Notes under the pieces: generated by a model
What the model saw: only the letters and a program-made list of their open reading frames with translations
Databases searched by the model: none
Told to the model about the DNA's origin: nothing
Origin: Mobula birostris
Taxonomy: Eukaryota
Length of the DNA stretch: 64,000 nucleotides
Assembly (NCBI RefSeq): GCF_030028105.1
Contig: NC_092374.1
Span: 7,277,334 to 7,341,333, forward strand
Direction: 5' to 3'
Shown here: positions 1 through 64,000 of the stretch, piece after piece
How positions within the stretch are numbered: position 1 is the first letter of the stretch
How the letters are laid out: each line of letters starts with the position of its first letter
Made by a program: the position numbers and the translations under genes

Positions 1-20
1 TCAGCCGAAGATTCATGGAA

Positions 21-990
21 ATATAACCATATATAACCGTATAACCATATAACAATTACAGCACGGAAACAGGCCATCTCGGCCCTTCTAGTCTATGCCG
101 AACTCTTACCCTATCCTAGTCCCACCGACCTGCACTCAGCCCATAACCCTCCATTCCTTTCCTGTCCATATAGCTGTCCAATTTAACTTTAAATGACAAC
201 ATAGAACCTGCCTCAACCACTTCTGCTGGAAACTCGTTCCACATAGCCACCACTCTCTGAGTAAAGAAGTTCCCCCTCATGTTACCCCTGAACTTTTGCC
301 CTTTAACTCTCAACCTATGTCCTCTTGTTTGAATCTTCCCCACTCTCAATAAAAAAAGTCTAACCGCGTCAACTCTATCAATCCCCCCTCATAATTTTAA
401 ACACCTCTATCAAGTCCCCCCTCAATCTTCTACGCTCCAAAGAATAAAGACCTAACTTGTTAAATCTTTCTCTGTAACTTAGGAAATGAAACCCAGGCAA
501 CATTTTAGTAAATCTCCTCCGTACTCTCTCAATTTTATTGACATCTTTCCTATAACTCGGTGACCAAAATTTACACAATACTCCAGATTTAGCCTTACCA
601 ATGCCTTATACAAATTCAACATTACATCCCAACTCCTATACTCAATGCTCTGATTAATCAAGGCCAGCAAACCAAAAGCTTTCTTCACCACCCTATCCAC
701 ATGAGATTCCATCTTCAGAGAACTATTCACCGTTATTCCTAGATCCCTCTGTTCTAAAGCATTCTTTAATGCCCTACCATTTACCATGTATGTCCTATTT
801 TGATTAGTTCTACCAAAATGTAGCACCTCACATTTTTCAGCATTAAACTCCACCTGCCATCTGGCAGCCCACTCTTCTAACTGTCCTAAATTTCTCTGCA
901 AGTTTTGAAAACCTACCACATCATCCACGGCTCCACCAATCTTAGTATCATCTGCATACTTACTAATCCAATTTACCACCCCATCATCAA
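21..990 (-). mobile_element. CR1 LINE 3' fragment inserted into an R2-like element
   Basis: Degenerate RT C-terminus ([26 protein letters not shown]) and (ataaccat)n tail at 21-55. ATGG on both sides; removal rejoins R2 codons I-H-G-S-N-R. Confidence 0.88.
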
Positions 991-2090
991 TGGGTCTAAT
1001 AGGCAAAACAAAGACCTGGCAGTAGTGTTCGTGGATTTAGCGAGGGCCTTTGACTCAGTGGGCCACAAGCTGATCCAGAAGGCACTAAGAAGAGTGGGGG
1101 CACCACAGTGATTCAGAAAGCTAGTCGAAGACCTGTACACCAACACAACAACAGTGGTGGAGGTCGGCGAGGAACGGACTGACAAAATCGCTGTGAGAAA
1201 AGGGGTCAAACGAGGAGACCCCATGTTGCCAGTCCCCTTTAACATTGCCATGGACCCGCTGATAAGCACATTGGAAAGAGACGGGAGAGGAGTGGAAGTG
1301 GGAGCAGGTGACAGGTGCACGACACTGGCATTTGCAGATGATATAGCACTCCTAAGCGGCTCCTATGAAGGGATGGTGGAAAACCTTGAGATCCTGAACA
1401 GGTTCTGCAGGGCAACCAGACTTGAGGTGAATGTGAGAAAGACAAAAGGTTTTTACTGTGAATGCAAAAGGAAGACCTACTTGTACAACGCGAAGGAGGA
1501 ATGGAGCCTGGAGGGGAAGAACATGCAGTTTGTCCCACCAGGAGATATTGAAAAGTACCTCGGGGCAAAGATAGACCTGTGGTGAGGTGTGAGAGATGAC
1601 AAATGGAACGACTGATTGGATAAGTGGTTCCACAGTCTGAAGGCAGCAAAGCTCAAGCCACTACAGAAGATTGAGCTCAGGAGGACGCCCTTACTGAAGC
1701 GTCGCAGTACTCTCTGAGAGATCTGGACAGCCGGATTAGGACAACCGCGAAAGAGATCCTCCACCTACCCCAGGATACAGCGGATGGAATACCGTATGCC
1801 CGGAATAAGGACGGAGGGGTAGGCCTACCGAAGCTCGAGGTACTGATTCCGACAGCCGTGATCAGGAAGAGGCTGGCGTTGGAGCTCTCGGAGGACAGGG
1901 TTATCAAAGCATCGTTCACCATGGCCAATGAAGACAACCGGGCTGAGGTCAGGAGTCTGGCTAGTCTCCGGCTGCTGAAGGATGTCATGGGGGAAGCAGG
2001 CGTTCGACATCCAAGCATACATGGTGGACAGACGGAGAGCTCCTGGTGGAGGTTACGACGTCTTTGGGGAGATGATGGAAGAGGAAGTGA
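991..2090 (+). mobile_element. R2-clade (RLE) non-LTR retrotransposon RT/thumb fragment, degenerate
   Basis: VFVDLARAFDSVGH, GVKRGDPM, LAFADDIALL, KYLGAKIDLW, KLKPLQKIEL, HLPQDTADG..DGGVGLPKL; contains stops and frameshifts. Confidence 0.8.
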
Positions 2091-2094
2091 GAGG

Positions 2095-2233
2095 GCCACC
2101 TCCAATCTTTCAGCCAACTTGTTATGCTTCTTAATCTGGCTCCTTTTCACCTCCATGCATCTCCGGGAGGTGTGGGCCAGGGTCTCATTGGCCACACCAC
2201 ATCTCCTACAGGTTTTCACTCGTTCTTTGTCCC
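2095..2233 (-). mobile_element. Inverted R2-type CCHC zinc-knuckle fragment
   Basis: CRRCGVANETLAHTSRRC..IKKHNKL = C-x2-C-x8-H-x4-C followed by the HN motif typical of RLE-clade ORFs. Confidence 0.75.
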
Positions 2234-2714
2234 CTTTATTAGTTAAGAAGTTAAAATAGTTAAAAAGATATTAAAAAACAGCAAACTGAGTAAGAAATTA
2301 TGCATTTAAATGAAATATAGAACAAATTAGAACACCATCAATAGTACTACAATACCATAAAACTGTGTGTTAGTTCCTAATAGTTATTGACCGAGGAATT
2401 CATCCAGTGTAAGCTGCTGTGTCCTTCTGATTGACTGTAATTAAAATTATCTTGTTCAGTGGCACGATGGCATTAGTGACCAATCTGACACGTTGTAGAC
2501 ACCCCTCTCTCTTGATGAAGATGAAAACCTGTCAGTCCTCGAGACGGGGTGGAGGGAGGTGCTGCTTGGAGAAGCGATGTGGAAGATTGTAGAATCAGAA
2601 TGGTGAGCTGTTAGTCTCCACTCCTATTGTTGCAGGAGCAATCTCTCTCTCCCTCGCAAGGAGAGAGAGCCTGTCTGAGACACCAATGTGCTGGGTTATG
2701 GACTGCAGATTTGA

Positions 2715-3065
2715 TAAGATTAGATTAGATTAGATTCAACTTTATTGTCATTGTGCTGAGTACAGATACAAAGCCAATGAAATGCAGTTAGGATCTGACC
2801 AGAAATGCACAGAATAGTGTGATTTACAAAATAGCTGCGAATAAAAAAGTGCTACAGCACACAAATATAAAGGTCCTGAGACAGTACAATATGGGTACAA
2901 TACTGCTTAGCGCTGTGATGAGAGGTTCAGCAGTGTCACAGCCTCAGGGAAGAAGCTCTTCCTGTGCCTGCTGGTGCGGGAGTGGAGGCTCCTGTAGCAC
3001 CTACCGGATGGGAGGAGAGTAAAAAGTCCATGGTTAGGGTGAGATGCATCCTTGATAATGCTTGA
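2715..3065 (-). mobile_element. Rex1/L2-like LINE 3' fragment
   Basis: (attag)n tail and reverse-strand LLPSGRCYRSL-type coding remnant. Confidence 0.6.
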
Positions 3066-3845
3066 CAATGACGGACTCTGGATCGAGGTCTCTTTGAGGG
3101 GCTTCTGCTGTTGCTTGCATGGTGGGGGTGGGAGGTCGGTACTTCTCCTGGCACAAGTTGGGGGGGGGGGAGGCCAATGGTTTTGCTGCTGCTTGTGTGG
3201 GGAGAGTGAGGAGGGGGGCAGATTCAGGGCTTCAATGTTTCTCTCATTTATTCCACAGGATTTCCTGTTTCATGGATGTCTGTGAAGAATAAGATTTTCA
3301 GGTTGTATATTGTATACATTCTGATATTAAATTAACCTTTAAACACTTCGATATCCTTCTAGACAAACTTCTGAACAGCCATCGATTGCGGCCTGCAATT
3401 TTCCCTTGAGGATGTGCCTTTGAAACAACTAAATGATCTGGTGCTTTTGTGATTTCCTGGGATGTCTAGCGAAGATGAGAGTGGAGAACGCCAGCACTGG
3501 AGTTGGCAGCTTCGAGGCCTGATGGTGGAAGACAAACCCTGATCAGTTCCATTACTCAGTGCCAAGATTAAAATTGTCCAGTGACAGGCTCCTGTCACAA
3601 TTCAGTAGCAGACTGTCCCAGTTAAACGAAGGGAATCCCGGCTATTTTCTCAATTAGTTTTTGTTTTTTAAGAGTCGTCCCAATAAGCAGCTAGCCCGAT
3701 TAACCAATGTCTCAGTTAACCAGAACACATTGTATTGCAGAAGCATAGACATGTCAGGAGGAGTCAGTAGTGAGTGCTGTCTCTCCTGGACCGAGGATGG
3801 AAATGGTGCAGCCTCCTCCCCGGGTTCAGTCCTCCTTGCCGATTA

Positions 3846-3877
3846 CTATTTCTTCACCGCCGCTGCGTAGATCACCT
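3846..3877 (-). CDS. Terminal coding exon, [10 protein letters not shown]
   Basis: Acceptor gatttttgtgtttcag, phase-1 entry, ITIM-like VIY motif, ends TAG immediately followed by TAA. Confidence 0.72.
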
Positions 3878-6800
3878 CTGAAACACAAAAATCAGACATT
3901 AGTGCAGACAGCGAGGGGAGCTTACCCCGACACCAGACCCAGGAGCATCCAGGGAGACAGGACGATGACACCATCAGGACGAGGGTCACTGTGACAAAGT
4001 CCAAGCCCAGGTGAATTTATTATCAAAGAATGTTTCTGTCACCACGCACTTCCTTAACTCATATCCCAGATTCTCACTTTCCTGCGTGCATTTACAGAGA
4101 AAAAATAAATACTATGGAATTTATTAACAATTCAACATAGAGACAATCAAACATCCGATATCCAGAGGAAGACAAAGGGTGCAAATAAAAAATAAATGAT
4201 ATTGAGAACATGAGTTCAGAGTGTTTGAAAGTGAGGTGGTTCCAGTGAGAACGTGGGGAACAGCGATGACACCCCCATGATATCTCACATATTCCTCCAA
4301 GTGAACAGACCAGGAGTGTTTGGTGTTTCCTAGAGTGGAGAGTCTCGGACCAGAGTGCCAGGGATGTCTCTTTAGATCAGAGATGAGGAGGAGTTTCTTT
4401 AGCCGGAGGATGGTGAATCTGTGGAACTCATTGCCACAGACGGCTGTGGAGACCATGACATCAAGTATGTTTAACGCAGAGATTGGTAAGTCCGTGATTG
4501 CTAAGGTGGTTAAGGGTTACGGGAGAAGGCAGGAGAATAGGGTTCAGGAAAGTAAAAAGTAAATCAGACATGACTGGCAGGTGGAGCAGACTTGATGGGC
4601 TGAATGGCCTAATTCTGCTTCTACGTGTACGGGGTCTTTCTTTTTGTTAAATTTAAAATGGTTTCTCTTGTTATGTTATACTGAGGAATGCTAGAAAGTC
4701 TCTAACTAGACAACTGCTTGGGTTATTAGAGATAGCAGGGTGCTATTAACCAATGGGTGGTCATGTGTCATTTTGTTTTCGGATACAGTGCTGTCTCATA
4801 TGACTGGGGACGGGGTTTTGGTGGGGAGTTGGAGGAGAGACGGGGAGGACGGTGGACGTGGGGGGGGTTTTGCCAGGGAGTCGGAGCAGAGACGGGGAGT
4901 CGGTCGAGGGACGGGGAGTCGGAGCAGAGACGAGGAGTCGGAGATGAGACGGGGAGGACGGTGGAGAGACGGGGAGTCGGAGGAGAGACGGGGAGTCTGA
5001 GGAGAGACGGGGAGGACGGTGGAGAGACGGGGAGTCGGAGGAGAGACGGGGAGGACGGTGGAGAGACGGGGAGTCGGAGGAGAGACGGGGAGGACGGTGG
5101 AGAGACGGGGAGTCGGAGGAGAGACGGGGAGGATGGTGGACGGGCTTTTGGCGGGGAGTCGGATGAGAGACGGGGAGTCGGCGGAGAGACGGGGAGTCGG
5201 AGGAGAGACGGGGAGGACGGTGGACATGCGGGGGTTTTTGCCGGGGAGCCGGAGCAGAGACGGGGAGTTGGTGGGGGGAAGGGGAGTCGGAGCAGAGACG
5301 AGGAGGACGGTGGAGAGACGGAGAGTCTGAGGAGAGACGGGGAGGATGGTGGAGAGATGGGGAGGACGGAGGAGAGACCGGGAGGACGGAGGAGAGACCG
5401 GGAGTCGGAGGAGAGACGGGGAGGACGGTGGAGAGACGGGGAGTCGGAGGGGAGACGGGGAGTTGGAGGGGAGATGGGGAGTCGGGGTGGAGACTGGGAA
5501 GTCGGAGGAGAGACGGGGAGTCAGAGGAGAGACGGGGAGGACGGTGGAGAGACGGGGAGGACGGTGGAGAGACAGGGAGTCGGAGGAGAGACGGGGAGTC
5601 GGAGGAGAGACGGGGAGGATGGTGGAGAGACGGGGAGTCGGAGGAGAGACGGGGAGTCGGAGGAGAGACGGGGAGGACGGTGGAGAGACAGGGAGTCGGA
5701 GGAGAGACGGGGAGTCGGAGGAGAGACTGGGAGGATGGCGGACGTGCGGAGAGACTCCGGTCGATCACTCTGGGTGATCCTGAGCCGTGAGTCGACAGGA
5801 TCTGGGTGGTCGTCAGGAATTGATTGAGCTCCAACGGTAGCGCGCGAAGAACTTGGAGTTTGGTAAGTCTTGGCGTCTTTTTTTTTCATTACTTTCCTCT
5901 CTGTATCAAATTTATATTAATGTCATAGAATTAGTAGTACCTATAAAGTTTATTTGTTAAAATTTACTGGGTGTGCTGGCTGATGATTGATGTTTGTGAT
6001 TGATTCGGGCGGCGACCGACACTGTGGGGAGTGTTGAGGCAGGTGCTGGGCGGGATTTCCCCTAGACATATACGAGCCAATATAACGGAACGTTACATAC
6101 ATCTTACAGAAAATCATGAGCAATGTAGGCATGGGAGATAGGCAGTCTTTCTCTCTGAAAGTGTCAAATACTCAAGGAGAAAGATTGACGATGAGTGAGA
6201 GAGGACAGCTGTACCAGTGATGGAACAGGCTGAATTGTCCCTTCAAACTATGGACTCACTTTCAGGAATTCTTCATCTCATGTCTTTGATATTGCTTATG
6301 TATTATTATTATTTTATTGTTTTCCTTTTGTATTTGCATTATATTGCTTTTGGTCTTTGGTTGTTTGTCCATCCCGCCTGGTGAGGTCTTTCAAAGATTC
6401 TATTGTGTTTCTTTGTATTTACTGTGAATGCCCTGAAGAAAATGAATCTCAGGGTTGTATGTGGTCACAGATGTACTTTGATAATGAATTTACTCTGAAC
6501 TTAAGTTCCAACACTCTCTGTAGCCTCTTGCATTCCTGTGCACAGGAAAATGTCCGACTGTTGGCCCAAGCGTTTCTGTGACCACCACCCTCTGTCCCCC
6601 AGGTTGGTGACTCGCTGGATCGTAGACATGAGGACCAGTGACCCACCCCTCACCTCTCCAGTAAACATCTGGTTTGGAGGTTGCTGCGATTCCAGAGTAA
6701 GAAGCCTGGGGCTCAGGGTGTCTCAAGGCAGAGGATGATAGATTTTTGATTGGTCAGGGTGTGAAGGGATACAGAGGAGTGGGGGTGGTGGAAGGCAGGA

Positions 6801-9800
6801 GATTGAGGCTGAGAGTAAAAATTGGACCAGCCATGCAGAAGTGGGGGAGAAGACTCGAAGTGGCAAAGTGGCCTAATTTTGCTCCCATATCGTGTAGTCT
6901 CTGTGAGTACTGGAGCTGATATGGAAGACTAAAGACTGAAGGTTGAAGGAAGGCTGAAGATTGAAGGTTGAAGACTGAAGATTGAAGACTGAAGATTGAA
7001 GACTAAAGATTGAAGACTAAAGATTGAAGACTGAAGATTGAAGACTGAAGATTGAAGACTGAAGGTTGAAGCCTGAAGATTGAAGACTGAGGGTTGAAGA
7101 CAGAGGGTTGAAGACTGAAGGTTGAAGACTGAAGGTTGAAGGTTGAAGACTGAAGATTGAAGATTGAAGACTGGAGTTTGAAGACTGAAGTTGGCCAGCC
7201 CAGATGTTGAGGCCCAGGGTTCGCATGTCTAGAATCCAAGACCTGATGTCTGTGAGTCCACTGGCAGCTGAAGGCTGGGAGGTGGCCTGTCCCGGGTTGG
7301 AAGCCTGACGGTGTGGGGGGGGGGGGCGGGTGGGGTGGTGAGAGGGAGGAAAGGGGTTGTTTGCTGGGCTTGTTTTTTCTCATGGTTGTTGTTCTGTTGT
7401 TGTTTGTGTTGTTCTACTGAACATTGTGGGCGTGCGATGTTGGTGCCGGAATGTGTGGTGACACTTGTGGGCTGCCCCCGGCACATCCTCGTGTTGTGTT
7501 GGCTGTTGACGCAAATGACGCATCTCACTGTATGTTTCGATGTATGTGTGATAGATACATGGATCTGAATCGGAGATTGTCCAGGCCTCTCTGATGAACA
7601 GGAAGCTCAAAGGGCCTGTGCAGTCAGCTCACCATTCCCTATTCCTGTCTCGTACGTCACCGTCTCCCAGCTAGTGTCCACACCTGTGCAACAAGAGCAT
7701 ACAAGGTATGCTTGCCTCCCTTTCTTCCCCCTCCCCTTTTGACCCTCTCCCCTACCTCCTCCTCATTCCTCCTCCCTCCATTTTCCCCATCCCCCTCCGT
7801 TCCCCACTCTGTCCCTCCCTTAACTATCCTCTTCCCACCTATCCCTCTCCCTCTCTCCTTCTCTTCACCCCACTCTCACCCTCTCTCTCCCTCCCTCACC
7901 CCCTTCCTCTCTCTCTCTCTCTTCCCCCTTTCTCTGTCCCTCTCCCACTCCCCTTCTGCCTTTCACTCACCCCTTCTCTCTCTCCTTCTCCCCTCCTCCT
8001 CATTCTCTTTTATCCCCTTTCCCCTCCCTCATCCTCTCTCCTCTTTCCCCCTCTCCCTCTCTTTCATTCTCTCCCTCCTCTTCCACCATCTCCCCCTCCT
8101 CTCCCACTCTTCACTGCTTCTCCAGTCCTTCCCTCCAGTCACAGTGAGGTGGACCGCAGGACCCAGCAGCAGCCAGACACACACTCTGTCAGGGGAAGGG
8201 ACGGGAGAATGGAGCATTTGAAGGAGATCATTTTCAAGAATACCTTGAAGGAAAGCCTTACCTACAGGTCCAGCTTCCTGCTTCTGCCCACCTGGAATTG
8301 AAGAAGAATTTTCTGTTAGTCAGCAGGATGACCTCGAAGTGATCCAAGAAATGGAAAAGGGTAAATGGAGACTGTACCTCGATCTTTAGCTTGCGGTTTG
8401 CTTGCCTTCTCACCTCCAAACAAAATACTGGCATAAGTGCAGGAATCTGGCTGCTCTGTAAGGAGAGAGATTCGTTTGAATCCACAGCAAATCAAAGTCA
8501 GGAGATGGAATGTTATGTTGAAGCTGAATGAGACATTGGTGAGGCCCAATTTGGAGTATAGTGTGAAGATTTGGTCACCCAACTACAGAAAAGACATGAA
8601 TAAGATTGAAAGAGAAAATTTACAAGCATGTTGCCAGAACTTGGTGATCTGAGTTATGGGGAACGGTTCAATGGATTCGGGCTTTATTCCCAGGAGTGCA
8701 TTCTGGGCTGAAGGGCCTGTAATGTGCTGTAGATTTTCTTTGTTTTCATGAGACTAGAACTAGAGGTCAGAGGTTAAGTGTAAAGGTGAAATGTGAAAAG
8801 AAAACATAAGACCATAAAACACAGGAGCAGAATTAGGCCATTCAGCCCATCGAGTCTGCTCTGCCATTTCATCATGGCTGATTAATTTTTCCTCTCAACC
8901 CCATTCTCCTGCCTTCTCCCCATAATCTTTGACATCCTGACTAATTAAGACCCTATCAACATCTGCTTTAAGTATACCCAATGACTTGGCTTCCACATCC
9001 GTCTGTGGCAATGAATTCCCCAGATTCACCACCCTCCTCATCTCTGTTCTATAGCGACATCCCTCGATTCTGAGTCTCTGCTCTTAGACACCCCCACTAT
9101 AGAAAACATGCTCTCCAATTTTGCTCTGTCTAGTTTTTCAATATTCGATGGTCAGCAGGCAGTCTGAGAAATGGTAAACGGTAAATGGAGACTGTACCTC
9201 CATCTTCAGCTTGAGGTTTGCTTGCCTTCCCACCTTCTGTTGAAATACTGGCATAAGTGCAGGAATCTGGCTGCTCTGTAAGGAGGAGAGCGATTAATCC
9301 GAATCGACTGTAAACGTCTGAAAGCAAGAAATGTTACAACACCTAGCGGCTCACGTTTATACACATTTACACACCTGCCTTTGTAAATGTCCTGAATAGT
9401 GGGAAGTTCACATCTACAGATGCGCTGGGCTGTCCGCACCACTCTCTGCAGAGTCCTGCGATTGAGGGAAGTACAGTTCCCACACCAGGCAGTGATGCAG
9501 CCAGTCAGGATGCTCACAATTGTGCCCCTGTAGGAAGTTCTTAGGATTTGGGGGTCCATACCAAACTTCTGGATACAATAGGGTATTTTAAGAGACTCTT
9601 AGATAGGTACAAGGATCATAGAAAAACTGAGGGCTATGGGTAACCCGAGGTAATTTCTAAAGTACATGTACAGCACAGCATTGTGGGCTGAAGGGTCTGT
9701 ATTGTGCTGTGGGTTTTCTATGTTTCTAAGTTTCTTCAACTGTCTGAGGTGAAAGAGGAGCTGTTGTGCCTTTTCACCACACAGCCGGTCTCTACAGACC

Positions 9801-12800
9801 ATGTGAGATCCTCAGTGATGTTTATGCCGAGGAACTTAATCAACCCCAGATCCATTGATGTCAATAGGGGTCAGCCTGTCTCCATTCCTCCTGTAATCCA
9901 CAACCAGCTCCTTTGTTTTTGCGACGTTGAGAGAGAGGTTGTTTTCTTGACACCACTGTGTCAGGGTGATGACTTCCTCTCAGTAGGCTGCCACGTTATT
10001 ATTTGAGATAATCAGTATAGTGTCGTCAGCAAATTTAATTACAGATTGGAGCTGTGGGTGGTGACACAGACATGGTTATACAGAGAGTAAGGGAGGGGAC
10101 TTAGTACACACCCCTGAGGGGCGCCTGTGTCCTCCAGCATTTTGTGTGTTTTGCTCTGGATTTCCAGCATCTGCAGAATCTCCTGTGTCAACCAAAACTC
10201 CCCACCCTCCTTCCATATTGTGGCCAAACGTTCCCCCCACCCCGGCCCTTCCACCACCCACTAATGTAGAACCATCTCAGCAGGCAGCGATCGCTCCCGA
10301 TCTCCTGAAGGACAGACTGTGCCCCACACCATGGTGACCTCGTGCTGGGTTCAGTGGGAAACACACTGCCCATGTCAGAGGATCATTCCACTCTGGAGTG
10401 GAACAGAGAGGCTCAGCTGAAACGGTTCAGAACTCGACAGGATGGCACCTCAGCACAATCGCTTTTGGTCCACCAAGTCCGAACACAAGTTAGATAAACA
10501 CAAAATGAAAGGGAATGACTTCACTCACCCCATCACCGAACCGTTCCCACAAACTACCGACTCTCTTTCAAGGACTCTTCATCTTGTGTTCTCAATACTT
10601 ACTGCTTATTTATTCACTATGATTATTTCTTTCTTTTTGTATTTGTACAGCCTGTTGTCTTTACACCCTGGTTGTCCACCTTGTTGGTGTGGTCTTTCAT
10701 TGATTCTATTATTGTCATTCGATTTATTGAGTATGCCCGCAGGAAAATGGATCTTAAGGTTGTATATGGTGACAAATATGTACTTTGATAATAAAATTAT
10801 TTTGAACTTTGAAATGTAAACAGGTCTCAGAAGTTCAAAGGAATGGGATTGTTGATATTTCGCATTGAGACCCTGTAAAACATCGATAATTTATTTCTCC
10901 CCCACAGATGCAGTTCAACCCGCTGAATTTCTCTACCAGATTGAGTATCACTCAGTTCCCAACACTCCTGGTGCTACAAATGAGGTCAAAACTCTCATCC
11001 AATAAGGTGCTGGCGTTTACCTTTGTTGTTGCTGCTCGGGACGATGTTGTCGTACAACGGGCTGCTGTCGTGCACTGTAACACAGATCAGAGAATGAAGC
11101 TCAAGTTTAATTGTCAGTCAACCATACACATGTATACAGCCTAACGAAACAGCGTTCCTCAGGGCCAAGGTGTAAAATACAGTCATCAACAGTCACACAC
11201 TGCACATAGCAAACACACGGCATGTATACTGCTGTTACAATAGCAAAGAAAACCATACAGTCACAAAATAATATCAGCACACGTCCCTCAGTGTCATAGC
11301 CTGAAGATTGGTGTTGCAAGGGATGTTGTCCTGGAGCCATGTTTCTCTAAAGAATAAGCATGTAGCAGTTCCTCATCTCACACTAGTGCACCAGTGCAGC
11401 TGCAGACCAATGCAATCCCACTTGTCTTCATCGAGTGAATACTAGAGGGCAGCACTGATAGCATACAGCAGGAGATTCAGCCTATCAAATCCATACTAGC
11501 TCTCAGGAGGGCAATCCTATCAGCCCATTGATCTTTCTCTTATCCCATGGTCCTGGACGTTATCTCCTGCCAATCCAATACTTCTCCGAATGCCTTTGCT
11601 ACTACAGATTTAGGGTTGAAACAATCCTAACCCTTCCCCTTGTAACTGCTGGCCAGCATTTTCACACCATGCATCTTGGTTCAGAAGGGAACAGGTTCTC
11701 CCTGTGGATTTATGGGTGAGAAACTGAAGTACACACAGTAGACCATACTCTCTGCTCTGCCAGTCTACCATGGCTGATTTATTCTCCCTCTCAACCCCAT
11801 TCCCCTGCCTTCTCCCTGTAATCTCTGCACCTTCACCAATGCTCGCACACGCTTCCTTAGATACAGGCTCCAAAACTGCTGACAATACTCCAAGTGTGGC
11901 TCGGCCAATGCCTTGTGCCTTGCAGAGGTGGAAATGCCATGGGGTATCAGGAGGTGGGCTGCTCCCTCCCAGAGACCCAGCCTCTGGCTTGCTTGCTGCT
12001 TACATAACTAGTCCAGATGAGTGCCTGGTCAGTGGTAACCTCCTCCCAAGACCCAGAGTGGCAACACGACTGACATATGTCCTGTAGACCTCTGTGGGGA
12101 GCCGTAGAGCGCTGGGCTTCTCAGTTTCTTGTGCACCTGTACTTGCTGATTGTTGCCTTAATGAGAGTCCTTCATTGAATTGACTTTATTACATGAGGAG
12201 TAAAAATCTTTACGTTACGTCTGCATCAAAACGTGCAATGTGCAATTTATAGTAATTTATAATAAATAGTATGTACAACAGGACAGTCAATATAACATAG
12301 AAATACAGTTGTATCAGTGTGAATTAATCCATCTGATGGTCTGGTGGAAGAAGCTGTTCCGGAGCCTGTTGGTTCTGGCTTTTATACTGCAGTACTGTTT
12401 CCTGGATGGTATCAGCCGGAACAGTTTGTGATTGGGGTGACTCGGGTCCCCAAGGATCCCTTGGGCCATTTTTACACACTTGTCTTTGTAAATGTCCTGA
12501 ATAGTGGGAAGTTCACATCTGCAGATGCACTGGGCTGCCCGCACCACTCTCTGCAGAGTCCTGTGACTGAGGGAAGTACAGTTCCCATACCAGGCAGTGA
12601 TGCAGCCAGTCAGGATGCTCTCAATTGTGCCCCTGTAGAAAGTTCTTAGAATGTGGGGGGCCATAACAAACTTCTTCAACTGTCTGAGGTGAAAGATGAT
12701 CTGCTGTGCCTTTTCACCACACAGCTGATATGTACAGACCACAAGAGATCCTCGGTGACGTTTATGCCAAAGAACTTAAAGCTGTTCACCTTCTCAACCC

Positions 12801-15800
12801 CAGATACATTGATGTCAATAGGGGTCAGCCTGTCTCCATTCCGCTTGCAATCCACAACCAGCATCTTTTGTTTTTGCCACATTGAAGGAGAGGTTGTTTT
12901 CTTGACACCACTGTGTCAGGGCGATGACTTACTCTCTGTAGGCTGCCTTGTTATTATTTGAGATAATCAGTGTAGTGCCGTCAGAAATTTAATTACAGAT
13001 TGGAGCTGTGGGTGGCGACACAGACATGGTTATACAGAGAGTAAGGGAGGGGATTTAGCACACACCCCTGAGGGGCATCTGTGTCCTCCAGCATTTTGTG
13101 TGTGTTGCTCTGGATTTCCAGCATCTGCAGAATCTCCTGTGTCGACCAAAAACTCTCCACCCTCCTTCCATATTGTGGCCAAACGTTATCCCCACCCCGG
13201 CCCTTCCACCACCCACTAATGTAGAACCATCTCAGCAGGCAGCGATCGCTCCTGATCTCCTGAAGGACAGACTGTGCCCCACACCATGGTGACCTCGTGC
13301 TGGGTTCAGTGGGAAACACACTGCCCATGTCAGAGGATCATTCCACTCTGGAGTGGAACAGAGAGGCTCAGCTGAAACGGTTCAGAACTCGACAGGATGG
13401 CACCTCAGCACAATCGCTTTTGGTCCACCAAGTCCGAACACAAGTTAGATAAACACAAAATGAAAGGGAATGACTTCACTCACCCCATCACCGAACCGTT
13501 CTCACAAACTACCGACTCACTTTCAAGGACTCTTCATCTTGTGTTCTCAATACTTACTGCTTATTTATTCACTATGATTATTTCTTTCTTTTTGTATTTG
13601 TACAGCCTGTTGTCTTTACACCCTGGTTGTCCACCTTGTTGGTGTGGTCTTTCATTGATTCTACTATTGTCATTCGATTTATTGAGTATGCCCACAGGAA
13701 AATGGATCTTAAGGTTGTATATGGTGACAGATATGTACTTTGATGATAAAATTATTTTGAACTTTGAAATGTAAGCAGGAACTCAGCAGCTCAAAGGAAT
13801 GGGATTGTTGACATTTCGGATTGAGACCCTGTAAAACATCGATAATTTATTTCTCCCGCACAGACGCAGTTCGACCCGCTGAATTTCTCTACCAGATTGA
13901 GTGTCACTCAGTTCCCAACACTCCTGTTGCTACAAACGAGGTCAAAACTCTCATCCAATAAGGTGCTGGCGTTTACCTTTGTTGTTGCTGCTCGGGACGA
14001 TGTTGTCGTACAACGGGCTGCTGTCGTGCACTGCAACACAGATCAGAGAATGAAGCTCAAGTTTAATTGTCAGTCAACCATACACATGTATACAGCCTAA
14101 CGAAACAGCGTTCCTCAGGGCCAAGGTGTAAAATACAGTCATCAACAGTCACACACTGCACATAGCAAACACACGGCACGTATACTGCTGTTACAATAGC
14201 AAAGAAAACCATACAGTCACAAAATAATATCAGCACACGTCCCTCAGTGTCATAGCCTGAAGATTGGTGTTGCATGGGATGTTGTCCTGGAGCCATGTTT
14301 CCGTAAAGAATAAGCATGTAGCAGTTCCTCATCTCACGCTAGTGCATTAGTGTAGCTGCAGACCAATGCAATCGCACTTGTCTTCATCGAGTGAACACTG
14401 GAGGGCAGCACTGATAGCATACAGCAGGAGATTCAGCCTATCAAATCCATACTAGCTCTCAGGAGGACAATCCTATCAGCCCATTGATCTTTCTCTTATC
14501 CCATGGTCCTGGACGTTATCTCCTGCCAATCCAATACTTCTCCGAATGCCTTTGCTACTACAGATTTAGGGTTGAAACAATCCTAACCCTTCCCCTTGTA
14601 ACTGCTGGCCAGCATTTTCACACCATGCATCTTGGTTCAGAAGGGAACAGGTTCTCCCTGTGGATTTATGGGTGAGAAACTGAAGTACACACAGTAGACC
14701 ATACTCTCTGCTCTGCCAGTCCACCATGGCTGATTTATTCTCCCTCTCAACCCCATTCCCCTGCCTTCTCCCTGTAATCTCTGCACCTTCACCAATGCTC
14801 GCACACGCTTCCTTAGATACAGGCTCCAAAACTGCTGACAATACTCCAAATGTGGCTCGGCCAATGCCTTGTGCCTTGCAGAGGTGGAAATGCCATGGGG
14901 TATCAGGAGGTGGGCTGCTCCCTCCCAGAGACCCAGCCTCTGGCTTGCTTGCTGCTTACATAACTAGTCCAGATGAGTGCCTGGTCAGTGGTAACCTCCT
15001 CCCAAGACCCAGAGTGGCAACACGACTGACATATGTCCTGCAGACCCCTGTGGGGAGCCGTAGAGCGCTGAGCTTCTCGGTTTCTTGTGCACCTGTACTT
15101 GCTGATTGTTGCCTTCACGAGAGTCCTTCATTGAATTGACTTTATTACATGAGGAGTAAAAATCTTTATGTTATGTCTCCATCGAAACGTGCAATGTGCA
15201 ATTTATAGTAATTTATAATAAATAGTACGTACAACAGGACAGTCAATATAACATAGAAATACAGTTGTGTCAGCGTGAGTTCATCAGTCTGATGGCCTGG
15301 TGGAAGAAGCTGTCCCGGAGCCTGTTGGTCCTGGCTTCTATGCTGCGGTACCGTTTCCCGGATGGTATCAGCTGGAACAGTTTGTGGTTGGGGTGACTCG
15401 GGTCCCCAATGATCCTTCGGGCCCTTTTTACGCACCGGTCTCTGTAAATGTCCTGAATCATGGGAAGTTCACATCTACAGATGTACTGGGCTGTCCACAC
15501 CACTCTCTGCAGAGTCCTGCGATTGAGGGAAGTACAGTTCCCATACCAGGCAGTGATGCAGCCAGTCAGGATGCTCTCAGTTGTGCCCCTGTAGAAAGTT
15601 CTTAGGATTTGGGGTGCCATACCAAACTTCCTCAACCATCTGAGGCGCTATTGTGCCTTTTTCACCACACAGCCGGTATGTACAGACCACATGAGAGCCT
15701 TGGTGATGTTTATGCAGAGGAACTTAAAGGAGTTTGAGATTAGGCAAATCAATGTAGTGTCGTCAGTGATTTTAATTAGCAGATTGGAGCAGTGGGTAGC

Positions 15801-18800
15801 GACACAGTCATGGGTATACAGAGATTAAGGGAGGGGGCTTAGTACACAGCCATGGGGGCACCTGTGTTGAGGGTCATGGGGCCGAGCTGAGGGAGCCCAC
15901 TCTTACCACCTGCTGGCGATCTGACAGGAAGTCCAGGATCCAGCAGGGTGAAGGCCGAGGTCTCTGAGCTGCTTGTCGAGCCTGGTGGGGGGAGGTGGTT
16001 GGGATTATGGTGTTGAATGCTGAACTGTAGTCCAAGAACAGCATTCTCACATAAGCATCCTTCTTCTCCAGATGTGTAATGACGGTGTGTAGAGCTGTGG
16101 CTATTGAATCATCTGTTGATTGGTTGTGTCAGTAGGCGAATTGTAGGGAGTCCATTGGGGGTGGTAGCAAGCTGCAGATGTGGTCCTTGACCAGCCTCTC
16201 AAAGCATTTGCTCATGATTGAGATGAGTGCAACAGGACGCCAGTCGTTCACACATGTTACTTTGGCCTTGTGCTTTCTGTTTAACCTGGTCAAGTTGATT
16301 GTGACTGGCACGGGTTTTCTGCTTTCCATGATTATTCAAAGGGGACTCTCATTTAGTGCTCAGTGGAGTCCTTGTGTTTGTGGAGAATGACTTGTCTCAG
16401 AGTGTCACTTTTCTGTCTCTCTGATACTCTATTGGTATTCCTGTGTCTAAGCCCTTGTTTCTGTCTCTTCATGGAGAGCACCTGGGTTCAGTCGTGTTGG
16501 CATTCACCCTGACGAAGTCTTCTGTTCCTCCGCTCCTGGGTTCAGTCATTGTCAGTGCTCACCGTGACGGAGTCTTCCGTTCCTCCGCTCCTGGGTTCAG
16601 TCATTGTCAGTGCTCACTGTGACGGAGTCTGCCATTCGTCCACTCCCGGGTTGAATTGTGCCGGTACTCAACGTGACAATGAGGCAGACGTTCAGACTCC
16701 TGGTGGCGATGGCCACTGCCTGGCATGGCATTGAAATGATGGTTATTTCCCACTGACAGGCAGCCTCGAAAAGTTATTGACGCTCAACCGTCAATCGTCT
16801 ACCGAGCCTAGCGTGCATTCTGATCAGAACGGACAGCAGCCACCCTTCAGAGCATTTGCTTTCTTATATACATTACTCTCACTCTCCTGAGAGCATCAGA
16901 ATGGGAATGCAAGTGAATGAAAGCGGTTACCGTATGAGGAACGTCTGGCAGTTCTTGGACTGTATTCCCTGGAGTTCAGGAGAATGAGGGGGATCTCAAA
17001 GAAACATTCTGAATGTTAAAAGGCCTGAACAGATTAGATACGTGAAGTTATTTCCCATGGTATGGGAAGTCCAGGACAAGAGGTCACGACTTCAGGATTG
17101 AAGATGTCCATTTAGAACATAGATGTGGAGAAATTTCTTTAGTCAGAGGATGGTAAATCTGTGGAATTTGTTGCCACAAGTGGCTGTGGAGGCCAAGTCA
17201 TTGAGTGTACTTAAGGCAGAGATCGATAGGTTGTTGATTAGCCAGGGCATCAAAGGGTACGGGGAGAAGACAGGGGAGTGGGGATGACTGGAAGAATTGG
17301 ATCAGCCCATGATTGAATGGCAGAGCAGACTTGATGGGCCAATTGGCCTACTTGTGCTCCTATATCTTATGGTCATATGGTCTTAAGTGGTTAAGTTAGA
17401 AACATAGAAACTCTACAGCACAATACAGGCCCTTCAGCCCACAAAGCTGTGCCAAACGTCTTTACTTTAGAAATTACTTCGGGTTACCCATTGCCCTCTA
17501 TTTTTCTAAACTCCATGTACCTATCCAGGAATCTCTTAAAAGACACTATTGTATCCACCTCCACCACCATTGCTGGCAGCCCATTCTACACACACACCAC
17601 TCTCTGCATAAAAAACTTACCTCTGACATCTCCTCTGTACCTACTTCCAAGCACCTTAAAACTGTGCTCTCTCATGTTTGCCATTTCAGCCCTGGGAAAA
17701 AGCCTCTGACTATCCACATGATCAATGCCTCTCATTGTCTTATACACGCCTATCTGGTCACTTCTCACCCTCAGTTGCTCCAAGGAGAAAAGGCTGAGTT
17801 CACTCAACCTATTCTCATAAGGCATGCTCCCCAATGCAGGCAACATCCTTGTAAATCTCCTCTGCCTTCTCTCTATAGTTTCCACATCCTTCCTGTAGTG
17901 AGGCGACCAGAACTGAGCACAGTACTCCAAGTGGGGTCTGATCAGGGTCCGATACAGCTGCAACATTATCTCTCAGCTCCTGAACTCAATCTCACAATTG
18001 ATGAAGGCCAATGCACCATATGCCTTCTTAACCACAGAGTCAATCTGCGTAGCAGCTTTGAGTGTCCTATGAACTCGGACCCCAAGATCCCTCTTATCCT
18101 CCACACTGCCAAGAGTCTCAGCATTAATATAATATTCTGCCATCATATTTGACCTACCAAAATGAACCATCTCACACTTATCTGGGTTGAACTCCATCTG
18201 CCACTCCTCAGCTCAGTTTTGCATCCTATCAATGTCCCGCTGTAAATTTTGATAGCCCTCTACACTATCCACAACACCACCAACCTTTGTGTCATCAGCA
18301 AATTTACTAACCCATCCCTCCACTTCCTCATCCAGGTCATTTATAAAAATGAAGCAGTAAGGGTCCCTGTACAGATCCATGAGGCACACCACTGATCACC
18401 GACCTCCATGCAGAATATGACCCGTCTACATCCGCTCTTTGCCTTCTGTGGGCAAGCCAGTTCTGGATCCACAAAGCAATGTCCCCTTGGATCCCATGCC
18501 TCCTTACTTTCTCAATAAGCCTTTCATGGGGTACCTTGTCAAATGCCTTGCTGAAATCCATATACACTACATCTACTGCTCTTCCTTCATCAATGTGTTT
18601 AGTCACAAACTCAAAAAATTCAGACAAACTCGTAAGGCATGACCTGCCTTTGACAGAGCCATGCTGACTATTCCTAATCACAGTATACCTCTCCAAATGT
18701 TCATAAATCCGGCCTCTCAGGATCTTCTCCATCAACTTACCAACCACTCAGGTAAGACTCACTAGACTACAATTTCCTGGGCTATTTCTAGTCTCTTTCT

Positions 18801-21800
18801 TGAATAAGGGAACAACTTCCGCAACCCTCCAATCCTCCGGAACCTCTCCCAACCCCATTGATGATGCGAAGATCACCAGAAGCTAAGCAATCTCCTCCCT
18901 CGCTTTCTACAGTAGCCTGGGGTACATCTCGTACAGTCCTGGTGACTTATTCAACTTGATGCTTTCCAAAAGCTCCAGCACATCCTCTTTCTTAATGTCT
19001 ATATCCTCAAGCTTTTCAGTCCATTGTAAGTCATCCCTACAATCGCCAAGATCATTTTCCGTAGTGAATACTGAAGCAAAGTACTCATTAAGTACTCTTA
19101 GTGGGTGAGCATCTGGGGGACAGTGACTACCACTCCCTGGCCTTTAGCATTACCATGGAAAAGGATGGACTCAGAGAGGACAGGAAAATTATTAATTGGG
19201 GAAAGGCAAATTATGAGGCTATAAGGCTAGAACTTGCGGGTGTGAATTGGGATGATGTTTTTGCAGGGAAATGTACTATGGACATGCGGTCGATGTTTAG
19301 AGATCTCTTGCAGGATGTTAGGGATAAATTTGTCCCGGTGAGGAAGATAACAAACAGTAGGGTGAAGGAAGCATGGGTGACAAGTGAGATGGAAAATCTA
19401 GTCAGGTGGAAGAAGGCAGCATACATGAGGTTTAGGAAGCAGGGATCAGATGGGTCTATTGAGGAATATAGGGAAGCAAGAAAGGAGCTTAAGAAGGGGC
19501 TGAGAAGAGCAAGAAGGAGGCATGAGAAGGCCTTGGCAAGTAGGGTAAAGGAAAACCACAAGGCATTCTTCAATTATGTGAAGAAAAAAAGGATAACAGG
19601 AGTGAAGGTTGGACCGATTCGAGATAAAGGTGGGAAGATGTGCCTGGAGGCTGTGGAAGTGAGTGAGGTCCTCAATGAATACTTCTCTTCGGTATTCACC
19701 AATGAGAGGGAACTTGATGATGGTGAGGACAATATGAGTGAGGTTGATGTTCTGGAGCATGTTGATATTAAGGGAGAGGAGGTATTGGATTTGTTAAAAT
19801 ACATTAGGATAGATAAGTCCCCGGGGCCTGACGGAATATTCCCCAGGCTGCTCCATGAGGCGAGAGAAGAGATTGCTGAGCCTCTGGCTAGGATCTTTAT
19901 GTTCTCGTTGTCTACGGGAATGGCACTGGAGGATTGGAGGAAGGCAAATGTTGTCCCCTTGTTCAAAAAAGGTAGTAGGGGTAGTCCTGGTAATTATAGA
20001 CCAGTGAGTCTTACGTCTGTGGTAGGAAAGCTGTTGGAAAAGATTCTTAGAGATAGGATCTATAGGCATTTAGAGAATCATGGTCTGATCAGGGACAGTC
20101 AGCATGGCTTTGTGAAGGGCAGATCATGTCTAACAAGCCTGATAGAGTTCTTTGAGGAAGTGACCAGGCATATAGATGAGGGTAGTGCAGTGGATGTGAT
20201 CTATATGGATTTTAGTAAGGCATTTGACAGGGTTCCACACAGTAGGTTTATTCAGAAAGTCAGAGGGCATGGGATCCAGGAAAGTTTGGCCAGCTGGATT
20301 CAGAATTGGCCTGCCTGCTGAAGGCAGAGGGTCATGGTGGAGGGGGTACATTTGGATTGGAGGGATGTGACTAGTGGTGTCCCACAAGGATCTTTTCTGG
20401 GACCTCTATACTTTTCGTGATTTTTATTAATGACCTGGACGTGGGGGTAAAAGGGTGGGTTGGGATGTTTGCAGACGACACATAGGTTGGTGGTGTTGTA
20501 GATAGTGCATAGGATTGTCAAAGATTGCAGAGAGACATTGATAGGATGCAGAAGTGGGCTGAGAAGTGGCAGATGGAGTTCAACCCGGAGAAGTGTAAGG
20601 TGGTACACTTTGGAAGGACAAACTCCAAGGCAGAGTACAAAGTAAATGGCAGGATACTTGGTAGTGTGGAGGAGCAGAGGGATCTGGGGGTACATGTCCA
20701 TAGATCCCTGAAAGTTGCCTCGCAGGTAGATAGGGTAGTTAAGAAAGCTTATGGGGTGTTAGCTTTCATAAATCGAGGGATAGAATTTAAGAGTCACGAT
20801 GTAATGATGCAGCTCTATAAAACTCTGGTTAGGCCACACTTGGAGTACTGTGTCCAGTTCTGGTCACCTCACTATAGGAAGGATGTGGAAGCACTGGAAA
20901 GGGTACAGAGGAGTAAGGGAGCTAGGGCTTTACTCTTTGGAGAGAAGGAGGATGAGAGGAGACATGATAGAGGTGCACAAGATATTAAGAGGAATAGATA
21001 GAGTGGATATCCAGCGCCTCTTCCCCAGGGCACCACTGCTCAATACAAGTGGACATGGCTTTTAGGTAAGGGGTGGGAAGTTCAAGGGGGATATTAGACG
21101 AAGGTTTTTTACTCAGAGACTGGTTGGTGTATGGAATGCACTGCCTGAGTCAGTGGCGGAGGCAGATACACTAGTGAAATTTAAGAGACTACTAGACGGG
21201 TATATGGAGGAATTTAAGGTGCCGGGCTATTTAGGAGGCTGGGTTTGAGGGTCGGCACAACAATATGGGCCAAAGGGCCTGTACTGTGCTGTACTATTTT
21301 ATGTTCTATGTTCTATTAAGTACCTTTGCTATCTCCTCTGCTTCCATACACACTTTATCACTGTCACACTTGATTGGTCCTATTCTCTCACGTCCTATCC
21401 TCTTGCTCTTCACATACTTGTAGAATGCCTTGGGGTTTTCCTTAATCCTGTCCGCCAAGGCCTTCTCATGGCCCCTTCTGGCTCTCCTAATTTCATTCTT
21501 AAGCTCCTTCCTGTTAGCCTTATAATCTTCAAGATCTCTATCATTGCCTAGTTTTTCGAACCTTTCATAAGCTTCTCTTTTCTTCTTGACTGGATTTACA
21601 ACAGCCTTTGTACACCACTGTTCCTGTACCCGACCATCCTTTCCCTGTCTCATTGGAACGTATCTATGTAGAACTCTACACAAATATCCCCTGAACGTTG
21701 TTAAGAAGGCATATGGTGTTTTGGCTTCATTAGTCGAAGGACTGAGTTCAAGACTTGTGAGACAGTGTTACAGCTCTTTAAAACCCTGGTTAGACCACAC

Positions 21801-24800
21801 TTGGAGTAAAGTGTTCCATTCTGGTCACCTCATTATAGGAAGGATGTGGAAGCTTCGGGGAGGGTGCAGAGGAGATTTACCAGGATGCTGCCTGGATTGG
21901 AGAGCATGTCTTATGAGGATTGGTTGAGCAACTTCGGGCTTTTCTCTTTGGAGTGAAGGAGGATGAGAGGTGACTTGATTGAGGTGTACGAGATGATAAG
22001 ATTGAGTGGTCAGCCAGAGGTGGAAATGGCTAATATGAGGGGCATACTTTTAATGTGATTGGAGAAATATATTGGGGTGAATGTCTGAGAAGGGATTCTT
22101 ACACAGAGAGTGGTGGGTGCGTGGAATATGCTTCCAGGGCTGGTGGTAGAGGCAGATACGTAATGGACATTGAAGAGGCTCTTGTATAGGCACATGGAGG
22201 ATAAAAAATTGGGTGGCTGTGTGGGAGGGAAAGGTTGGATTGATCTCAGAGTAGATTGTAGGGTTAGTACAACATGGTGGGCTGAAGGGCCTGTTCTGTG
22301 CGGTACTGTTCTACATTCCATGGAGTCTGAAGCTGGTCTGCTCTTTCCTCAGGTGGTGGAGCTCCCTGCCTGTTCTAGATTTGTTATTGATCAGTCCCCT
22401 GGGAGCCGTGACTGGTTCACCCCCTCGCGCTGTCAGCTCAGTACCTGACTGAGGCGGCTTCTGTTCCTGCTCCGATTGGGTCAAACGTGGAACATTCCTG
22501 TCGAGAAAAGAACCAAGATCATGAAATTACAGCATGTTCCCAGTTGTGGTTATCCAAGATTACAAAGGGACCTTGATCATCTGACCCAGTGGGCTGAGGA
22601 ATGGCAGATCAGGTTTAATTTAATAAGACAAAATGCAAGACCTCAGGTTCTGAGGAGTGTGGCAGGACACAGCAATCAGGGAACACAGATCCGTAATTCC
22701 CTGAAAGTGGTGTCACAGCTTTATAGGGTTCTGAAGATACTCTGTTACAGCTAGATAGGGTTGTGAAGTTACACTGTTACAGCTAGATAAGGTTGTGAAG
22801 ATACACTGTTACAGAGAGTGTCGGAGTTCAGAGTTCAATTCTGGCATCCTCTGTAAGCAAGTTTTATGTTCCATTCTGAGTGCCTGTCCTGTGGGTTTCC
22901 TCCAGGTCTCTCCGGTTTCCTCCCACAGACCAAAGATATATCGGTTGGAAGGTTAATTGGTCATTGTACATTGTCCTGTGATTAGGCTGGGGTTAAACTG
23001 GGGGTTGTTGGGTCGAAAGAGCTGTTCTGGGCTGTATCGGAATCAGAATCAGGTTTATTATCACCGGCATGTGACGTGAAATTTGTTAACTTAGCAGCAG
23101 CAGTTCAATGCAATACATAATCTAGCAGAGAAAAAATAATAAAATAAAACAACAATAAATAAACAAGTAAATCAATTACATGTATTGAATAGATTTTTTA
23201 AAATGTGCTGTTACATGTTCAAGGAGATCTGTTTTTTTTGTGAGAATGATGTAATGGTCTTTTGGGGGTCACCTGATGTGATTTTCCCGCCGATGTGAGG
23301 TCACGTGATGACATGCGCACCAAGTAAATAAGGGAAGATCCCAGGTGACGCAGTTAGTTTTTAGTTTGTCGATTTCCAGGTAGAACGTGCTGTGTCTCCA
23401 TTTCTGTTGCGTGTTTGTTTTTTTGTGACGCAGTTTCATTTTTAAAATGGAGTATTGCCTTCTATTGTAAGATACAATATTATTGGACTGGAAATTGTTA
23501 GCTAGATGTGCTAATTTGCTCAATTCCAACAGTAGAAGAGAGAGTGAAGACTTTATCGAAGTACAGGACCGAAGGATTGAGAGGAGTCGGCATCGTTTGG
23601 CAGTTTAATAAAGGATCGACCTTATTGAGTCTTCATTGGAGGAGTAGCGACCTGCATCGAGGATAACTCTTGCCAAAAAGAGAAAAGAGTTCATGCAAAG
23701 GTTTGCTCTCTCTCTAAAAGAATTTAAGGTCAGTCATTTTAAACTGTTTATTTTCAGCATCTTGAATCCTGTGGACAGAACCAGCAGGAAAGTTGCGTCT
23801 ATGAAGAAATCCTTCTCCAGAGAAGTCTCTCCCAATTGAACGTATAAATCTGTAGGACTTTCGAATTTACCATTTTAAGAACTATATCTGACTTTATCGC
23901 TTTAAGAACTGTTTTCGCATTTAACGCTTTAAGAACCAGTGCCAAGTGACGATTTGGTGAGCGGCTGCATAACAGATAACTTCCGGTTAAAGTTTTCGTT
24001 TGTTTTTTTTCCTTATTGTTTATCCGTGTTTAATAAATGTTTGGTTGTTTTTATATAACTTGTCTCAAATGATATTCATTGTTGCCGGTTACGTAACAGT
24101 GCAAAAACAGAAACACTGTATATTAAAAAAAGTGAGGTAGTGTCCAAAGCTTCCAATGTCCATTTAGGAATCGGATGGCAGAGGGGAAGAAGCTGTTCCT
24201 GAATCACTGAGTGTGTGCCTTCAGGCTTCTGTATCTCCTACACCGCTCCCAAAAAATGCCCTGGGTACTTTGTAGGCCAGTACTCAAGATGGAGCTGACT
24301 AGATTTACAATCTTGTGCAGCTTCTTTCAGTCCTGTGCAGTAGCCCCTCCATACCAGACAGTGATGCAGCCTGTCAGAATGCTCTCCGTGGTACAACTAT
24401 AGAAGTCTTTGAGTGTATTTGCTGACATGCCAAATCGCTTCAAACTCCTAATAAAGTATAGCCACTGTCTTGTCTTCTTTATGACTACATCGATATGTTG
24501 GGACCAGGTTAGATCCTCAGAGATCTTGACACCCAGGAACTTGAAGCTGCTCACTCTCTCCACTTCTGATCCCTCTATGAGGATTGGTATGTGTTCTTTC
24601 ACCTTACCCTTCCTGAAGTCCACAATCAGCTCTTTCATCTTACTGACGTCGAGTGCCAGGTTGTTACTGCGGTACCATTCCACTAGTTGGCATGTCTCAC
24701 CCCTGTACACCATCTCATCACCACCTGAGATTCTACCAACAGTGATTGTATTGTCTCTAGATAAACAAATTATATATATATATATAAACACATAGATAGA

Positions 24801-27800
24801 TATGAAATAGATAGATAAAGAGAGACAATTAAAATAAAAGCTTGTGGCACACTGGCCCTCATAATTCAGAGTATTGAGTGCAGGAGATGGGATTTTATGT
24901 TGAAGTTGTATAAGACATTGGTGAGGCATAATCTGGTGTTCTATGTGCAGTTCTGATCGCCTACCTACAGGAAATATGCCAATATGATTGAAAGAGTGCA
25001 GAGAAAACTTAAAGATACTGTTGGGACTTGAGGACCTGAATGACAGTAATAGGATGAATAGGTTAGGATGTTATTCCCTGGGGTGTAGCAGAATGCGAGG
25101 AGAATTGATGGAGGTATACTAATTATGAGGCGTATAGATAGGGTTAATGCAAGCAGGCTTTTTCCACTGAGGTTGGGTGAGACGAGAACTAGAGGTCATG
25201 GGTTAAAGGTGAATGGTGAAATATTTAAAGGAAACATGAAGGGGAACTTTTTCTTTCACTCGGTGGTGAGAGGCTGGAATGATCTGCCAGCAGACGTGCC
25301 GGACACAGGTTTGAGGTTAACATAGAAACATAGAAAATAGGTGCAGGAGTAGGCCATTCGGCCCTTTGAGCCTGCACTGCCATTCAGTATGATCATGGCT
25401 GATCATCCAACTCAGAACCCTGTACCAGCCTTCCCTCCATACCCCCTGATCCCTTTAGCCACAAGGGCCATATCTAACTCCCTCTTAAATATAGCCAATG
25501 AACTGGCCTCAACTGTTTCCTGTGGCAGAGAATTCCACAGATTCACCACTCTCTGTGTGAAGAAGTTTTTCCTCATCTCGGTCCTAAAAGGTTTCCCCTT
25601 TATCCTCAAACTGTGACCCCTCGTTCTGGACTTCCCCAACATCGGGAACAATCTTCCTGCATCTAGCCTGTCCAATCCCTTTAGGATTTTATACGTTTCA
25701 ATAAGATCCCCCCTCAATCTTCTAAATTCCAACGAATATAAACCTAATCAATCCAGTCTTTCATCATATGAAAGTCCTGCCATCCCAGGAATTTAAGAGA
25801 AGTTCGTGACTCTGCCCTCGGAGGGGTTGCTGGTTCGAGTCACTGCCCTCGGAGGAGCCACTGGGTCCCGATGCTCTTGGAGGTGTTATCGAAATTCTGA
25901 GATTTATAGATTGGACTGCAGTTCATATTGGCCTCTTTCAGTTCGATGTGATCTTTCTGTGTTCACGCCCATTCTCTCTTGTTGCCGATTGGCGGGTTGG
26001 GGGTTTAGGTTTGATGTTCTTGTCGCTGTTTCTCCATGTGGGGGAGCTGTTCGTTTTTGTGCGAGGGAGGGGTTTGGGGTATGCAAGTTTTTGTTTCTTT
26101 TCTTTTCTTTCAACTACTTCTATGGTTTTCTATATTTCATGGCTATCTAGAAAAGACAAATCTCAGAGTTGCATTCTGCATACATACTTTGATAATAAGA
26201 TTAACTTTTGAACATTTAAAGTTTAGATAAGTATACAGATGGGAGGGGTAGGGGGGTATGGAGGGCTATGGTCCAGGTGCAGGTTGACAGGACTTGGCAG
26301 AATAACAGTTTGGCACAGACTAGATGGGCCAAAGGGCCTGTTTCTCTGTGTTGTGCTCTGTGAATTTATGACAGACCAAGGCAGGACCTCAGAATTAGGA
26401 TCAATTTCACTGACATATGTTGTGAAATTTGTTGTTTTGTGGCAGCAGTGAAGTGCAATACATTAAAAATCTACAAATTACAAAAAGAAAGATATTTAAA
26501 AATAAATATTGTAAAAACAAAGCAAAAATAGTGAAGTGGTGTTCACGGGTTCGGAGACCGTTCAGAAATCTGGTGGTGGAGGGGAAGAAGCTGTTGCTGA
26601 AACATCGAGTGTGAGTCTTCAGGCTCCTGTGCCTCCGCCCTGATGGTAGCAATGAGAAGAGGGCACGTCCTGGGTGATGGGTCCTTCATGATGGAGAGCT
26701 AACAGAGTAAGCTCCACCGAGATGCAACACAGAGCGTCATAGGAAGTCATTCCAGCCTGTGGCCATCAAACTTTATAACTCCTCCCTTGGAGGGTCAGAC
26801 ACCCTGAGCCAATAGGCCGGTCCTGGAATTATTTCATAATTTACTGACATAATTTACATATTACTATTTAACTATTTATGGTTCTATTACTATTTAATAT
26901 CTATGGTGCAACCGTAACGAAAACCAATTTCCCCCGGGATCAATATAGTATGACTATGACTATGACTAAATGGTAACGCTCAGGAATCAAGAACCTATCA
27001 ATCTTTGCTTTAAATCTACCCAATAGTTTGCCGTCCACAGCAGTCTGTGGCAATGAATTCCACAGATTAACCATCCTCTGGCTGAAGAAATTCTTCCTCA
27101 TCTCGATTCTAAATGGACTTCTTTGGATTCGGAGGCTGTGCCTCCTGGTCCTAGACTCCCCACTACAGGAAACATTCTCTCCACATCCACTCCATTGAGG
27201 CCTTTCAATATGTGACAGGTTTCAATAGATCCACCCAACACTTTGAAATCTGCCTTTGTCTGGTGTGACGGGAAGAGAGACTGAGGGGTCCAGGTACATT
27301 GCTCCCCGAAAGTGGAGACACAGGCAGACAGGGTAGTGAAGACGTCACTTGGCACATTTGACTCCATCGGTCCCATCACAGAGTACATTGTACATCAGCC
27401 ATACCAGACTGCACTTGGAGTACTGTGTACAGGTCTCGTCACCCTGGATAGGAGGGATGTCAGTGAAAGAATGTAAAAATGTGGATGGTACTGGGACTGG
27501 TTACAAGGGGAGAATGGACGGGCTGGGTCTATTGTACCTGAACGTCGGAGACTGAGGGGGACTTCACAGAGATAAGATCTTTCCCCAGGGTAGGGGGCTT
27601 TAAAACTGGAAGGTATACAGTACTGGTGGAAAAGCTTAGACACTTATATAGCCAGGGTGCCTGAGACCTTTGCACAGTACTGTAGTAATTTTATGTGTTG
27701 CACCATACTGCTGCCATTAAAAAAAACAAATTTCATGGCATTCTGTATGTGAGTGTTGATAAACCTGATTCTGATATGGGTCTCTATTGTAGACTGAGAG

Positions 27801-30800
27801 TGGGAAGGGGACAGGAAGAGGGGAATCATGAATCAAAGGGAGAGGGGAGGGAGTGGGAAGCACCAGAGAGACATTCTGTAATGATCAATAAACCAATTGT
27901 TTAGAATCAAATGACCTTGCCTGGTGTCTCAAGTCTAGGTGTGTCTTCATCCCTGCCAACCCCCACCCCTGGCACTCCTTCTCTGCCCCCTCCACCCCTG
28001 GCACTCCTTCTCTGCCCCCCCGCCCCTGGCACTCCTTCTCTGCCACCCTCCACCCCTGGCACTCCTTCTCTGCCACCTGTCCCACACCCCTCCCGTGGCA
28101 CTCCACCCTCACCATTCCCAACTCCTGCCAGATTTACAAACTCGCTCTGCACTCCACGTTGACAAATTCAGTGCTGTGCAGAAGTCTCAGGCACCCCAGC
28201 TTATCCAGTGTCGTTTACATCAAATCAAATCAGTCAGGATTGTGCGGGGGCAGCCTGCAAGTATTGCCACGCTTCCAGCAGCAACACAGCATGTCCAGAG
28301 CTCACTGAGACTAACCCAAACCTCTTTGGAATGTGGGAGGAAACCAGAGCCTTCAGTGGAAACCCACACAGTCACCGGGGACACAGAAACCCCTCACAGG
28401 GAGCGGGGATCAAACCCAGATCTGACAGCTGGCACTGCCAAGCACTGTGGCCATGCTACTGGAGTCTGTAAGGTGAAAGGTCAAAGGGGAAAGATTTAAA
28501 AGGAAGCTGAAGGGGGATGTTTTCCACACAGAAGGTGGTGGGTGTGTGGAACGAGTTGCAGAGGGACCTACAGTTACATCATTTCAGAGGCATTTGGAAG
28601 GCACATTGATAACGAGGGTTAAGGGGGCAGGCATGGAGTTGGGCTGAAGGGCCTGTGTCCCGGCTGTATAACTGTGTCAGAAATGTGATAAACAGCAGTC
28701 ACCTTCCCGTCACACCAGACAAAGGCAGATTTCAAAGTGTTGGGTGGATCTATTGAAACCTGTCACATATTGAAAGGCCTCAACAGAGTGGATGTGGAGA
28801 GAATGTTTCCGGTAGTGGAGAGTTTAGGACCAGGAGGCACAGCCTCAGAATCCAAAAAAGTCCATTTAGAATAGACATGAGGAGGAATTTCTTTAGCCAG
28901 GGGGTGGTTAATCTGTGGAACTCATTGCCACAGACTGCTGTGGAGGACAAACTATCAGGAGAATGGGGTTGAGAGGTATAGTAAATCAGCCATGATGGAA
29001 TGGCAGAGCAGACTCGATGGGCTGAATGGCCTAATTCTGCTCCTATGGTTTTTGGTAATTATCAGTGAATCGATAAACCCCTGTGCAGACATGGAAATAT
29101 CGAAAACAACTCGTCCACATGGCACTCTCCATTTCTGGGAAGTCAGGGCATTTCAGCCCTGGAAAATTCTGATCTCCGTGAGTGGTTGCCTCAGGGCTGG
29201 GGACAGCAACTGGTCTGATAGGACCGTAAGAAACTGCAGAGTGTTGTGGACACATCACGGAAACCAGTCACCCCTCCCTGAACTCTGTCTGCACTTCCCT
29301 CTGTGTCAGTAAAGCAGCCAACGTAATCAAAGACCCCCCACCCACCCCGGGCACTCTCCCTTCTCCCCTCTCCCACTGGGCAGAAGATACAACAGCCTGG
29401 AAGCACAGATCACCAGGCTCAAGGACAGCTTCTACCCGCTGTCAGCGGGTTTCTATACAGATCACTTGTACAATGAGAATCAACTCTAGATCCCCCAGCC
29501 GATCTGGTCATCACCTTGCAGCTCACCGTCAGCCTGCACTGCACGTTCCCTGTAGCTGTAACACTTCATTCTGCATTCTGTCATTGTTTTCCCCTGTACC
29601 ACCTCAATGTGTGTGGTCCCTAGGTTGTCACGCCGAGGGGTGGTAGTGGGGACAAGCTCCCACTACCTAAAAGTGCTCCTTACGGCATGCACCTCAGATA
29701 GCCTCTGACAACCAAGTCCAACTCCTGGCCTTCTCGTGTGGCTTAGCCTCTAAGCCCGGCGGAACTGTTTCTACTGACAGGAGAAGGGGCGAAGGCGGGT
29801 CCTGGCGCCTTAAAACCAGTGCTTCAGGTTGATGGAGCTCGTCAGCCTGGGAAGGCAGTCCATCTAAGAGAGGGAAAACTCTGATTTCAAACCTCCGCTG
29901 CCTTGCAGCCATACCCACTCATGGGAAAGGCTTCGGGAGTAAACCCTGAGGACAAATCTGGAGCTGGAGTCCCTAAGGCAGTCCGACGTTGCCTTCAACC
30001 TCGTTCTGGCAACTCCTGCGACGACACTGGTGCCAAGCTGTATCGGCCCTTGCCCTTCCCTTGGACAACATCGGTGTCCTGGAGAGGGGAGACTTGCAGC
30101 ATGGGCAACTGCCGGTCTTCCATACAACCTTGCCCAGGCCTGCGCCCTGGAGAATCCAGGCACAGATCCATGGTCTCGCAAGACTAATGGATGCCACCAC
30201 CTCAATGTGTACATACGCTGTGTTCGTATGGCAACTATCTGCTTCAAAAGGGCAACAATCACACCAGTGCCCAGGAGCAGGGAGAGCTGCCTTAATAACT
30301 ATCGTCCAGTCGCACTCACATCTGTGGTGATGAAATGCTTTGAGAGGTTGGATATGGTTATAATTAACTCCTGCCTCAGCAAGGCCCTGGACCCATTGCA
30401 ATTCGCCTGTCGCCACAACAGGTCTACAGCCGCTGTGATCTCATTGGCTCTCCACACGGCCTTGGATCACCTGGACAATACTAATACTTTGCAACACACA
30501 CAAAATGCTGGAGGAACTCGACAGGCCAGGCAGTTTCTCTGGAGAAGAGGACAGTCAATGTTTCCAAATGTTTCCAGCTGACACACTTCAGCAGGACTCT
30601 TCTCCATAGATGCTGCCTGGCCTGCGGAGTTCCTCCAGCATTTTGTGTGTGTTGCTTGGATTTCCAGCATCTGCAGATTTTCTCTTGTTAATGCTAATAC
30701 TCACACCAGGATGCTGTTTATTGACTACAGCTCAGTGTTTAACACGATCATTCCTACAGTTCTCATCGACAAGCTCCAAATCCTGGGCCTCTGTACCTCG

Positions 30801-33800
30801 CTCTGCAACTGCATCCTTGACTTCCTCGCTGGAAGACCACAATCTGTGTGGATTGGAAATAACATCTCCTCCTCATTGATGATCAACACTGGTGCATCTC
30901 AGGGTGTGAGCTTAGCCCACTGCTCTGCTCCCTACACCCATGACTGTGTGGTTTGGCACAGCTCAAACGTCATCTATCAATTTGCCGATGACACAAATAT
31001 AGTTGGAAGAATTTCAGGTGGTGACAAGGGGGCGTACAGGAGTGATTTAGATCAGCTTGTGGAGTGGTGTTGCAGCAACAACCTTGTACTCAATGCCAGT
31101 GAAACCAAAGAGCTGACTGTGAACTTCAGAAAGGGAACACGCGCCAGTCCTCATGGGGATAGAAGTGGAAAGGGTGAGGAATTTCAAATTCCTGGGTGTC
31201 AACATCTCTGAGAGTCTATTGTGGCCCCGACACATCAATGCTGTTACAAAGACCACAATACAGTGGCTACGACACAAGGAAATCTGCAGATGCTGGAAAT
31301 TCAAGCAACACACACAAAAAATGCTGGTGAACGCAGCAGGCCAGGCAGCATCTATAGGAACAGGTACAGTCGACGTTTCTGGCCGGGGCCGTTCGTCAGG
31401 ACGAACTGAAAGAAGAGATAGTAAGAGATTTGAGTGGAGGGGGAAGGAGAGGGGGAGGGGCTATATTTCATTGGAGTTTGAGGAGATTTGGTATGTCACC
31501 AAAGACTCCAGCAAATTTGTACAGATGTAACATGGAAAGCATTCTGACTGTCTCCATCTCCGTCTGGTATGGGGGAAATTCCAGACACTCCAGACAGCGC
31601 AGGAATTGAACTCTGAACTCCGACACCCCGAGCTACTGCACAGGATTGAAAAGCTGCAGAAAGCTGTGAACTCAGTCAGCTCCATCATGGGCACCAGCCT
31701 CCCCAGCACCCAGCACATCCTCAAGAAGCAATGCCTCAAAAGGCAGCGTCCATCGTGAAGGATCCCCATCACCCAGGACACGCCCTCTTCTCATTGCTAC
31801 CATCAGGGAGGAGATACAGGAGCCTGATGACACACACCCAACGAGTCAGGAACAGCTTCTTCCCCCCTGCCATCAGATTTGTGAATGGACAATGAACCCA
31901 TGAACACTACCTCAGTACCTTTTTTTGCACAACTTTAAAAAATTTAACTATTGTATATATATAACAACTGCAGTGCAATGAAATGTTCTGTATGGACAAT
32001 AAAACAACTTCAGTGGAAAAAGCCTGCTTGAACTTACCCTATCTGTACCCCTCGTAATTTTGTATAACTCTATCAGATCTCCCCTCAATCTTCTATGTTC
32101 CCGATAACTCAGGTCCTCCAGACCCGGCAACGTGCTTGTAACTTTTCTCTGTACCCTTTCAACTTTATTTACATTTTTGTGTAGTTTGGTGACCAAAACT
32201 GCACACAATACTCCAAATTAGGCCTCACTGATGTTTTATACAACTTCAACATAACATCCATCTTCTTTACTCAATACATCGATTTATGAAGGCCAACGTG
32301 CCAAAAGCTTTCTTTACATCCGTATCTACCTGTGACGCCACTTTCAATGAATTATGGACCTGTACTCTCAAATCCCTTTGTTCTACCACACTCCTCATTG
32401 CCGTACCATTCACCATGTAAGACGGACACTGGTTGGTCCTCCCAAAGTGCAACACCTCACACTTGTCTACATTAAGTTCCATCTGCCATTTTTCAGCCCA
32501 TTTCTCCAGTTGGACCAGATCCCTCTGCAAGCCACGATAGTCTTTCTCACTGTCCACTGCAGCCTCAATCTTGGTGTCATCTGCAAATTTGCTGATCCAG
32601 TTAATCACATTATCATCCAGATGATTGATATAGATGACAAACAATGGACCCAGCACCGATCCCTGCGGGACTCCACTAGTCACAGGCCTCCAGTGACTAA
32701 TCAGATCTCTGAACAAAGTCAGCACTCTGTGCTCGACCTGTGGATGACAGACTTCCCATTCAACCCAGCCTGGTCTCTAATCCTAGTCTTCGTATCAATT
32801 GACCTTACCTTTTAGTACCTCTGATGTGACCCATCACCCAGAGGTGAACTAAAGAAATAAAAAGACGATCATTATTATACTTAAAAACTGAAATCCGTGT
32901 TGTGTACCAAGAAGTGCAGAGTAAGAAAGGTTCATAGACCAAAGGAACTCTGCTCCCTCCCACCACTGAATCCCCTCTTACAGCCCACAGACTCTCTCCC
33001 CCATCACCGACTCTCCCCACGAACTCAATCCCCTCTTATAGCCCACAGACTCTTTCCCCCATCACCGACTGAATCCTCTTCCACATCCCACAGGCACTCT
33101 CCTTCATCTCCAGTTCCCTCCACCCACTGAATCCCCACTCACATCCCACAGACACTCTCCCCTGTCACTGAGTCCCCCACCCACTGAATCCCCTCCCACA
33201 GCCAACACAGTCTCCCATCACAAACTACCCACCGAATCCCTTCCCACATCCCGCAGACACTCCCCCCGTCACTGATTCCCCCCGCCCACTCAATCCCCTC
33301 CCACATCCTGTAGACACTCCCCTATCACTGACTCCCCCCATCCACTCAATCCCCTCCCGCATCCCACACTCTCCCCACCCACAGCCCACACACTCCCCCC
33401 ATCACTGACTCCCCCCACCCACCGAATCCCTCCCATAGCCCACTGACTCTCTCCCCCAGCCACTCTCCTTCATAGAGAGAGACAGTCATCTTCACTTGTC
33501 ACCAGTTCCGCTCACCTTTCTTCTTCCAGGAGACTGCGAGGAGGACACAGACCAGGAACAGGGGAACCAGAACGAGCAGCACATAAATGTGAGAGTTGGA
33601 GTTTGCTGTGAGACAGAGAGCAGCTTTAACACCAGACCTCAGTACAGTGCTTCCATTGTCATTGCACCCTGGCGTTTTCTCCCGACCGATACTCGAGTTG
33701 TAGAGACAGACTGTACAGCCAGACAGACCCTTCGGTCCGATGGTCCATACTGACCAAGGTCATCATCCAAGGTCCTGTTTGCAAGCGTTTGGCCCATAAC

Positions 33801-36800
33801 CCTCCAAATCTTTCCTCTTTCATACTATTTATTCATTTAATTTTGTAATTCGTGGTAATTTTTATTTCCTACACTACACTGCTGCCACAAAACAACAAAT
33901 TTCACAAAGTAGTTAAGTGATAATTAACTTGCTTGTGATTCTATCCATGTACCTGTCCCACTGTCTTTGAAAATAGGTGTCATCCGTCATGAAGGACCCC
34001 CTCCACCCAGGACATGCCCTCTTCTCATTGCTAATATCAGGGAGGAGGCACAGGAGCCTGAAGACTCACACTCAATGTTTCAGGAACAGCTTCTTCCCCT
34101 CCACCATCAGATCTATGAATGGTCCATGAACTCATATATAACCATATAACAATTACAGCACGGGACTAGGCCATCTCGGCCCTTCTAGTCTGCGTCAAAC
34201 GCTTACTCTCACCTAGTCCCACTGACCTGCATTCAGCCCATAACCCTCCATTCCTTTTCCGTCCATATAGCTATCCAATTTTACTTTAAATGACAATATC
34301 GAACCTGGCTCTACCACTTCCACAGGAAGCTCGTTCCACACAGCTACCACTCTCTGAGTAAAGAAGTTCCCTCTAAACTTTTGCCCCTTAACTCTCAACT
34401 CATGTCCTCTTGTCTGAATCTCCCCTAATCTCAATGGAAAAAGCCTATCCACATCAACTCTATCTATCCTCTCATAATTTTAAATACCTCTATCAAGTCC
34501 CCCTCAACCTTCTACACTCCAAAGAATAAAGACCCAACTTGTTCAACCTTTCTCTGTAACTTAGGTGCTGAAACCCAGGTAACATTCTAGTAAATCTCCT
34601 CTGTACTCTCTCTATTTTGTTGACATCTTTCCTATAATCTGGTGACCAGAACTGTACACAATACTCCAACTTTGGTCTTACCAATGCCTTGTACAATTTT
34701 AACATTACATCCCAACTCCTATACTCCATGCTCTGATTTATAAAGGCCAGCATACCAAAAGCATTCTTCACCACCCTATCCACATGAGATTCCACCTTCA
34801 GGGAACTATGCACCATTATTCCCAGATCTCTCAGTTATACTGCATTCTTCAATGCCCTACCATTTACCATGTATGTCCTATTTTGATAAGCCCTACCAAA
34901 ATGTAGCACCTCACACTTACCAGCATTAAACTCCATTTGCCATCTTTCAGCCCACTCTTCTAACTGGCCTAAATCTCTCTGCAAGCTTTGAAAACCTACT
35001 TCATTATCCACAACTCCACCTATCTTAGTATCATCTGCATACATACTCATCCAATTTACCACCCCATCATCCAGATCATTAATATATATGACAAACAACA
35101 TTGAACCCAGTACAGATCCCTGAGGCACACCACTAGTCACCGGCCTCCAATCTGACAAACAGTTTCCACCACTACTCTCTGGTGTCTGCCAGCCAACCAC
35201 TGCTGAATCCATTTTACTACTTCAATGTTAATACCTAACGATTGAACCTTCCTAAATAACCTTCCGTGTGGAACCTTGTCAAAGGCCTTACTGAAGTCCA
35301 TATAGACAACATCCATCGCTTTACCCTCGTCAACTTTCCTAGTAACCTCTTCAAAAAATTCAATAAGATTTGTCAAACATAACCTTCCATGCACAGATCC
35401 ACATTGACTGTTCCTAATCAGACCCTGTCTATCCAGATAATTATGTATACCATTTCTAAGAATACTATCCATTAAGTTACCCACCATTGACGTCAAACTT
35501 ACAGGCTGATAATTGCTAGGTTTACTCTTAGAACCCTTTTTAAACAATGGAACCACATGAGCAATACGCCAATCCTCCGGCACCATCCCCGTTTCTAATG
35601 ACATTTGAAATATTTCTGTCAGAGCCCCTGCTATTTCTACACTAATTTCCCTCAAGGTCCTAGGGAATATCTTGTCAGGACCCGGAGACTTATCCACTTT
35701 TATATTCCTTAACAGCGCCAATACTTCCTCTTCTTTAATCATATTAGTTTCCATAACTTCTCTACCTGTTTCCCTTACCTTACACAATTCAATATCCTTC
35801 TCCTTAGTGAATACCGAAGAAAAGAAATTGTTTAAAATCTCCCCCATCTCTTTTGGTTCCACACATAGCTGTCCACTCTGATTCTCTAAGGGACCAATTT
35901 TATACCTCGCTATCCTTTTGCCATTAATATAACTGTAGAAACCCTTTGGATTTATTTTCACCCTACTTGCCAAAGCAACCTCATATCTTCTTTTATCTTT
36001 TCTAATTTCTTTCTTAAGATTCTTTTTACATTCTTTATATTCCTCGAGCATCCCATTTACTCCATGCTGCTGATATTTATTGTAGATACCTCTCTTTTTC
36101 CGAACCAAGTTTCCAATATCTCTTGAAAACCATGGCTCTCTCAAACTTTTAACCTTTCCTTTCAACCTATCAGGAACATAAAGATTCTGTACCCTCAAAA
36201 TTTCACCTTTAAATGACCTCGATTTCTCTATTACATCCTTCCCATAAAACAAATTGTCTCAATTCACTCCTTCTAAATCCTTTTGCATCTCTTTAAAGTT
36301 AGCCTTTCTCCAATCAAAAATCTCAACCCTGGGTCCAGACCTATCCTTCTCCATAATTATATTGAAACTAATGGTGATCACTGGACCTGAAGTGCTCCCC
36401 AACACCTATCTCCGTCACCTGACCTATCTCATTCCCTAACAGAAGATCCAATACTGTCTCTTCTCTAGTTGGTACCTCTATGTATTGCTGCAAAAAAATA
36501 TCCTGCACACATTTGACAAACTCCAAACCATCCAGCCCTTTTACAGTATGGGCTTCCCAGTCTATGTGTGGAAAATTAAAATCTCCCACAATCACAACCT
36601 TGTGCTTACTACAAATATCTGCTATCTCTTTACAAATTTGCTCCTCCATTTCTCGCTCCCCATTAGGTGGTCTATAATACACCCCTATAAGTGTCACTAC
36701 ACCTTCCCCATTCCTCAAATCCACCCAAGTAGCCTCCCTAGACGAGCTCTCTAATCTATCCTGCCAGAGCACCGCTGTAATATTTTCTCTGACAAGCAAT

Positions 36801-39800
36801 GTAACACCTCCCCCTCTTGTCCCTCTGATTCTATCACACCTGAGGCAACGAAATCCAGGAATATTTAGTTGCCAATCACACCCCTCCTGCAACCATGTTT
36901 CACTAATAGCTACAACATCATACTTCCAGGTGTCAATCCATGCTCTAAGCTCATCCACCTTTCTTACAATGCTCCTAGCATTAAAATAGATGCATTTAAG
37001 AAATTTTCCACCTCTTACTCTGTTTATCATGAACACTGAACACTGAACTCATCAACACGGCCTCATCATTTTACTCTCTTTTTGCACTTCTTATTTATTT
37101 CTAGATATTTCTTATTGTAACTAACTTATTGTGATTTTTTAAATGTATTGCACTCTACTTGGCCACAGAACAGCATTCGTTTCAAGGGGACTAGAATATA
37201 AAAGCAAGGATGTAACGGTGAGGCTTCATAAAGCACTGGTGAGGCCTCACTTGCAGTACTGTGAGCAGTTTTGGCCCCTTATCTGAAAAAGGATGTGCTG
37301 ACATTGGAGAGGGTTCAAAGGAGGTTCCCAAGGATAACTCCGAGATTATCATATAAGACCATAAGATATAGGAGCAGAATTAGGCCCATTGACCCACTGA
37401 ATCTGCTCTGTCATTTCATCAAGCCTGATCCAACTTTTCTCCCAGCCCCAGTCTCCTGCCTTCTCCCTGTACCCCTTCATGTCCTGACCAATCAAGAATC
37501 TATCAACCTTTGCCTTAGATATACATACAGATTTAGCCTTCACAGCTGCCTATGGCAAAGAATTCCACAGATTCACCACTTCTGGCGAAAGAAATTCCTC
37601 CTCATCTCTGTTCTAAAAGTACGCATCTCAATTCTGAGGCTGTGTCCTCTGGTCTTAGACCCTCCCACCATAGGAAACATCCTCTCCACATCTACTCTAT
37701 CGAGGCCTTTCACCATTCGATAGGTTTCAATGAGGCCACCCCTCATCCTTCTGAATTCTAGTGAATACATCTTTGCTTTTATATTCTTCTCCTCTTGAAA
37801 TGAATGCTAGCATTGCATTTGCCTTCCTCACCACAGACTCAACCTGCAAATTAACCTTTAGAGAATCCTGCACAAGGACTCCCAAGTCCCTTTGTGTCTC
37901 AGTTTTTTGTATTTTCTCTCCATTTAGAAATAGTCAATCCTTTCATTTCTTCTACCACAGTGCATGACCATACACTTCCCGACACTATTCCATCTGCTAT
38001 TTCTTTGCCCATTCTCCTCATCTGCCCAAGTTCTTCTGTAGCCTCTCTACTTCCTCAAAACTACCTGCTCCTCATATCTTGATATTGTTTGCAAACTTTG
38101 CAACAAAGCCATCAATTTCATCGTCCAAGTCACTGACATATAACGTAAAAAGAATCCGTCCCAACACAGACCCCTGTGGAACACCACTAGTCACCAGTTG
38201 CCCGCCAGAAAAGGTTCCCCTTATTCCCACTCTTTGCCTCCGGCCAATCAGCCACTGCTTTATCCAAACTAGTATCTTTCCTGGAATACCATGGGCTCAT
38301 AGCTTGTAAAGCAGACTCATGTGCGGCACCTTGTCAAAGGCCTTCTGAAAATCCAAGTAGACAACATTCACCAATTCTCCTTTGTCTATCCTGCTTGTTA
38401 TTTCTTCAAAGAATTCCAACAGATTTGTCAGGCAAGATTTTCCCTTGAGGAAACCATGCTGACTACAGCCTATTTTATTGCCTCCAAGTACCCTGAGACG
38501 ACATCCTTGATAATCAGCTCCAACATCTTCCCAACCACTGACTAACTCACCTATAGTTCCCTTTCTTTTGTCTCTCTCCCTTCTTGAAGAGTGGAGTGAC
38601 ATTTGCAATTTTCCTGTCATTTGGAACCTTTGCAGAATCTAGTGAATCTTGAAAGATCATTACTAGTGCCTCCCCAATCTCTTCACCCACCACTTTCAGA
38701 ACCCCGGGGTGTACACCATCAGGTCCAGGTGACTTAGCTACCTTCAGACCTTTCAGTTTCCCAAGAACCTTCTCTCTAGTTATGGTAACTTCACACACTT
38801 CTTGACCCCTGACACCTGGAACTTCCACCATACTGCTAATGTCTTCCACAGCGAAGACTGATGCAAAATACTAACTCAGTTCATCCGCCATTTCATTGTC
38901 CCTCTTTACTACCTCTTCAGCATCGTTTTCCAGCGGTCCAATATCCACTCTCACCTCTCTTTTACACCATGTATCTGAAGAAACTTTTGGTATATTCTTT
39001 AATATTATTTGCTAGCTTACTTTTATATTCCTTCTTTACCAATGACGTTTTAAATTGCCCGTTGACTTTTAAAAGCTTTCCAATCCTCTAACTTCCCACT
39101 CATTTTCGCTCCATTATATGCCCTCTTTTTGGCTTTTATGTTGGCTTGACTTCTCTCGTCAGCCACGGTTGTGTCATCTTGCCTTTGGAATACTTCTTCC
39201 TCTTTGGGATGTATATAGAAACATAGAAACATAGAAAATAGGTGCAGGAGTAGGCTATTCGGCCCTTCGAGCCTGCACCACCATTCAGTATGATCATGGC
39301 AATCAGCCAACTCAGAACCCTGTACCAGCCTTCCCTCCATACCCCCTGATCCCTTTAGCCACAAGGGCCATATCTAACTCCCTCTTAAATATAGCCAATG
39401 AACTGGCCTCAACTGTTTCCTGTGGCAGAGAATTCCACAGATTCACCACTCTCTGTGTGAAGAAGTTTTTCCTCATCTCGGTCCTAAAAGGTTTCCCCTT
39501 TATCCTCAAACTGTGACCCTCGTTCTGGACTTCCCCAACATCGGGAACAATCTTCCCACATCTAGCCTGTCCAATCCCTTTATGATTTTATATGTTTCAA
39601 TAAGATCCCCCCTCAATCTTCTAAATTCCAACAAATATAAGCCTAGTCAATCCAGTCTTTCATCATATGAAAGTCCTGCCATCCCAGGAATCAATCTGGT
39701 GAACCTTCTTTGTACTCCCTCTATGGCAAGGATGTCTTTCCTCAGATTAGGGGACCAAAACTGCACACATAATATTCCACAATATATCCTGTGTCTTCTG

Positions 39801-42800
39801 AATTGCTTCCAGAAATTCCATCCATTGATGTTCTGCCATCATCTCTGTCAGAGTTCTTTTCCAATCAATTCTGGCCAACTCCTCTCTCATGCCTCTGTAA
39901 TTCCCTTTACTCCACTGTAATACTGATACATCTGACTTTCGCATCTCCTTCTCAAATTTCAGAATGAATTAGATCATATTATGATCACTTTCCCTCAGGG
40001 TTTTTTTTACCTTAAACTCTCTAATCAATTCTGGTCCATTACACAACACCCAATCCAGAACAGCTGATCCCCTAGTGGACTCAGACACAAACTGCTCTAA
40101 AAAGCCATCTCACAGGACTCTAGAATTTCCCCCTCTTGTAATCCAGCACCAACCTGATTTTCCCAATATGCCTGCATATTGAAATCCCCCATGATTATTG
40201 TAAAATTACTCTTTGGCATGCATTTTCTATCTCCCACTGTAATTAATAGGCCACATCTTTACTACTGTTTGGGGGTCTGTATACAACTCCCATCAGCGTC
40301 CTTCTATCCTTGCAGTTCCTTAGCTCTATCCACAATGATTCAACAACTTCCGACTCGAGAGCATCTGTTACTTATGATTTGGTTTCTTTTTTTACCAACA
40401 GAGCAACGCCACTCCCTCTGCCTCCCTGCCTATCCTTTCGATGCAATGTGTATCCTTGGACATTAAGCTCCCAGCTATAATCTTTCAGCCATGATTCCAT
40501 GATGCCTACAATATCATACCTGCTAATCTGTAACTGTGTTGCAAGTTCATCTACCTTATTCCGTATACTGTGCACATTCAGACACAACACCTCCAGTCCT
40601 TTACGATTTTGTCACACCATGCTCAATTTTTTGGTTCCTAACTTTGTCTGAGGTTTTATGAACATCTGCCTCCACAACCTCTCCACTAACTGCTCTGGCT
40701 CTCTGGTTCCCATCCCCTGCAACTCTAGATTAAACCCCACCGTGCAGCACCTGCGTGTCGGACCGCACAACCCGATTTACATCAGCGGTGCGCAAGTGGA
40801 ACAGGTCAAGAGCTTTAAGTTCCTCGAGGTCAATATCACAAATGACCTGACTTGGTCCAACCAAGCAGAGTCCACTGCCAAGAAGGCCCACCAGCGCCTT
40901 TACTTCCTGAGAAAGCTAAAGAAATTTGACCTGTCCCCTAAAACCCTCACTAATTTTTATAGATGCACCGTAGAAAGCACTCTTCTAAGGTGTCCGTTCC
41001 CATAACTAACGACTCCCCTATCACCACAGTGTGCCTCTTCTCCCCACTTCAGAATGCTGAGGACTCGATCTGAGATATCCCTGACCCTGACACCCGGGAG
41101 GCAACGTACCATCCGGGAATCTCATTGTCACCACAGAACCTCCTGTCCGTTTCCATAAGTAACAACTCTCCTATCACCACAGCGTGCCTCTACTCCCCCC
41201 TTCCCTTCTGAGTCACAGAGGCAAACTCAGTGCCAGAGACCTGATCACTGTGACTTTCCTCTGTTAGGTCATCCCTCTGTACCCCCCCAGCCCCTAGAGA
41301 GTATCCAAAGTGATGTACCTGTTGTTGAGGGGGTGGCCACTGGGGTACTCTGCACTGGCTCCTTAACCCCTTTCCCTTCCTGACTGTCACCCAGTTTCCT
41401 GTGTCCTGCACCTTGGGTGTAACTACCACTCTATGCATCCTCTCCATCTCCCCCCCCATCCTCCTGGATGATCCAGGATTCATCCAGTTCCAGCTCCATT
41501 TCCTTTACCTGATCGTTAGAAGCTGCGGCTGGATGCACTTCTCGCAGTTGTGGTCGTCAGGGACACTGGAGGTCTCCCTGGCTTCCCACATCCCACAAGA
41601 GGAGCACTTCACTATCCTGCCAAGCATCTCAATTGTCTTAGTTCAGCAGATATAAGGAAGAGATGGTAAACCTGAGCTTTTCTTTCCTTTGCTTTCTCTG
41701 AGTGAAGCCTCTCCTCACGGAAGCTTCAAAGAGCTAAAGCCTCGAGATCACCACTCTGACTCTGTCCACTCAGACGACTGCCTCTGTGACGATGGCCCCT
41801 GCTCGTTCCCTGCCTTCCTTTAATTTTCTCCAACTAATCAATCCCAAACACCAAATGGTCACTGGTCAAAGCTCTTTTTCACCACCGTGACCCATTGCTG
41901 CCTTTTACCCTTGGGTAGTGGAGCTGATTGAAGTCACCCCCTCTCAAAACTTCCGGTATGAGGAGAGTTTGAGGGCTCTGGGCCTGTACTCACTGCAATT
42001 CAGGAGAATGATGGGGATCTTATTGAAACCTATCGAATGTTGAAAGATCTTGATAGAGTGGATGAGGGGAGGACATTTCCTATGGTGAGGAGTCGAAGAC
42101 CAGAGAACACAGCCTCAGAATAGAGGCGTACCCTTTTTGAGTGGAGATGAGGAGGAATTTCTTCAGCCAGAGAGTGATAAATCTGTAGAATTCGTTGCCA
42201 CATGTGGCTGCAGAGGCCAGTTCATTGGGTATATTTACTGATAGATTCTTGACTGGTCAGGGCGTGAAGTGATACGGGGAGGAGGAGGGAGACTGGGGCT
42301 GAGAGGGAAATGGATTGGCCATGTTGAAATAGCAGATTGGCCATGTCGAAATAGCAGAGAAGACTCGATGGGCTGAATGGCTTAATTCTGCTCCCATGTC
42401 TCATGGGCACTAGCCTACCCAACATCTGAGACGTCTTCGAAAGGAGATGCCTCAACAAGGAGGTATCCATCACTAAGGACATCCATAACCCAGGACGTGC
42501 CCAGAGAAGACACACACTCAATGTTTCAGGAAGAGCTTCTTCCTTTCTGCTTTACTGGTTTTTCACCTGGAACCTACCAGCCTTCTCCTTCCCACCCTCC
42601 CCCCACATTCTTTATAGGGCCTCTTCCCCTTCCCTCTACAGTCCTGACGAAGGGTTCTGGCCTGAAACGTTGACTGATCATTTCCACGGATGCTGCCCGA
42701 CCTGCTGAGTTCCTCCAGCGTGTTGTGAGTCTTCCTTTCTGCCATCAGGTTTCTGAATGGACAATCAGAGAAGTGAGGACCAACTCCCTTTTTTTCCTTT

Positions 42801-45800
42801 TATCTCTTTTTGTGCAACTTATTTAATTTAAATTTATACATGTAATTTATAATTATCTAATATTTAATTTTAAATTACACATGGACGTTCCCAGGGCAGA
42901 AATGGCTAATACAAGGGGGCATAATTTTAAGGTGATTGGAGGAAAGTATGGGGGGGTGTGAGAGGTAAGTTTTTCTACATAAAGAGTGGTGGGTGCTGGG
43001 GTTGATGGTAGTGGCAGATTCATTAGGGACGTTTAAGCGACTCTTACATAGTCAGATGGATGATAGAAAATGGAGGGTTTTGAAGGGAGCGAAGGGTTAG
43101 ACTGATCTTGGAGTAATTTACAGATGGGCTGAATGGCCTGTACTGTGTTGTATGTTCCATGCTTAACACATAGAGGAGAAAAAAATTAAATGAAGTATGT
43201 AGCGTGAGGGGGAAGAAGGAAGTCTTCCCCACTGGGAGCTGCTAATGAAAGAGTTCTGCACCTTTCGTTGTTCCTTTTACGTGCTGGGAAGTTGGAGATT
43301 CTGCCCTAAATCAGACTCACTGACTCTGAGAACATCCAGTTGTACGACGAGTGAAAAAGCAGCCAGCCAAAGGAGCTCAGTGGGTCAGCCAGCATCCGTA
43401 GAGGAAAAACAACTCTCAGCATTGCAGGTCAAGAGATTCGACAAGTCTTCAGCAAGCACGAGAGGTGAACTGGTCGTCGATTCATTCCCGTCACAAGTAG
43501 CTGGGGAAGTGAAAAACTTTGTTGTCCGAGCAGATCATTTCATCACATCAGTACACTGAGGCAGTAGAGGGGAAAACACCAGCAGAGTGCAGAATAAAGT
43601 GTGACAGTTACTGAGAAAGTGCAGTGCGGGCAGACAGTGAGGAGCAGGGCCATGGTGAAGTGGGGTGCCACTGTAGCACAGCCGTTAGTGTGACACTATT
43701 ACAGCTCGGGGTGTCGGAGTTCAGAGTTCAATTCCTGCACCGCCTTGTACGCTCTCCCTGTGACCGCGTGGGTTTCCTCCAGGCGCTCCAGTTTCCTCCA
43801 CGGTCTAAGGGTGGACCGGCTCGTAGGATGTACCAGCTGATGGGAGCGGGTCTTTGATTTTGCAGCCTGTTTCACAGAGGCAGGGAGAAGTGTAGACAGA
43901 ATCCACGGAGGGGAGGCTGGCTTCTGTCCTGATCAATGTCACAGGTTGAGCCCTGTCATCGTGTCCTGTCTGCCTCCTCCCCCTGACATTCCGCAGAATC
44001 ACAATTCTGAGATTGATGTGATTATTGGACTGTAGTTTATTTTGCTCTCCTTCAGTTTCTGTTTTCTTTCTTGTTGCCGATTGGTGGGCTGGGGTTCTAG
44101 GGGGGCGATATATTGTTTTTTGTGTGAGTGAGAGAGTTGGGAGGGTGTTTGAGGTTTGTGAGTTTCTTTCTTTTTAATTTTCGTGTAGGAGGGGGGTTTA
44201 CATCTTTTCTTTTAATGAATCCCATGGTTTTTCTGTACATCATGGCTATCTGGAGAAGATGAATATGAGAGTTGTATTCTGCATGAATACTTTGACAATA
44301 AAATGAACCTTTCAACCTTTTTCCACAGATGCTGCCCGACCTGCTGAGTTCCTCCAGCATTTTGTGTGTGTTGCTCTGTATCTCCAGCATCTGCAGATTT
44401 TCTCCTGTTTATGACCATGGTTGTTCTTGGCAAATTTCTCTACAGAAGTGGTTTGCCATTGCCTTCTTCTGAGCAGTGTCTTTACAAGATGGGTGATCCC
44501 AGCCATTATCAGTACACTTCAGAGATTGTCTGCCTGGTGTCACATAACCAGGACTGGTGATATGCACCGGCTGCTCATATGACCATCCACCACCTGCTCT
44601 CAGGGCTTCACGTGACCCTGATCGGGGGCTAAGCAGGGGCTACACCTCGCCCAAGGGTAAAGTGAAGGCTAGCAGAGGGAAGGAGTGTCTTACACCTCCT
44701 TTGGTAAAGACGTATTTTCACCCTGCCACCCTACAATACATTGCAATACGTATTAATAAAAATCTGTAAACTGCAATAAGAAATATCTATCAAATAATTT
44801 TAAATTAGGTAAGTTGCACAGAAAGAGAGAACAAAAAGTTAGAAAAAAGGAGACAAAGTTAATGGACCTCACTTTCTGATTGTCCATTCAGAAACCTGAC
44901 GGCAGAAAGGAAGAAGCTCTTCCTGAAATGTTGAGTGTGTGTCTTCTCTGGGAAGCTTCCTGATCCTCCGTTAGAACTCCACTCATTCCTCCCAGGCTCA
45001 GGCAAGGCCCCGCCGGGGGGCCCGTTGAAGGTCTGGGGGCCACCCTGTGTGAAGGACTGCCTGAGATGGAGATGTGGTGGGGAAACGGAACTCATTACCA
45101 GCCGAGACTGGGAGTGGCCAACATAACACTCAGCCCCAGAGTCTGGACACATAATACAATGGGTTCTTTTCCGGATCTGATCTACAGTCAGATCTCACTC
45201 GGGGACAGATGATAAACCCAGGGTGGGGGTTGATTAGAGAAAGGATAATGGTAGCAGGCTTCCTATCTTCCCCTCCCCCCCCACTCCCAAAACTCTCCCC
45301 ATACCCTGCAGAATGTGTCAATGGTTTCTTACCTGGTCTGACCTGCAGCTGGATCTCACTCTGGAACACATGGATAAATGGGGGTTTGACGTGGTCTCTG
45401 TAGGATGAATAATTATGGCTCTTTTTCCTGAACGCAGCCAGACACAAGTAGCTGTGACTGTCGTTCACACTCAGCTGCTTTATCCTGATCGAGGCGTTTC
45501 CCCACTCTGGGTCCCCGACGAGCTCGTACCGAGTCACTCCGTTTTCCGCTGCCCACGATCCATTTTCATAACGCCTGAATGTGACGATGTGTCGGTAGGG
45601 ATCCTTCCTCATCCACGTCACCGTGTGTGCGGTGAGGTTCTGCGGAGGCCGTGTGAACTCACAGGGTAACGTGGCCGAAGCTCCCTCGGTTCCAGTCATC
45701 ACAGAGACACTCTCGCCGGGAGCTGAGGGAAGGACAGGTGCCAGAATAAATCAGTTAACCACCACCAAACATGTTTAAACACTGACAAAATTTCCAGCCT

Positions 45801-48800
45801 ACAAAATAACAAAAACTCCCCACAGCGCCCTCCCAAATGAAAACACCCCCACATGTGTCTGACTAATTGCAAACCATTCCAACAAGAGAAACTATTTCGA
45901 ACATAAAACAGTCCCATCGGGCAGGAGGTAGAGAAGCCTAAATCTCACACCACCACGTTCAGGAACAGCTAATTCCCTTCAGCCATTCAGTTGTTGAACC
46001 AATTGACACCAACACTAATCAGGAGAGTGTAGCAACACTCATCAGTACAGTGTAACACCAATCAGGATAGTGTAACAACACTAATCACTACAGTGTAACA
46101 ACACTAATCAGTAGAGTGTTACAACACGAATCAGTACATTCTAACAACACTAGTCACAACGATGTAACAACACTAGTCTGTGCAGTGTATGAAGGTTGTA
46201 AGTTATTAAGTCAATTCAATTCAATATAATTCAGTGAAATAATACTAGTCACTAAAGGCAACAAAACAAATCACTACTGTGTAACAACACTAACAACAGG
46301 AATTCTGCAGATACTGGAAATTCAAGCGACACACATCAAAGTTGCTGGTGAACGCAGCAGGCCAGGCAGCATCTCTAGGAAGAGGTACAGTCGACGTTTC
46401 AGGCTGAGACCTTTCGTCAGTCGAAGACGAAGGGTCTCGGCCTGAAACGTCGACTGTACCTCTTCCTAGAGATGCTGCCTGGCCTGCTGCGTTCACCAGC
46501 ATCTTTGAAGTGTAACAACACTAATCAGCAGAGCGGAAGTCCTGTCCTGAGCCTTGTGGCTCATCAGGCCGGTGCTTATGCCGGTTTCTGTGCCATGAAG
46601 CGACTGAGAGTATGAGACTCCCCCCCCCACCCCCACGGATAGGACGGCAGTCTATCGCGAGGTTAACCCCAGCATTTTTGCCCGTACCCATTTTTCGGCT
46701 GGGTAGACTGGAGCATTGTGTGGTTAAGTGCCTTGCTCAAGGACACACGCTGAATCAGTAGAGTATCACGGCAATAATCGGAATACTGTAACAACACTAA
46801 TCACTGCAGTTTAAAAACACTGGTCAGTACTGTGTGACAACACTAGTCAGTACACTGTTACACCAAAAATCACAACAGTGTAACAAAATGAATCCCAACA
46901 GTGTAACTACACTAATGGTGACAGTGTAATAACACTAAGCAGTACAGTGTAACAAGAATAATCAGTACAGAATTAAAACACTAGTCAGATCAGTGCAACA
47001 ACTAGTCCGGACAGGTAACAACATTAAGTAGTACTGTGTAACAGCACTAATCACTAGAATGTAACAACACAAGATACAGTGTAACAACACTAGTTAGTAC
47101 AGTGTAACAACACTAATCACTACAGGTAACAACATTAATCAGTACAGGTAACAACATAAATCACTACAGAGAAACAACACTAATCACTATCGTGTGACAA
47201 CACTAGTCAGTACAGTGTAACAACACTAATCACTACAGTGTAACAACACTAGTCACTACAGGTAACAACATTAATCAGTACAGGTAATAACATAAATTGC
47301 TACAGAGTAACAACACTAATCAGTGCAGTGTAACAGCATTAATCACAAGAATGCAACAACACTATTCAATACAGTGTAACAACACTAGTCAGTAAAGAGT
47401 AACAACACTATTCAGTACAGTATAAAACACTAGTCAGTTCAGTACAACTAAGAATTACCATGTAACATCACATATCAATACAGTGTAACAACACTGAACC
47501 ATACATTGTAACACTAGTCACTGCAGTGTATCAATGCTAGTCAGTACACTGTAACAACGCAAATCATTACAGTGTAACAATATAAATAACTGCAGTGTAA
47601 CAACACTAATCAGAACAGTGTCACAACACTAGTCTCTACAGGTAACAATACTAGTCAGCACAGTGTAATAACATAAATCAGTACAGTATAATAGCACGAA
47701 TCAGGACATTGTAACAACACCAGTTAGTACAGTGTAACAACACAAATCACTACAGTGTAACAAGACAAATAGCTACAGTCTAAAAATGCTCGTCACTACA
47801 GTGGAACAACACTAATCAGTACAGTGTAACAACACAAGAGTAAAGTACAACACTAATCACTACTCATGTAAAACATGAGTCTTTGCAGAGTAACACTAGA
47901 AACGAGTGTAACAACACTAATCAATACAGTGTAACAACACTAGTCATTATGTGTAGCAACACTTTTCCGCACAGCGTAATAACACTAGTCAGTACAGTGT
48001 AATGACACCAGTTACGACAGTGTAACAAACTAATCAGTACAGTGTAACAACACTACACAGTAGACTGTAACAACACTAATCAATACAGTGTAACAACACT
48101 AATCAGTACAGTGTAACAACACTATTCAGTACAGTGTAACAACATTAATTAGTACAGTGTAACACTAGAGGCAACAGTGTAACAGCGCTAATCACTGGAG
48201 TGTAACAAACCTATCAGTAGAGTGTAACAACCCTGATCACTACAGGATAACGATACTACTCAGTACAGTGTGATAACACAGTTCACTGCATTGTAACGAT
48301 CCCAAACACCACATGGTCACTGTTCAAAGCTCTTTTTCACCACCGTGACCCATTGCTGCCTTTTATCCTTGGGCGGTGGACCTGATTGAAGTCCCCTCCT
48401 CTCAAAACTTCTGATATGAGGAGAGTTTGAGGGCTCTGGGCCTGTACTCACTGAAATTCAGAAGAATGATGGGGATCTTATTGAAACCTATTGAATGCTG
48501 AAAGACCTTGATAGAATGAATGTGAAGAGTATTCCTATGGTGGGGAGTCTTAACCCAGAGAACACAGCCTCAGAATACAGGGTGCATTGTCGTTAGCAAA
48601 TTTAATTAGCAGATTGGAGCTGTGGCTGTCGACACAGTCATGGGTATACAGAGAGTAAAGGAGGGGGCTTAGTACACAGCCCTGAGGGGCACCTGTGTTG
48701 AGGGTCAAAGGGACAGAGGTGAGGGAGCCCACTCTTACCACCAGCCAGCGATCTGACAGGAAGCAGCATAAAATCCAGGACCAATGGGCTCCGGGACAGC

Positions 48801-51800
48801 TTCTTCCACCAGGCCATCAGAATGCTTAATTCATGTTGACACTACTGTGTTTCTATGTTATACTGACTATCCTGTTGTACATTATACATTATAAATTACT
48901 ATAATTGCACATTGTACATTTGAAGAGATGTAACGTAAAGATTTTACTCCTCATACATTTAAAAGATGTGAGAAATCAGGTCAGTTCAATTTTAGAATGG
49001 AGATGAGGAGGAATTTCTTCAGCCAGAGAGTGACCAATCTGTAGAATTCGTTGCCACGTGTGGCTGTGGAGGCCAGTTCAGTGGGTATATTGAAGGCGGA
49101 GGTTGATAGATTCTTCACTGGTCAGGGCGTGAAGTGATACGGGGAGGAGGAGGGAGACTGGGGCTGAGAGGGAAATGGATCAGCCATGTTGAAATAGCAG
49201 AGAAGACTCGATGGGCTGAATGGCCTAATTCTGCTCCCATGCCTCATGGTCTTATGGGCACTAGCCTACCCAACATCCAAGACATCTTCAAAAGGAGATG
49301 CTTCAACAAGGAGGCGTCCAACACTGAGGACCCCCATAACCCAGGATGTGCCCTCTTCTCATTGCTGCCATCAGGCTGGTGGTACAGGAGCCTGAAGTCA
49401 CACACTCGATGTTTCAGAAACAGCTTCTTCCCCTCCACTATCAGATTTCTGAATAGACATTCAACCCATGAACGCTACCTCATGACCTTTTTTCTCCTTT
49501 TGCACGAATTATTTAATTTAACTTTTTATATAATTGGGCATCGTAAATTGTTCATTGTAAATTGTTCATTGTAAATTGTTCACTGTTAATTGGTCATTGT
49601 GAATTGTGGTGGGTTCAATCGATGGGTTTCTGGGTGGTGGGGCTCATTGGGCCGGAAGGGTCTGTTCCGTGCGGTGTCTCTAGATTAATAAACAAGTAAA
49701 TAATGAGGTCAAGAGTGCATCGTATCGTACTTGGGGACCACTCAGTCGTTATAACTGCAGGATAAAAGCTGTCCTTCAGCCTGGTGCTCCGTGCATCCAG
49801 GCTGTTGTATCTTCTGCCCAATGGGAGAGGGCAGAAGAGAGGATGACCAGAGTGGATGGGAGTTGATTTTGCAGCCTGTTTCACAGAGGCAGGGAGAAGT
49901 GTAGACAGAATCCACGGAGGGGAGGCTGGCTTCTGTCCTGATCAATGTCACAGGTTGAGTCCTGTCATCGTGTCCTGTCTGCCTCCTCCCCCTGACATTC
50001 TGCAGAATCACAATCGGGATTCGGATAATCTCACTGGCTTGTGTTTTGTGCAGCAGTACATTGCAATCATCATCATCAGTGTGTGCTGTGTTGTGTGATG
50101 TGGGCAATCACAGTCTCTGAACCATGACTAACACACACAAAATACTGGAGGAACTCAGCAGGCCAGGCAGCATCTATGGAGAAGAGTAAACAGCTGGCGT
50201 TTCAGGCTGACCCCTCCATCAGGACTCATTTTCATTTTAAAATCTTTTTTTATTAATTATTATTGAAGATCAACAAAAAATACATTAATCAAGTCAACAT
50301 GTCAATGTGTACAATGAGAAATTAAATGATCAAATAACTGATTAACAAAGCTAAACAATAATAATAAGAAAAAAAAATGTTAAAACTAATTTTTTGGAAA
50401 AAAGAAAGGAGGGAAAAAGAACCCCTACTAACTAAAACAAAATGAAATCCCTACTAACAAAAAAACCTCCAAAAAAACCCATTGGGAGCACAACCACGGA
50501 GCTATACACCATACAAGCTTCCATAAAAGATAACACATCAATCCACCAACTCAACGCCATTTACACAAGAATCAGAAGGGAACCATCTTAATTAACGCAA
50601 ATCAAATGATAGTAGCGGGCAAAAGAACCCCACCTTTTCTCAAAGTCAAATCAAGGATCAAAAGTTCGACTTCTGATTTTTTCCAAACTAAGACATAACA
50701 TCACCTGAGAGAACCATTGTATCAAAGTGGGAGCAGAGACATCTTTCCACTTCAATAAAATAGCCCTTCTGGCCAATAATGTGACAAATGTAATTACATG
50801 TTGGTCTGATATAGAAATACCAGGAATAAATTGAGGGATTATACTGAACAAAAGTGTCAATTTATGAGGTAGTTTATTTTGCTCTCCTTCAGCTTCTGTT
50901 TTCTTTCTTGTTGCTGATTGGCGGGTTGGGGTTCCAGAGGATGATGTATTGTTTTTTATGTGAGGGAAGGAGTTGGGAGGGTGCTTGAGGTTTGCCAGCT
51001 TTTTACTTTTTTACTTTTACTTTTCATGTGGGACGGGTGTTGACGTCTTCTTTCATAATGAATCCCATAGGTTTTCCGTAGATCATGGCTATCTGGAGAA
51101 GATAAATATCAGAGTTGCATTCTGCGTGCATACTTTGACAATAAAATGAACCTTTCAACCTTTTTCCATAGATGCTGCCCGACCTGCTGAGTTCCTTCAG
51201 CATTTTGTGTGTGTTGCCCTAGATGTCCAGCATCTGCAGATTTTCTCCTGTTTATGACCATGGTTGTTCTTGGCAAATTTTTCTACAGAAGTGGTTTGCC
51301 ATTGCCTTCTTCTGGGCAGTGTCCATACAAGATGGGTGACACCAGCCATTATCAGTACTCTTCAGGACTGGTGATATGCACCGGCTGCTCATACGACCAT
51401 CCACCACCTGCTCTCAGGGCTTCACGTGACCCTGATCGGGGGCTAAGCAGGGGCGACACCTCGCCAAAGGGTAAAGTGAAGGCTAGCGGAGGGAAGGAGA
51501 GTCTTACACCTCCTTTGGTAAAGACGTATCTTTACCCTGCCACCCTGTTATACATTGCAACACATATTTATAAAAAAACCGTAAATTACAATAAGAAATA
51601 TATATCCACATGTATAATTTTAAATTAAATAAGTAGCACAAAAAGAGAGAAAAAAAGGAGAAAAAGTGAGCTGGTCCTCACTTTTCTGACTGTCCATTCA
51701 GATATCTGATGGCAGAAAGGAAGAAGCTCTTCCTGAAATGTTGGGTGTGTGTCTTCTCTGGGAAGCTTCCTGAGCCTCCGTTAGAACTCCACTCATTCCT

Positions 51801-52970
51801 CCCAGGCTCAGGCAAGGCCCCGACAGGGGGCCCATTGAAGGTCGGGGGGCCACCCTGTGTGAAGGACTGTCTGAGATGGAGATGTGGTGGGGAAACGGAA
51901 CTCATCACCAGCCGAGGCTGGGAGTGGCCGACATAACACTCAGCCCCGGAGTCTGGACACATAATACAATGGGTGCTGGAGATCCCGACCCATCCCTGAA
52001 CACTGCAGAAGATGCCGAGATGGTGTGGGAGAGAGCAACGGCCTCTGTGGACCTGCTGGAGTCCATAGTGGGTGGGGGACAGGCCCCTCCCATTGGTGCT
52101 GCCTTCCTCTGTTGCTCAGTGCTGCCTTCCTCTATTGCTCAGTGCTGCCCTCCAGTGTTCACTTAGTGAGAGACAAGCTGGACCAGGACAACATCCAATC
52201 TACCATCAAGCTACAAGCCAGAACACTCAGGAACTTGGGCTATATTATGTATTTTTGTGACTGTATGTTTTTCTGCTATCGTAACGATGTGTACCGTGTG
52301 CTGTTGCTACTCTGCTTTACACTTTGTCCCTGGAGAAACTCTGTTTTGTTGTGCTGTATGCATGTGTGGCTGATTGACAATTAAACTTGAATTTGAATGT
52401 GGCGACAGGTTCTTTTCCGGGTCTGATCTACAGTCAGATCTCACTCGGGGACAGACGATAAACCCGGGGTGGGGGTTGATTAGAGAAAGGATAATGGTAG
52501 CAGGCTTCACTTCTCCCCCCCAGCCCCCCAACTCCCAAAACCCTCCCCATACCCTGCAGAATGTGTCAATGGTTTCTTACCTGGTCTGACCTGCAGCTGG
52601 ATCTCACTCTGGAACACATGGATAAATGGGGGTTTGACGTGATCTCTGTCGAATGAATCATCATGGTTCATTTTCCTGAACTCAGCCAGACACAGGTAGC
52701 TGTGACTGTCCTCCACACTCAGCTGCTTTATCCTGATCGAGACGTTTCCCTGCTCTGGGTCCCCGACGAGCTCGTACCGAGTCACTCCGTTTTCCGCTGC
52801 CCACGATCCATTTTCATAACGCCTGAATGTGACGATGTGTCGGTAGGGATCCTTCCTCATCCACGTCACCGTGTGTGCGGTGAGGCTCTGCGGAGGCCGT
52901 GTGAACACACAGGGTAACGTGGCCGAAGCTCCCTCGGTTCCAGTCATCACAGAGGCACTCTCGCCGGGAG
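3846..52970 (-). CDS. Spliced IgSF V-set transmembrane receptor with tyrosine-motif cytoplasmic tail (SIGLEC15/PILR-like V domain; 5'-partial, leader not in window)
   Basis: Eleven exons, all with AG acceptors and (except the terminal exon) GT donors. Phases chain into one open frame if all are included: [178 protein letters not shown]. Assembled manually; no transcript evidence. Confidence 0.82.
4626..6097 (+). mobile_element. Solo LTR-like element containing an expanded G-rich minisatellite
   Basis: TGTAC...TTACA termini; TSD TACG (4622-4625)/TACA (6098-6101). Removal restores the CR1 tail ttctacgtcttac. Orientation tentative. Confidence 0.6.
4805..5760. repeat. G-rich minisatellite of interleaved ~19-21 bp units (ggagagacggggagtcgga / ggagagacggggaggacggt)
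   Basis: Direct inspection; explains the spurious long ORFs at 4757-5889. Confidence 0.95.
6920..7190. repeat. (tgaagac/tgaagat)n short tandem repeat
   Basis: Direct inspection. Confidence 0.95.
7633..7683 (-). CDS. Cytoplasmic exon 5 (51 nt, phase 1-1), VTYETG motif
   Basis: Acceptor tgctcttgttgcacag, donor AATG|gtgagc. Encodes [17 protein letters not shown]. Confidence 0.75.
7705..8130. repeat. CT-rich polypyrimidine low-complexity tract
   Basis: About 420 nt almost entirely C/T on the plus strand. Confidence 0.9.
8378..8455 (-). CDS. Cytoplasmic exon 4, copy a (78 nt, phase 1-1), [12 protein letters not shown]-like motif
   Basis: Acceptor tctctctccttacag, donor CGAG|gtacag. Encodes [26 protein letters not shown]. 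An in-frame alternative donor GGAG|gtgaga would end the exon at 8414. Confidence 0.75.
9198..9275 (-). CDS. Cytoplasmic exon 4, copy b (78 nt, phase 1-1), CTYASI ITIM-like motif
   Basis: Acceptor ctctcctccttacag, donor GGAG|gtacag. Encodes [26 protein letters not shown]. The donor position is inferred; homology to copy a decays shortly after it. Confidence 0.7.
9330..10130 (-). mobile_element. Rex1/Babar-like LINE fragment (left flank of the exon-3 duplication), with small CR1 insert ~9570-9730
   Basis: [26 protein letters not shown] and [11 protein letters not shown] remnants. Confidence 0.75.
11021..11074 (-). CDS. Cytoplasmic exon 3, copy a (54 nt, phase 1-1), PLYDNI motif
   Basis: Acceptor tctgtgttacag, donor AAAG|gtaaac. 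Exon sequence identical to 13977-14030. Confidence 0.78.
12170..13080 (-). mobile_element. Rex1/Babar-like LINE fragment (junction copy of the duplication)
   Basis: ORF 12314-12742 ([31 protein letters not shown]) and ttcaatgaa-type tail. Confidence 0.8.
13977..14030 (-). CDS. Cytoplasmic exon 3, copy b (54 nt, phase 1-1), PLYDNI motif
   Basis: Acceptor tctgtgttgcag, donor AAAG|gtaaac. Encodes [18 protein letters not shown]. Confidence 0.78.
15125..16330 (-). mobile_element. Rex1/Babar-like LINE fragment (right flank of the duplication)
   Basis: ORFs 15270-15635 and 16129-16329 ([24 protein letters not shown]). Confidence 0.8.
16481..16630. repeat. 55-bp minisatellite, ~2.7 copies
   Basis: gacg(a/g)agtct recurs at 16511, 16566 and 16621; all three minus-strand frames contain stops. 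Confidence 0.85.
17396..19095 (-). mobile_element. CR1 LINE ORF2 RT + 3' end, degenerate
   Basis: [54 protein letters not shown]; (catagaaa) tail at the left. Confidence 0.92.
19096..21310 (+). mobile_element. CR1 LINE ORF2 (linker + RT + 3' end), 5'-truncated
   Basis: ORF 19101-20321 ([26 protein letters not shown]), then FADD and [10 protein letters not shown] segments with stops and frameshifts. Confidence 0.93.
21311..22320. mobile_element. Two abutting CR1 fragments (minus ~21311-21695; plus ~21696-22320)
   Basis: [15 protein letters not shown] linker on minus; KKAYGVL..LDHTW and 3' tail on plus. Confidence 0.8.
22445..22497 (-). CDS. Cytoplasmic exon 2 (53 nt, phase 2-1)
   Basis: Acceptor ttggttcttttctcgacag, donor TCAG|gtactg. 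Encodes [17 protein letters not shown]; sits in an island of non-repeat sequence. Confidence 0.78.
23040..24760 (-). mobile_element. Rex1/L2-like LINE 3' fragment hosting the solo LTR
   Basis: (aatcag)n tail; [50 protein letters not shown]. Confidence 0.8.
23209..24098 (+). mobile_element. Solo LTR (890 bp)
   Basis: TGTTAC...GTAACA inverted termini; exact 4-bp TSD GTGC (23205-23208, 24099-24102); AATAAA near 24032; interrupts a LINE 3' tail. Confidence 0.85.
25322..25790 (-). mobile_element. CR1 3' fragment of a young subfamily, nearly identical to 39225-39760
   Basis: [38 protein letters not shown]; catagaaa tail. Confidence 0.9.
27955..28110. repeat. ~30-bp minisatellite (cacccctggcactccttctctgcccc)
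   Basis: About five copies by inspection. Confidence 0.9.
30140..31265 (+). mobile_element. Rex1/Babar-like RT fragment interrupted by a Penelope-end insert (30488-30689)
   Basis: [53 protein letters not shown]. Confidence 0.85.
32809..32848 (-). CDS. Cytoplasmic exon 1 (40 nt, phase 1-2)
   Basis: Acceptor tctttttatttctttag, donor AAAG|gtaagg. Encodes [13 protein letters not shown](R) and supplies exactly the phase shift the 53-nt exon needs. Confidence 0.8.
32950..33480. repeat. Degenerate C-rich tandem repeat filling the intron between the TM exon and cytoplasmic exon 1
   Basis: Recurrent ccactgaatcccctcccacatcccacagacactccccc units. Confidence 0.85.
33516..33605 (-). CDS. Stalk + transmembrane exon (90 nt, phase 1-1)
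   Basis: Acceptor ctctctgtctcacag, donor AAAG|gtgagc. Encodes [30 protein letters not shown]: about 21 hydrophobic residues, then a KKK stop-transfer, with no charged TM residue. Confidence 0.9.
34135..37020 (-). mobile_element. CR1 LINE near-complete ORF2 (APE endonuclease + RT), degenerate
   Basis: [32 protein letters not shown]; [24 protein letters not shown]; (ataaccat) tail. Confidence 0.93.
37350..41830 (-). mobile_element. CR1 LINE with 5'UTR/ORF1 remnant and deleted ORF2, carrying nested fragments (CR1 39225-39760, Rex-like ~40745-40990)
   Basis: [14 protein letters not shown] endonuclease start; [10 protein letters not shown]; ORF1-type WVTVRKGKG and zinc-finger remnant near 41500-41620. 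Confidence 0.82.
45333..45722 (-). CDS. Ig V-set domain exon, proximal copy (390 nt, phase 1-1)
   Basis: Same acceptor and donor as the distal copy, open frame, canonical Cys/Trp/Cys. 17 nt differences from the 52581-52970 copy by manual alignment. Confidence 0.93.
46010..48298. repeat. ~23-bp degenerate satellite (agtacagtgtaacaacactaatc), ~2.3 kb, with inserts; short homologous stub at 53255-53335
   Basis: Direct inspection; each unit contains the inverted repeat agtgt..acact. Confidence 0.93.
46338..46506. repeat. ~80-bp near-perfect inverted repeat derived from Penelope-like termini
   Basis: 46338-46418 is the reverse complement of 46425-46506 with few mismatches; loop of about 6 nt. 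Confidence 0.9.
52581..52970 (-). CDS. Ig V-set domain exon, distal copy (390 nt, phase 1-1)
   Basis: Acceptor cctgtccttccctcag, donor CCAG|gtaaga. Encodes [66 protein letters not shown], with B-strand Cys, C-strand Trp and the DxxxYxC motif. Confidence 0.93.
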
Positions 52971-55936
52971 CTGAGGGAAGGACAGGTGCCAGAATAAATC
53001 AGTTAACCACCACCAAACATGTTTAACACTGAGAAAATTTCCAGCTTGGAAAATCATAAAAACTCCCCTCAGCACCCTCCCAAATGAAAACACCCCCACA
53101 TGTGTTTGATTAATTGCAAGCCATTCCAACAAGAGAAACTCTTTCGAACATAAAATAGTCCCATCGGGCAGGAGGTAGAGAAGCCTAAATCTCACACCAC
53201 CACATTCAGGAACAGCTAATTCCCTTCAACCATTCAGTTGTTGAACCAATTGACACCAACACTGATCAGTAAAGTATAACACCAATCAGTACAGTGTAAC
53301 ATCACTAGTCAGTACAGTGTAACAACACTAATTCATACAGGGTAGTTTTTTTCTTTTTCAGCGGTTTGATCGAGGTATGACTACACAGGCACGTGGACGT
53401 CAGCGAGTTAGACTGGCAGGCAGAGTTCAAAAAGAAGACAGCTTTATAGAGTGGGTACCAGAGTGGAGGGAGTCAGAGTAAGAAGGCTTTGGCTAAACAG
53501 AGCTTTGGTGATAACGCGTCGAAGCGAGGTAAGTTACTTGTGTAGAATAGAAACAGGAAGCAAGTCTGTGAGGCCAGTGTTCTGTACTGGGTGTCAGATG
53601 TGGGAAGTCCGGGAGACTCTCAGCCTCCCGGACAGCCACGTCTGCAATAGGTGTGTAGCCCCCCCGGCCAGCCTCAGGGTCGCTCGGCTCGCTGTCATCT
53701 AGGGAAACAGCCCTTGGCCCCGCCAAACCGGGTAATTAGTTTGTGTGGATGCTGTGTGATGTACCCCACCCCACCCAAATAACAGACAATACACCAGATA
53801 CAATTAAATGATTTACAGTTTATAGATATTACGGGAACTATATAATTAACAGAGAATAAAATATAAAAGGAAAATAAAAGGTGCCACACTTATCAAAGTT
53901 CAATCACTTCGTGCACAAACAGTTGGAGCTCAGGACCCTTCTTCTTCACCCTGCGACCCCTCGGACCACCTCGAAAGGCTGCCTGGGACCAACAACGGTG
54001 GTCGACCAGATGCTCCACGTGAGTCCGTCTCCATCTCCTCCCCTCGCCGAATGCCCCGCTCGGGGTCCGACCCCGTTAGCAGACTCACAACACCTGGTCC
54101 ATCCTCTGTCTCTTTCTCTCGCCTTTTACCCTAAAACCCCGCGCATACAATATCTTACAGACACACCAAAAGCATAACAACTATCCCTATTGGTTCATAA
54201 CATCTTCTTAACAGTAACGTGATCCAAACAAACTGCTAGCAAACTTGTTATGCTAACTGTTATCAGCAGTTAACATAACAAAGGATCCATTTTAATTAGA
54301 TTACACAGTGACGTAAAAAAAAGAAACCCCTTACAATCTCCCCCCACCAAATAAAGTCATGTCCTCATGACTTCTAAGTAACTTGCCAACCAGTCCTACA
54401 GACACAGAAATCCATCCAGATACACACAGTGACATTGCTCCCCAAACAGTGGACTTTCCCCCGTCCACGGGCACTACATAGGCCAACCTATCTGAGAGCT
54501 TCCTGATCCTCCGAGACCTCCGTACCCCCTCACCTAAACCCAAAAGGCTCAGACACTACTAGGGATACCTCGGGCCTACTTGCCAACTCCTCTCTCACTC
54601 AGGCCACCATTACAACTCAGAGCCCCCTGTCCTGTGTCCGGGACCCCGCCTCTCCTCCTTCCTGATCCTGCCGTAACTCAGACTGTCCACAACTAGCCCT
54701 CCCCACTACATCTGACTCAGTGGGAGAAGGGCCAAAGGTCTCTTCCTCAATGACGGGGAAGTTAGCGAAAGGCAGCATGTACCACATGTCCAGCACATCA
54801 TCCTTCGAATCCGTATTCGTCCTCATTCCCTCGCTCGGTAGCTGCTGTTTGAGTTTCTCCAAACTGAAACATTTAGCCGGGGCTACCCCTTCAGCCTCCT
54901 GCAGTCGAGACGTCAGCTTCTTCGGGCACTCCTTCAGCTGTCGCCACAGCCTCAGCAGTTCTGACTCAGGGTTCTTGGCCATCTCAATCTGGCACGCAGT
55001 TACCCCACCAGCTTCTTCTACCGTGACCTGAAAAGTAGCGGTTAAAGGATGTTCAGCCTCCAGTTTTTACTTCCTGATGACTTCTTCCAGGTCAACTTCC
55101 AGTTTTTCCACTTCATTTGAACTGTCAACAGTTGTCTTCAGGTTCCTTTCAAGCGTCCGCCTCCCTTTTCTGAGATCTGTCCTCCATTTCTTCACCTCCT
55201 CGGGAGTGTAGTCAAACTCCCCTCCCTGGGCTCTCAGTTTTCTGTTGGCCTGAGTCAAAACACTTCCTTGATCTTCCCCCACTTGTAAGTCTTCCAATCT
55301 TTTCTGGATCGACGTCTTGAGTTTCTGCTGATCCCTTCGAAGGTGAGTCATTGTTTCTTCTGGCTGGATTAATTATCAGTACACGATCGCAGTGTCGGCT
55401 CGGAATTCTGTAGCTCCTTCTCCACGTTGACAAGCGTGAATTCCAAGTCTGCAATGGTCGTCCCACAAGTGCGGCACTCAGTCTCCAGCCGGCATTTCTG
55501 AGCACTCAGTTCAGTGGTGCAAATCCCCTCTCTTCCCTATGTCTCATTCAGATTGACGACCTGGGTTTCCATCCCCAGGTCCACCACCATCTATTCCAAC
55601 ATCAGGAAGCTCAACTGGTATGTCGGGTCATTTTTCTGACGTTGCACCAAACTGCTCTGCCCAAAAACTCCTCCACCTTTGACACTTCACTTCCGTCGCC
55701 CGGGCTCAGCCACTCGTCTCGCCTCATAGTCCCCCCAGGCGAATCCAAGCTCTAGGCGGTCATCCACATATGTCAAAACCCCACACACCTTCACTTCCCC
55801 CATGGTCTTCCTCATGTCCCGCGGGAAGGATGCAGGGGCTCCGGATATGCCCTTGGGCATCTTTTCGGATCGGAAGAATCTTAGGGAACTAATAACAGCT
55901 GCCTTTAGCTCAACAGCCGCACTCCTCGGGATCTGG

Positions 55937-56405
55937 CATAGTGGTCATAGTCATACTTTATTAATCCCGGGGGAAATTGGTTTTTGTTACAGTTGCACCT
56001 TAAATAATTAAATAGTAATAAAACCATAAATAATTAAATAGTAATATGTAAATTATGCCAGGAAATAAGTCCAGGACCAGCCTACTGGCTCAGGGTGTCT
56101 GACCCTCCAAGGGAGGAGTTGTAAAGTTTGATGGCCACAGGCAGGAATGACTTCCTATGACGCTCTGTGTTGCATCTCAGTGGAATGAGTCTCTGGCTGA
56201 ATGTACTCCTGTGCCCAACCAGTACATTATGTAGTGGATGGGAGACATTGTCCAAGATGGCATGCAACTTGGACCGCATCCTCTTTTCAGACACCACCGT
56301 GAGAGAGTCCAGTTCCATCCCCACAACATCACTGGTCCTACGAATGAGTTTGTTGATTCTGTTGGTGTCTGCTACCCTCAGTCTGCTGCCCCAGCACACC
56401 ACAGC
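55937..56405 (-). mobile_element. Rex/L2-like LINE 3' fragment inserted in the Gypsy RT
   Basis: [33 protein letters not shown] with (catagt) tail; splits DLRSG from CQIP; same family as 26720-26970. Confidence 0.8.
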
Positions 56406-57591
56406 AGCATCCACTCCTCAGATCCAGCACATTAAACCACATAGCATAATCCACACACACGCTGCCTCCATCTTCCACTGTGCCAGGGTCCAGTTGCCAC
56501 GACCTCTCTCTCACTGAGGTGTCTTCAGCGGTCAACTCCCCCCTCGTGGTAGTTTGGAGTGTCTACTAAGAGGGTCTCACCCTCAGCTACTTACCCCAGG
56601 CTGCACCACAGCTGGGTTTTGTTTAAATTTGGTACTGGCTCAAGGCTGCTACACACGTCCTCAGAAGCAACTCGACACGCTGGGTGCCCAGACAATGCCC
56701 CCATGAACTCCAGGGTCATTAACCAATCATCGTCGCCTGGATAACTACTGGCACTGGTCCCCCAAACTCCGGTGCCCTTGCGGTTTGTCAAGGGTAAATG
56801 CTTCAGACACCGGTTGTAAAACGAACTGTACAACAACTTGACCTGTGCCCCGGGGTCGAGGATGGCTTTAGCATCGCTTCCCTCTATCCATAGCGACACC
56901 CTGGGGCGTGGCCCCTCTAAGCCTTCAGGAATAGGGTCTTTTCCTTTCGGAAGTTCATCGGTACATTGCTGGGAACGTGCTCTCCCAGAGACCTCAAGCC
57001 GTTCCCCCACTGGGCCTCCACTAAGTTTCCCGACACCTCTCTGATCAGCTGAACAACTGAGGGAGGGGCTGATCCCCTGAAATGATCCCCCTGGCACTGC
57101 AAGCAATTTAGCCGCTCTCCTAGCCAGAGAGGACACACTGAAAACTTTCCCCCCTCTTTCAAATAACTGACAGATGTCACTACGGTGTAAGTGAACCTGA
57201 CAGTAACACCGTCACCAGCCCGCCTACTCAAACTTTCAACCCATCCCTGTTGCTCTCCCTCAGCCGAGCACTGCCACTCATCTAACAACTGAGAGATCCG
57301 CTCCACCCACATCTCGCATGCCTCCGCCCCTCTTGGGGTGGACACTATCCCAAACGCCAGATGGAGTCTGCCAGAGCTAGAACATCTATTCGCAGACATT
57401 ACCTCCAAATCAGACCACTCTTTCCTCTCTCTCCCAACAGCGTGGACAGCCCCGAGTGCCACCTGCAACTCATCAATGCTAGTCTGAACTCGAACAAACA
57501 CCTCACCCAACACGCATGCAGCAATAACCAGCAAATAACCCACAGATTACGGATTTAAACAGGGCAACCACACAGCATACCAGCAGATCCA

Positions 57592-57609
57592 ATTCTGGAC
57601 GAGCCCCCA
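57592..57609 (-). promoter_or_regulatory. Primer-binding site, tRNA-Pro type
   Basis: TGGGGGCTCGTCCAGAAT, a 16/18 match to the canonical tRNA-Pro PBS TGGGGGCTCGTCCGGGAT, 3 nt inside the 5' LTR boundary. Confidence 0.88.
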
Positions 57610-58206
57610 CAATGTAGTCCCCCCCACACCAGGCCAGCCTCAGGGTCGCTCAGCTCTCTGTCGTCTAGGGAAACAGCCCTCAGCCCCGCCAAACTGGGTA
57701 ATTAGTTTGTGTGGATGCTGTGTGATGTACCCCACCCCGCCCAAATAACAGAGAATACACCAGATACGATTAAATGATTTACAGTTTATAGATATTACTG
57801 GAACTATATAATTAATACAGAATAAAATATAAAAAGAAAATAAAAGGCACCACACTTATCAAAGTTCAATTTCCTCGTGCACAAACAGTTGGAGCTCAGG
57901 ACCCTTCTTCTTCACCCTGCGACCCCTCGGACCACCTTGACCGGCCACCTGGGACCAACAACGGTCGACCAGACGCTCCACACGAATCAATCTCCGTCTC
58001 CTCTCCTCGCCAAAAGCCCCGCTCGGGGTCCGACCCCGTTAGCAGACTCACAACACCTGGTCCATCCTCTGTCTGTCTCTCTCACCTTTTGCCTCAAAAC
58101 CCCGCGCATTCAATATCTTACAGACACACCAAAAGCATAACAACTATCCCAATTGGTTCATAACATCTCTTATCAGTAACGTGATCTAAACAAACTGTTA
58201 GTGGGA

Positions 58207-60440
58207 CGAACAACAGGAATTCTGCAGATGCTGGAAATTCAAGCAACACACATCAAAGTTGCTGGTGAATGCAGCAGGCCAGGCAGCATCCCTAGGAAGA
58301 GGTACAGTCCACGTTTCAGGCCGAGACCCTTCGTCAGGACTAACTGAAGGAAGAGTGAGTAAGAGATTTGAAAGTTGGAGGGGGAGGGGGAGATCCAAAA
58401 TGATAGGAGAAGACAGGAGGGGGAGGGATGGAGCCAAGAGCTGGACAGGTGATTGGCAAAAGGGATACGAGAGGATCATGGGACAGGAGGTCCGGGGAGA
58501 AAGACAAGGAGGGGGTGGGGACCCAGAGGATGGGCAAGGGGTATATTCAGATGGACAGAGGGAGAAAAAGGAGAGTGAGAGAAAGAATGTGTGTATAAAA
58601 ATAAGTAACAGATGGGGTACGAGGGGGAGGTGGGGCACTAGCAGGAGTTAGAGAAGTCGATGTTCATGCCATCAGGTTGGAGGCTACCCCGATGGAATAT
58701 AAGGTGTTGTTTGCCCAACCTGAGTGTGGCTTCATCTTTACAGTAGAGGAGGCCGTGGATAGACATGTCAGAATGGGAATGGGATGTGGAATTAAAATGT
58801 GTGGCCACTGGGAAATCCTGCTTTCTCTGGTGGACAGAGCGTAGATGTTCAGCAAAGCAGTCTCCCAGTCTGCGTCGGGTCTCGCCAATATATAAAAGGC
58901 CACATCGGGAGCACCGGACGCAGTATATCACCCCAGTCGACTCACAGGTGAAGTGTTGCCTCACCTGGAACAACTGTTTGGGGCCCTGAATGGTGGTAAG
59001 GGAGGAAGTGTAAGGGCATGTGTAGCACTTGTTCCGCTTACACGGGTAAGTGCCAGGAGGGAGATCAGTGGGGAGGGATGGAGGGGACGAATGGACAAGG
59101 GAGTCGCGTAGGGAGCGATCCCTGCGGAAAGCAGAGAGTGGGGGGGGGGAAGATGTGCTTAGTGGTGAGATCCCATTGGACGTGGTGGAAGGAGGTGGAG
59201 GGTCCCTGTCTCTTGCAAAAACACCATCCCCTTCTCGCAATTCCTCCGTCTCCGCCGCATCTGCTCTCAGGATGAGACTTTTCATTCTAGGACGAGGGAG
59301 ATATCCTCCTTTTTTAAAGAAATGGGCTTCCCTTCCTCCACTATCAACTCTGCTCTCAAACGCATCTCCCCCATTTCACATACATCTGCTCTCACTCCAT
59401 CCTCCCGCCACCCCACTAGGAATAGGGTTCCCCTGGTCCTCACCTACCACCCCACCAGCCTCCGGGTCCAATATATTATTCTCCGTAACTTCCGCCACCT
59501 CCAACGGGATCCCACCACTAAGCACATCTTTCCCTCCCCCCCCCTCTGCATTCCACAGGGATTGCTCCCTACACAACTCCCTTGTCCATTCGTCCCCCCC
59601 ATCCCTCCCCACTGATCTCCCTCCTGGCACTTATCCATGTAAGCGGAACAAGTGCTACACATGCCCTTACACTTCCTCCCTCACCACCATTCAGGGCCCC
59701 AAACAGTCCTTCCAGGTGAGGCGACACTTCACCTGTGAGTCGGCTGGAGTGATATACTGCGTCCAGTGCTCCCGATGTGGCCTTTTATATATTGGTGAGA
59801 CCCGACGCAAACTGGGAGACCGCTTTGCTGAACACCTATGCTCTGTCCGCCAGAGAAAGCAGGATCTCCCAGCGGCCACACATTTTAATTTCACATCCCA
59901 TTCCCATTCTGACATGTCTATCCACGGCCTCCTCTACTGTAAAGATGAAGCCACACTCAGGTTGGAGGAACAACACCTTATATTCCGTCTGGGTAGCCTC
60001 CAACCTGATGGCATGAACATCGACTTCTCTAACTTCCGCTAATGCCCCACCTCCCCCTCGTACCCCATCTGTTACTTATTTTTATACACACATTCTTCCT
60101 CTCACTCTACTTTTTCTCCCTCTGTCCCTCTGAATATACCCCTTGCCCATCCTCTGGGTCCCCGCCCCCCCCCCCCCGCTTGTCTTTCTTCCCGGACCTC
60201 CTGTCCCATGATCCTCTCATATCCCTTTTGCCAATCACCTGTCCAGCTCTTGGCTCTATCCCTCCCCCTCCTGTCTTCTCCTATCATTTTGGATCTCCCC
60301 CTCCCCCTCCAACTTTCAAATCCCTTACTCACTCTTCCTTCAGTTAGTCCTGACGAAGGGTCTCGGCCTGAAATGTCGACTGCACGTCTTCCTAGAGATG
60401 CTGCCTGGCCTGCTGTGTTCACCAACAACTTTGATGTGTG
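58207..60440. mobile_element. Penelope-like element (RT C-terminus + GIY-YIG endonuclease) with inverted partial duplicate
   Basis: Plus arm IPFSQFLRLRRICS..VIYCVQCSRCGLLYIGETRR..RFAEH..GMNIDF; mirror arm on minus 58207-59190; 12-bp TSD ctgttagtggga (58195-58206)/ctgttagcggga (60441-60452). Confidence 0.92.
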
Positions 60441-63400
60441 CTGTTAGCGGGAGGACTGTCTCAGCAGTTAACATAACAAAGAAGCCCTTTCAATTATAAC
60501 TTAACAAAGAAGCCATTTTAATTAGACTACGCAGTGACATAAAAAAAATAAACCCCTTACAGGTGTGTCAAGCTTCAGCTCCTTAGGGACCAGGTTAGGG
60601 AACTGGTGATGCATGTCGATGACCTTCGTCTGTTCAGGAAGAGTGAGGAGGTGATACAGGGGAGCTATAGGCAGGTAATCACACCGGGGCCTCGGGAGTT
60701 AGATATGTGGGTAACAGTCAGGAGAGGGAAGGGCAAGAGTCAGATATTAGAGAGTACCCCTGTGACTGTCCCTCTTAACGATAAGTACTCCTGTTTGAGA
60801 ACTGTTGGGGGGACAGCCTACCTGGGGGAAGCAACAGTGGCCACACCTCTGGCACAGAGTCTGGCCCTGTGGCTCAGAGGAGTAGGAAAAGGAAGAGACT
60901 GGCAGCAGTGATAGGGGACTCTATAGTTAGAGAGTCAGACCGGCGACTCTGTGGACGTGAGAAAGAAACACAATGGTAGTTTGCCTCCCAGGTGCCAGGG
61001 TCCAGGATGTTTCAGATCGCGTCCACAATATCCTGCAGTGGGAGGGAGAACAGCCAGAGGTGGTGGTACAGAGCGGGACCAATGACATAGGTAGGAAAAG
61101 GGAAGAGGTCCTGAAAACATACTACAGGGAGTTAGGAAGGAAGTTGAGAAGCAGGATCAAGGGTAGTAATCTCGGGATTACTGCCTGTGCCACGTGACAG
61201 TGAGTATAGGAATACAGTGAGGTGGAGGATAAATGCGTGGCTGAGGGATGGAGCAGGGGGCAGGGATTCAGATTCCTGGATCATTGGGACCTCTTTTGGG
61301 GCAGGTGTGACCCTTTACAAAAAGGACGGGTTGCACTTGAATCCGAGGGGGACCAATATCCTGCTGGGGAGGTTTGCTAAGGCTACTGGGGAGAGTTTAA
61401 ACTAGAATTGTTGAGGGGTGGGAACCAAACTAAAGAGATGGAGGAAGAGGCGGTTGGCTCACAAATAGAGAAAGCTTGGAGACAGTGCGAGAGGGAGGAT
61501 AGGCAGGTGATAGAGAAGGGATGTGCTCAGACCAATGGTTTGAGATCTGTCTATTTAATGCAAAGAGTATCATGAACAAAGCCAATGAGCTTACAGCGTG
61601 AATGAGTACTTGGAGATATGATATTGTGGCCATTACAGAGACTTGGATGGCTCAGGGAAGGAATGGCTTAAAGTGCCAGGTTTTAGATGTTTCAGAAAGG
61701 ACAGGGAGGGAGGCAAAAGAGGTGGGGGTGTGGCACTGTTGATCAGATATAGTATCACCGTCATAGAAAAAGAGGAAGACACGGAGGGATTGTCTACGGA
61801 GTCTCTGTGGGTGGGAGTTAGGAACAGGAAGGGGTCAATAATTCTACTGGGTGTTTTTATAGACCACCCAATAGTAACAGGGACATCAAGGAGCAGACAG
61901 GGAGACAGATTCTGGAAAGGTGTAATAATAACAGGTTTGTCGAGGTGGGAGATTTTAATTTCCCAAATATTGATTGGCAACTCCCGAGAGCAAGGGGTTT
62001 AGATGGGGTGGAGTTTGTTAGGTGTGTTCAGGAAGGTTTTCTGACACAATATGTAGATAAGCCTACAAAAGGAGAGGCTGTACTTGATCTGGTATTGGGA
62101 AATGAACCTGGTCAGGAGTCAGATCTCTCAGTGGGAGAGCATTTTGGAGATAGTGATCACAATTCTATCTCTTTTACCATAGCATTGGAGAGTGGGTAGG
62201 AACAGATAGGTTGGCAAAATATTTAATTGGAGTAAGAGGAAATAGGAAGCAATCAGGCCGAACTTGAAGGTATAAATTGGGAGCAGATGTTCTCAGGGAA
62301 ATGTATGGCAGACATTTGGCAAATGTTTGGGGGATAGTTGCATGGCGTTCTACATAGGTACTCCAGTGAGACAGGGAAAGGATGCTAGCGTACAGGAACC
62401 ATGGTGTACAAAGGCTGTAGAAAATCTTGTCAAGAAGAAAAGAAGAGCTTACAAGAGGTTCAAAAAACTAGGCAATGATAGAGATCCAGAAGATTATAAG
62501 GCTATCAGGAAGGAGTTTAGGAATGAAATTAAGAGAGCCAGAAGGGGCCATGAGAAGGCCTTGGCGAGCAGGATTAAGGACAATCACAAGGCATTCTACA
62601 AGTATGTGAAGAGTAAGAGGATAAGACATGAGAGAATAGGACCAATCAAGTGTGACAGTGGAAAAGTATGTACGGAACCGAAGGATATAGCAGAGATACT
62701 TAATGAATACGTTGCTACAGAAAAGGACCTTGACAATTGTAGGGATGACTTATGGCGGACTGAAAAGCTTGAATATATAGACATTAAGAAATGGAATGTG
62801 CTGGAGCTTTTGGAAAGCATCAAGTTGGATAAGTCACTGGGACCAGACGAGATATACCCCCAGCTCTGTGGGAGGCGAGAGAGGAGATTGCTGAGCCTCT
62901 GGCAATGATCTTTGCATTATAAATGGGAGAGATTCCAGAGGACTGGAGGTTTGCAGATGTTGTTCCCTTATTCATGAAAGGGAGTAGAGATAGCAAAGGA
63001 AATTATAGACCAGTGAGTCTTACTTCAGTGGTTGGAAAGTTGATGGAGAAGATCCTGAGAGGCAGGACTTATGAACATTTGGAGAGGCATAATATGATTA
63101 GGAATAGTCAGCATGGCTTTGTCAAAGGCACGTCATGCCTTGCAAGTCTGATTGAATTTTCTGAGGATGTGACTAGACACATTGATGAAAGTAGAGCAGC
63201 AGACATAGTGTGTATGGATTTCAGCAAGGCATTTGATAAGGTACCCTATGCAAGGCTTATTGAGAAAGTAAGGAGGCATTGGATCCAAGGGGACATTGCT
63301 TTGTGGATCCAGAACTGGCTTGCCCACAGAAGGCAAAGAGTGGTTGTAGACGGGTCATATTCTGCATGGAGGTCAGTCACCAGTGGTGTGCCTCAGGGAT

Positions 63401-64000
63401 CTGTTCTGTGACCCTTACTCTTTGTGATTTTTATAAGTAACCTGGATGGAGAAGTGGAGGGATGGGTTAGTAAATTTGCTGATGACACAAAGGTTGGGGG
63501 TGTTGTGAATAGTGTGGAGGGCTGTTAGAGGTTACAACGGGACATTGATAGGATGCAAAAATGGGCTGAGAAGTGACATATGGAGTTCAACCTAGATAAT
63601 TGTGAGGTGGTTCATTTTGATAGGTCAAATATAATGGCAAGATATAGTATTTATGGTAAGACTCTTGGCAATGTGGAGGATCAGAGGGATCTTGGGGTCC
63701 GAGTCCAGAGGACACTCAAAGCTGCTGCACAGGAGAACTGTGTGGTTAAGAAGACATACAGTGTATTGGCTTATTAAATATGGGATTACTTTGTAGTTAG
63801 TAACAAAGGGTATTTATAATCTGCACGATCCTCTTACGACTAACATCCTGATTATATGTTATATTCCAGAATGATCCCCATGAAGATTGAGTTCAAGAGC
63901 CGAGAGGTAACGTTACTACTATATAGGACTCAGGTCAGACCCCACTTAGAGTACTGTGCTCATTTCTGGTCACCTCACTGCAGAAAGGATGTGGATATTA

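Follow-up and report, generated by a model that had tools for sequence, protein, structure and literature searches.

The stretch of Mobula birostris DNA analysed here, 64,000 nt long (contig NC_092374.1, positions 7,277,334 to 7,341,333) and called the window below, carries 11 exons on its minus strand. They were located by tblastn with M. birostris family proteins, combined with reading of the splice sites, and comprise two V exons of 390 nt, a transmembrane (TM) exon, two linker exons, two YDNI exons, two YASI exons, a 30-nt exon and a terminal exon. All 11 have an AG acceptor, all internal ones have a GT donor, and once joined they read as an open frame of 429 codons. Upstream lies V2-b (52970-52581, 390 nt, phase 1-1, acceptor ...ccttccctcag, donor gtaagaaa), a copy of a second V-set immunoglobulin domain, 87-95% identical by tblastn to the V2 of M. 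birostris proteins. The downstream copy of this domain, V2-a (45722-45333, 390 nt, phase 1-1), is followed by the TM exon (33605-33516, 90 nt, phase 1-1), identified by a 90% tblastn match to proteins P0009/P0011, a hydrophobic scan and its splice sites; it encodes an uncharged TM, then WKKK. Two single-copy cytoplasmic exons come next, cyt1 (32848-32809, 40 nt, phase 1-2, from tblastn and splice sites) and cyt2 (22497-22445, 53 nt, phase 2-1, from a 100% match to P0009/P0011 residues and splice sites). The rest of the tail is encoded by YDNI-b (14030-13977, 54 nt, phase 1-1), an 18-aa cassette with a YxN tyrosine motif; YDNI-a (11074-11021, 54 nt, phase 1-1), whose peptide is identical; YASI-1 (9275-9198, 78 nt, phase 1-1), a 26-aa cassette with TYASI; YASI-2 (8455-8378, 78 nt, phase 1-1); the GGQK exon (8291-8262, 30 nt, 10 aa, phase 1-1); and the terminal coding exon (3877-3846), with a TAG stop at 3848-3846.

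An earlier note, made from the letters of the window, had proposed a single gene built of symmetric exon cassettes that share one TM exon and one terminal exon. The single gene was supported, the 11 exons reading open end to end, and tblastn found a single TM exon and none of the activating (Lys) type in the window. A two-gene reading was also considered, and an extra TM, V1 or leader exon was sought; none is present. Exon and splice-site reading confirmed that all duplicated exons are open, phase 1-1 and flanked by intact splice sites. The symmetry holds for the duplicated exons; cyt1 and cyt2 are asymmetric, and the leader and V1 are missing from the window. As neither lies within it, the gene is 5′-incomplete there, and the protein searches returned no annotated protein for the window itself. 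We conclude that the window holds the 3′ four-fifths of a Siglec-15-like, inhibitory-type receptor gene of a manta-type ray, and we infer that the exons are numbers 3 to 13 of one type I membrane receptor gene.

Judged by homology, the gene belongs to a ray/skate-wide family related to Siglec-15. In 70-odd RefSeq proteins (from Mobula, Hemitrygon, Hypanus, Pristis, Leucoraja, Amblyraja, Rhinoraja, Narcine and Scyliorhinus), the design is V1-V2 plus either a Lys-containing TM or a tyrosine tail. Siglec-15 is a single gene in mammals, whereas the ray family exists in many clustered copies. The Siglec-15 protein consists of a V-set and a C2-set domain with a positively charged TM that associates with DAP12/DAP10, and its V-set is marked by a Cys-Arg in strand F and an extra Cys pair (PMC10264397). 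The family V1 has human Siglec-15 (7zoz) as its best match (E=9e-15), with the strand-F Cys-Arg and the extra Cys pair aligned; in paralogue P0192, for instance, an Arg directly follows the strand-F Cys and the extra Cys pair is present. In activating paralogues such as P0003 and P0005 the TM contains LGLK, a Lys reminiscent of the charged TM of Siglec-15, and these paralogues may couple to an adapter as Siglec-15 does to DAP12. The window gene differs from Siglec-15 in its uncharged TM, its long tyrosine tail and its two copies of domain 2. It is presumably, by analogy, the tyrosine-tailed, inhibitory counterpart of the clustered Lys-TM short-tail paralogues. Our search for papers on a Siglec-15-like family in cartilaginous fish found none that was relevant, the family being represented by automatic annotation only.

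Both V exons of the window encode a Pfam V-set domain (E = 7e-14, 52 bits against a cutoff of 26), in which Cys20, Trp36 and Cys93 are invariant or nearly so across the family alignment of V2. An AF2 model gave a 9-strand V-set including C′ and C′′ (pLDDT 86), and the fold search placed Siglec-15 first by TM-score (0.73, 7ZOZ). By Pfam, model and fold search alike, domain 2 is a V-set and not the C2-set of Siglec-15. Its FG loop is hypervariable; it also has Leu after the Cys in place of the Arg of Siglec-15, and no extra Cys pair. Since the leader and the predicted Siglec-15-type V1 exon fall outside the window, we take the duplicated V for the second, membrane-proximal domain and not for the N-terminal, ligand-binding one. 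That a choice between the two V exons would vary ligand specificity, as had been proposed, is for this reason not obvious: the ligand-binding V1 would be separate from them.

The tail motifs are PLYDNI (twice), CTYASI (twice) and a terminal VIYAAA. None of these five tyrosines fits the strict ITIM consensus, (S/I/V/L)xYxx(I/V/L): position −2 is taken by Cys or Pro, and at +3 the terminal motif ends in Ala instead of the Val seen in relatives (VIYAAV or VTYAVV in the orthologue and paralogues). The TYASI motifs do contain the YAS[IL] core of CD33-type ITIMs. The gene is therefore ITIM-like only, and we use 'inhibitory' by analogy.

The proposal of three independent duplications stands, as the units differ in size and age. 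The V units are offset by 7,248 nt, 53344-50869 aligning to 46097-44032 at 87-93% identity. The V2-b unit (50869-53344, minus strand), delimited by self-BLAST, has b-type flanks and groups with M. hypostoma b and with the M. birostris loci L001 and L003, while the V2-a unit (44032-46097, minus strand) has a-type flanks, is 97.7% identical to M. birostris L004 and shows a ~430-nt deletion in its downstream intron. This ~430-nt indel splits the V2 downstream introns into an a-type (window V2-a, M. hypostoma a, L004) and a b-type (window V2-b, M. hypostoma b, L001, L003), with a tree support of 0.997. A 23-nt minisatellite of ~66 copies (46010-48300, TRF) sits just upstream of V2-a; a short remnant of it is also found upstream of V2-b, and the same satellite is present in the V1-V2 intron of paralogues. 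The two YDNI units, 2.95 kb each with one YDNI exon, lie in tandem (9732-15729, minus strand) between three bounding LINE-fragment copies. Self-BLAST aligned 15729-12672 with 12781-9732 at 94.6% identity over 3,068 nt, and ~220 nt are common to the three flanks. The YASI units are offset by 820 nt, with an alignable remainder of 124 nt at 89.5%.

The comparison of orthologous loci suggested in the earlier note was made with M. hypostoma, which shares the duplicate V2 and YDNI; the YASI pair reaches as far as skates. Over ~64 kb, the window and the M. hypostoma locus L002 align colinearly at ~95% identity, and the two V2 units and two 3-kb YDNI units recur there in unchanged order. With its exon order kept and its copies grouping one by one, the window gene is the orthologue of M. 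hypostoma LOC134347359. The M. hypostoma protein model is 85% identical, gaps included; the automatic gene model behind it begins inside V2-b and ends in a LINE. In trees, the a and b copies of V2 pair across both Mobula species, and the a and b copies of YDNI form orthologous pairs with support of 0.995 and 0.998. These observations bear on whether the duplicates could stem from misassembly, through a false join or through haplotypes set one after the other. Tandem YDNI units that are 94.6% identical do form a pattern that haplotig errors can imitate, but an independent assembly, that of M. hypostoma, shows two V2 and two YDNI units in an identical order, each copy clusters with its orthologue and not with its neighbour, and the 4-13% divergence between copies seems to us too high for alleles. 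Given the colinear M. hypostoma locus with both V and both YDNI units, an artefact is very improbable, and we consider the doubled exons to be inherited structural changes.

As to their age, the alignments indicate that the YASI pair is old, since it is found in skates and only 124 nt remain alignable, and that the pairs of V2 and YDNI are of recent origin. YASI is an ancient pair and no fresh cassette, with both copies in most ray/skate gene models. In skates, the GGQK exon is duplicated along with the YASI exon; for a second GGQK relic after YASI-1, as in skates, nothing alignable was found in the window. In each of three M. birostris paralogues, V2 and the YDNI unit are present singly. The 3-kb YDNI unit may have doubled by unequal exchange between the flanking LINE fragments. 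For V2, the flanks of each unit are typical of a different paralogue lineage, so that the pair would most likely come from an unequal crossover of two neighbouring paralogues.

The two V2 exons differ by 17 nt and 13 aa, and 6 of the 13 amino acid differences fall in the FG loop (P=0.003), the part of V2 that is hypervariable in sequence and length family-wide. Positive selection between the copies was not significant (dN/dS 2.2, P=0.23). Estimates of ω, based on 11-15 substitutions, were 0.4 between the V2-a orthologues and ~1.1 between the V2-b orthologues; by this measure, V2-a is the constrained copy and V2-b evolves neutrally. In M. hypostoma, a deletion of 791 bp with GGCCA microhomology takes out the V2-b acceptor, and V2-b lacks this site and its first 46 nt. 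A possible reading, if not a probable one, is that V2-b is a silent relic of a partly deleted upstream paralogue, rarely or never spliced, and that the working gene is V1-V2a-TM-tail. The ω values and the M. hypostoma deletion fit with this, as do the flanks, b-type as in L001 and L003 for one unit and a-type as in L004 for the other, and the fact that three paralogues function with a single V2. But V2-b of the window is complete and open, with the same acceptor and donor as V2-a, and has no obvious reason for being skipped. Moreover, the exon pair has diverged by 4.4%, against ~7.7% for its flanks (P=0.006), and shares a 133-nt identical core; these two features point to a continuing exchange between V2-a and V2-b, which speaks against a dead exon.

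We favour, as the probable explanation overall, one Siglec-15-like receptor gene with inherited exon duplications, whose default product is mostly all-inclusive. From its relatives, the predicted protein would consist of a signal peptide, V1, V2-b, V2-a, an uncharged TM and a tyrosine-rich tail. The V1 encoded upstream of the window would be, to judge from paralogues, of the Siglec-15 type with the sialic-acid Arg. The default product probably includes most or all cassettes, which would lengthen the stalk and add phosphotyrosine docking sites, with V2-a as the constrained copy, V2-b drifting and dispensable, and some skipping of tail cassettes likely.

The cassettes had been proposed to be combinable, and this is the case as far as frame is concerned: all are phase 1-1, so that any subset stays in frame. 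Variable inclusion of the tail cassettes also found support, in the predicted RefSeq isoforms of relatives, which lack V2, the TM exon or an individual tail cassette. What distinguishes the X1 and X2 isoforms of Hemitrygon akajei is exactly the 18-aa YDNI exon; in Leucoraja, X1-X3 vary in the 10-aa and 26-aa exons, and a Narcine gene has 14 predicted isoforms that drop 16-17-aa tyrosine cassettes. These cross-species models are automatic predictions, some of them clearly imperfect. Since other rays are predicted to skip tail cassettes, variable tails are plausible. H. akajei V2-V2 models were discarded as support for tandem use of V2, the model spanning 488 kb and being perhaps chimeric.

The alternative choice of V-a or V-b put forward in the earlier note did not fare as well, as no feature enforcing it was found. 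The V2-b/V2-a intron measures 6.9 kb, the splice sites are identical and of the U2-type GT-AG class, and around the V2 exons no docking/selector-type RNA complementarity links the two flanks. One repeat-derived inverted pair was seen downstream of V2-a. Inclusion of both or neither exon also keeps the frame. A per-exon promoter or start architecture was not found either: both V2 exons open with a phase-1 acceptor, and the window has no leader-like exon. A regulated combinatorial generator (V2-a, V2-b or both, times 0-2 YDNI, times 0-2 YASI) that varies recognition and signalling dose would agree with near-identical phase 1-1 cassettes with intact splice sites, with the weak YASI donors (gtacag), with V2 differences concentrated in the FG loop and with the cassette skipping predicted in relatives. 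We regard it as improbable: beyond the lack of any enforced V2 choice, V2-b evolves neutrally, the M. hypostoma orthologue has a crippled V2-b and a YASI-1 devoid of its tyrosine, and most gene models include the YASI pair together. Decay of V2-b and loss of the YASI-1 tyrosine suggest drift and not a maintained system. The claim of a one-locus repertoire, with regulated V2-b/V2-a choice and regulated inclusion of 0-2 YDNI and 0-2 YASI, is likewise doubtful, and we give it little credence.

The contrast drawn in the earlier note with paired-receptor families fails, as the ray family diversifies by whole-gene and exon duplication alike. The CD33-related Siglec, KIR and LILR clusters contain activating and inhibitory members and are shaped by duplication of genes and exons, by unequal crossover and by gene conversion among paralogues; what differs here is the ray lineage, the Siglec-15-type V1 and a V-V instead of a V-C2 ectodomain. 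Like Dscam and the protocadherins, the window gene has tandem copies of an Ig-domain exon within one gene, but there are just two, with no mutually exclusive mechanism and no promoters or leaders of their own, and both or neither can be used in frame. In PECAM-1 (CD31), very short tail exons are alternatively spliced, which alters signalling or adhesion (PMC2132561). The tail of the window gene is similarly a string of very short exons, several with one tyrosine each; the PECAM-1 exons are not recent duplicates of each other, and their alternative splicing has been demonstrated by experiment, whereas here it is seen in predicted isoforms of relatives. According to two reports, exon 2 of CD33, a whole Ig V exon, is skipped in frame to give a receptor without that domain (PMC9954446, PMC6712934). 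The CD33 exon is the single ligand-binding V domain, whereas the candidate cassettes here are two copies of the second domain.

Altogether, the locus represents ordinary exon-level turnover in a little-studied family, and a designed mix-and-match use of its copies is improbable. Exon duplication is textbook behaviour of phase-1 Ig-superfamily modules, and the two Mobula orthologues offer a clean snapshot of single-exon birth and death, in that one V2 copy and one tyrosine cassette are disrupted in one of them and still whole in the other. If a one-locus repertoire did exist, a second recognition domain below a sialic-acid-binding V1 would display two different hypervariable FG loops, YDNI/YASI inclusion would determine how far adaptors or phosphatases are recruited, and a single gene would do what paired-receptor clusters usually do with many. 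Should long-read cDNA reveal regulated cassettes, the family would lend itself well to asking in nature how receptor signalling depends on the number of tail motifs. The gene is part of a large clustered Siglec-15-type family of rays and skates, with activating and tyrosine-tailed forms and a hypervariable FG loop in V2.

Two minus-strand ORFs match the Pfam V-set family, each at E = 7e-14. Read along the strand, each corresponds to a 390-nt exon in phase 1 at both ends, and the upstream copy (V2-b) and the downstream copy (V2-a) share one acceptor sequence (ccttccctcag) and one donor sequence (gtaagaaa). The other exons, all on the minus strand, were located by tblastn with related Mobula birostris proteins, and their borders were then read directly: the TM exon (33605-33516), the linker exons cyt1 (32848-32809, phase 1-2) and cyt2 (22497-22445, phase 2-1), two YDNI exons (14030-13977 and 11074-11021) and two YASI exons (9275-9198 and 8455-8378), both named by peptide, a 30-nt exon (8291-8262) and the terminal exon (3877-3846). 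Spliced in silico, the 11 exons gave a 429-codon frame without interruption. All cassettes and the TM exon are phase 1-1, so that the frame is kept by any subset; cyt1 and cyt2 are only usable together.

The window has an N count of 0 and is vertebrate DNA rich in LINE fragments, with intronic reverse-transcriptase and endonuclease ORFs. A G-rich 19-nt minisatellite with strong GC skew (~44 copies, 4876-5733) lies in the last intron, and gives long spurious ORFs on both strands. Two inverted repeats of ~950 nt, 93% identical, contain Cys-rich ORFs (58244-59191 and 59489-60443), and a direct copy pair is also present (53663-54239 and 57629-58201). A Pfam search with the Cys-rich ORF returned no family; it may resemble the GIY-YIG domain of Penelope-like elements.

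RefSeq proteins matching the V exon number in the dozens and come from rays, skates, one sawfish and one catshark, the nearest being from Mobula. Their common plan has two V domains behind a signal peptide, V1 and then V2, the type found in the window. They end in one of two ways: a Lys-bearing TM and a very short tail, or an uncharged TM and a tyrosine-cassette tail. The best structure match of V1 is human Siglec-15 (E = 9e-15), far ahead of other solved structures, and its strand-F Cys-Arg and extra Cys pair, both described features of Siglec-15 (PMC10264397), align with it. In V2, Leu follows the Cys and the extra Cys pair is absent. The V2 model predicted from the family alignment is a V-set of nine strands (pLDDT 86), and Siglec-15 again gives its highest TM-score (0.73). 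No V1, leader or Lys-TM exon was found in the window; V1 precedes V2 by 4-10 kb in three paralogues of M. birostris, and within 11 kb there is none in the window gene. Given this and the V1-V2 plan, the duplicated V reads as domain 2, not the N-terminal domain, and what the window holds as the 3′ portion of a gene from a Siglec-15-like family of paired receptors, of the kind with a tyrosine tail. The RefSeq model of one M. birostris paralogue, P0192, splices V2 straight to the first cytoplasmic exon, omitting an apparently intact TM exon (locus L004, 62334-62483); if real, this would yield a soluble form.

Self-comparison revealed three duplications differing in size. The V exons are offset by ~7.25 kb, with ~2.1-2.5 kb alignable at 87-93% identity; the YDNI unit is a 2.95 kb tandem at 94.6% identity; the YASI exons are offset by 820 nt, and just 124 nt can still be aligned (89.5%). 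The earlier note had described one receptor gene with three exon duplications, and its exons, splice sites, open frame and duplications were correct in all particulars checked. That the duplicates are an assembly artefact is very unlikely, since the orthologous M. hypostoma locus (LOC134347359, L002) is colinear with the entire window at ~95% identity and holds both V2 and both YDNI units, and since copies group across species by counterpart: in the YDNI-unit trees each pairs with its counterpart, not its neighbour (support 0.995 and 0.998), and the V2-unit tree does the same (0.997 for the a-type clade). The same observations place the V2 and YDNI duplications before the M. birostris/M. hypostoma split. 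Three paralogous genes of the M. birostris cluster each have a single V2 and a single YDNI unit. Both YASI cassettes are found in Leucoraja and Amblyraja, where the unit includes a second GGQK tail exon; the YASI pair is much older than the other two.

The YDNI units are bracketed by a LINE 3′ fragment present in three copies (9206-9760, 12190-12790 and 15146-15740), with ~220 nt common to all three and an ORF matching Pfam ALKBH8_N. This is the layout expected if the pair arose by unequal exchange between flanking LINE repeats. The introns downstream of V2 are of two types, set apart by a ~430-nt indel. V2-b has the b-type in both Mobula species, as do paralogues L001 and L003; V2-a has the a-type in both, as does paralogue L004, whose identity to the V2-a unit is 97.7%. 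The simplest reading of the V2 pair would be an unequal crossover between two adjacent paralogues, with a b-type gene supplying the 5′ portion and an a-type gene the rest, from just before its V2 onwards. A 23-nt minisatellite (~66 copies, 46010-48300) occupies the intron immediately upstream of V2-a, and a remnant of it precedes V2-b. M. birostris paralogues carry this satellite in the intron between V1 and V2 (L003, 14248-15150), and the crossover may have taken place in it.

V2-a and V2-b differ at 17 of 390 nt, 15 of them non-synonymous, and share an identical 133-nt core. Six of the 13 amino-acid differences fall within the 16-residue FG loop (P = 0.003), the hypervariable, length-variable part of V2 in the family-wide alignment. 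Positive selection between the copies was not significant (dN/dS 2.2, P = 0.23). Divergence is lower in the exons (4.4%) than in the flanks (~7.7%; P = 0.006); this and the identical core suggest gene conversion between the copies. Between species, ω is ~0.4 for V2-a and ~1.1 for V2-b, a weak estimate from 11-15 substitutions. In M. hypostoma, the V2-b acceptor and first 46 nt are gone through a 791-bp deletion with GGCCA microhomology (L002 9937, window 53714-52925), and the tyrosine codon of YASI-1 (L002 54808-54885) has changed to TCT (Ser), the splice sites of that exon being intact. These two losses indicate that exons are gained and lost singly. The M. hypostoma RefSeq model starts at a Met inside the deletion-hit V2-b exon, omits YASI-1 and ends by running into a LINE.

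With every cassette included, the tail has five tyrosines: two in PLYDNI motifs, two in CTYASI motifs and one in VIYAAA. YDNI is of the YxN type, which the Grb2 SH2 domain binds, and YASI shares its YAS[IL] core with CD33-type ITIMs. No motif among the five matches the strict ITIM consensus. In the terminal VIYAAA (3846-3877) position +3 is Ala; it is Val in the M. hypostoma orthologue and in paralogues of M. birostris, which have the canonical V-x-Y-x-x-V, so that the family's sole strict ITIM is degenerate here. For these reasons the receptor could be called inhibitory only by analogy with its family.

The earlier note had also proposed that the V, YDNI and YASI cassettes may be used combinatorially. 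Such use would fit the frame-neutral cassettes, the weak YASI donors (gtacag) and relatives' predicted isoforms: Hemitrygon akajei X1 and X2 differ by exactly the YDNI exon, Leucoraja X1-X3 by GGQK and YASI exons, and V2 or the TM exon is absent from some models. The family's clearest case of a combinatorial tail, on predicted isoforms, is a Narcine bancroftii gene (P0047, P0205-P0217) whose 14 isoforms take individual 16-17-aa tyrosine cassettes in or out; these stem from a four-cassette block repeated twice. One H. akajei paralogue has two YDNI cassettes, so the modular tail is a family trait. However, these isoforms are automatic predictions, some visibly flawed, nothing was found at the V2 pair to enforce a choice, and a V2-b that drifts and is lost speaks against alternative exons being maintained as a system. 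Variable tails are plausible; a regulated combinatorial system, with a choice between V2 copies, is unlikely. A V2-V2 architecture in H. akajei (P0201/P0043) was set aside as unreliable, since its model spans 488 kb with another family gene nested within, and probably merges several members of the cluster.

Among known systems, Siglec-15 is the closest case for domain 1 and activating partners, and CD33 exon-2 skipping for a Siglec V exon that is lost in frame. PECAM-1, whose tail consists of short, alternatively spliced tyrosine exons (PMC2132561), is closest for the tail. The defining features of Dscam and protocadherin arrays, in contrast, are absent from the window gene. Its structure is real and was correctly described, and is best filed as exon-level birth and death in a modular immune receptor. 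The interest lies in the duplications less than in the family itself, for which our literature searches found no publication.

Follow-up and report, generated by a model that had tools for sequence, protein, structure and literature searches.

The described receptor nearest to the domains reported here is Siglec-15, known from human SIGLEC15 (PDB 7zoz) and from fish orthologues. In Siglec-15 the cysteine pairs are C64-C142 and C95-C104, an essential arginine on the F strand (R143) forms a salt bridge to sialic acid, and the stretch D149-S156 contains the Neu5Ac contacts V150, R153, Y154 and E155 (PMC10264397). The lysine in its membrane segment binds DAP12 (PMC7226832, a source that covers teleost Siglec-15 only). 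The paired receptors Siglec-11/16 and Siglec-5/14 are also relevant, as they are homogenised by gene conversion, with extracellular exons that are near-identical or exchanged between paralogues (PMC5701461). Several V-set domains in a chain, carried on phase 1-1 exons, are found in the polymeric Ig receptor. Clustered activating and inhibitory paralogues with variable surface loops and frequent duplication or conversion are familiar from teleost NITR and mammalian KIR/LILR.

The locus described here lies in a 64-kb stretch of Mobula birostris DNA (the window), and it holds two copies, A and B, of an exon for a second-position V-set domain (V2) of a Siglec-15-like receptor. Siglec-15's V-set domain (7zoz) was the best single-domain match of V2 in the PDB (E=4e-7). 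The first V domain (V1) of the manta paralogue P0160 matched the human Siglec-15 V-set with E=1e-14 and has the Cys-Arg-Val-Glu motif, with its arginine, and the extra cysteine pair, and the activating members of the family keep the membrane-segment lysine. However, the second domain is C2-set in Siglec-15 and V-set in exons A and B, both exons carry Leu where Siglec-15 has Arg143 and are without the C95-C104 pair, and the gene in the window combines an ITIM tail with a membrane segment free of lysine. The ray family has also expanded to many paralogues, and the gene in the window repeats its V2 exon.

As in Siglec-11/16 and Siglec-5/14, activating and inhibitory Ig-type receptors are clustered, and the mosaic states of manta V2 domains fit the kind of exchange described in PMC5701461. 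In the manta, however, exchange would concern a non-lectin second V domain and is suggested by the protein sequences of the paralogues, and a single gene contains both copies of the duplicated exon. The polymeric Ig receptor was matched in the PDB by sequence (E=3e-6), but its domains are old and diverged rather than recent exon duplicates, and the shared features are those of sequence and exon layout. Unlike NITR and KIR/LILR, the ray family has a domain lineage derived from Siglec-15. The literature search found no paper on this receptor family in cartilaginous fish.

The reading favoured here, with a probability of roughly 70%, is that the differences between exons A and B reproduce, within one pair, the pattern of the whole family, namely a constrained framework with a variable loop.

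Gene structure of the locus

An exhaustive profile search returned 192 relatives, and the receptor cluster extends over more than 1.7 Mb of the chromosome that holds the window. The closest relatives, as named by a word-indexed search, come from Mobula birostris, M. hypostoma, Hemitrygon akajei, Hypanus sabinus, skates, Narcine and Pristis. The usual layout is V1, V2 and a transmembrane (TM) segment, followed either by a long tyrosine-rich ITIM tail or, where the membrane span contains a lysine, by a short tail. With members of both kinds, the family is one of paired activating and inhibitory receptors. Tandem V2-V2 arrangements occur in several gene models (P0001, P0151, P0153 and P0152).

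In the window, a single open frame with AG/GT at all borders runs through exon B, exon A, the TM exon and then eight cytoplasmic exons (Table 1). The last 10 residues of the tail contain the ITIM VIYAAV, and the TM exon is free of lysine within the membrane span. Exon B is the upstream copy in transcript order and exon A the downstream one. Leader, V1, TM and tail exons were sought both between B and A and in the 11 kb upstream of B, and none was found in either interval; the 5' part of the gene, including its own V1, falls beyond the 64-kb window. Since the frame is shared and all of these exon types are missing between the two copies, the possibility that A and B serve two separate genes as their V exons was rejected in favour of internal exons of one inhibitory-type gene. 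They are thus probably internal tandem duplicates of the membrane-proximal V2 exon of one ITIM-tailed, Siglec-15-like receptor gene. Database searches found no annotated protein (lengths 210-865 aa) with the exact sequence of exon A or B, and a conserved 38-mer had no exact match among metagenome contigs.

Table 1. Features of the receptor gene and its duplicated V2 exons (positions in the window).
Feature	Position	Strand	Description	Further details
Tandem duplication unit A	41841..48298	(-)	Exon A, flanking intron and 23-nt minisatellite (46010-46189, 46787-48279)	
Tandem duplication unit B	48299..about 53363	(-)	Exon B, flanking intron and short 23-nt minisatellite (53257-53344)	
V2-type V-set exon B	52581..52970	(-)	390 nt, phase 1-1, 17-residue loop	AG/GT borders, open frame, Pfam V-set E=7e-15
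V2-type V-set exon A	45333..45722	(-)	390 nt, phase 1-1, 17-residue loop	AG/GT borders, open frame, Pfam V-set E=7e-15
A/B difference cluster (8/17)	45394..45434 (41 nt)	(-)	Codons 96-109, end of F strand and FG loop	Partner in exon B 52642-52682
Identical core (133 nt)	45505..45637	(-)	Codons 29-72, strands C, C', C'' and D	Partner in exon B 52753-52885
Transmembrane exon, same gene as A and B	33516..33605	(-)	30 residues	AG/GT borders, shared open frame
Cytoplasmic exon 1	32848-32809	(-)		AG/GT borders, shared open frame
Cytoplasmic exon 2	22497-22445	(-)		AG/GT borders, shared open frame
Cytoplasmic exon 3	14030-13977	(-)		AG/GT borders, shared open frame
Cytoplasmic exon 4	11074-11021	(-)		AG/GT borders, shared open frame
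Cytoplasmic exon 5	9275-9198	(-)		AG/GT borders, shared open frame
Cytoplasmic exon 6	8455-8378	(-)		AG/GT borders, shared open frame
Cytoplasmic exon 7	8291-8262	(-)		AG/GT borders, shared open frame
Cytoplasmic exon 8	3877-3846	(-)		AG/GT borders, shared open frame

The 23-nt minisatellite of each duplication unit begins about 290 nt 5' of its exon. Between the units, intron divergence is 5.4% (15/277) 5' of the exon, 6.0% (10/168) in the proximal part of the 3' intron and 7.9% (119/1514) over all reliably aligned positions. An assembly or haplotype artefact was rejected, as the units are 5-8% divergent with different insertions and a gene model of M. hypostoma also has two such domains in tandem.

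The V-set domain and its FG loop

Both exons scored above the cut-off for the Pfam V-set family (PF07686), and both encode the hallmarks of a V-set domain: C20 on the B strand, W36 on the C strand and the Y-x-C of the F strand (Y91-L-C93). An AlphaFold2 model of the exon A domain, built on an alignment with 47 relatives, had a mean pLDDT of 84. Its strands at residues 6-11, 16-21, 29-39, 42-50, 56-58, 65-70, 75-80, 90-99 (F) and 116-128 (G) give the nine-strand V-set fold, C' and C'' included, and the top Foldseek matches of this model were all generic V-set domains. The FG loop spans residues 100-115, with residues 103-108 floppy and of low confidence. An F-G loop location had been proposed for the cluster of differences from the sequence alone, and the model agrees, placing the changed residues 96-107 at the end of the F strand and in the FG loop.

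When V2 is aligned to 7zoz with phmmer, Leu94, which both exons encode, stands opposite R143 of Siglec-15, and this leucine is invariant in all 47 ray and skate V2 domains. V2 therefore does not qualify as a canonical sialic-acid binder. V2 residues 100-107 align with Siglec-15 D149-S156, and this position opposite the contact stretch may serve as a lead for a role of the loop in recognition.

Differences between exons A and B

An ungapped comparison of exons A and B found 17 nucleotide differences and no indels (4.4% of the exon). Fifteen differences are nonsynonymous and change 13 residues (5, 21, 28, 73, 76, 86, 96, 100, 101, 103, 104, 106 and 107), and the remaining two are synonymous (L92 and D109). 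The cluster in Table 1, which alters a 13-residue segment, contributes to a net charge over residues 95-112 of +4 in A vs -1 in B. Exon A encodes five N-x-S/T sequons (N28, N53, N75, N86 and N103) and exon B two (N53 and N75), so three of the 13 residue differences create or destroy an N-glycosylation sequon, one of them in the loop.

If differences were spread uniformly, at least eight of them in some 41-nt window would be expected with P=0.005, a gap of at least 133 nt with P=0.012 and at least seven changed codons within 12 with P=0.0007, all of these values being somewhat optimistic because the window sizes were picked post hoc. Across the 1.9 kb of duplicate DNA that could be aligned reliably, no identical run is longer than the 133-nt core, and each of the three longest runs in that alignment overlaps the exon. 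The descriptive part of the original prediction is therefore sound. Its counts of differences were exact on recount, the clustering of eight differences in 41 nt was reproduced and is non-random under the uniform model, and the stretch that it gave as free of differences is indeed so. Its figure of about 5% for the flanking intron agrees with the 5' and proximal 3' values above, and its statement that the nonsynonymous rate of the whole exon about equals intron divergence agrees with an exon dN of 0.052 against 5.4-7.9% in the intron.

Variation in the receptor family

Among the 47 ray and skate V2 domains, the FG loop (following the motif YLCLxEF) is hypervariable in both sequence and length, whereas codons 29-72, which make up the identical core of A and B, form the most conserved segment, with K39, P41, V46, T47, F48, W56, E59 and L67 invariant. 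Mean family entropy at the 13 sites that differ between A and B was 1.36 bits vs 0.48 bits at other sites (P=3e-6), and all 13 differing residues fall at positions that vary in the family. The constrained framework and the hypervariable loop are thus real properties of the whole family.

Within this family, A and B are not each other's closest relatives. They differ at 13/129 residues over the whole domain and at 7/21 in the loop (95-115). For B, the corresponding differences were 6/122 and 3/21 from P0159, 8/129 and 2/21 from P0171, and 9/128 and 2/21 from P0160. For A, they were 6/129 and 0/21 from domain 2 of M. hypostoma P0152. The A-type loop (SHNYSSY) is therefore conserved across two Mobula species rather than still diversifying, and the B-type loop (NHDDSFD) is common to neighbouring genes.

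At 10 of the 13 differing sites, both the A and the B state are present in other paralogues, and among six M. birostris V2 domains 5/10 informative site pairs fail the four-gamete test. These shared and mosaic states suggest gene conversion or old variation, so that the cluster would represent old or exchanged family variation rather than fresh divergence of a sister pair; the sharing was scored on protein sequences, in which recurrent substitution is inseparable from gene conversion. The original prediction had named descent of the cluster from a single conversion tract of another paralogue as an observation that would count against it. This is partly what was found, given the 10/13 shared sites and a B loop nearer to other manta genes than to A. 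Because the loop variants are common to other paralogues, the description of the exons as twins is also misleading. Codon 73 behaves differently. It is TGG in A, CAG in B and CGG in every paralogue contig, and residue 73 is Arg in other Mobula proteins. This pattern points to two independent hits on one CpG, and thus to changes private to each exon.

Selection on framework and loop

None of the 13 changed residues falls at the 49 positions that are invariant or nearly invariant in the family (P=0.0013), and the nonsynonymous rate of the framework is below the intron rate (p=0.03). Both observations indicate that the two copies have been under purifying selection since they diverged, which argues against either of them being a long-dead relic. 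Decay as pseudogenes is disfavoured in the same way, as the changes avoid conserved positions. The identical core includes about 31 synonymous sites, and the probability of no synonymous change in it is 0.09-0.19, so its identity can be explained by selection without gene conversion, and gene conversion as a necessary cause was rejected. The original prediction offered purifying selection or gene conversion for the framework; the first of these is upheld by the untouched conserved positions, and the second is not required. Exon-wide, two synonymous differences were observed against 4.7-6.8 expected, a suggestive shortage.

The original prediction also proposed diversifying selection on a ligand-contact loop. 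Under this explanation, new specificities of a ligand-contacting FG loop drove the charge swap after duplication while the framework stayed fixed. By the Nei-Gojobori method, dN was 0.052 and dS 0.024, which gives an omega of 2.2 for the whole exon, above 1, but this excess was non-significant (Fisher p=0.38). The loop nonsynonymous rate (7/40) was weakly above the intron rate (119/1514; p=0.04) and above the exon-wide synonymous rate (2/86; p=0.005), with the region picked post hoc in both comparisons. Pairwise omega within the loop was 1.4, a value that fits the absence of constraint, and all of these estimates are pairwise between A and B, with loop differences that are not independent events. 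Diversifying selection on the loop is thus not demonstrated.

Other observations lend this explanation some appeal, namely the five-unit swap in net charge, the three differences that change sequons, the alignment of V2 100-107 to sialic-acid contacts of Siglec-15 (PMC10264397) and the hypervariability of the loop across the family. However, most of the variants are common to paralogues and are not independent new substitutions in this pair, and the A loop is unchanged between two Mobula species. V2 also has Leu at the position of the essential Arg143 and no known ligand, and the top loops of an internal domain may face the preceding domain instead. True diversifying selection after duplication is therefore considered unlikely, and contact of the loop with a ligand is something that we can only infer.

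Transcript evidence

Transcript contigs of four runs were compared with exon A and 100 nt on either side of it. No depth fell in either intron; coverage was restricted to 45332-45724, and the contigs break exactly at the exon borders. The contigs are therefore transcripts, in which V2-type exons are spliced at these borders. The loose ends of the contigs ran into the end of a V1 domain (TAVLTDLSV), into the TM exon (NSNSHIYVL), in another species past a skipped TM exon into the first cytoplasmic exon (HLWLMGRIR), and into an alternative terminus, GQKLLPS*. The terminal exon for the last of these was sought in the 64-kb window and is not there, so this terminus belongs to a paralogue.

The loops in the transcripts (KKNHDYSFD and KMNHDYSFD) have paralogue letters, and position 45504 reads G, the paralogue letter, in all contigs of all four runs. 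The best-fitting DNA run contains 0.91 of the words sampled from exon A, and RNA-type contigs of that run's organism have loops that match P0159 and P0171 of M. birostris exactly, in keeping with the origin of the window. Letters specific to exon A or B were not detected in the transcript contigs of the four runs, in which rare variants are dropped, and no B-to-A splice junction was seen in these contigs over exon A and its 100-nt flanks. Given that neither an exact annotated protein nor a transcript contig specific to A or B was found, the gene in the window, or exons A and B alone, may be silent or skipped.

These observations bear on an explanation in which the exons are spare and their FG loop, being unconstrained, is neutral. 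One or both copies would be skipped or silent relics, and their intact appearance would reflect a duplication too recent, at the slow mutation rate of elasmobranchs, for decay to show. A loop omega of about 1 would fit this, as would the low model confidence of the loop, its variable length across the family and the missing transcripts and annotated proteins. However, contigs can show presence, not absence. The splice sites and reading frames of both exons are intact, the P0152 model of M. hypostoma joins two such domains, the second with a loop identical to that of A, and the avoidance of the 49 conserved positions together with a framework rate below that of the intron is not what spare exons would be expected to show. 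This explanation is therefore regarded as improbable.

Discussion

The data presented here are best accounted for by the family pattern of a constrained framework and a variable loop. In this explanation, a V2 exon was duplicated in tandem within a single gene for an inhibitory receptor. Across the family the framework of V2 is strongly constrained, most of all in strands C to D, and purifying selection has kept such sites identical in A and B. The loop variants, being mostly mosaic with paralogues, would have come from older paralogue lineages or through gene conversion, and a few point changes private to one copy, such as those at codon 73, would come on top. The data themselves show the anatomy of the gene, the fold with the position of the loop, the variability across the family, the mosaic states and the constraint on both copies. 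We further infer that one mRNA includes both exons, that the FG loop touches ligand and that the diversity of the loop is upheld by selection instead of reflecting relaxed constraint.

A more far-reaching model would make the V2 FG loop a diversified recognition site, which rays vary among many paired receptors derived from Siglec-15 and shuffle by conversion to build an innate repertoire, with exon duplication stacking V2 domains of different charge and glycosylation in one receptor. This model is put forward as speculative, and we hold it to be doubtful.

As a case of selection, the contrast between the two exons is ordinary for immune gene families. They are loop-variable exons of a clustered, duplicating and probably converting family of immune receptors, and the family itself is a more interesting object than the pair and appears to be undescribed in the literature searched. 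What the data outline is a ray-specific expansion of Siglec-15-like paired receptors, in which a rigid scaffold carries one hypervariable loop, the variants of this loop are mosaic, and exon duplication would multiply them. Such a family may be of interest to comparative immunologists who seek variable receptors that do not rearrange.

Results and discussion

The borders of the tandem duplication units that hold exons A and B, the two exons for the membrane-proximal V-set domain (V2), are marked by a 23-nt minisatellite with the consensus CAACACTAATCAGTACAGTGTAA, which lies on the 5' side of both V2 exons, ~290 nt away in each case. This minisatellite may have mediated an unequal crossover. 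Five N-x-S/T sequons are encoded by exon A (N28, N53, N75, N86 and N103) and only two by exon B (N53 and N75); comparison of these sequons showed that a glycosylation site was gained or lost at 3 of the 13 residues that differ between A and B.

Coordinates of the V2 exons, repeats and other features in the window
Feature	Position	Strand	Remarks
V2 exon A	45333-45722	-	
V2 exon B	52581-52970	-	
23-nt minisatellite, copy A	46010-46189 and 46787-48279		~1.7 kb
23-nt minisatellite, copy B	53257-53344		88 nt
18-residue-encoding cytoplasmic exon, two copies	14030-13977 and 11074-11021	-	in direct repeat
Inverted repeat, in 58638-60042	arms 58680-59191 / 59489-60000		512 nt, 93% complementary
ORF at 3' end of gene	1677-2219	-	

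Codon 73 reads TGG in exon A (45503-45504) whereas it reads CAG in exon B (52751-52752). The same codon is CGG in all of the paralogue RNA contigs aligned to exon A and its flanks (45233-45822), and residue 73 is Arg in the other Mobula proteins. These sequences show that one CpG in this codon mutated twice independently, once in each copy.

The RNA contigs on 45233-45822 also revealed two splice forms of paralogue transcripts. In one form, which came from another species' run, V2 is joined directly to the first cytoplasmic exon and the transmembrane exon is skipped; the M. birostris paralogue model P0160 agrees with this form, and it is a possible soluble form. In the second, splicing links V2 with a different terminus, GQKLLPS*, and an exon for this terminus was looked for in the 64-kb window and not found.

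Duplication also affected the cytoplasmic part of the gene, where a direct repeat of ~2.96 kb contains both copies of one exon, each in frame with intact splice sites. In the inverted repeat region, a GIY-YIG-like motif (LLYIGETRRRLGDRFAEHL) is encoded by two ORFs. We take this motif to be that of a Penelope-like retroelement, and this suggests head-to-head copies of such a putative element. The C-terminus of P0152, the M. hypostoma gene model with two V2 domains in tandem, runs into a repeat-derived tail (…LARLSSLAMENDALITLSSESSNAS…) that is similar to the ORF at the 3' end of the window's gene. This similarity suggests that the P0152 locus is orthologous to that gene and that the C-terminal end of the model is an annotation artefact.

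The C'-C'' part of V domains is normally variable. However, in an alignment of 47 ray and skate V2 domains the C-C'-C''-D part was near-invariant from skates to manta rays, which is unusual among V domains. This near-invariance hints that there may be a conserved interface on the C-C'-C''-D face of V2.
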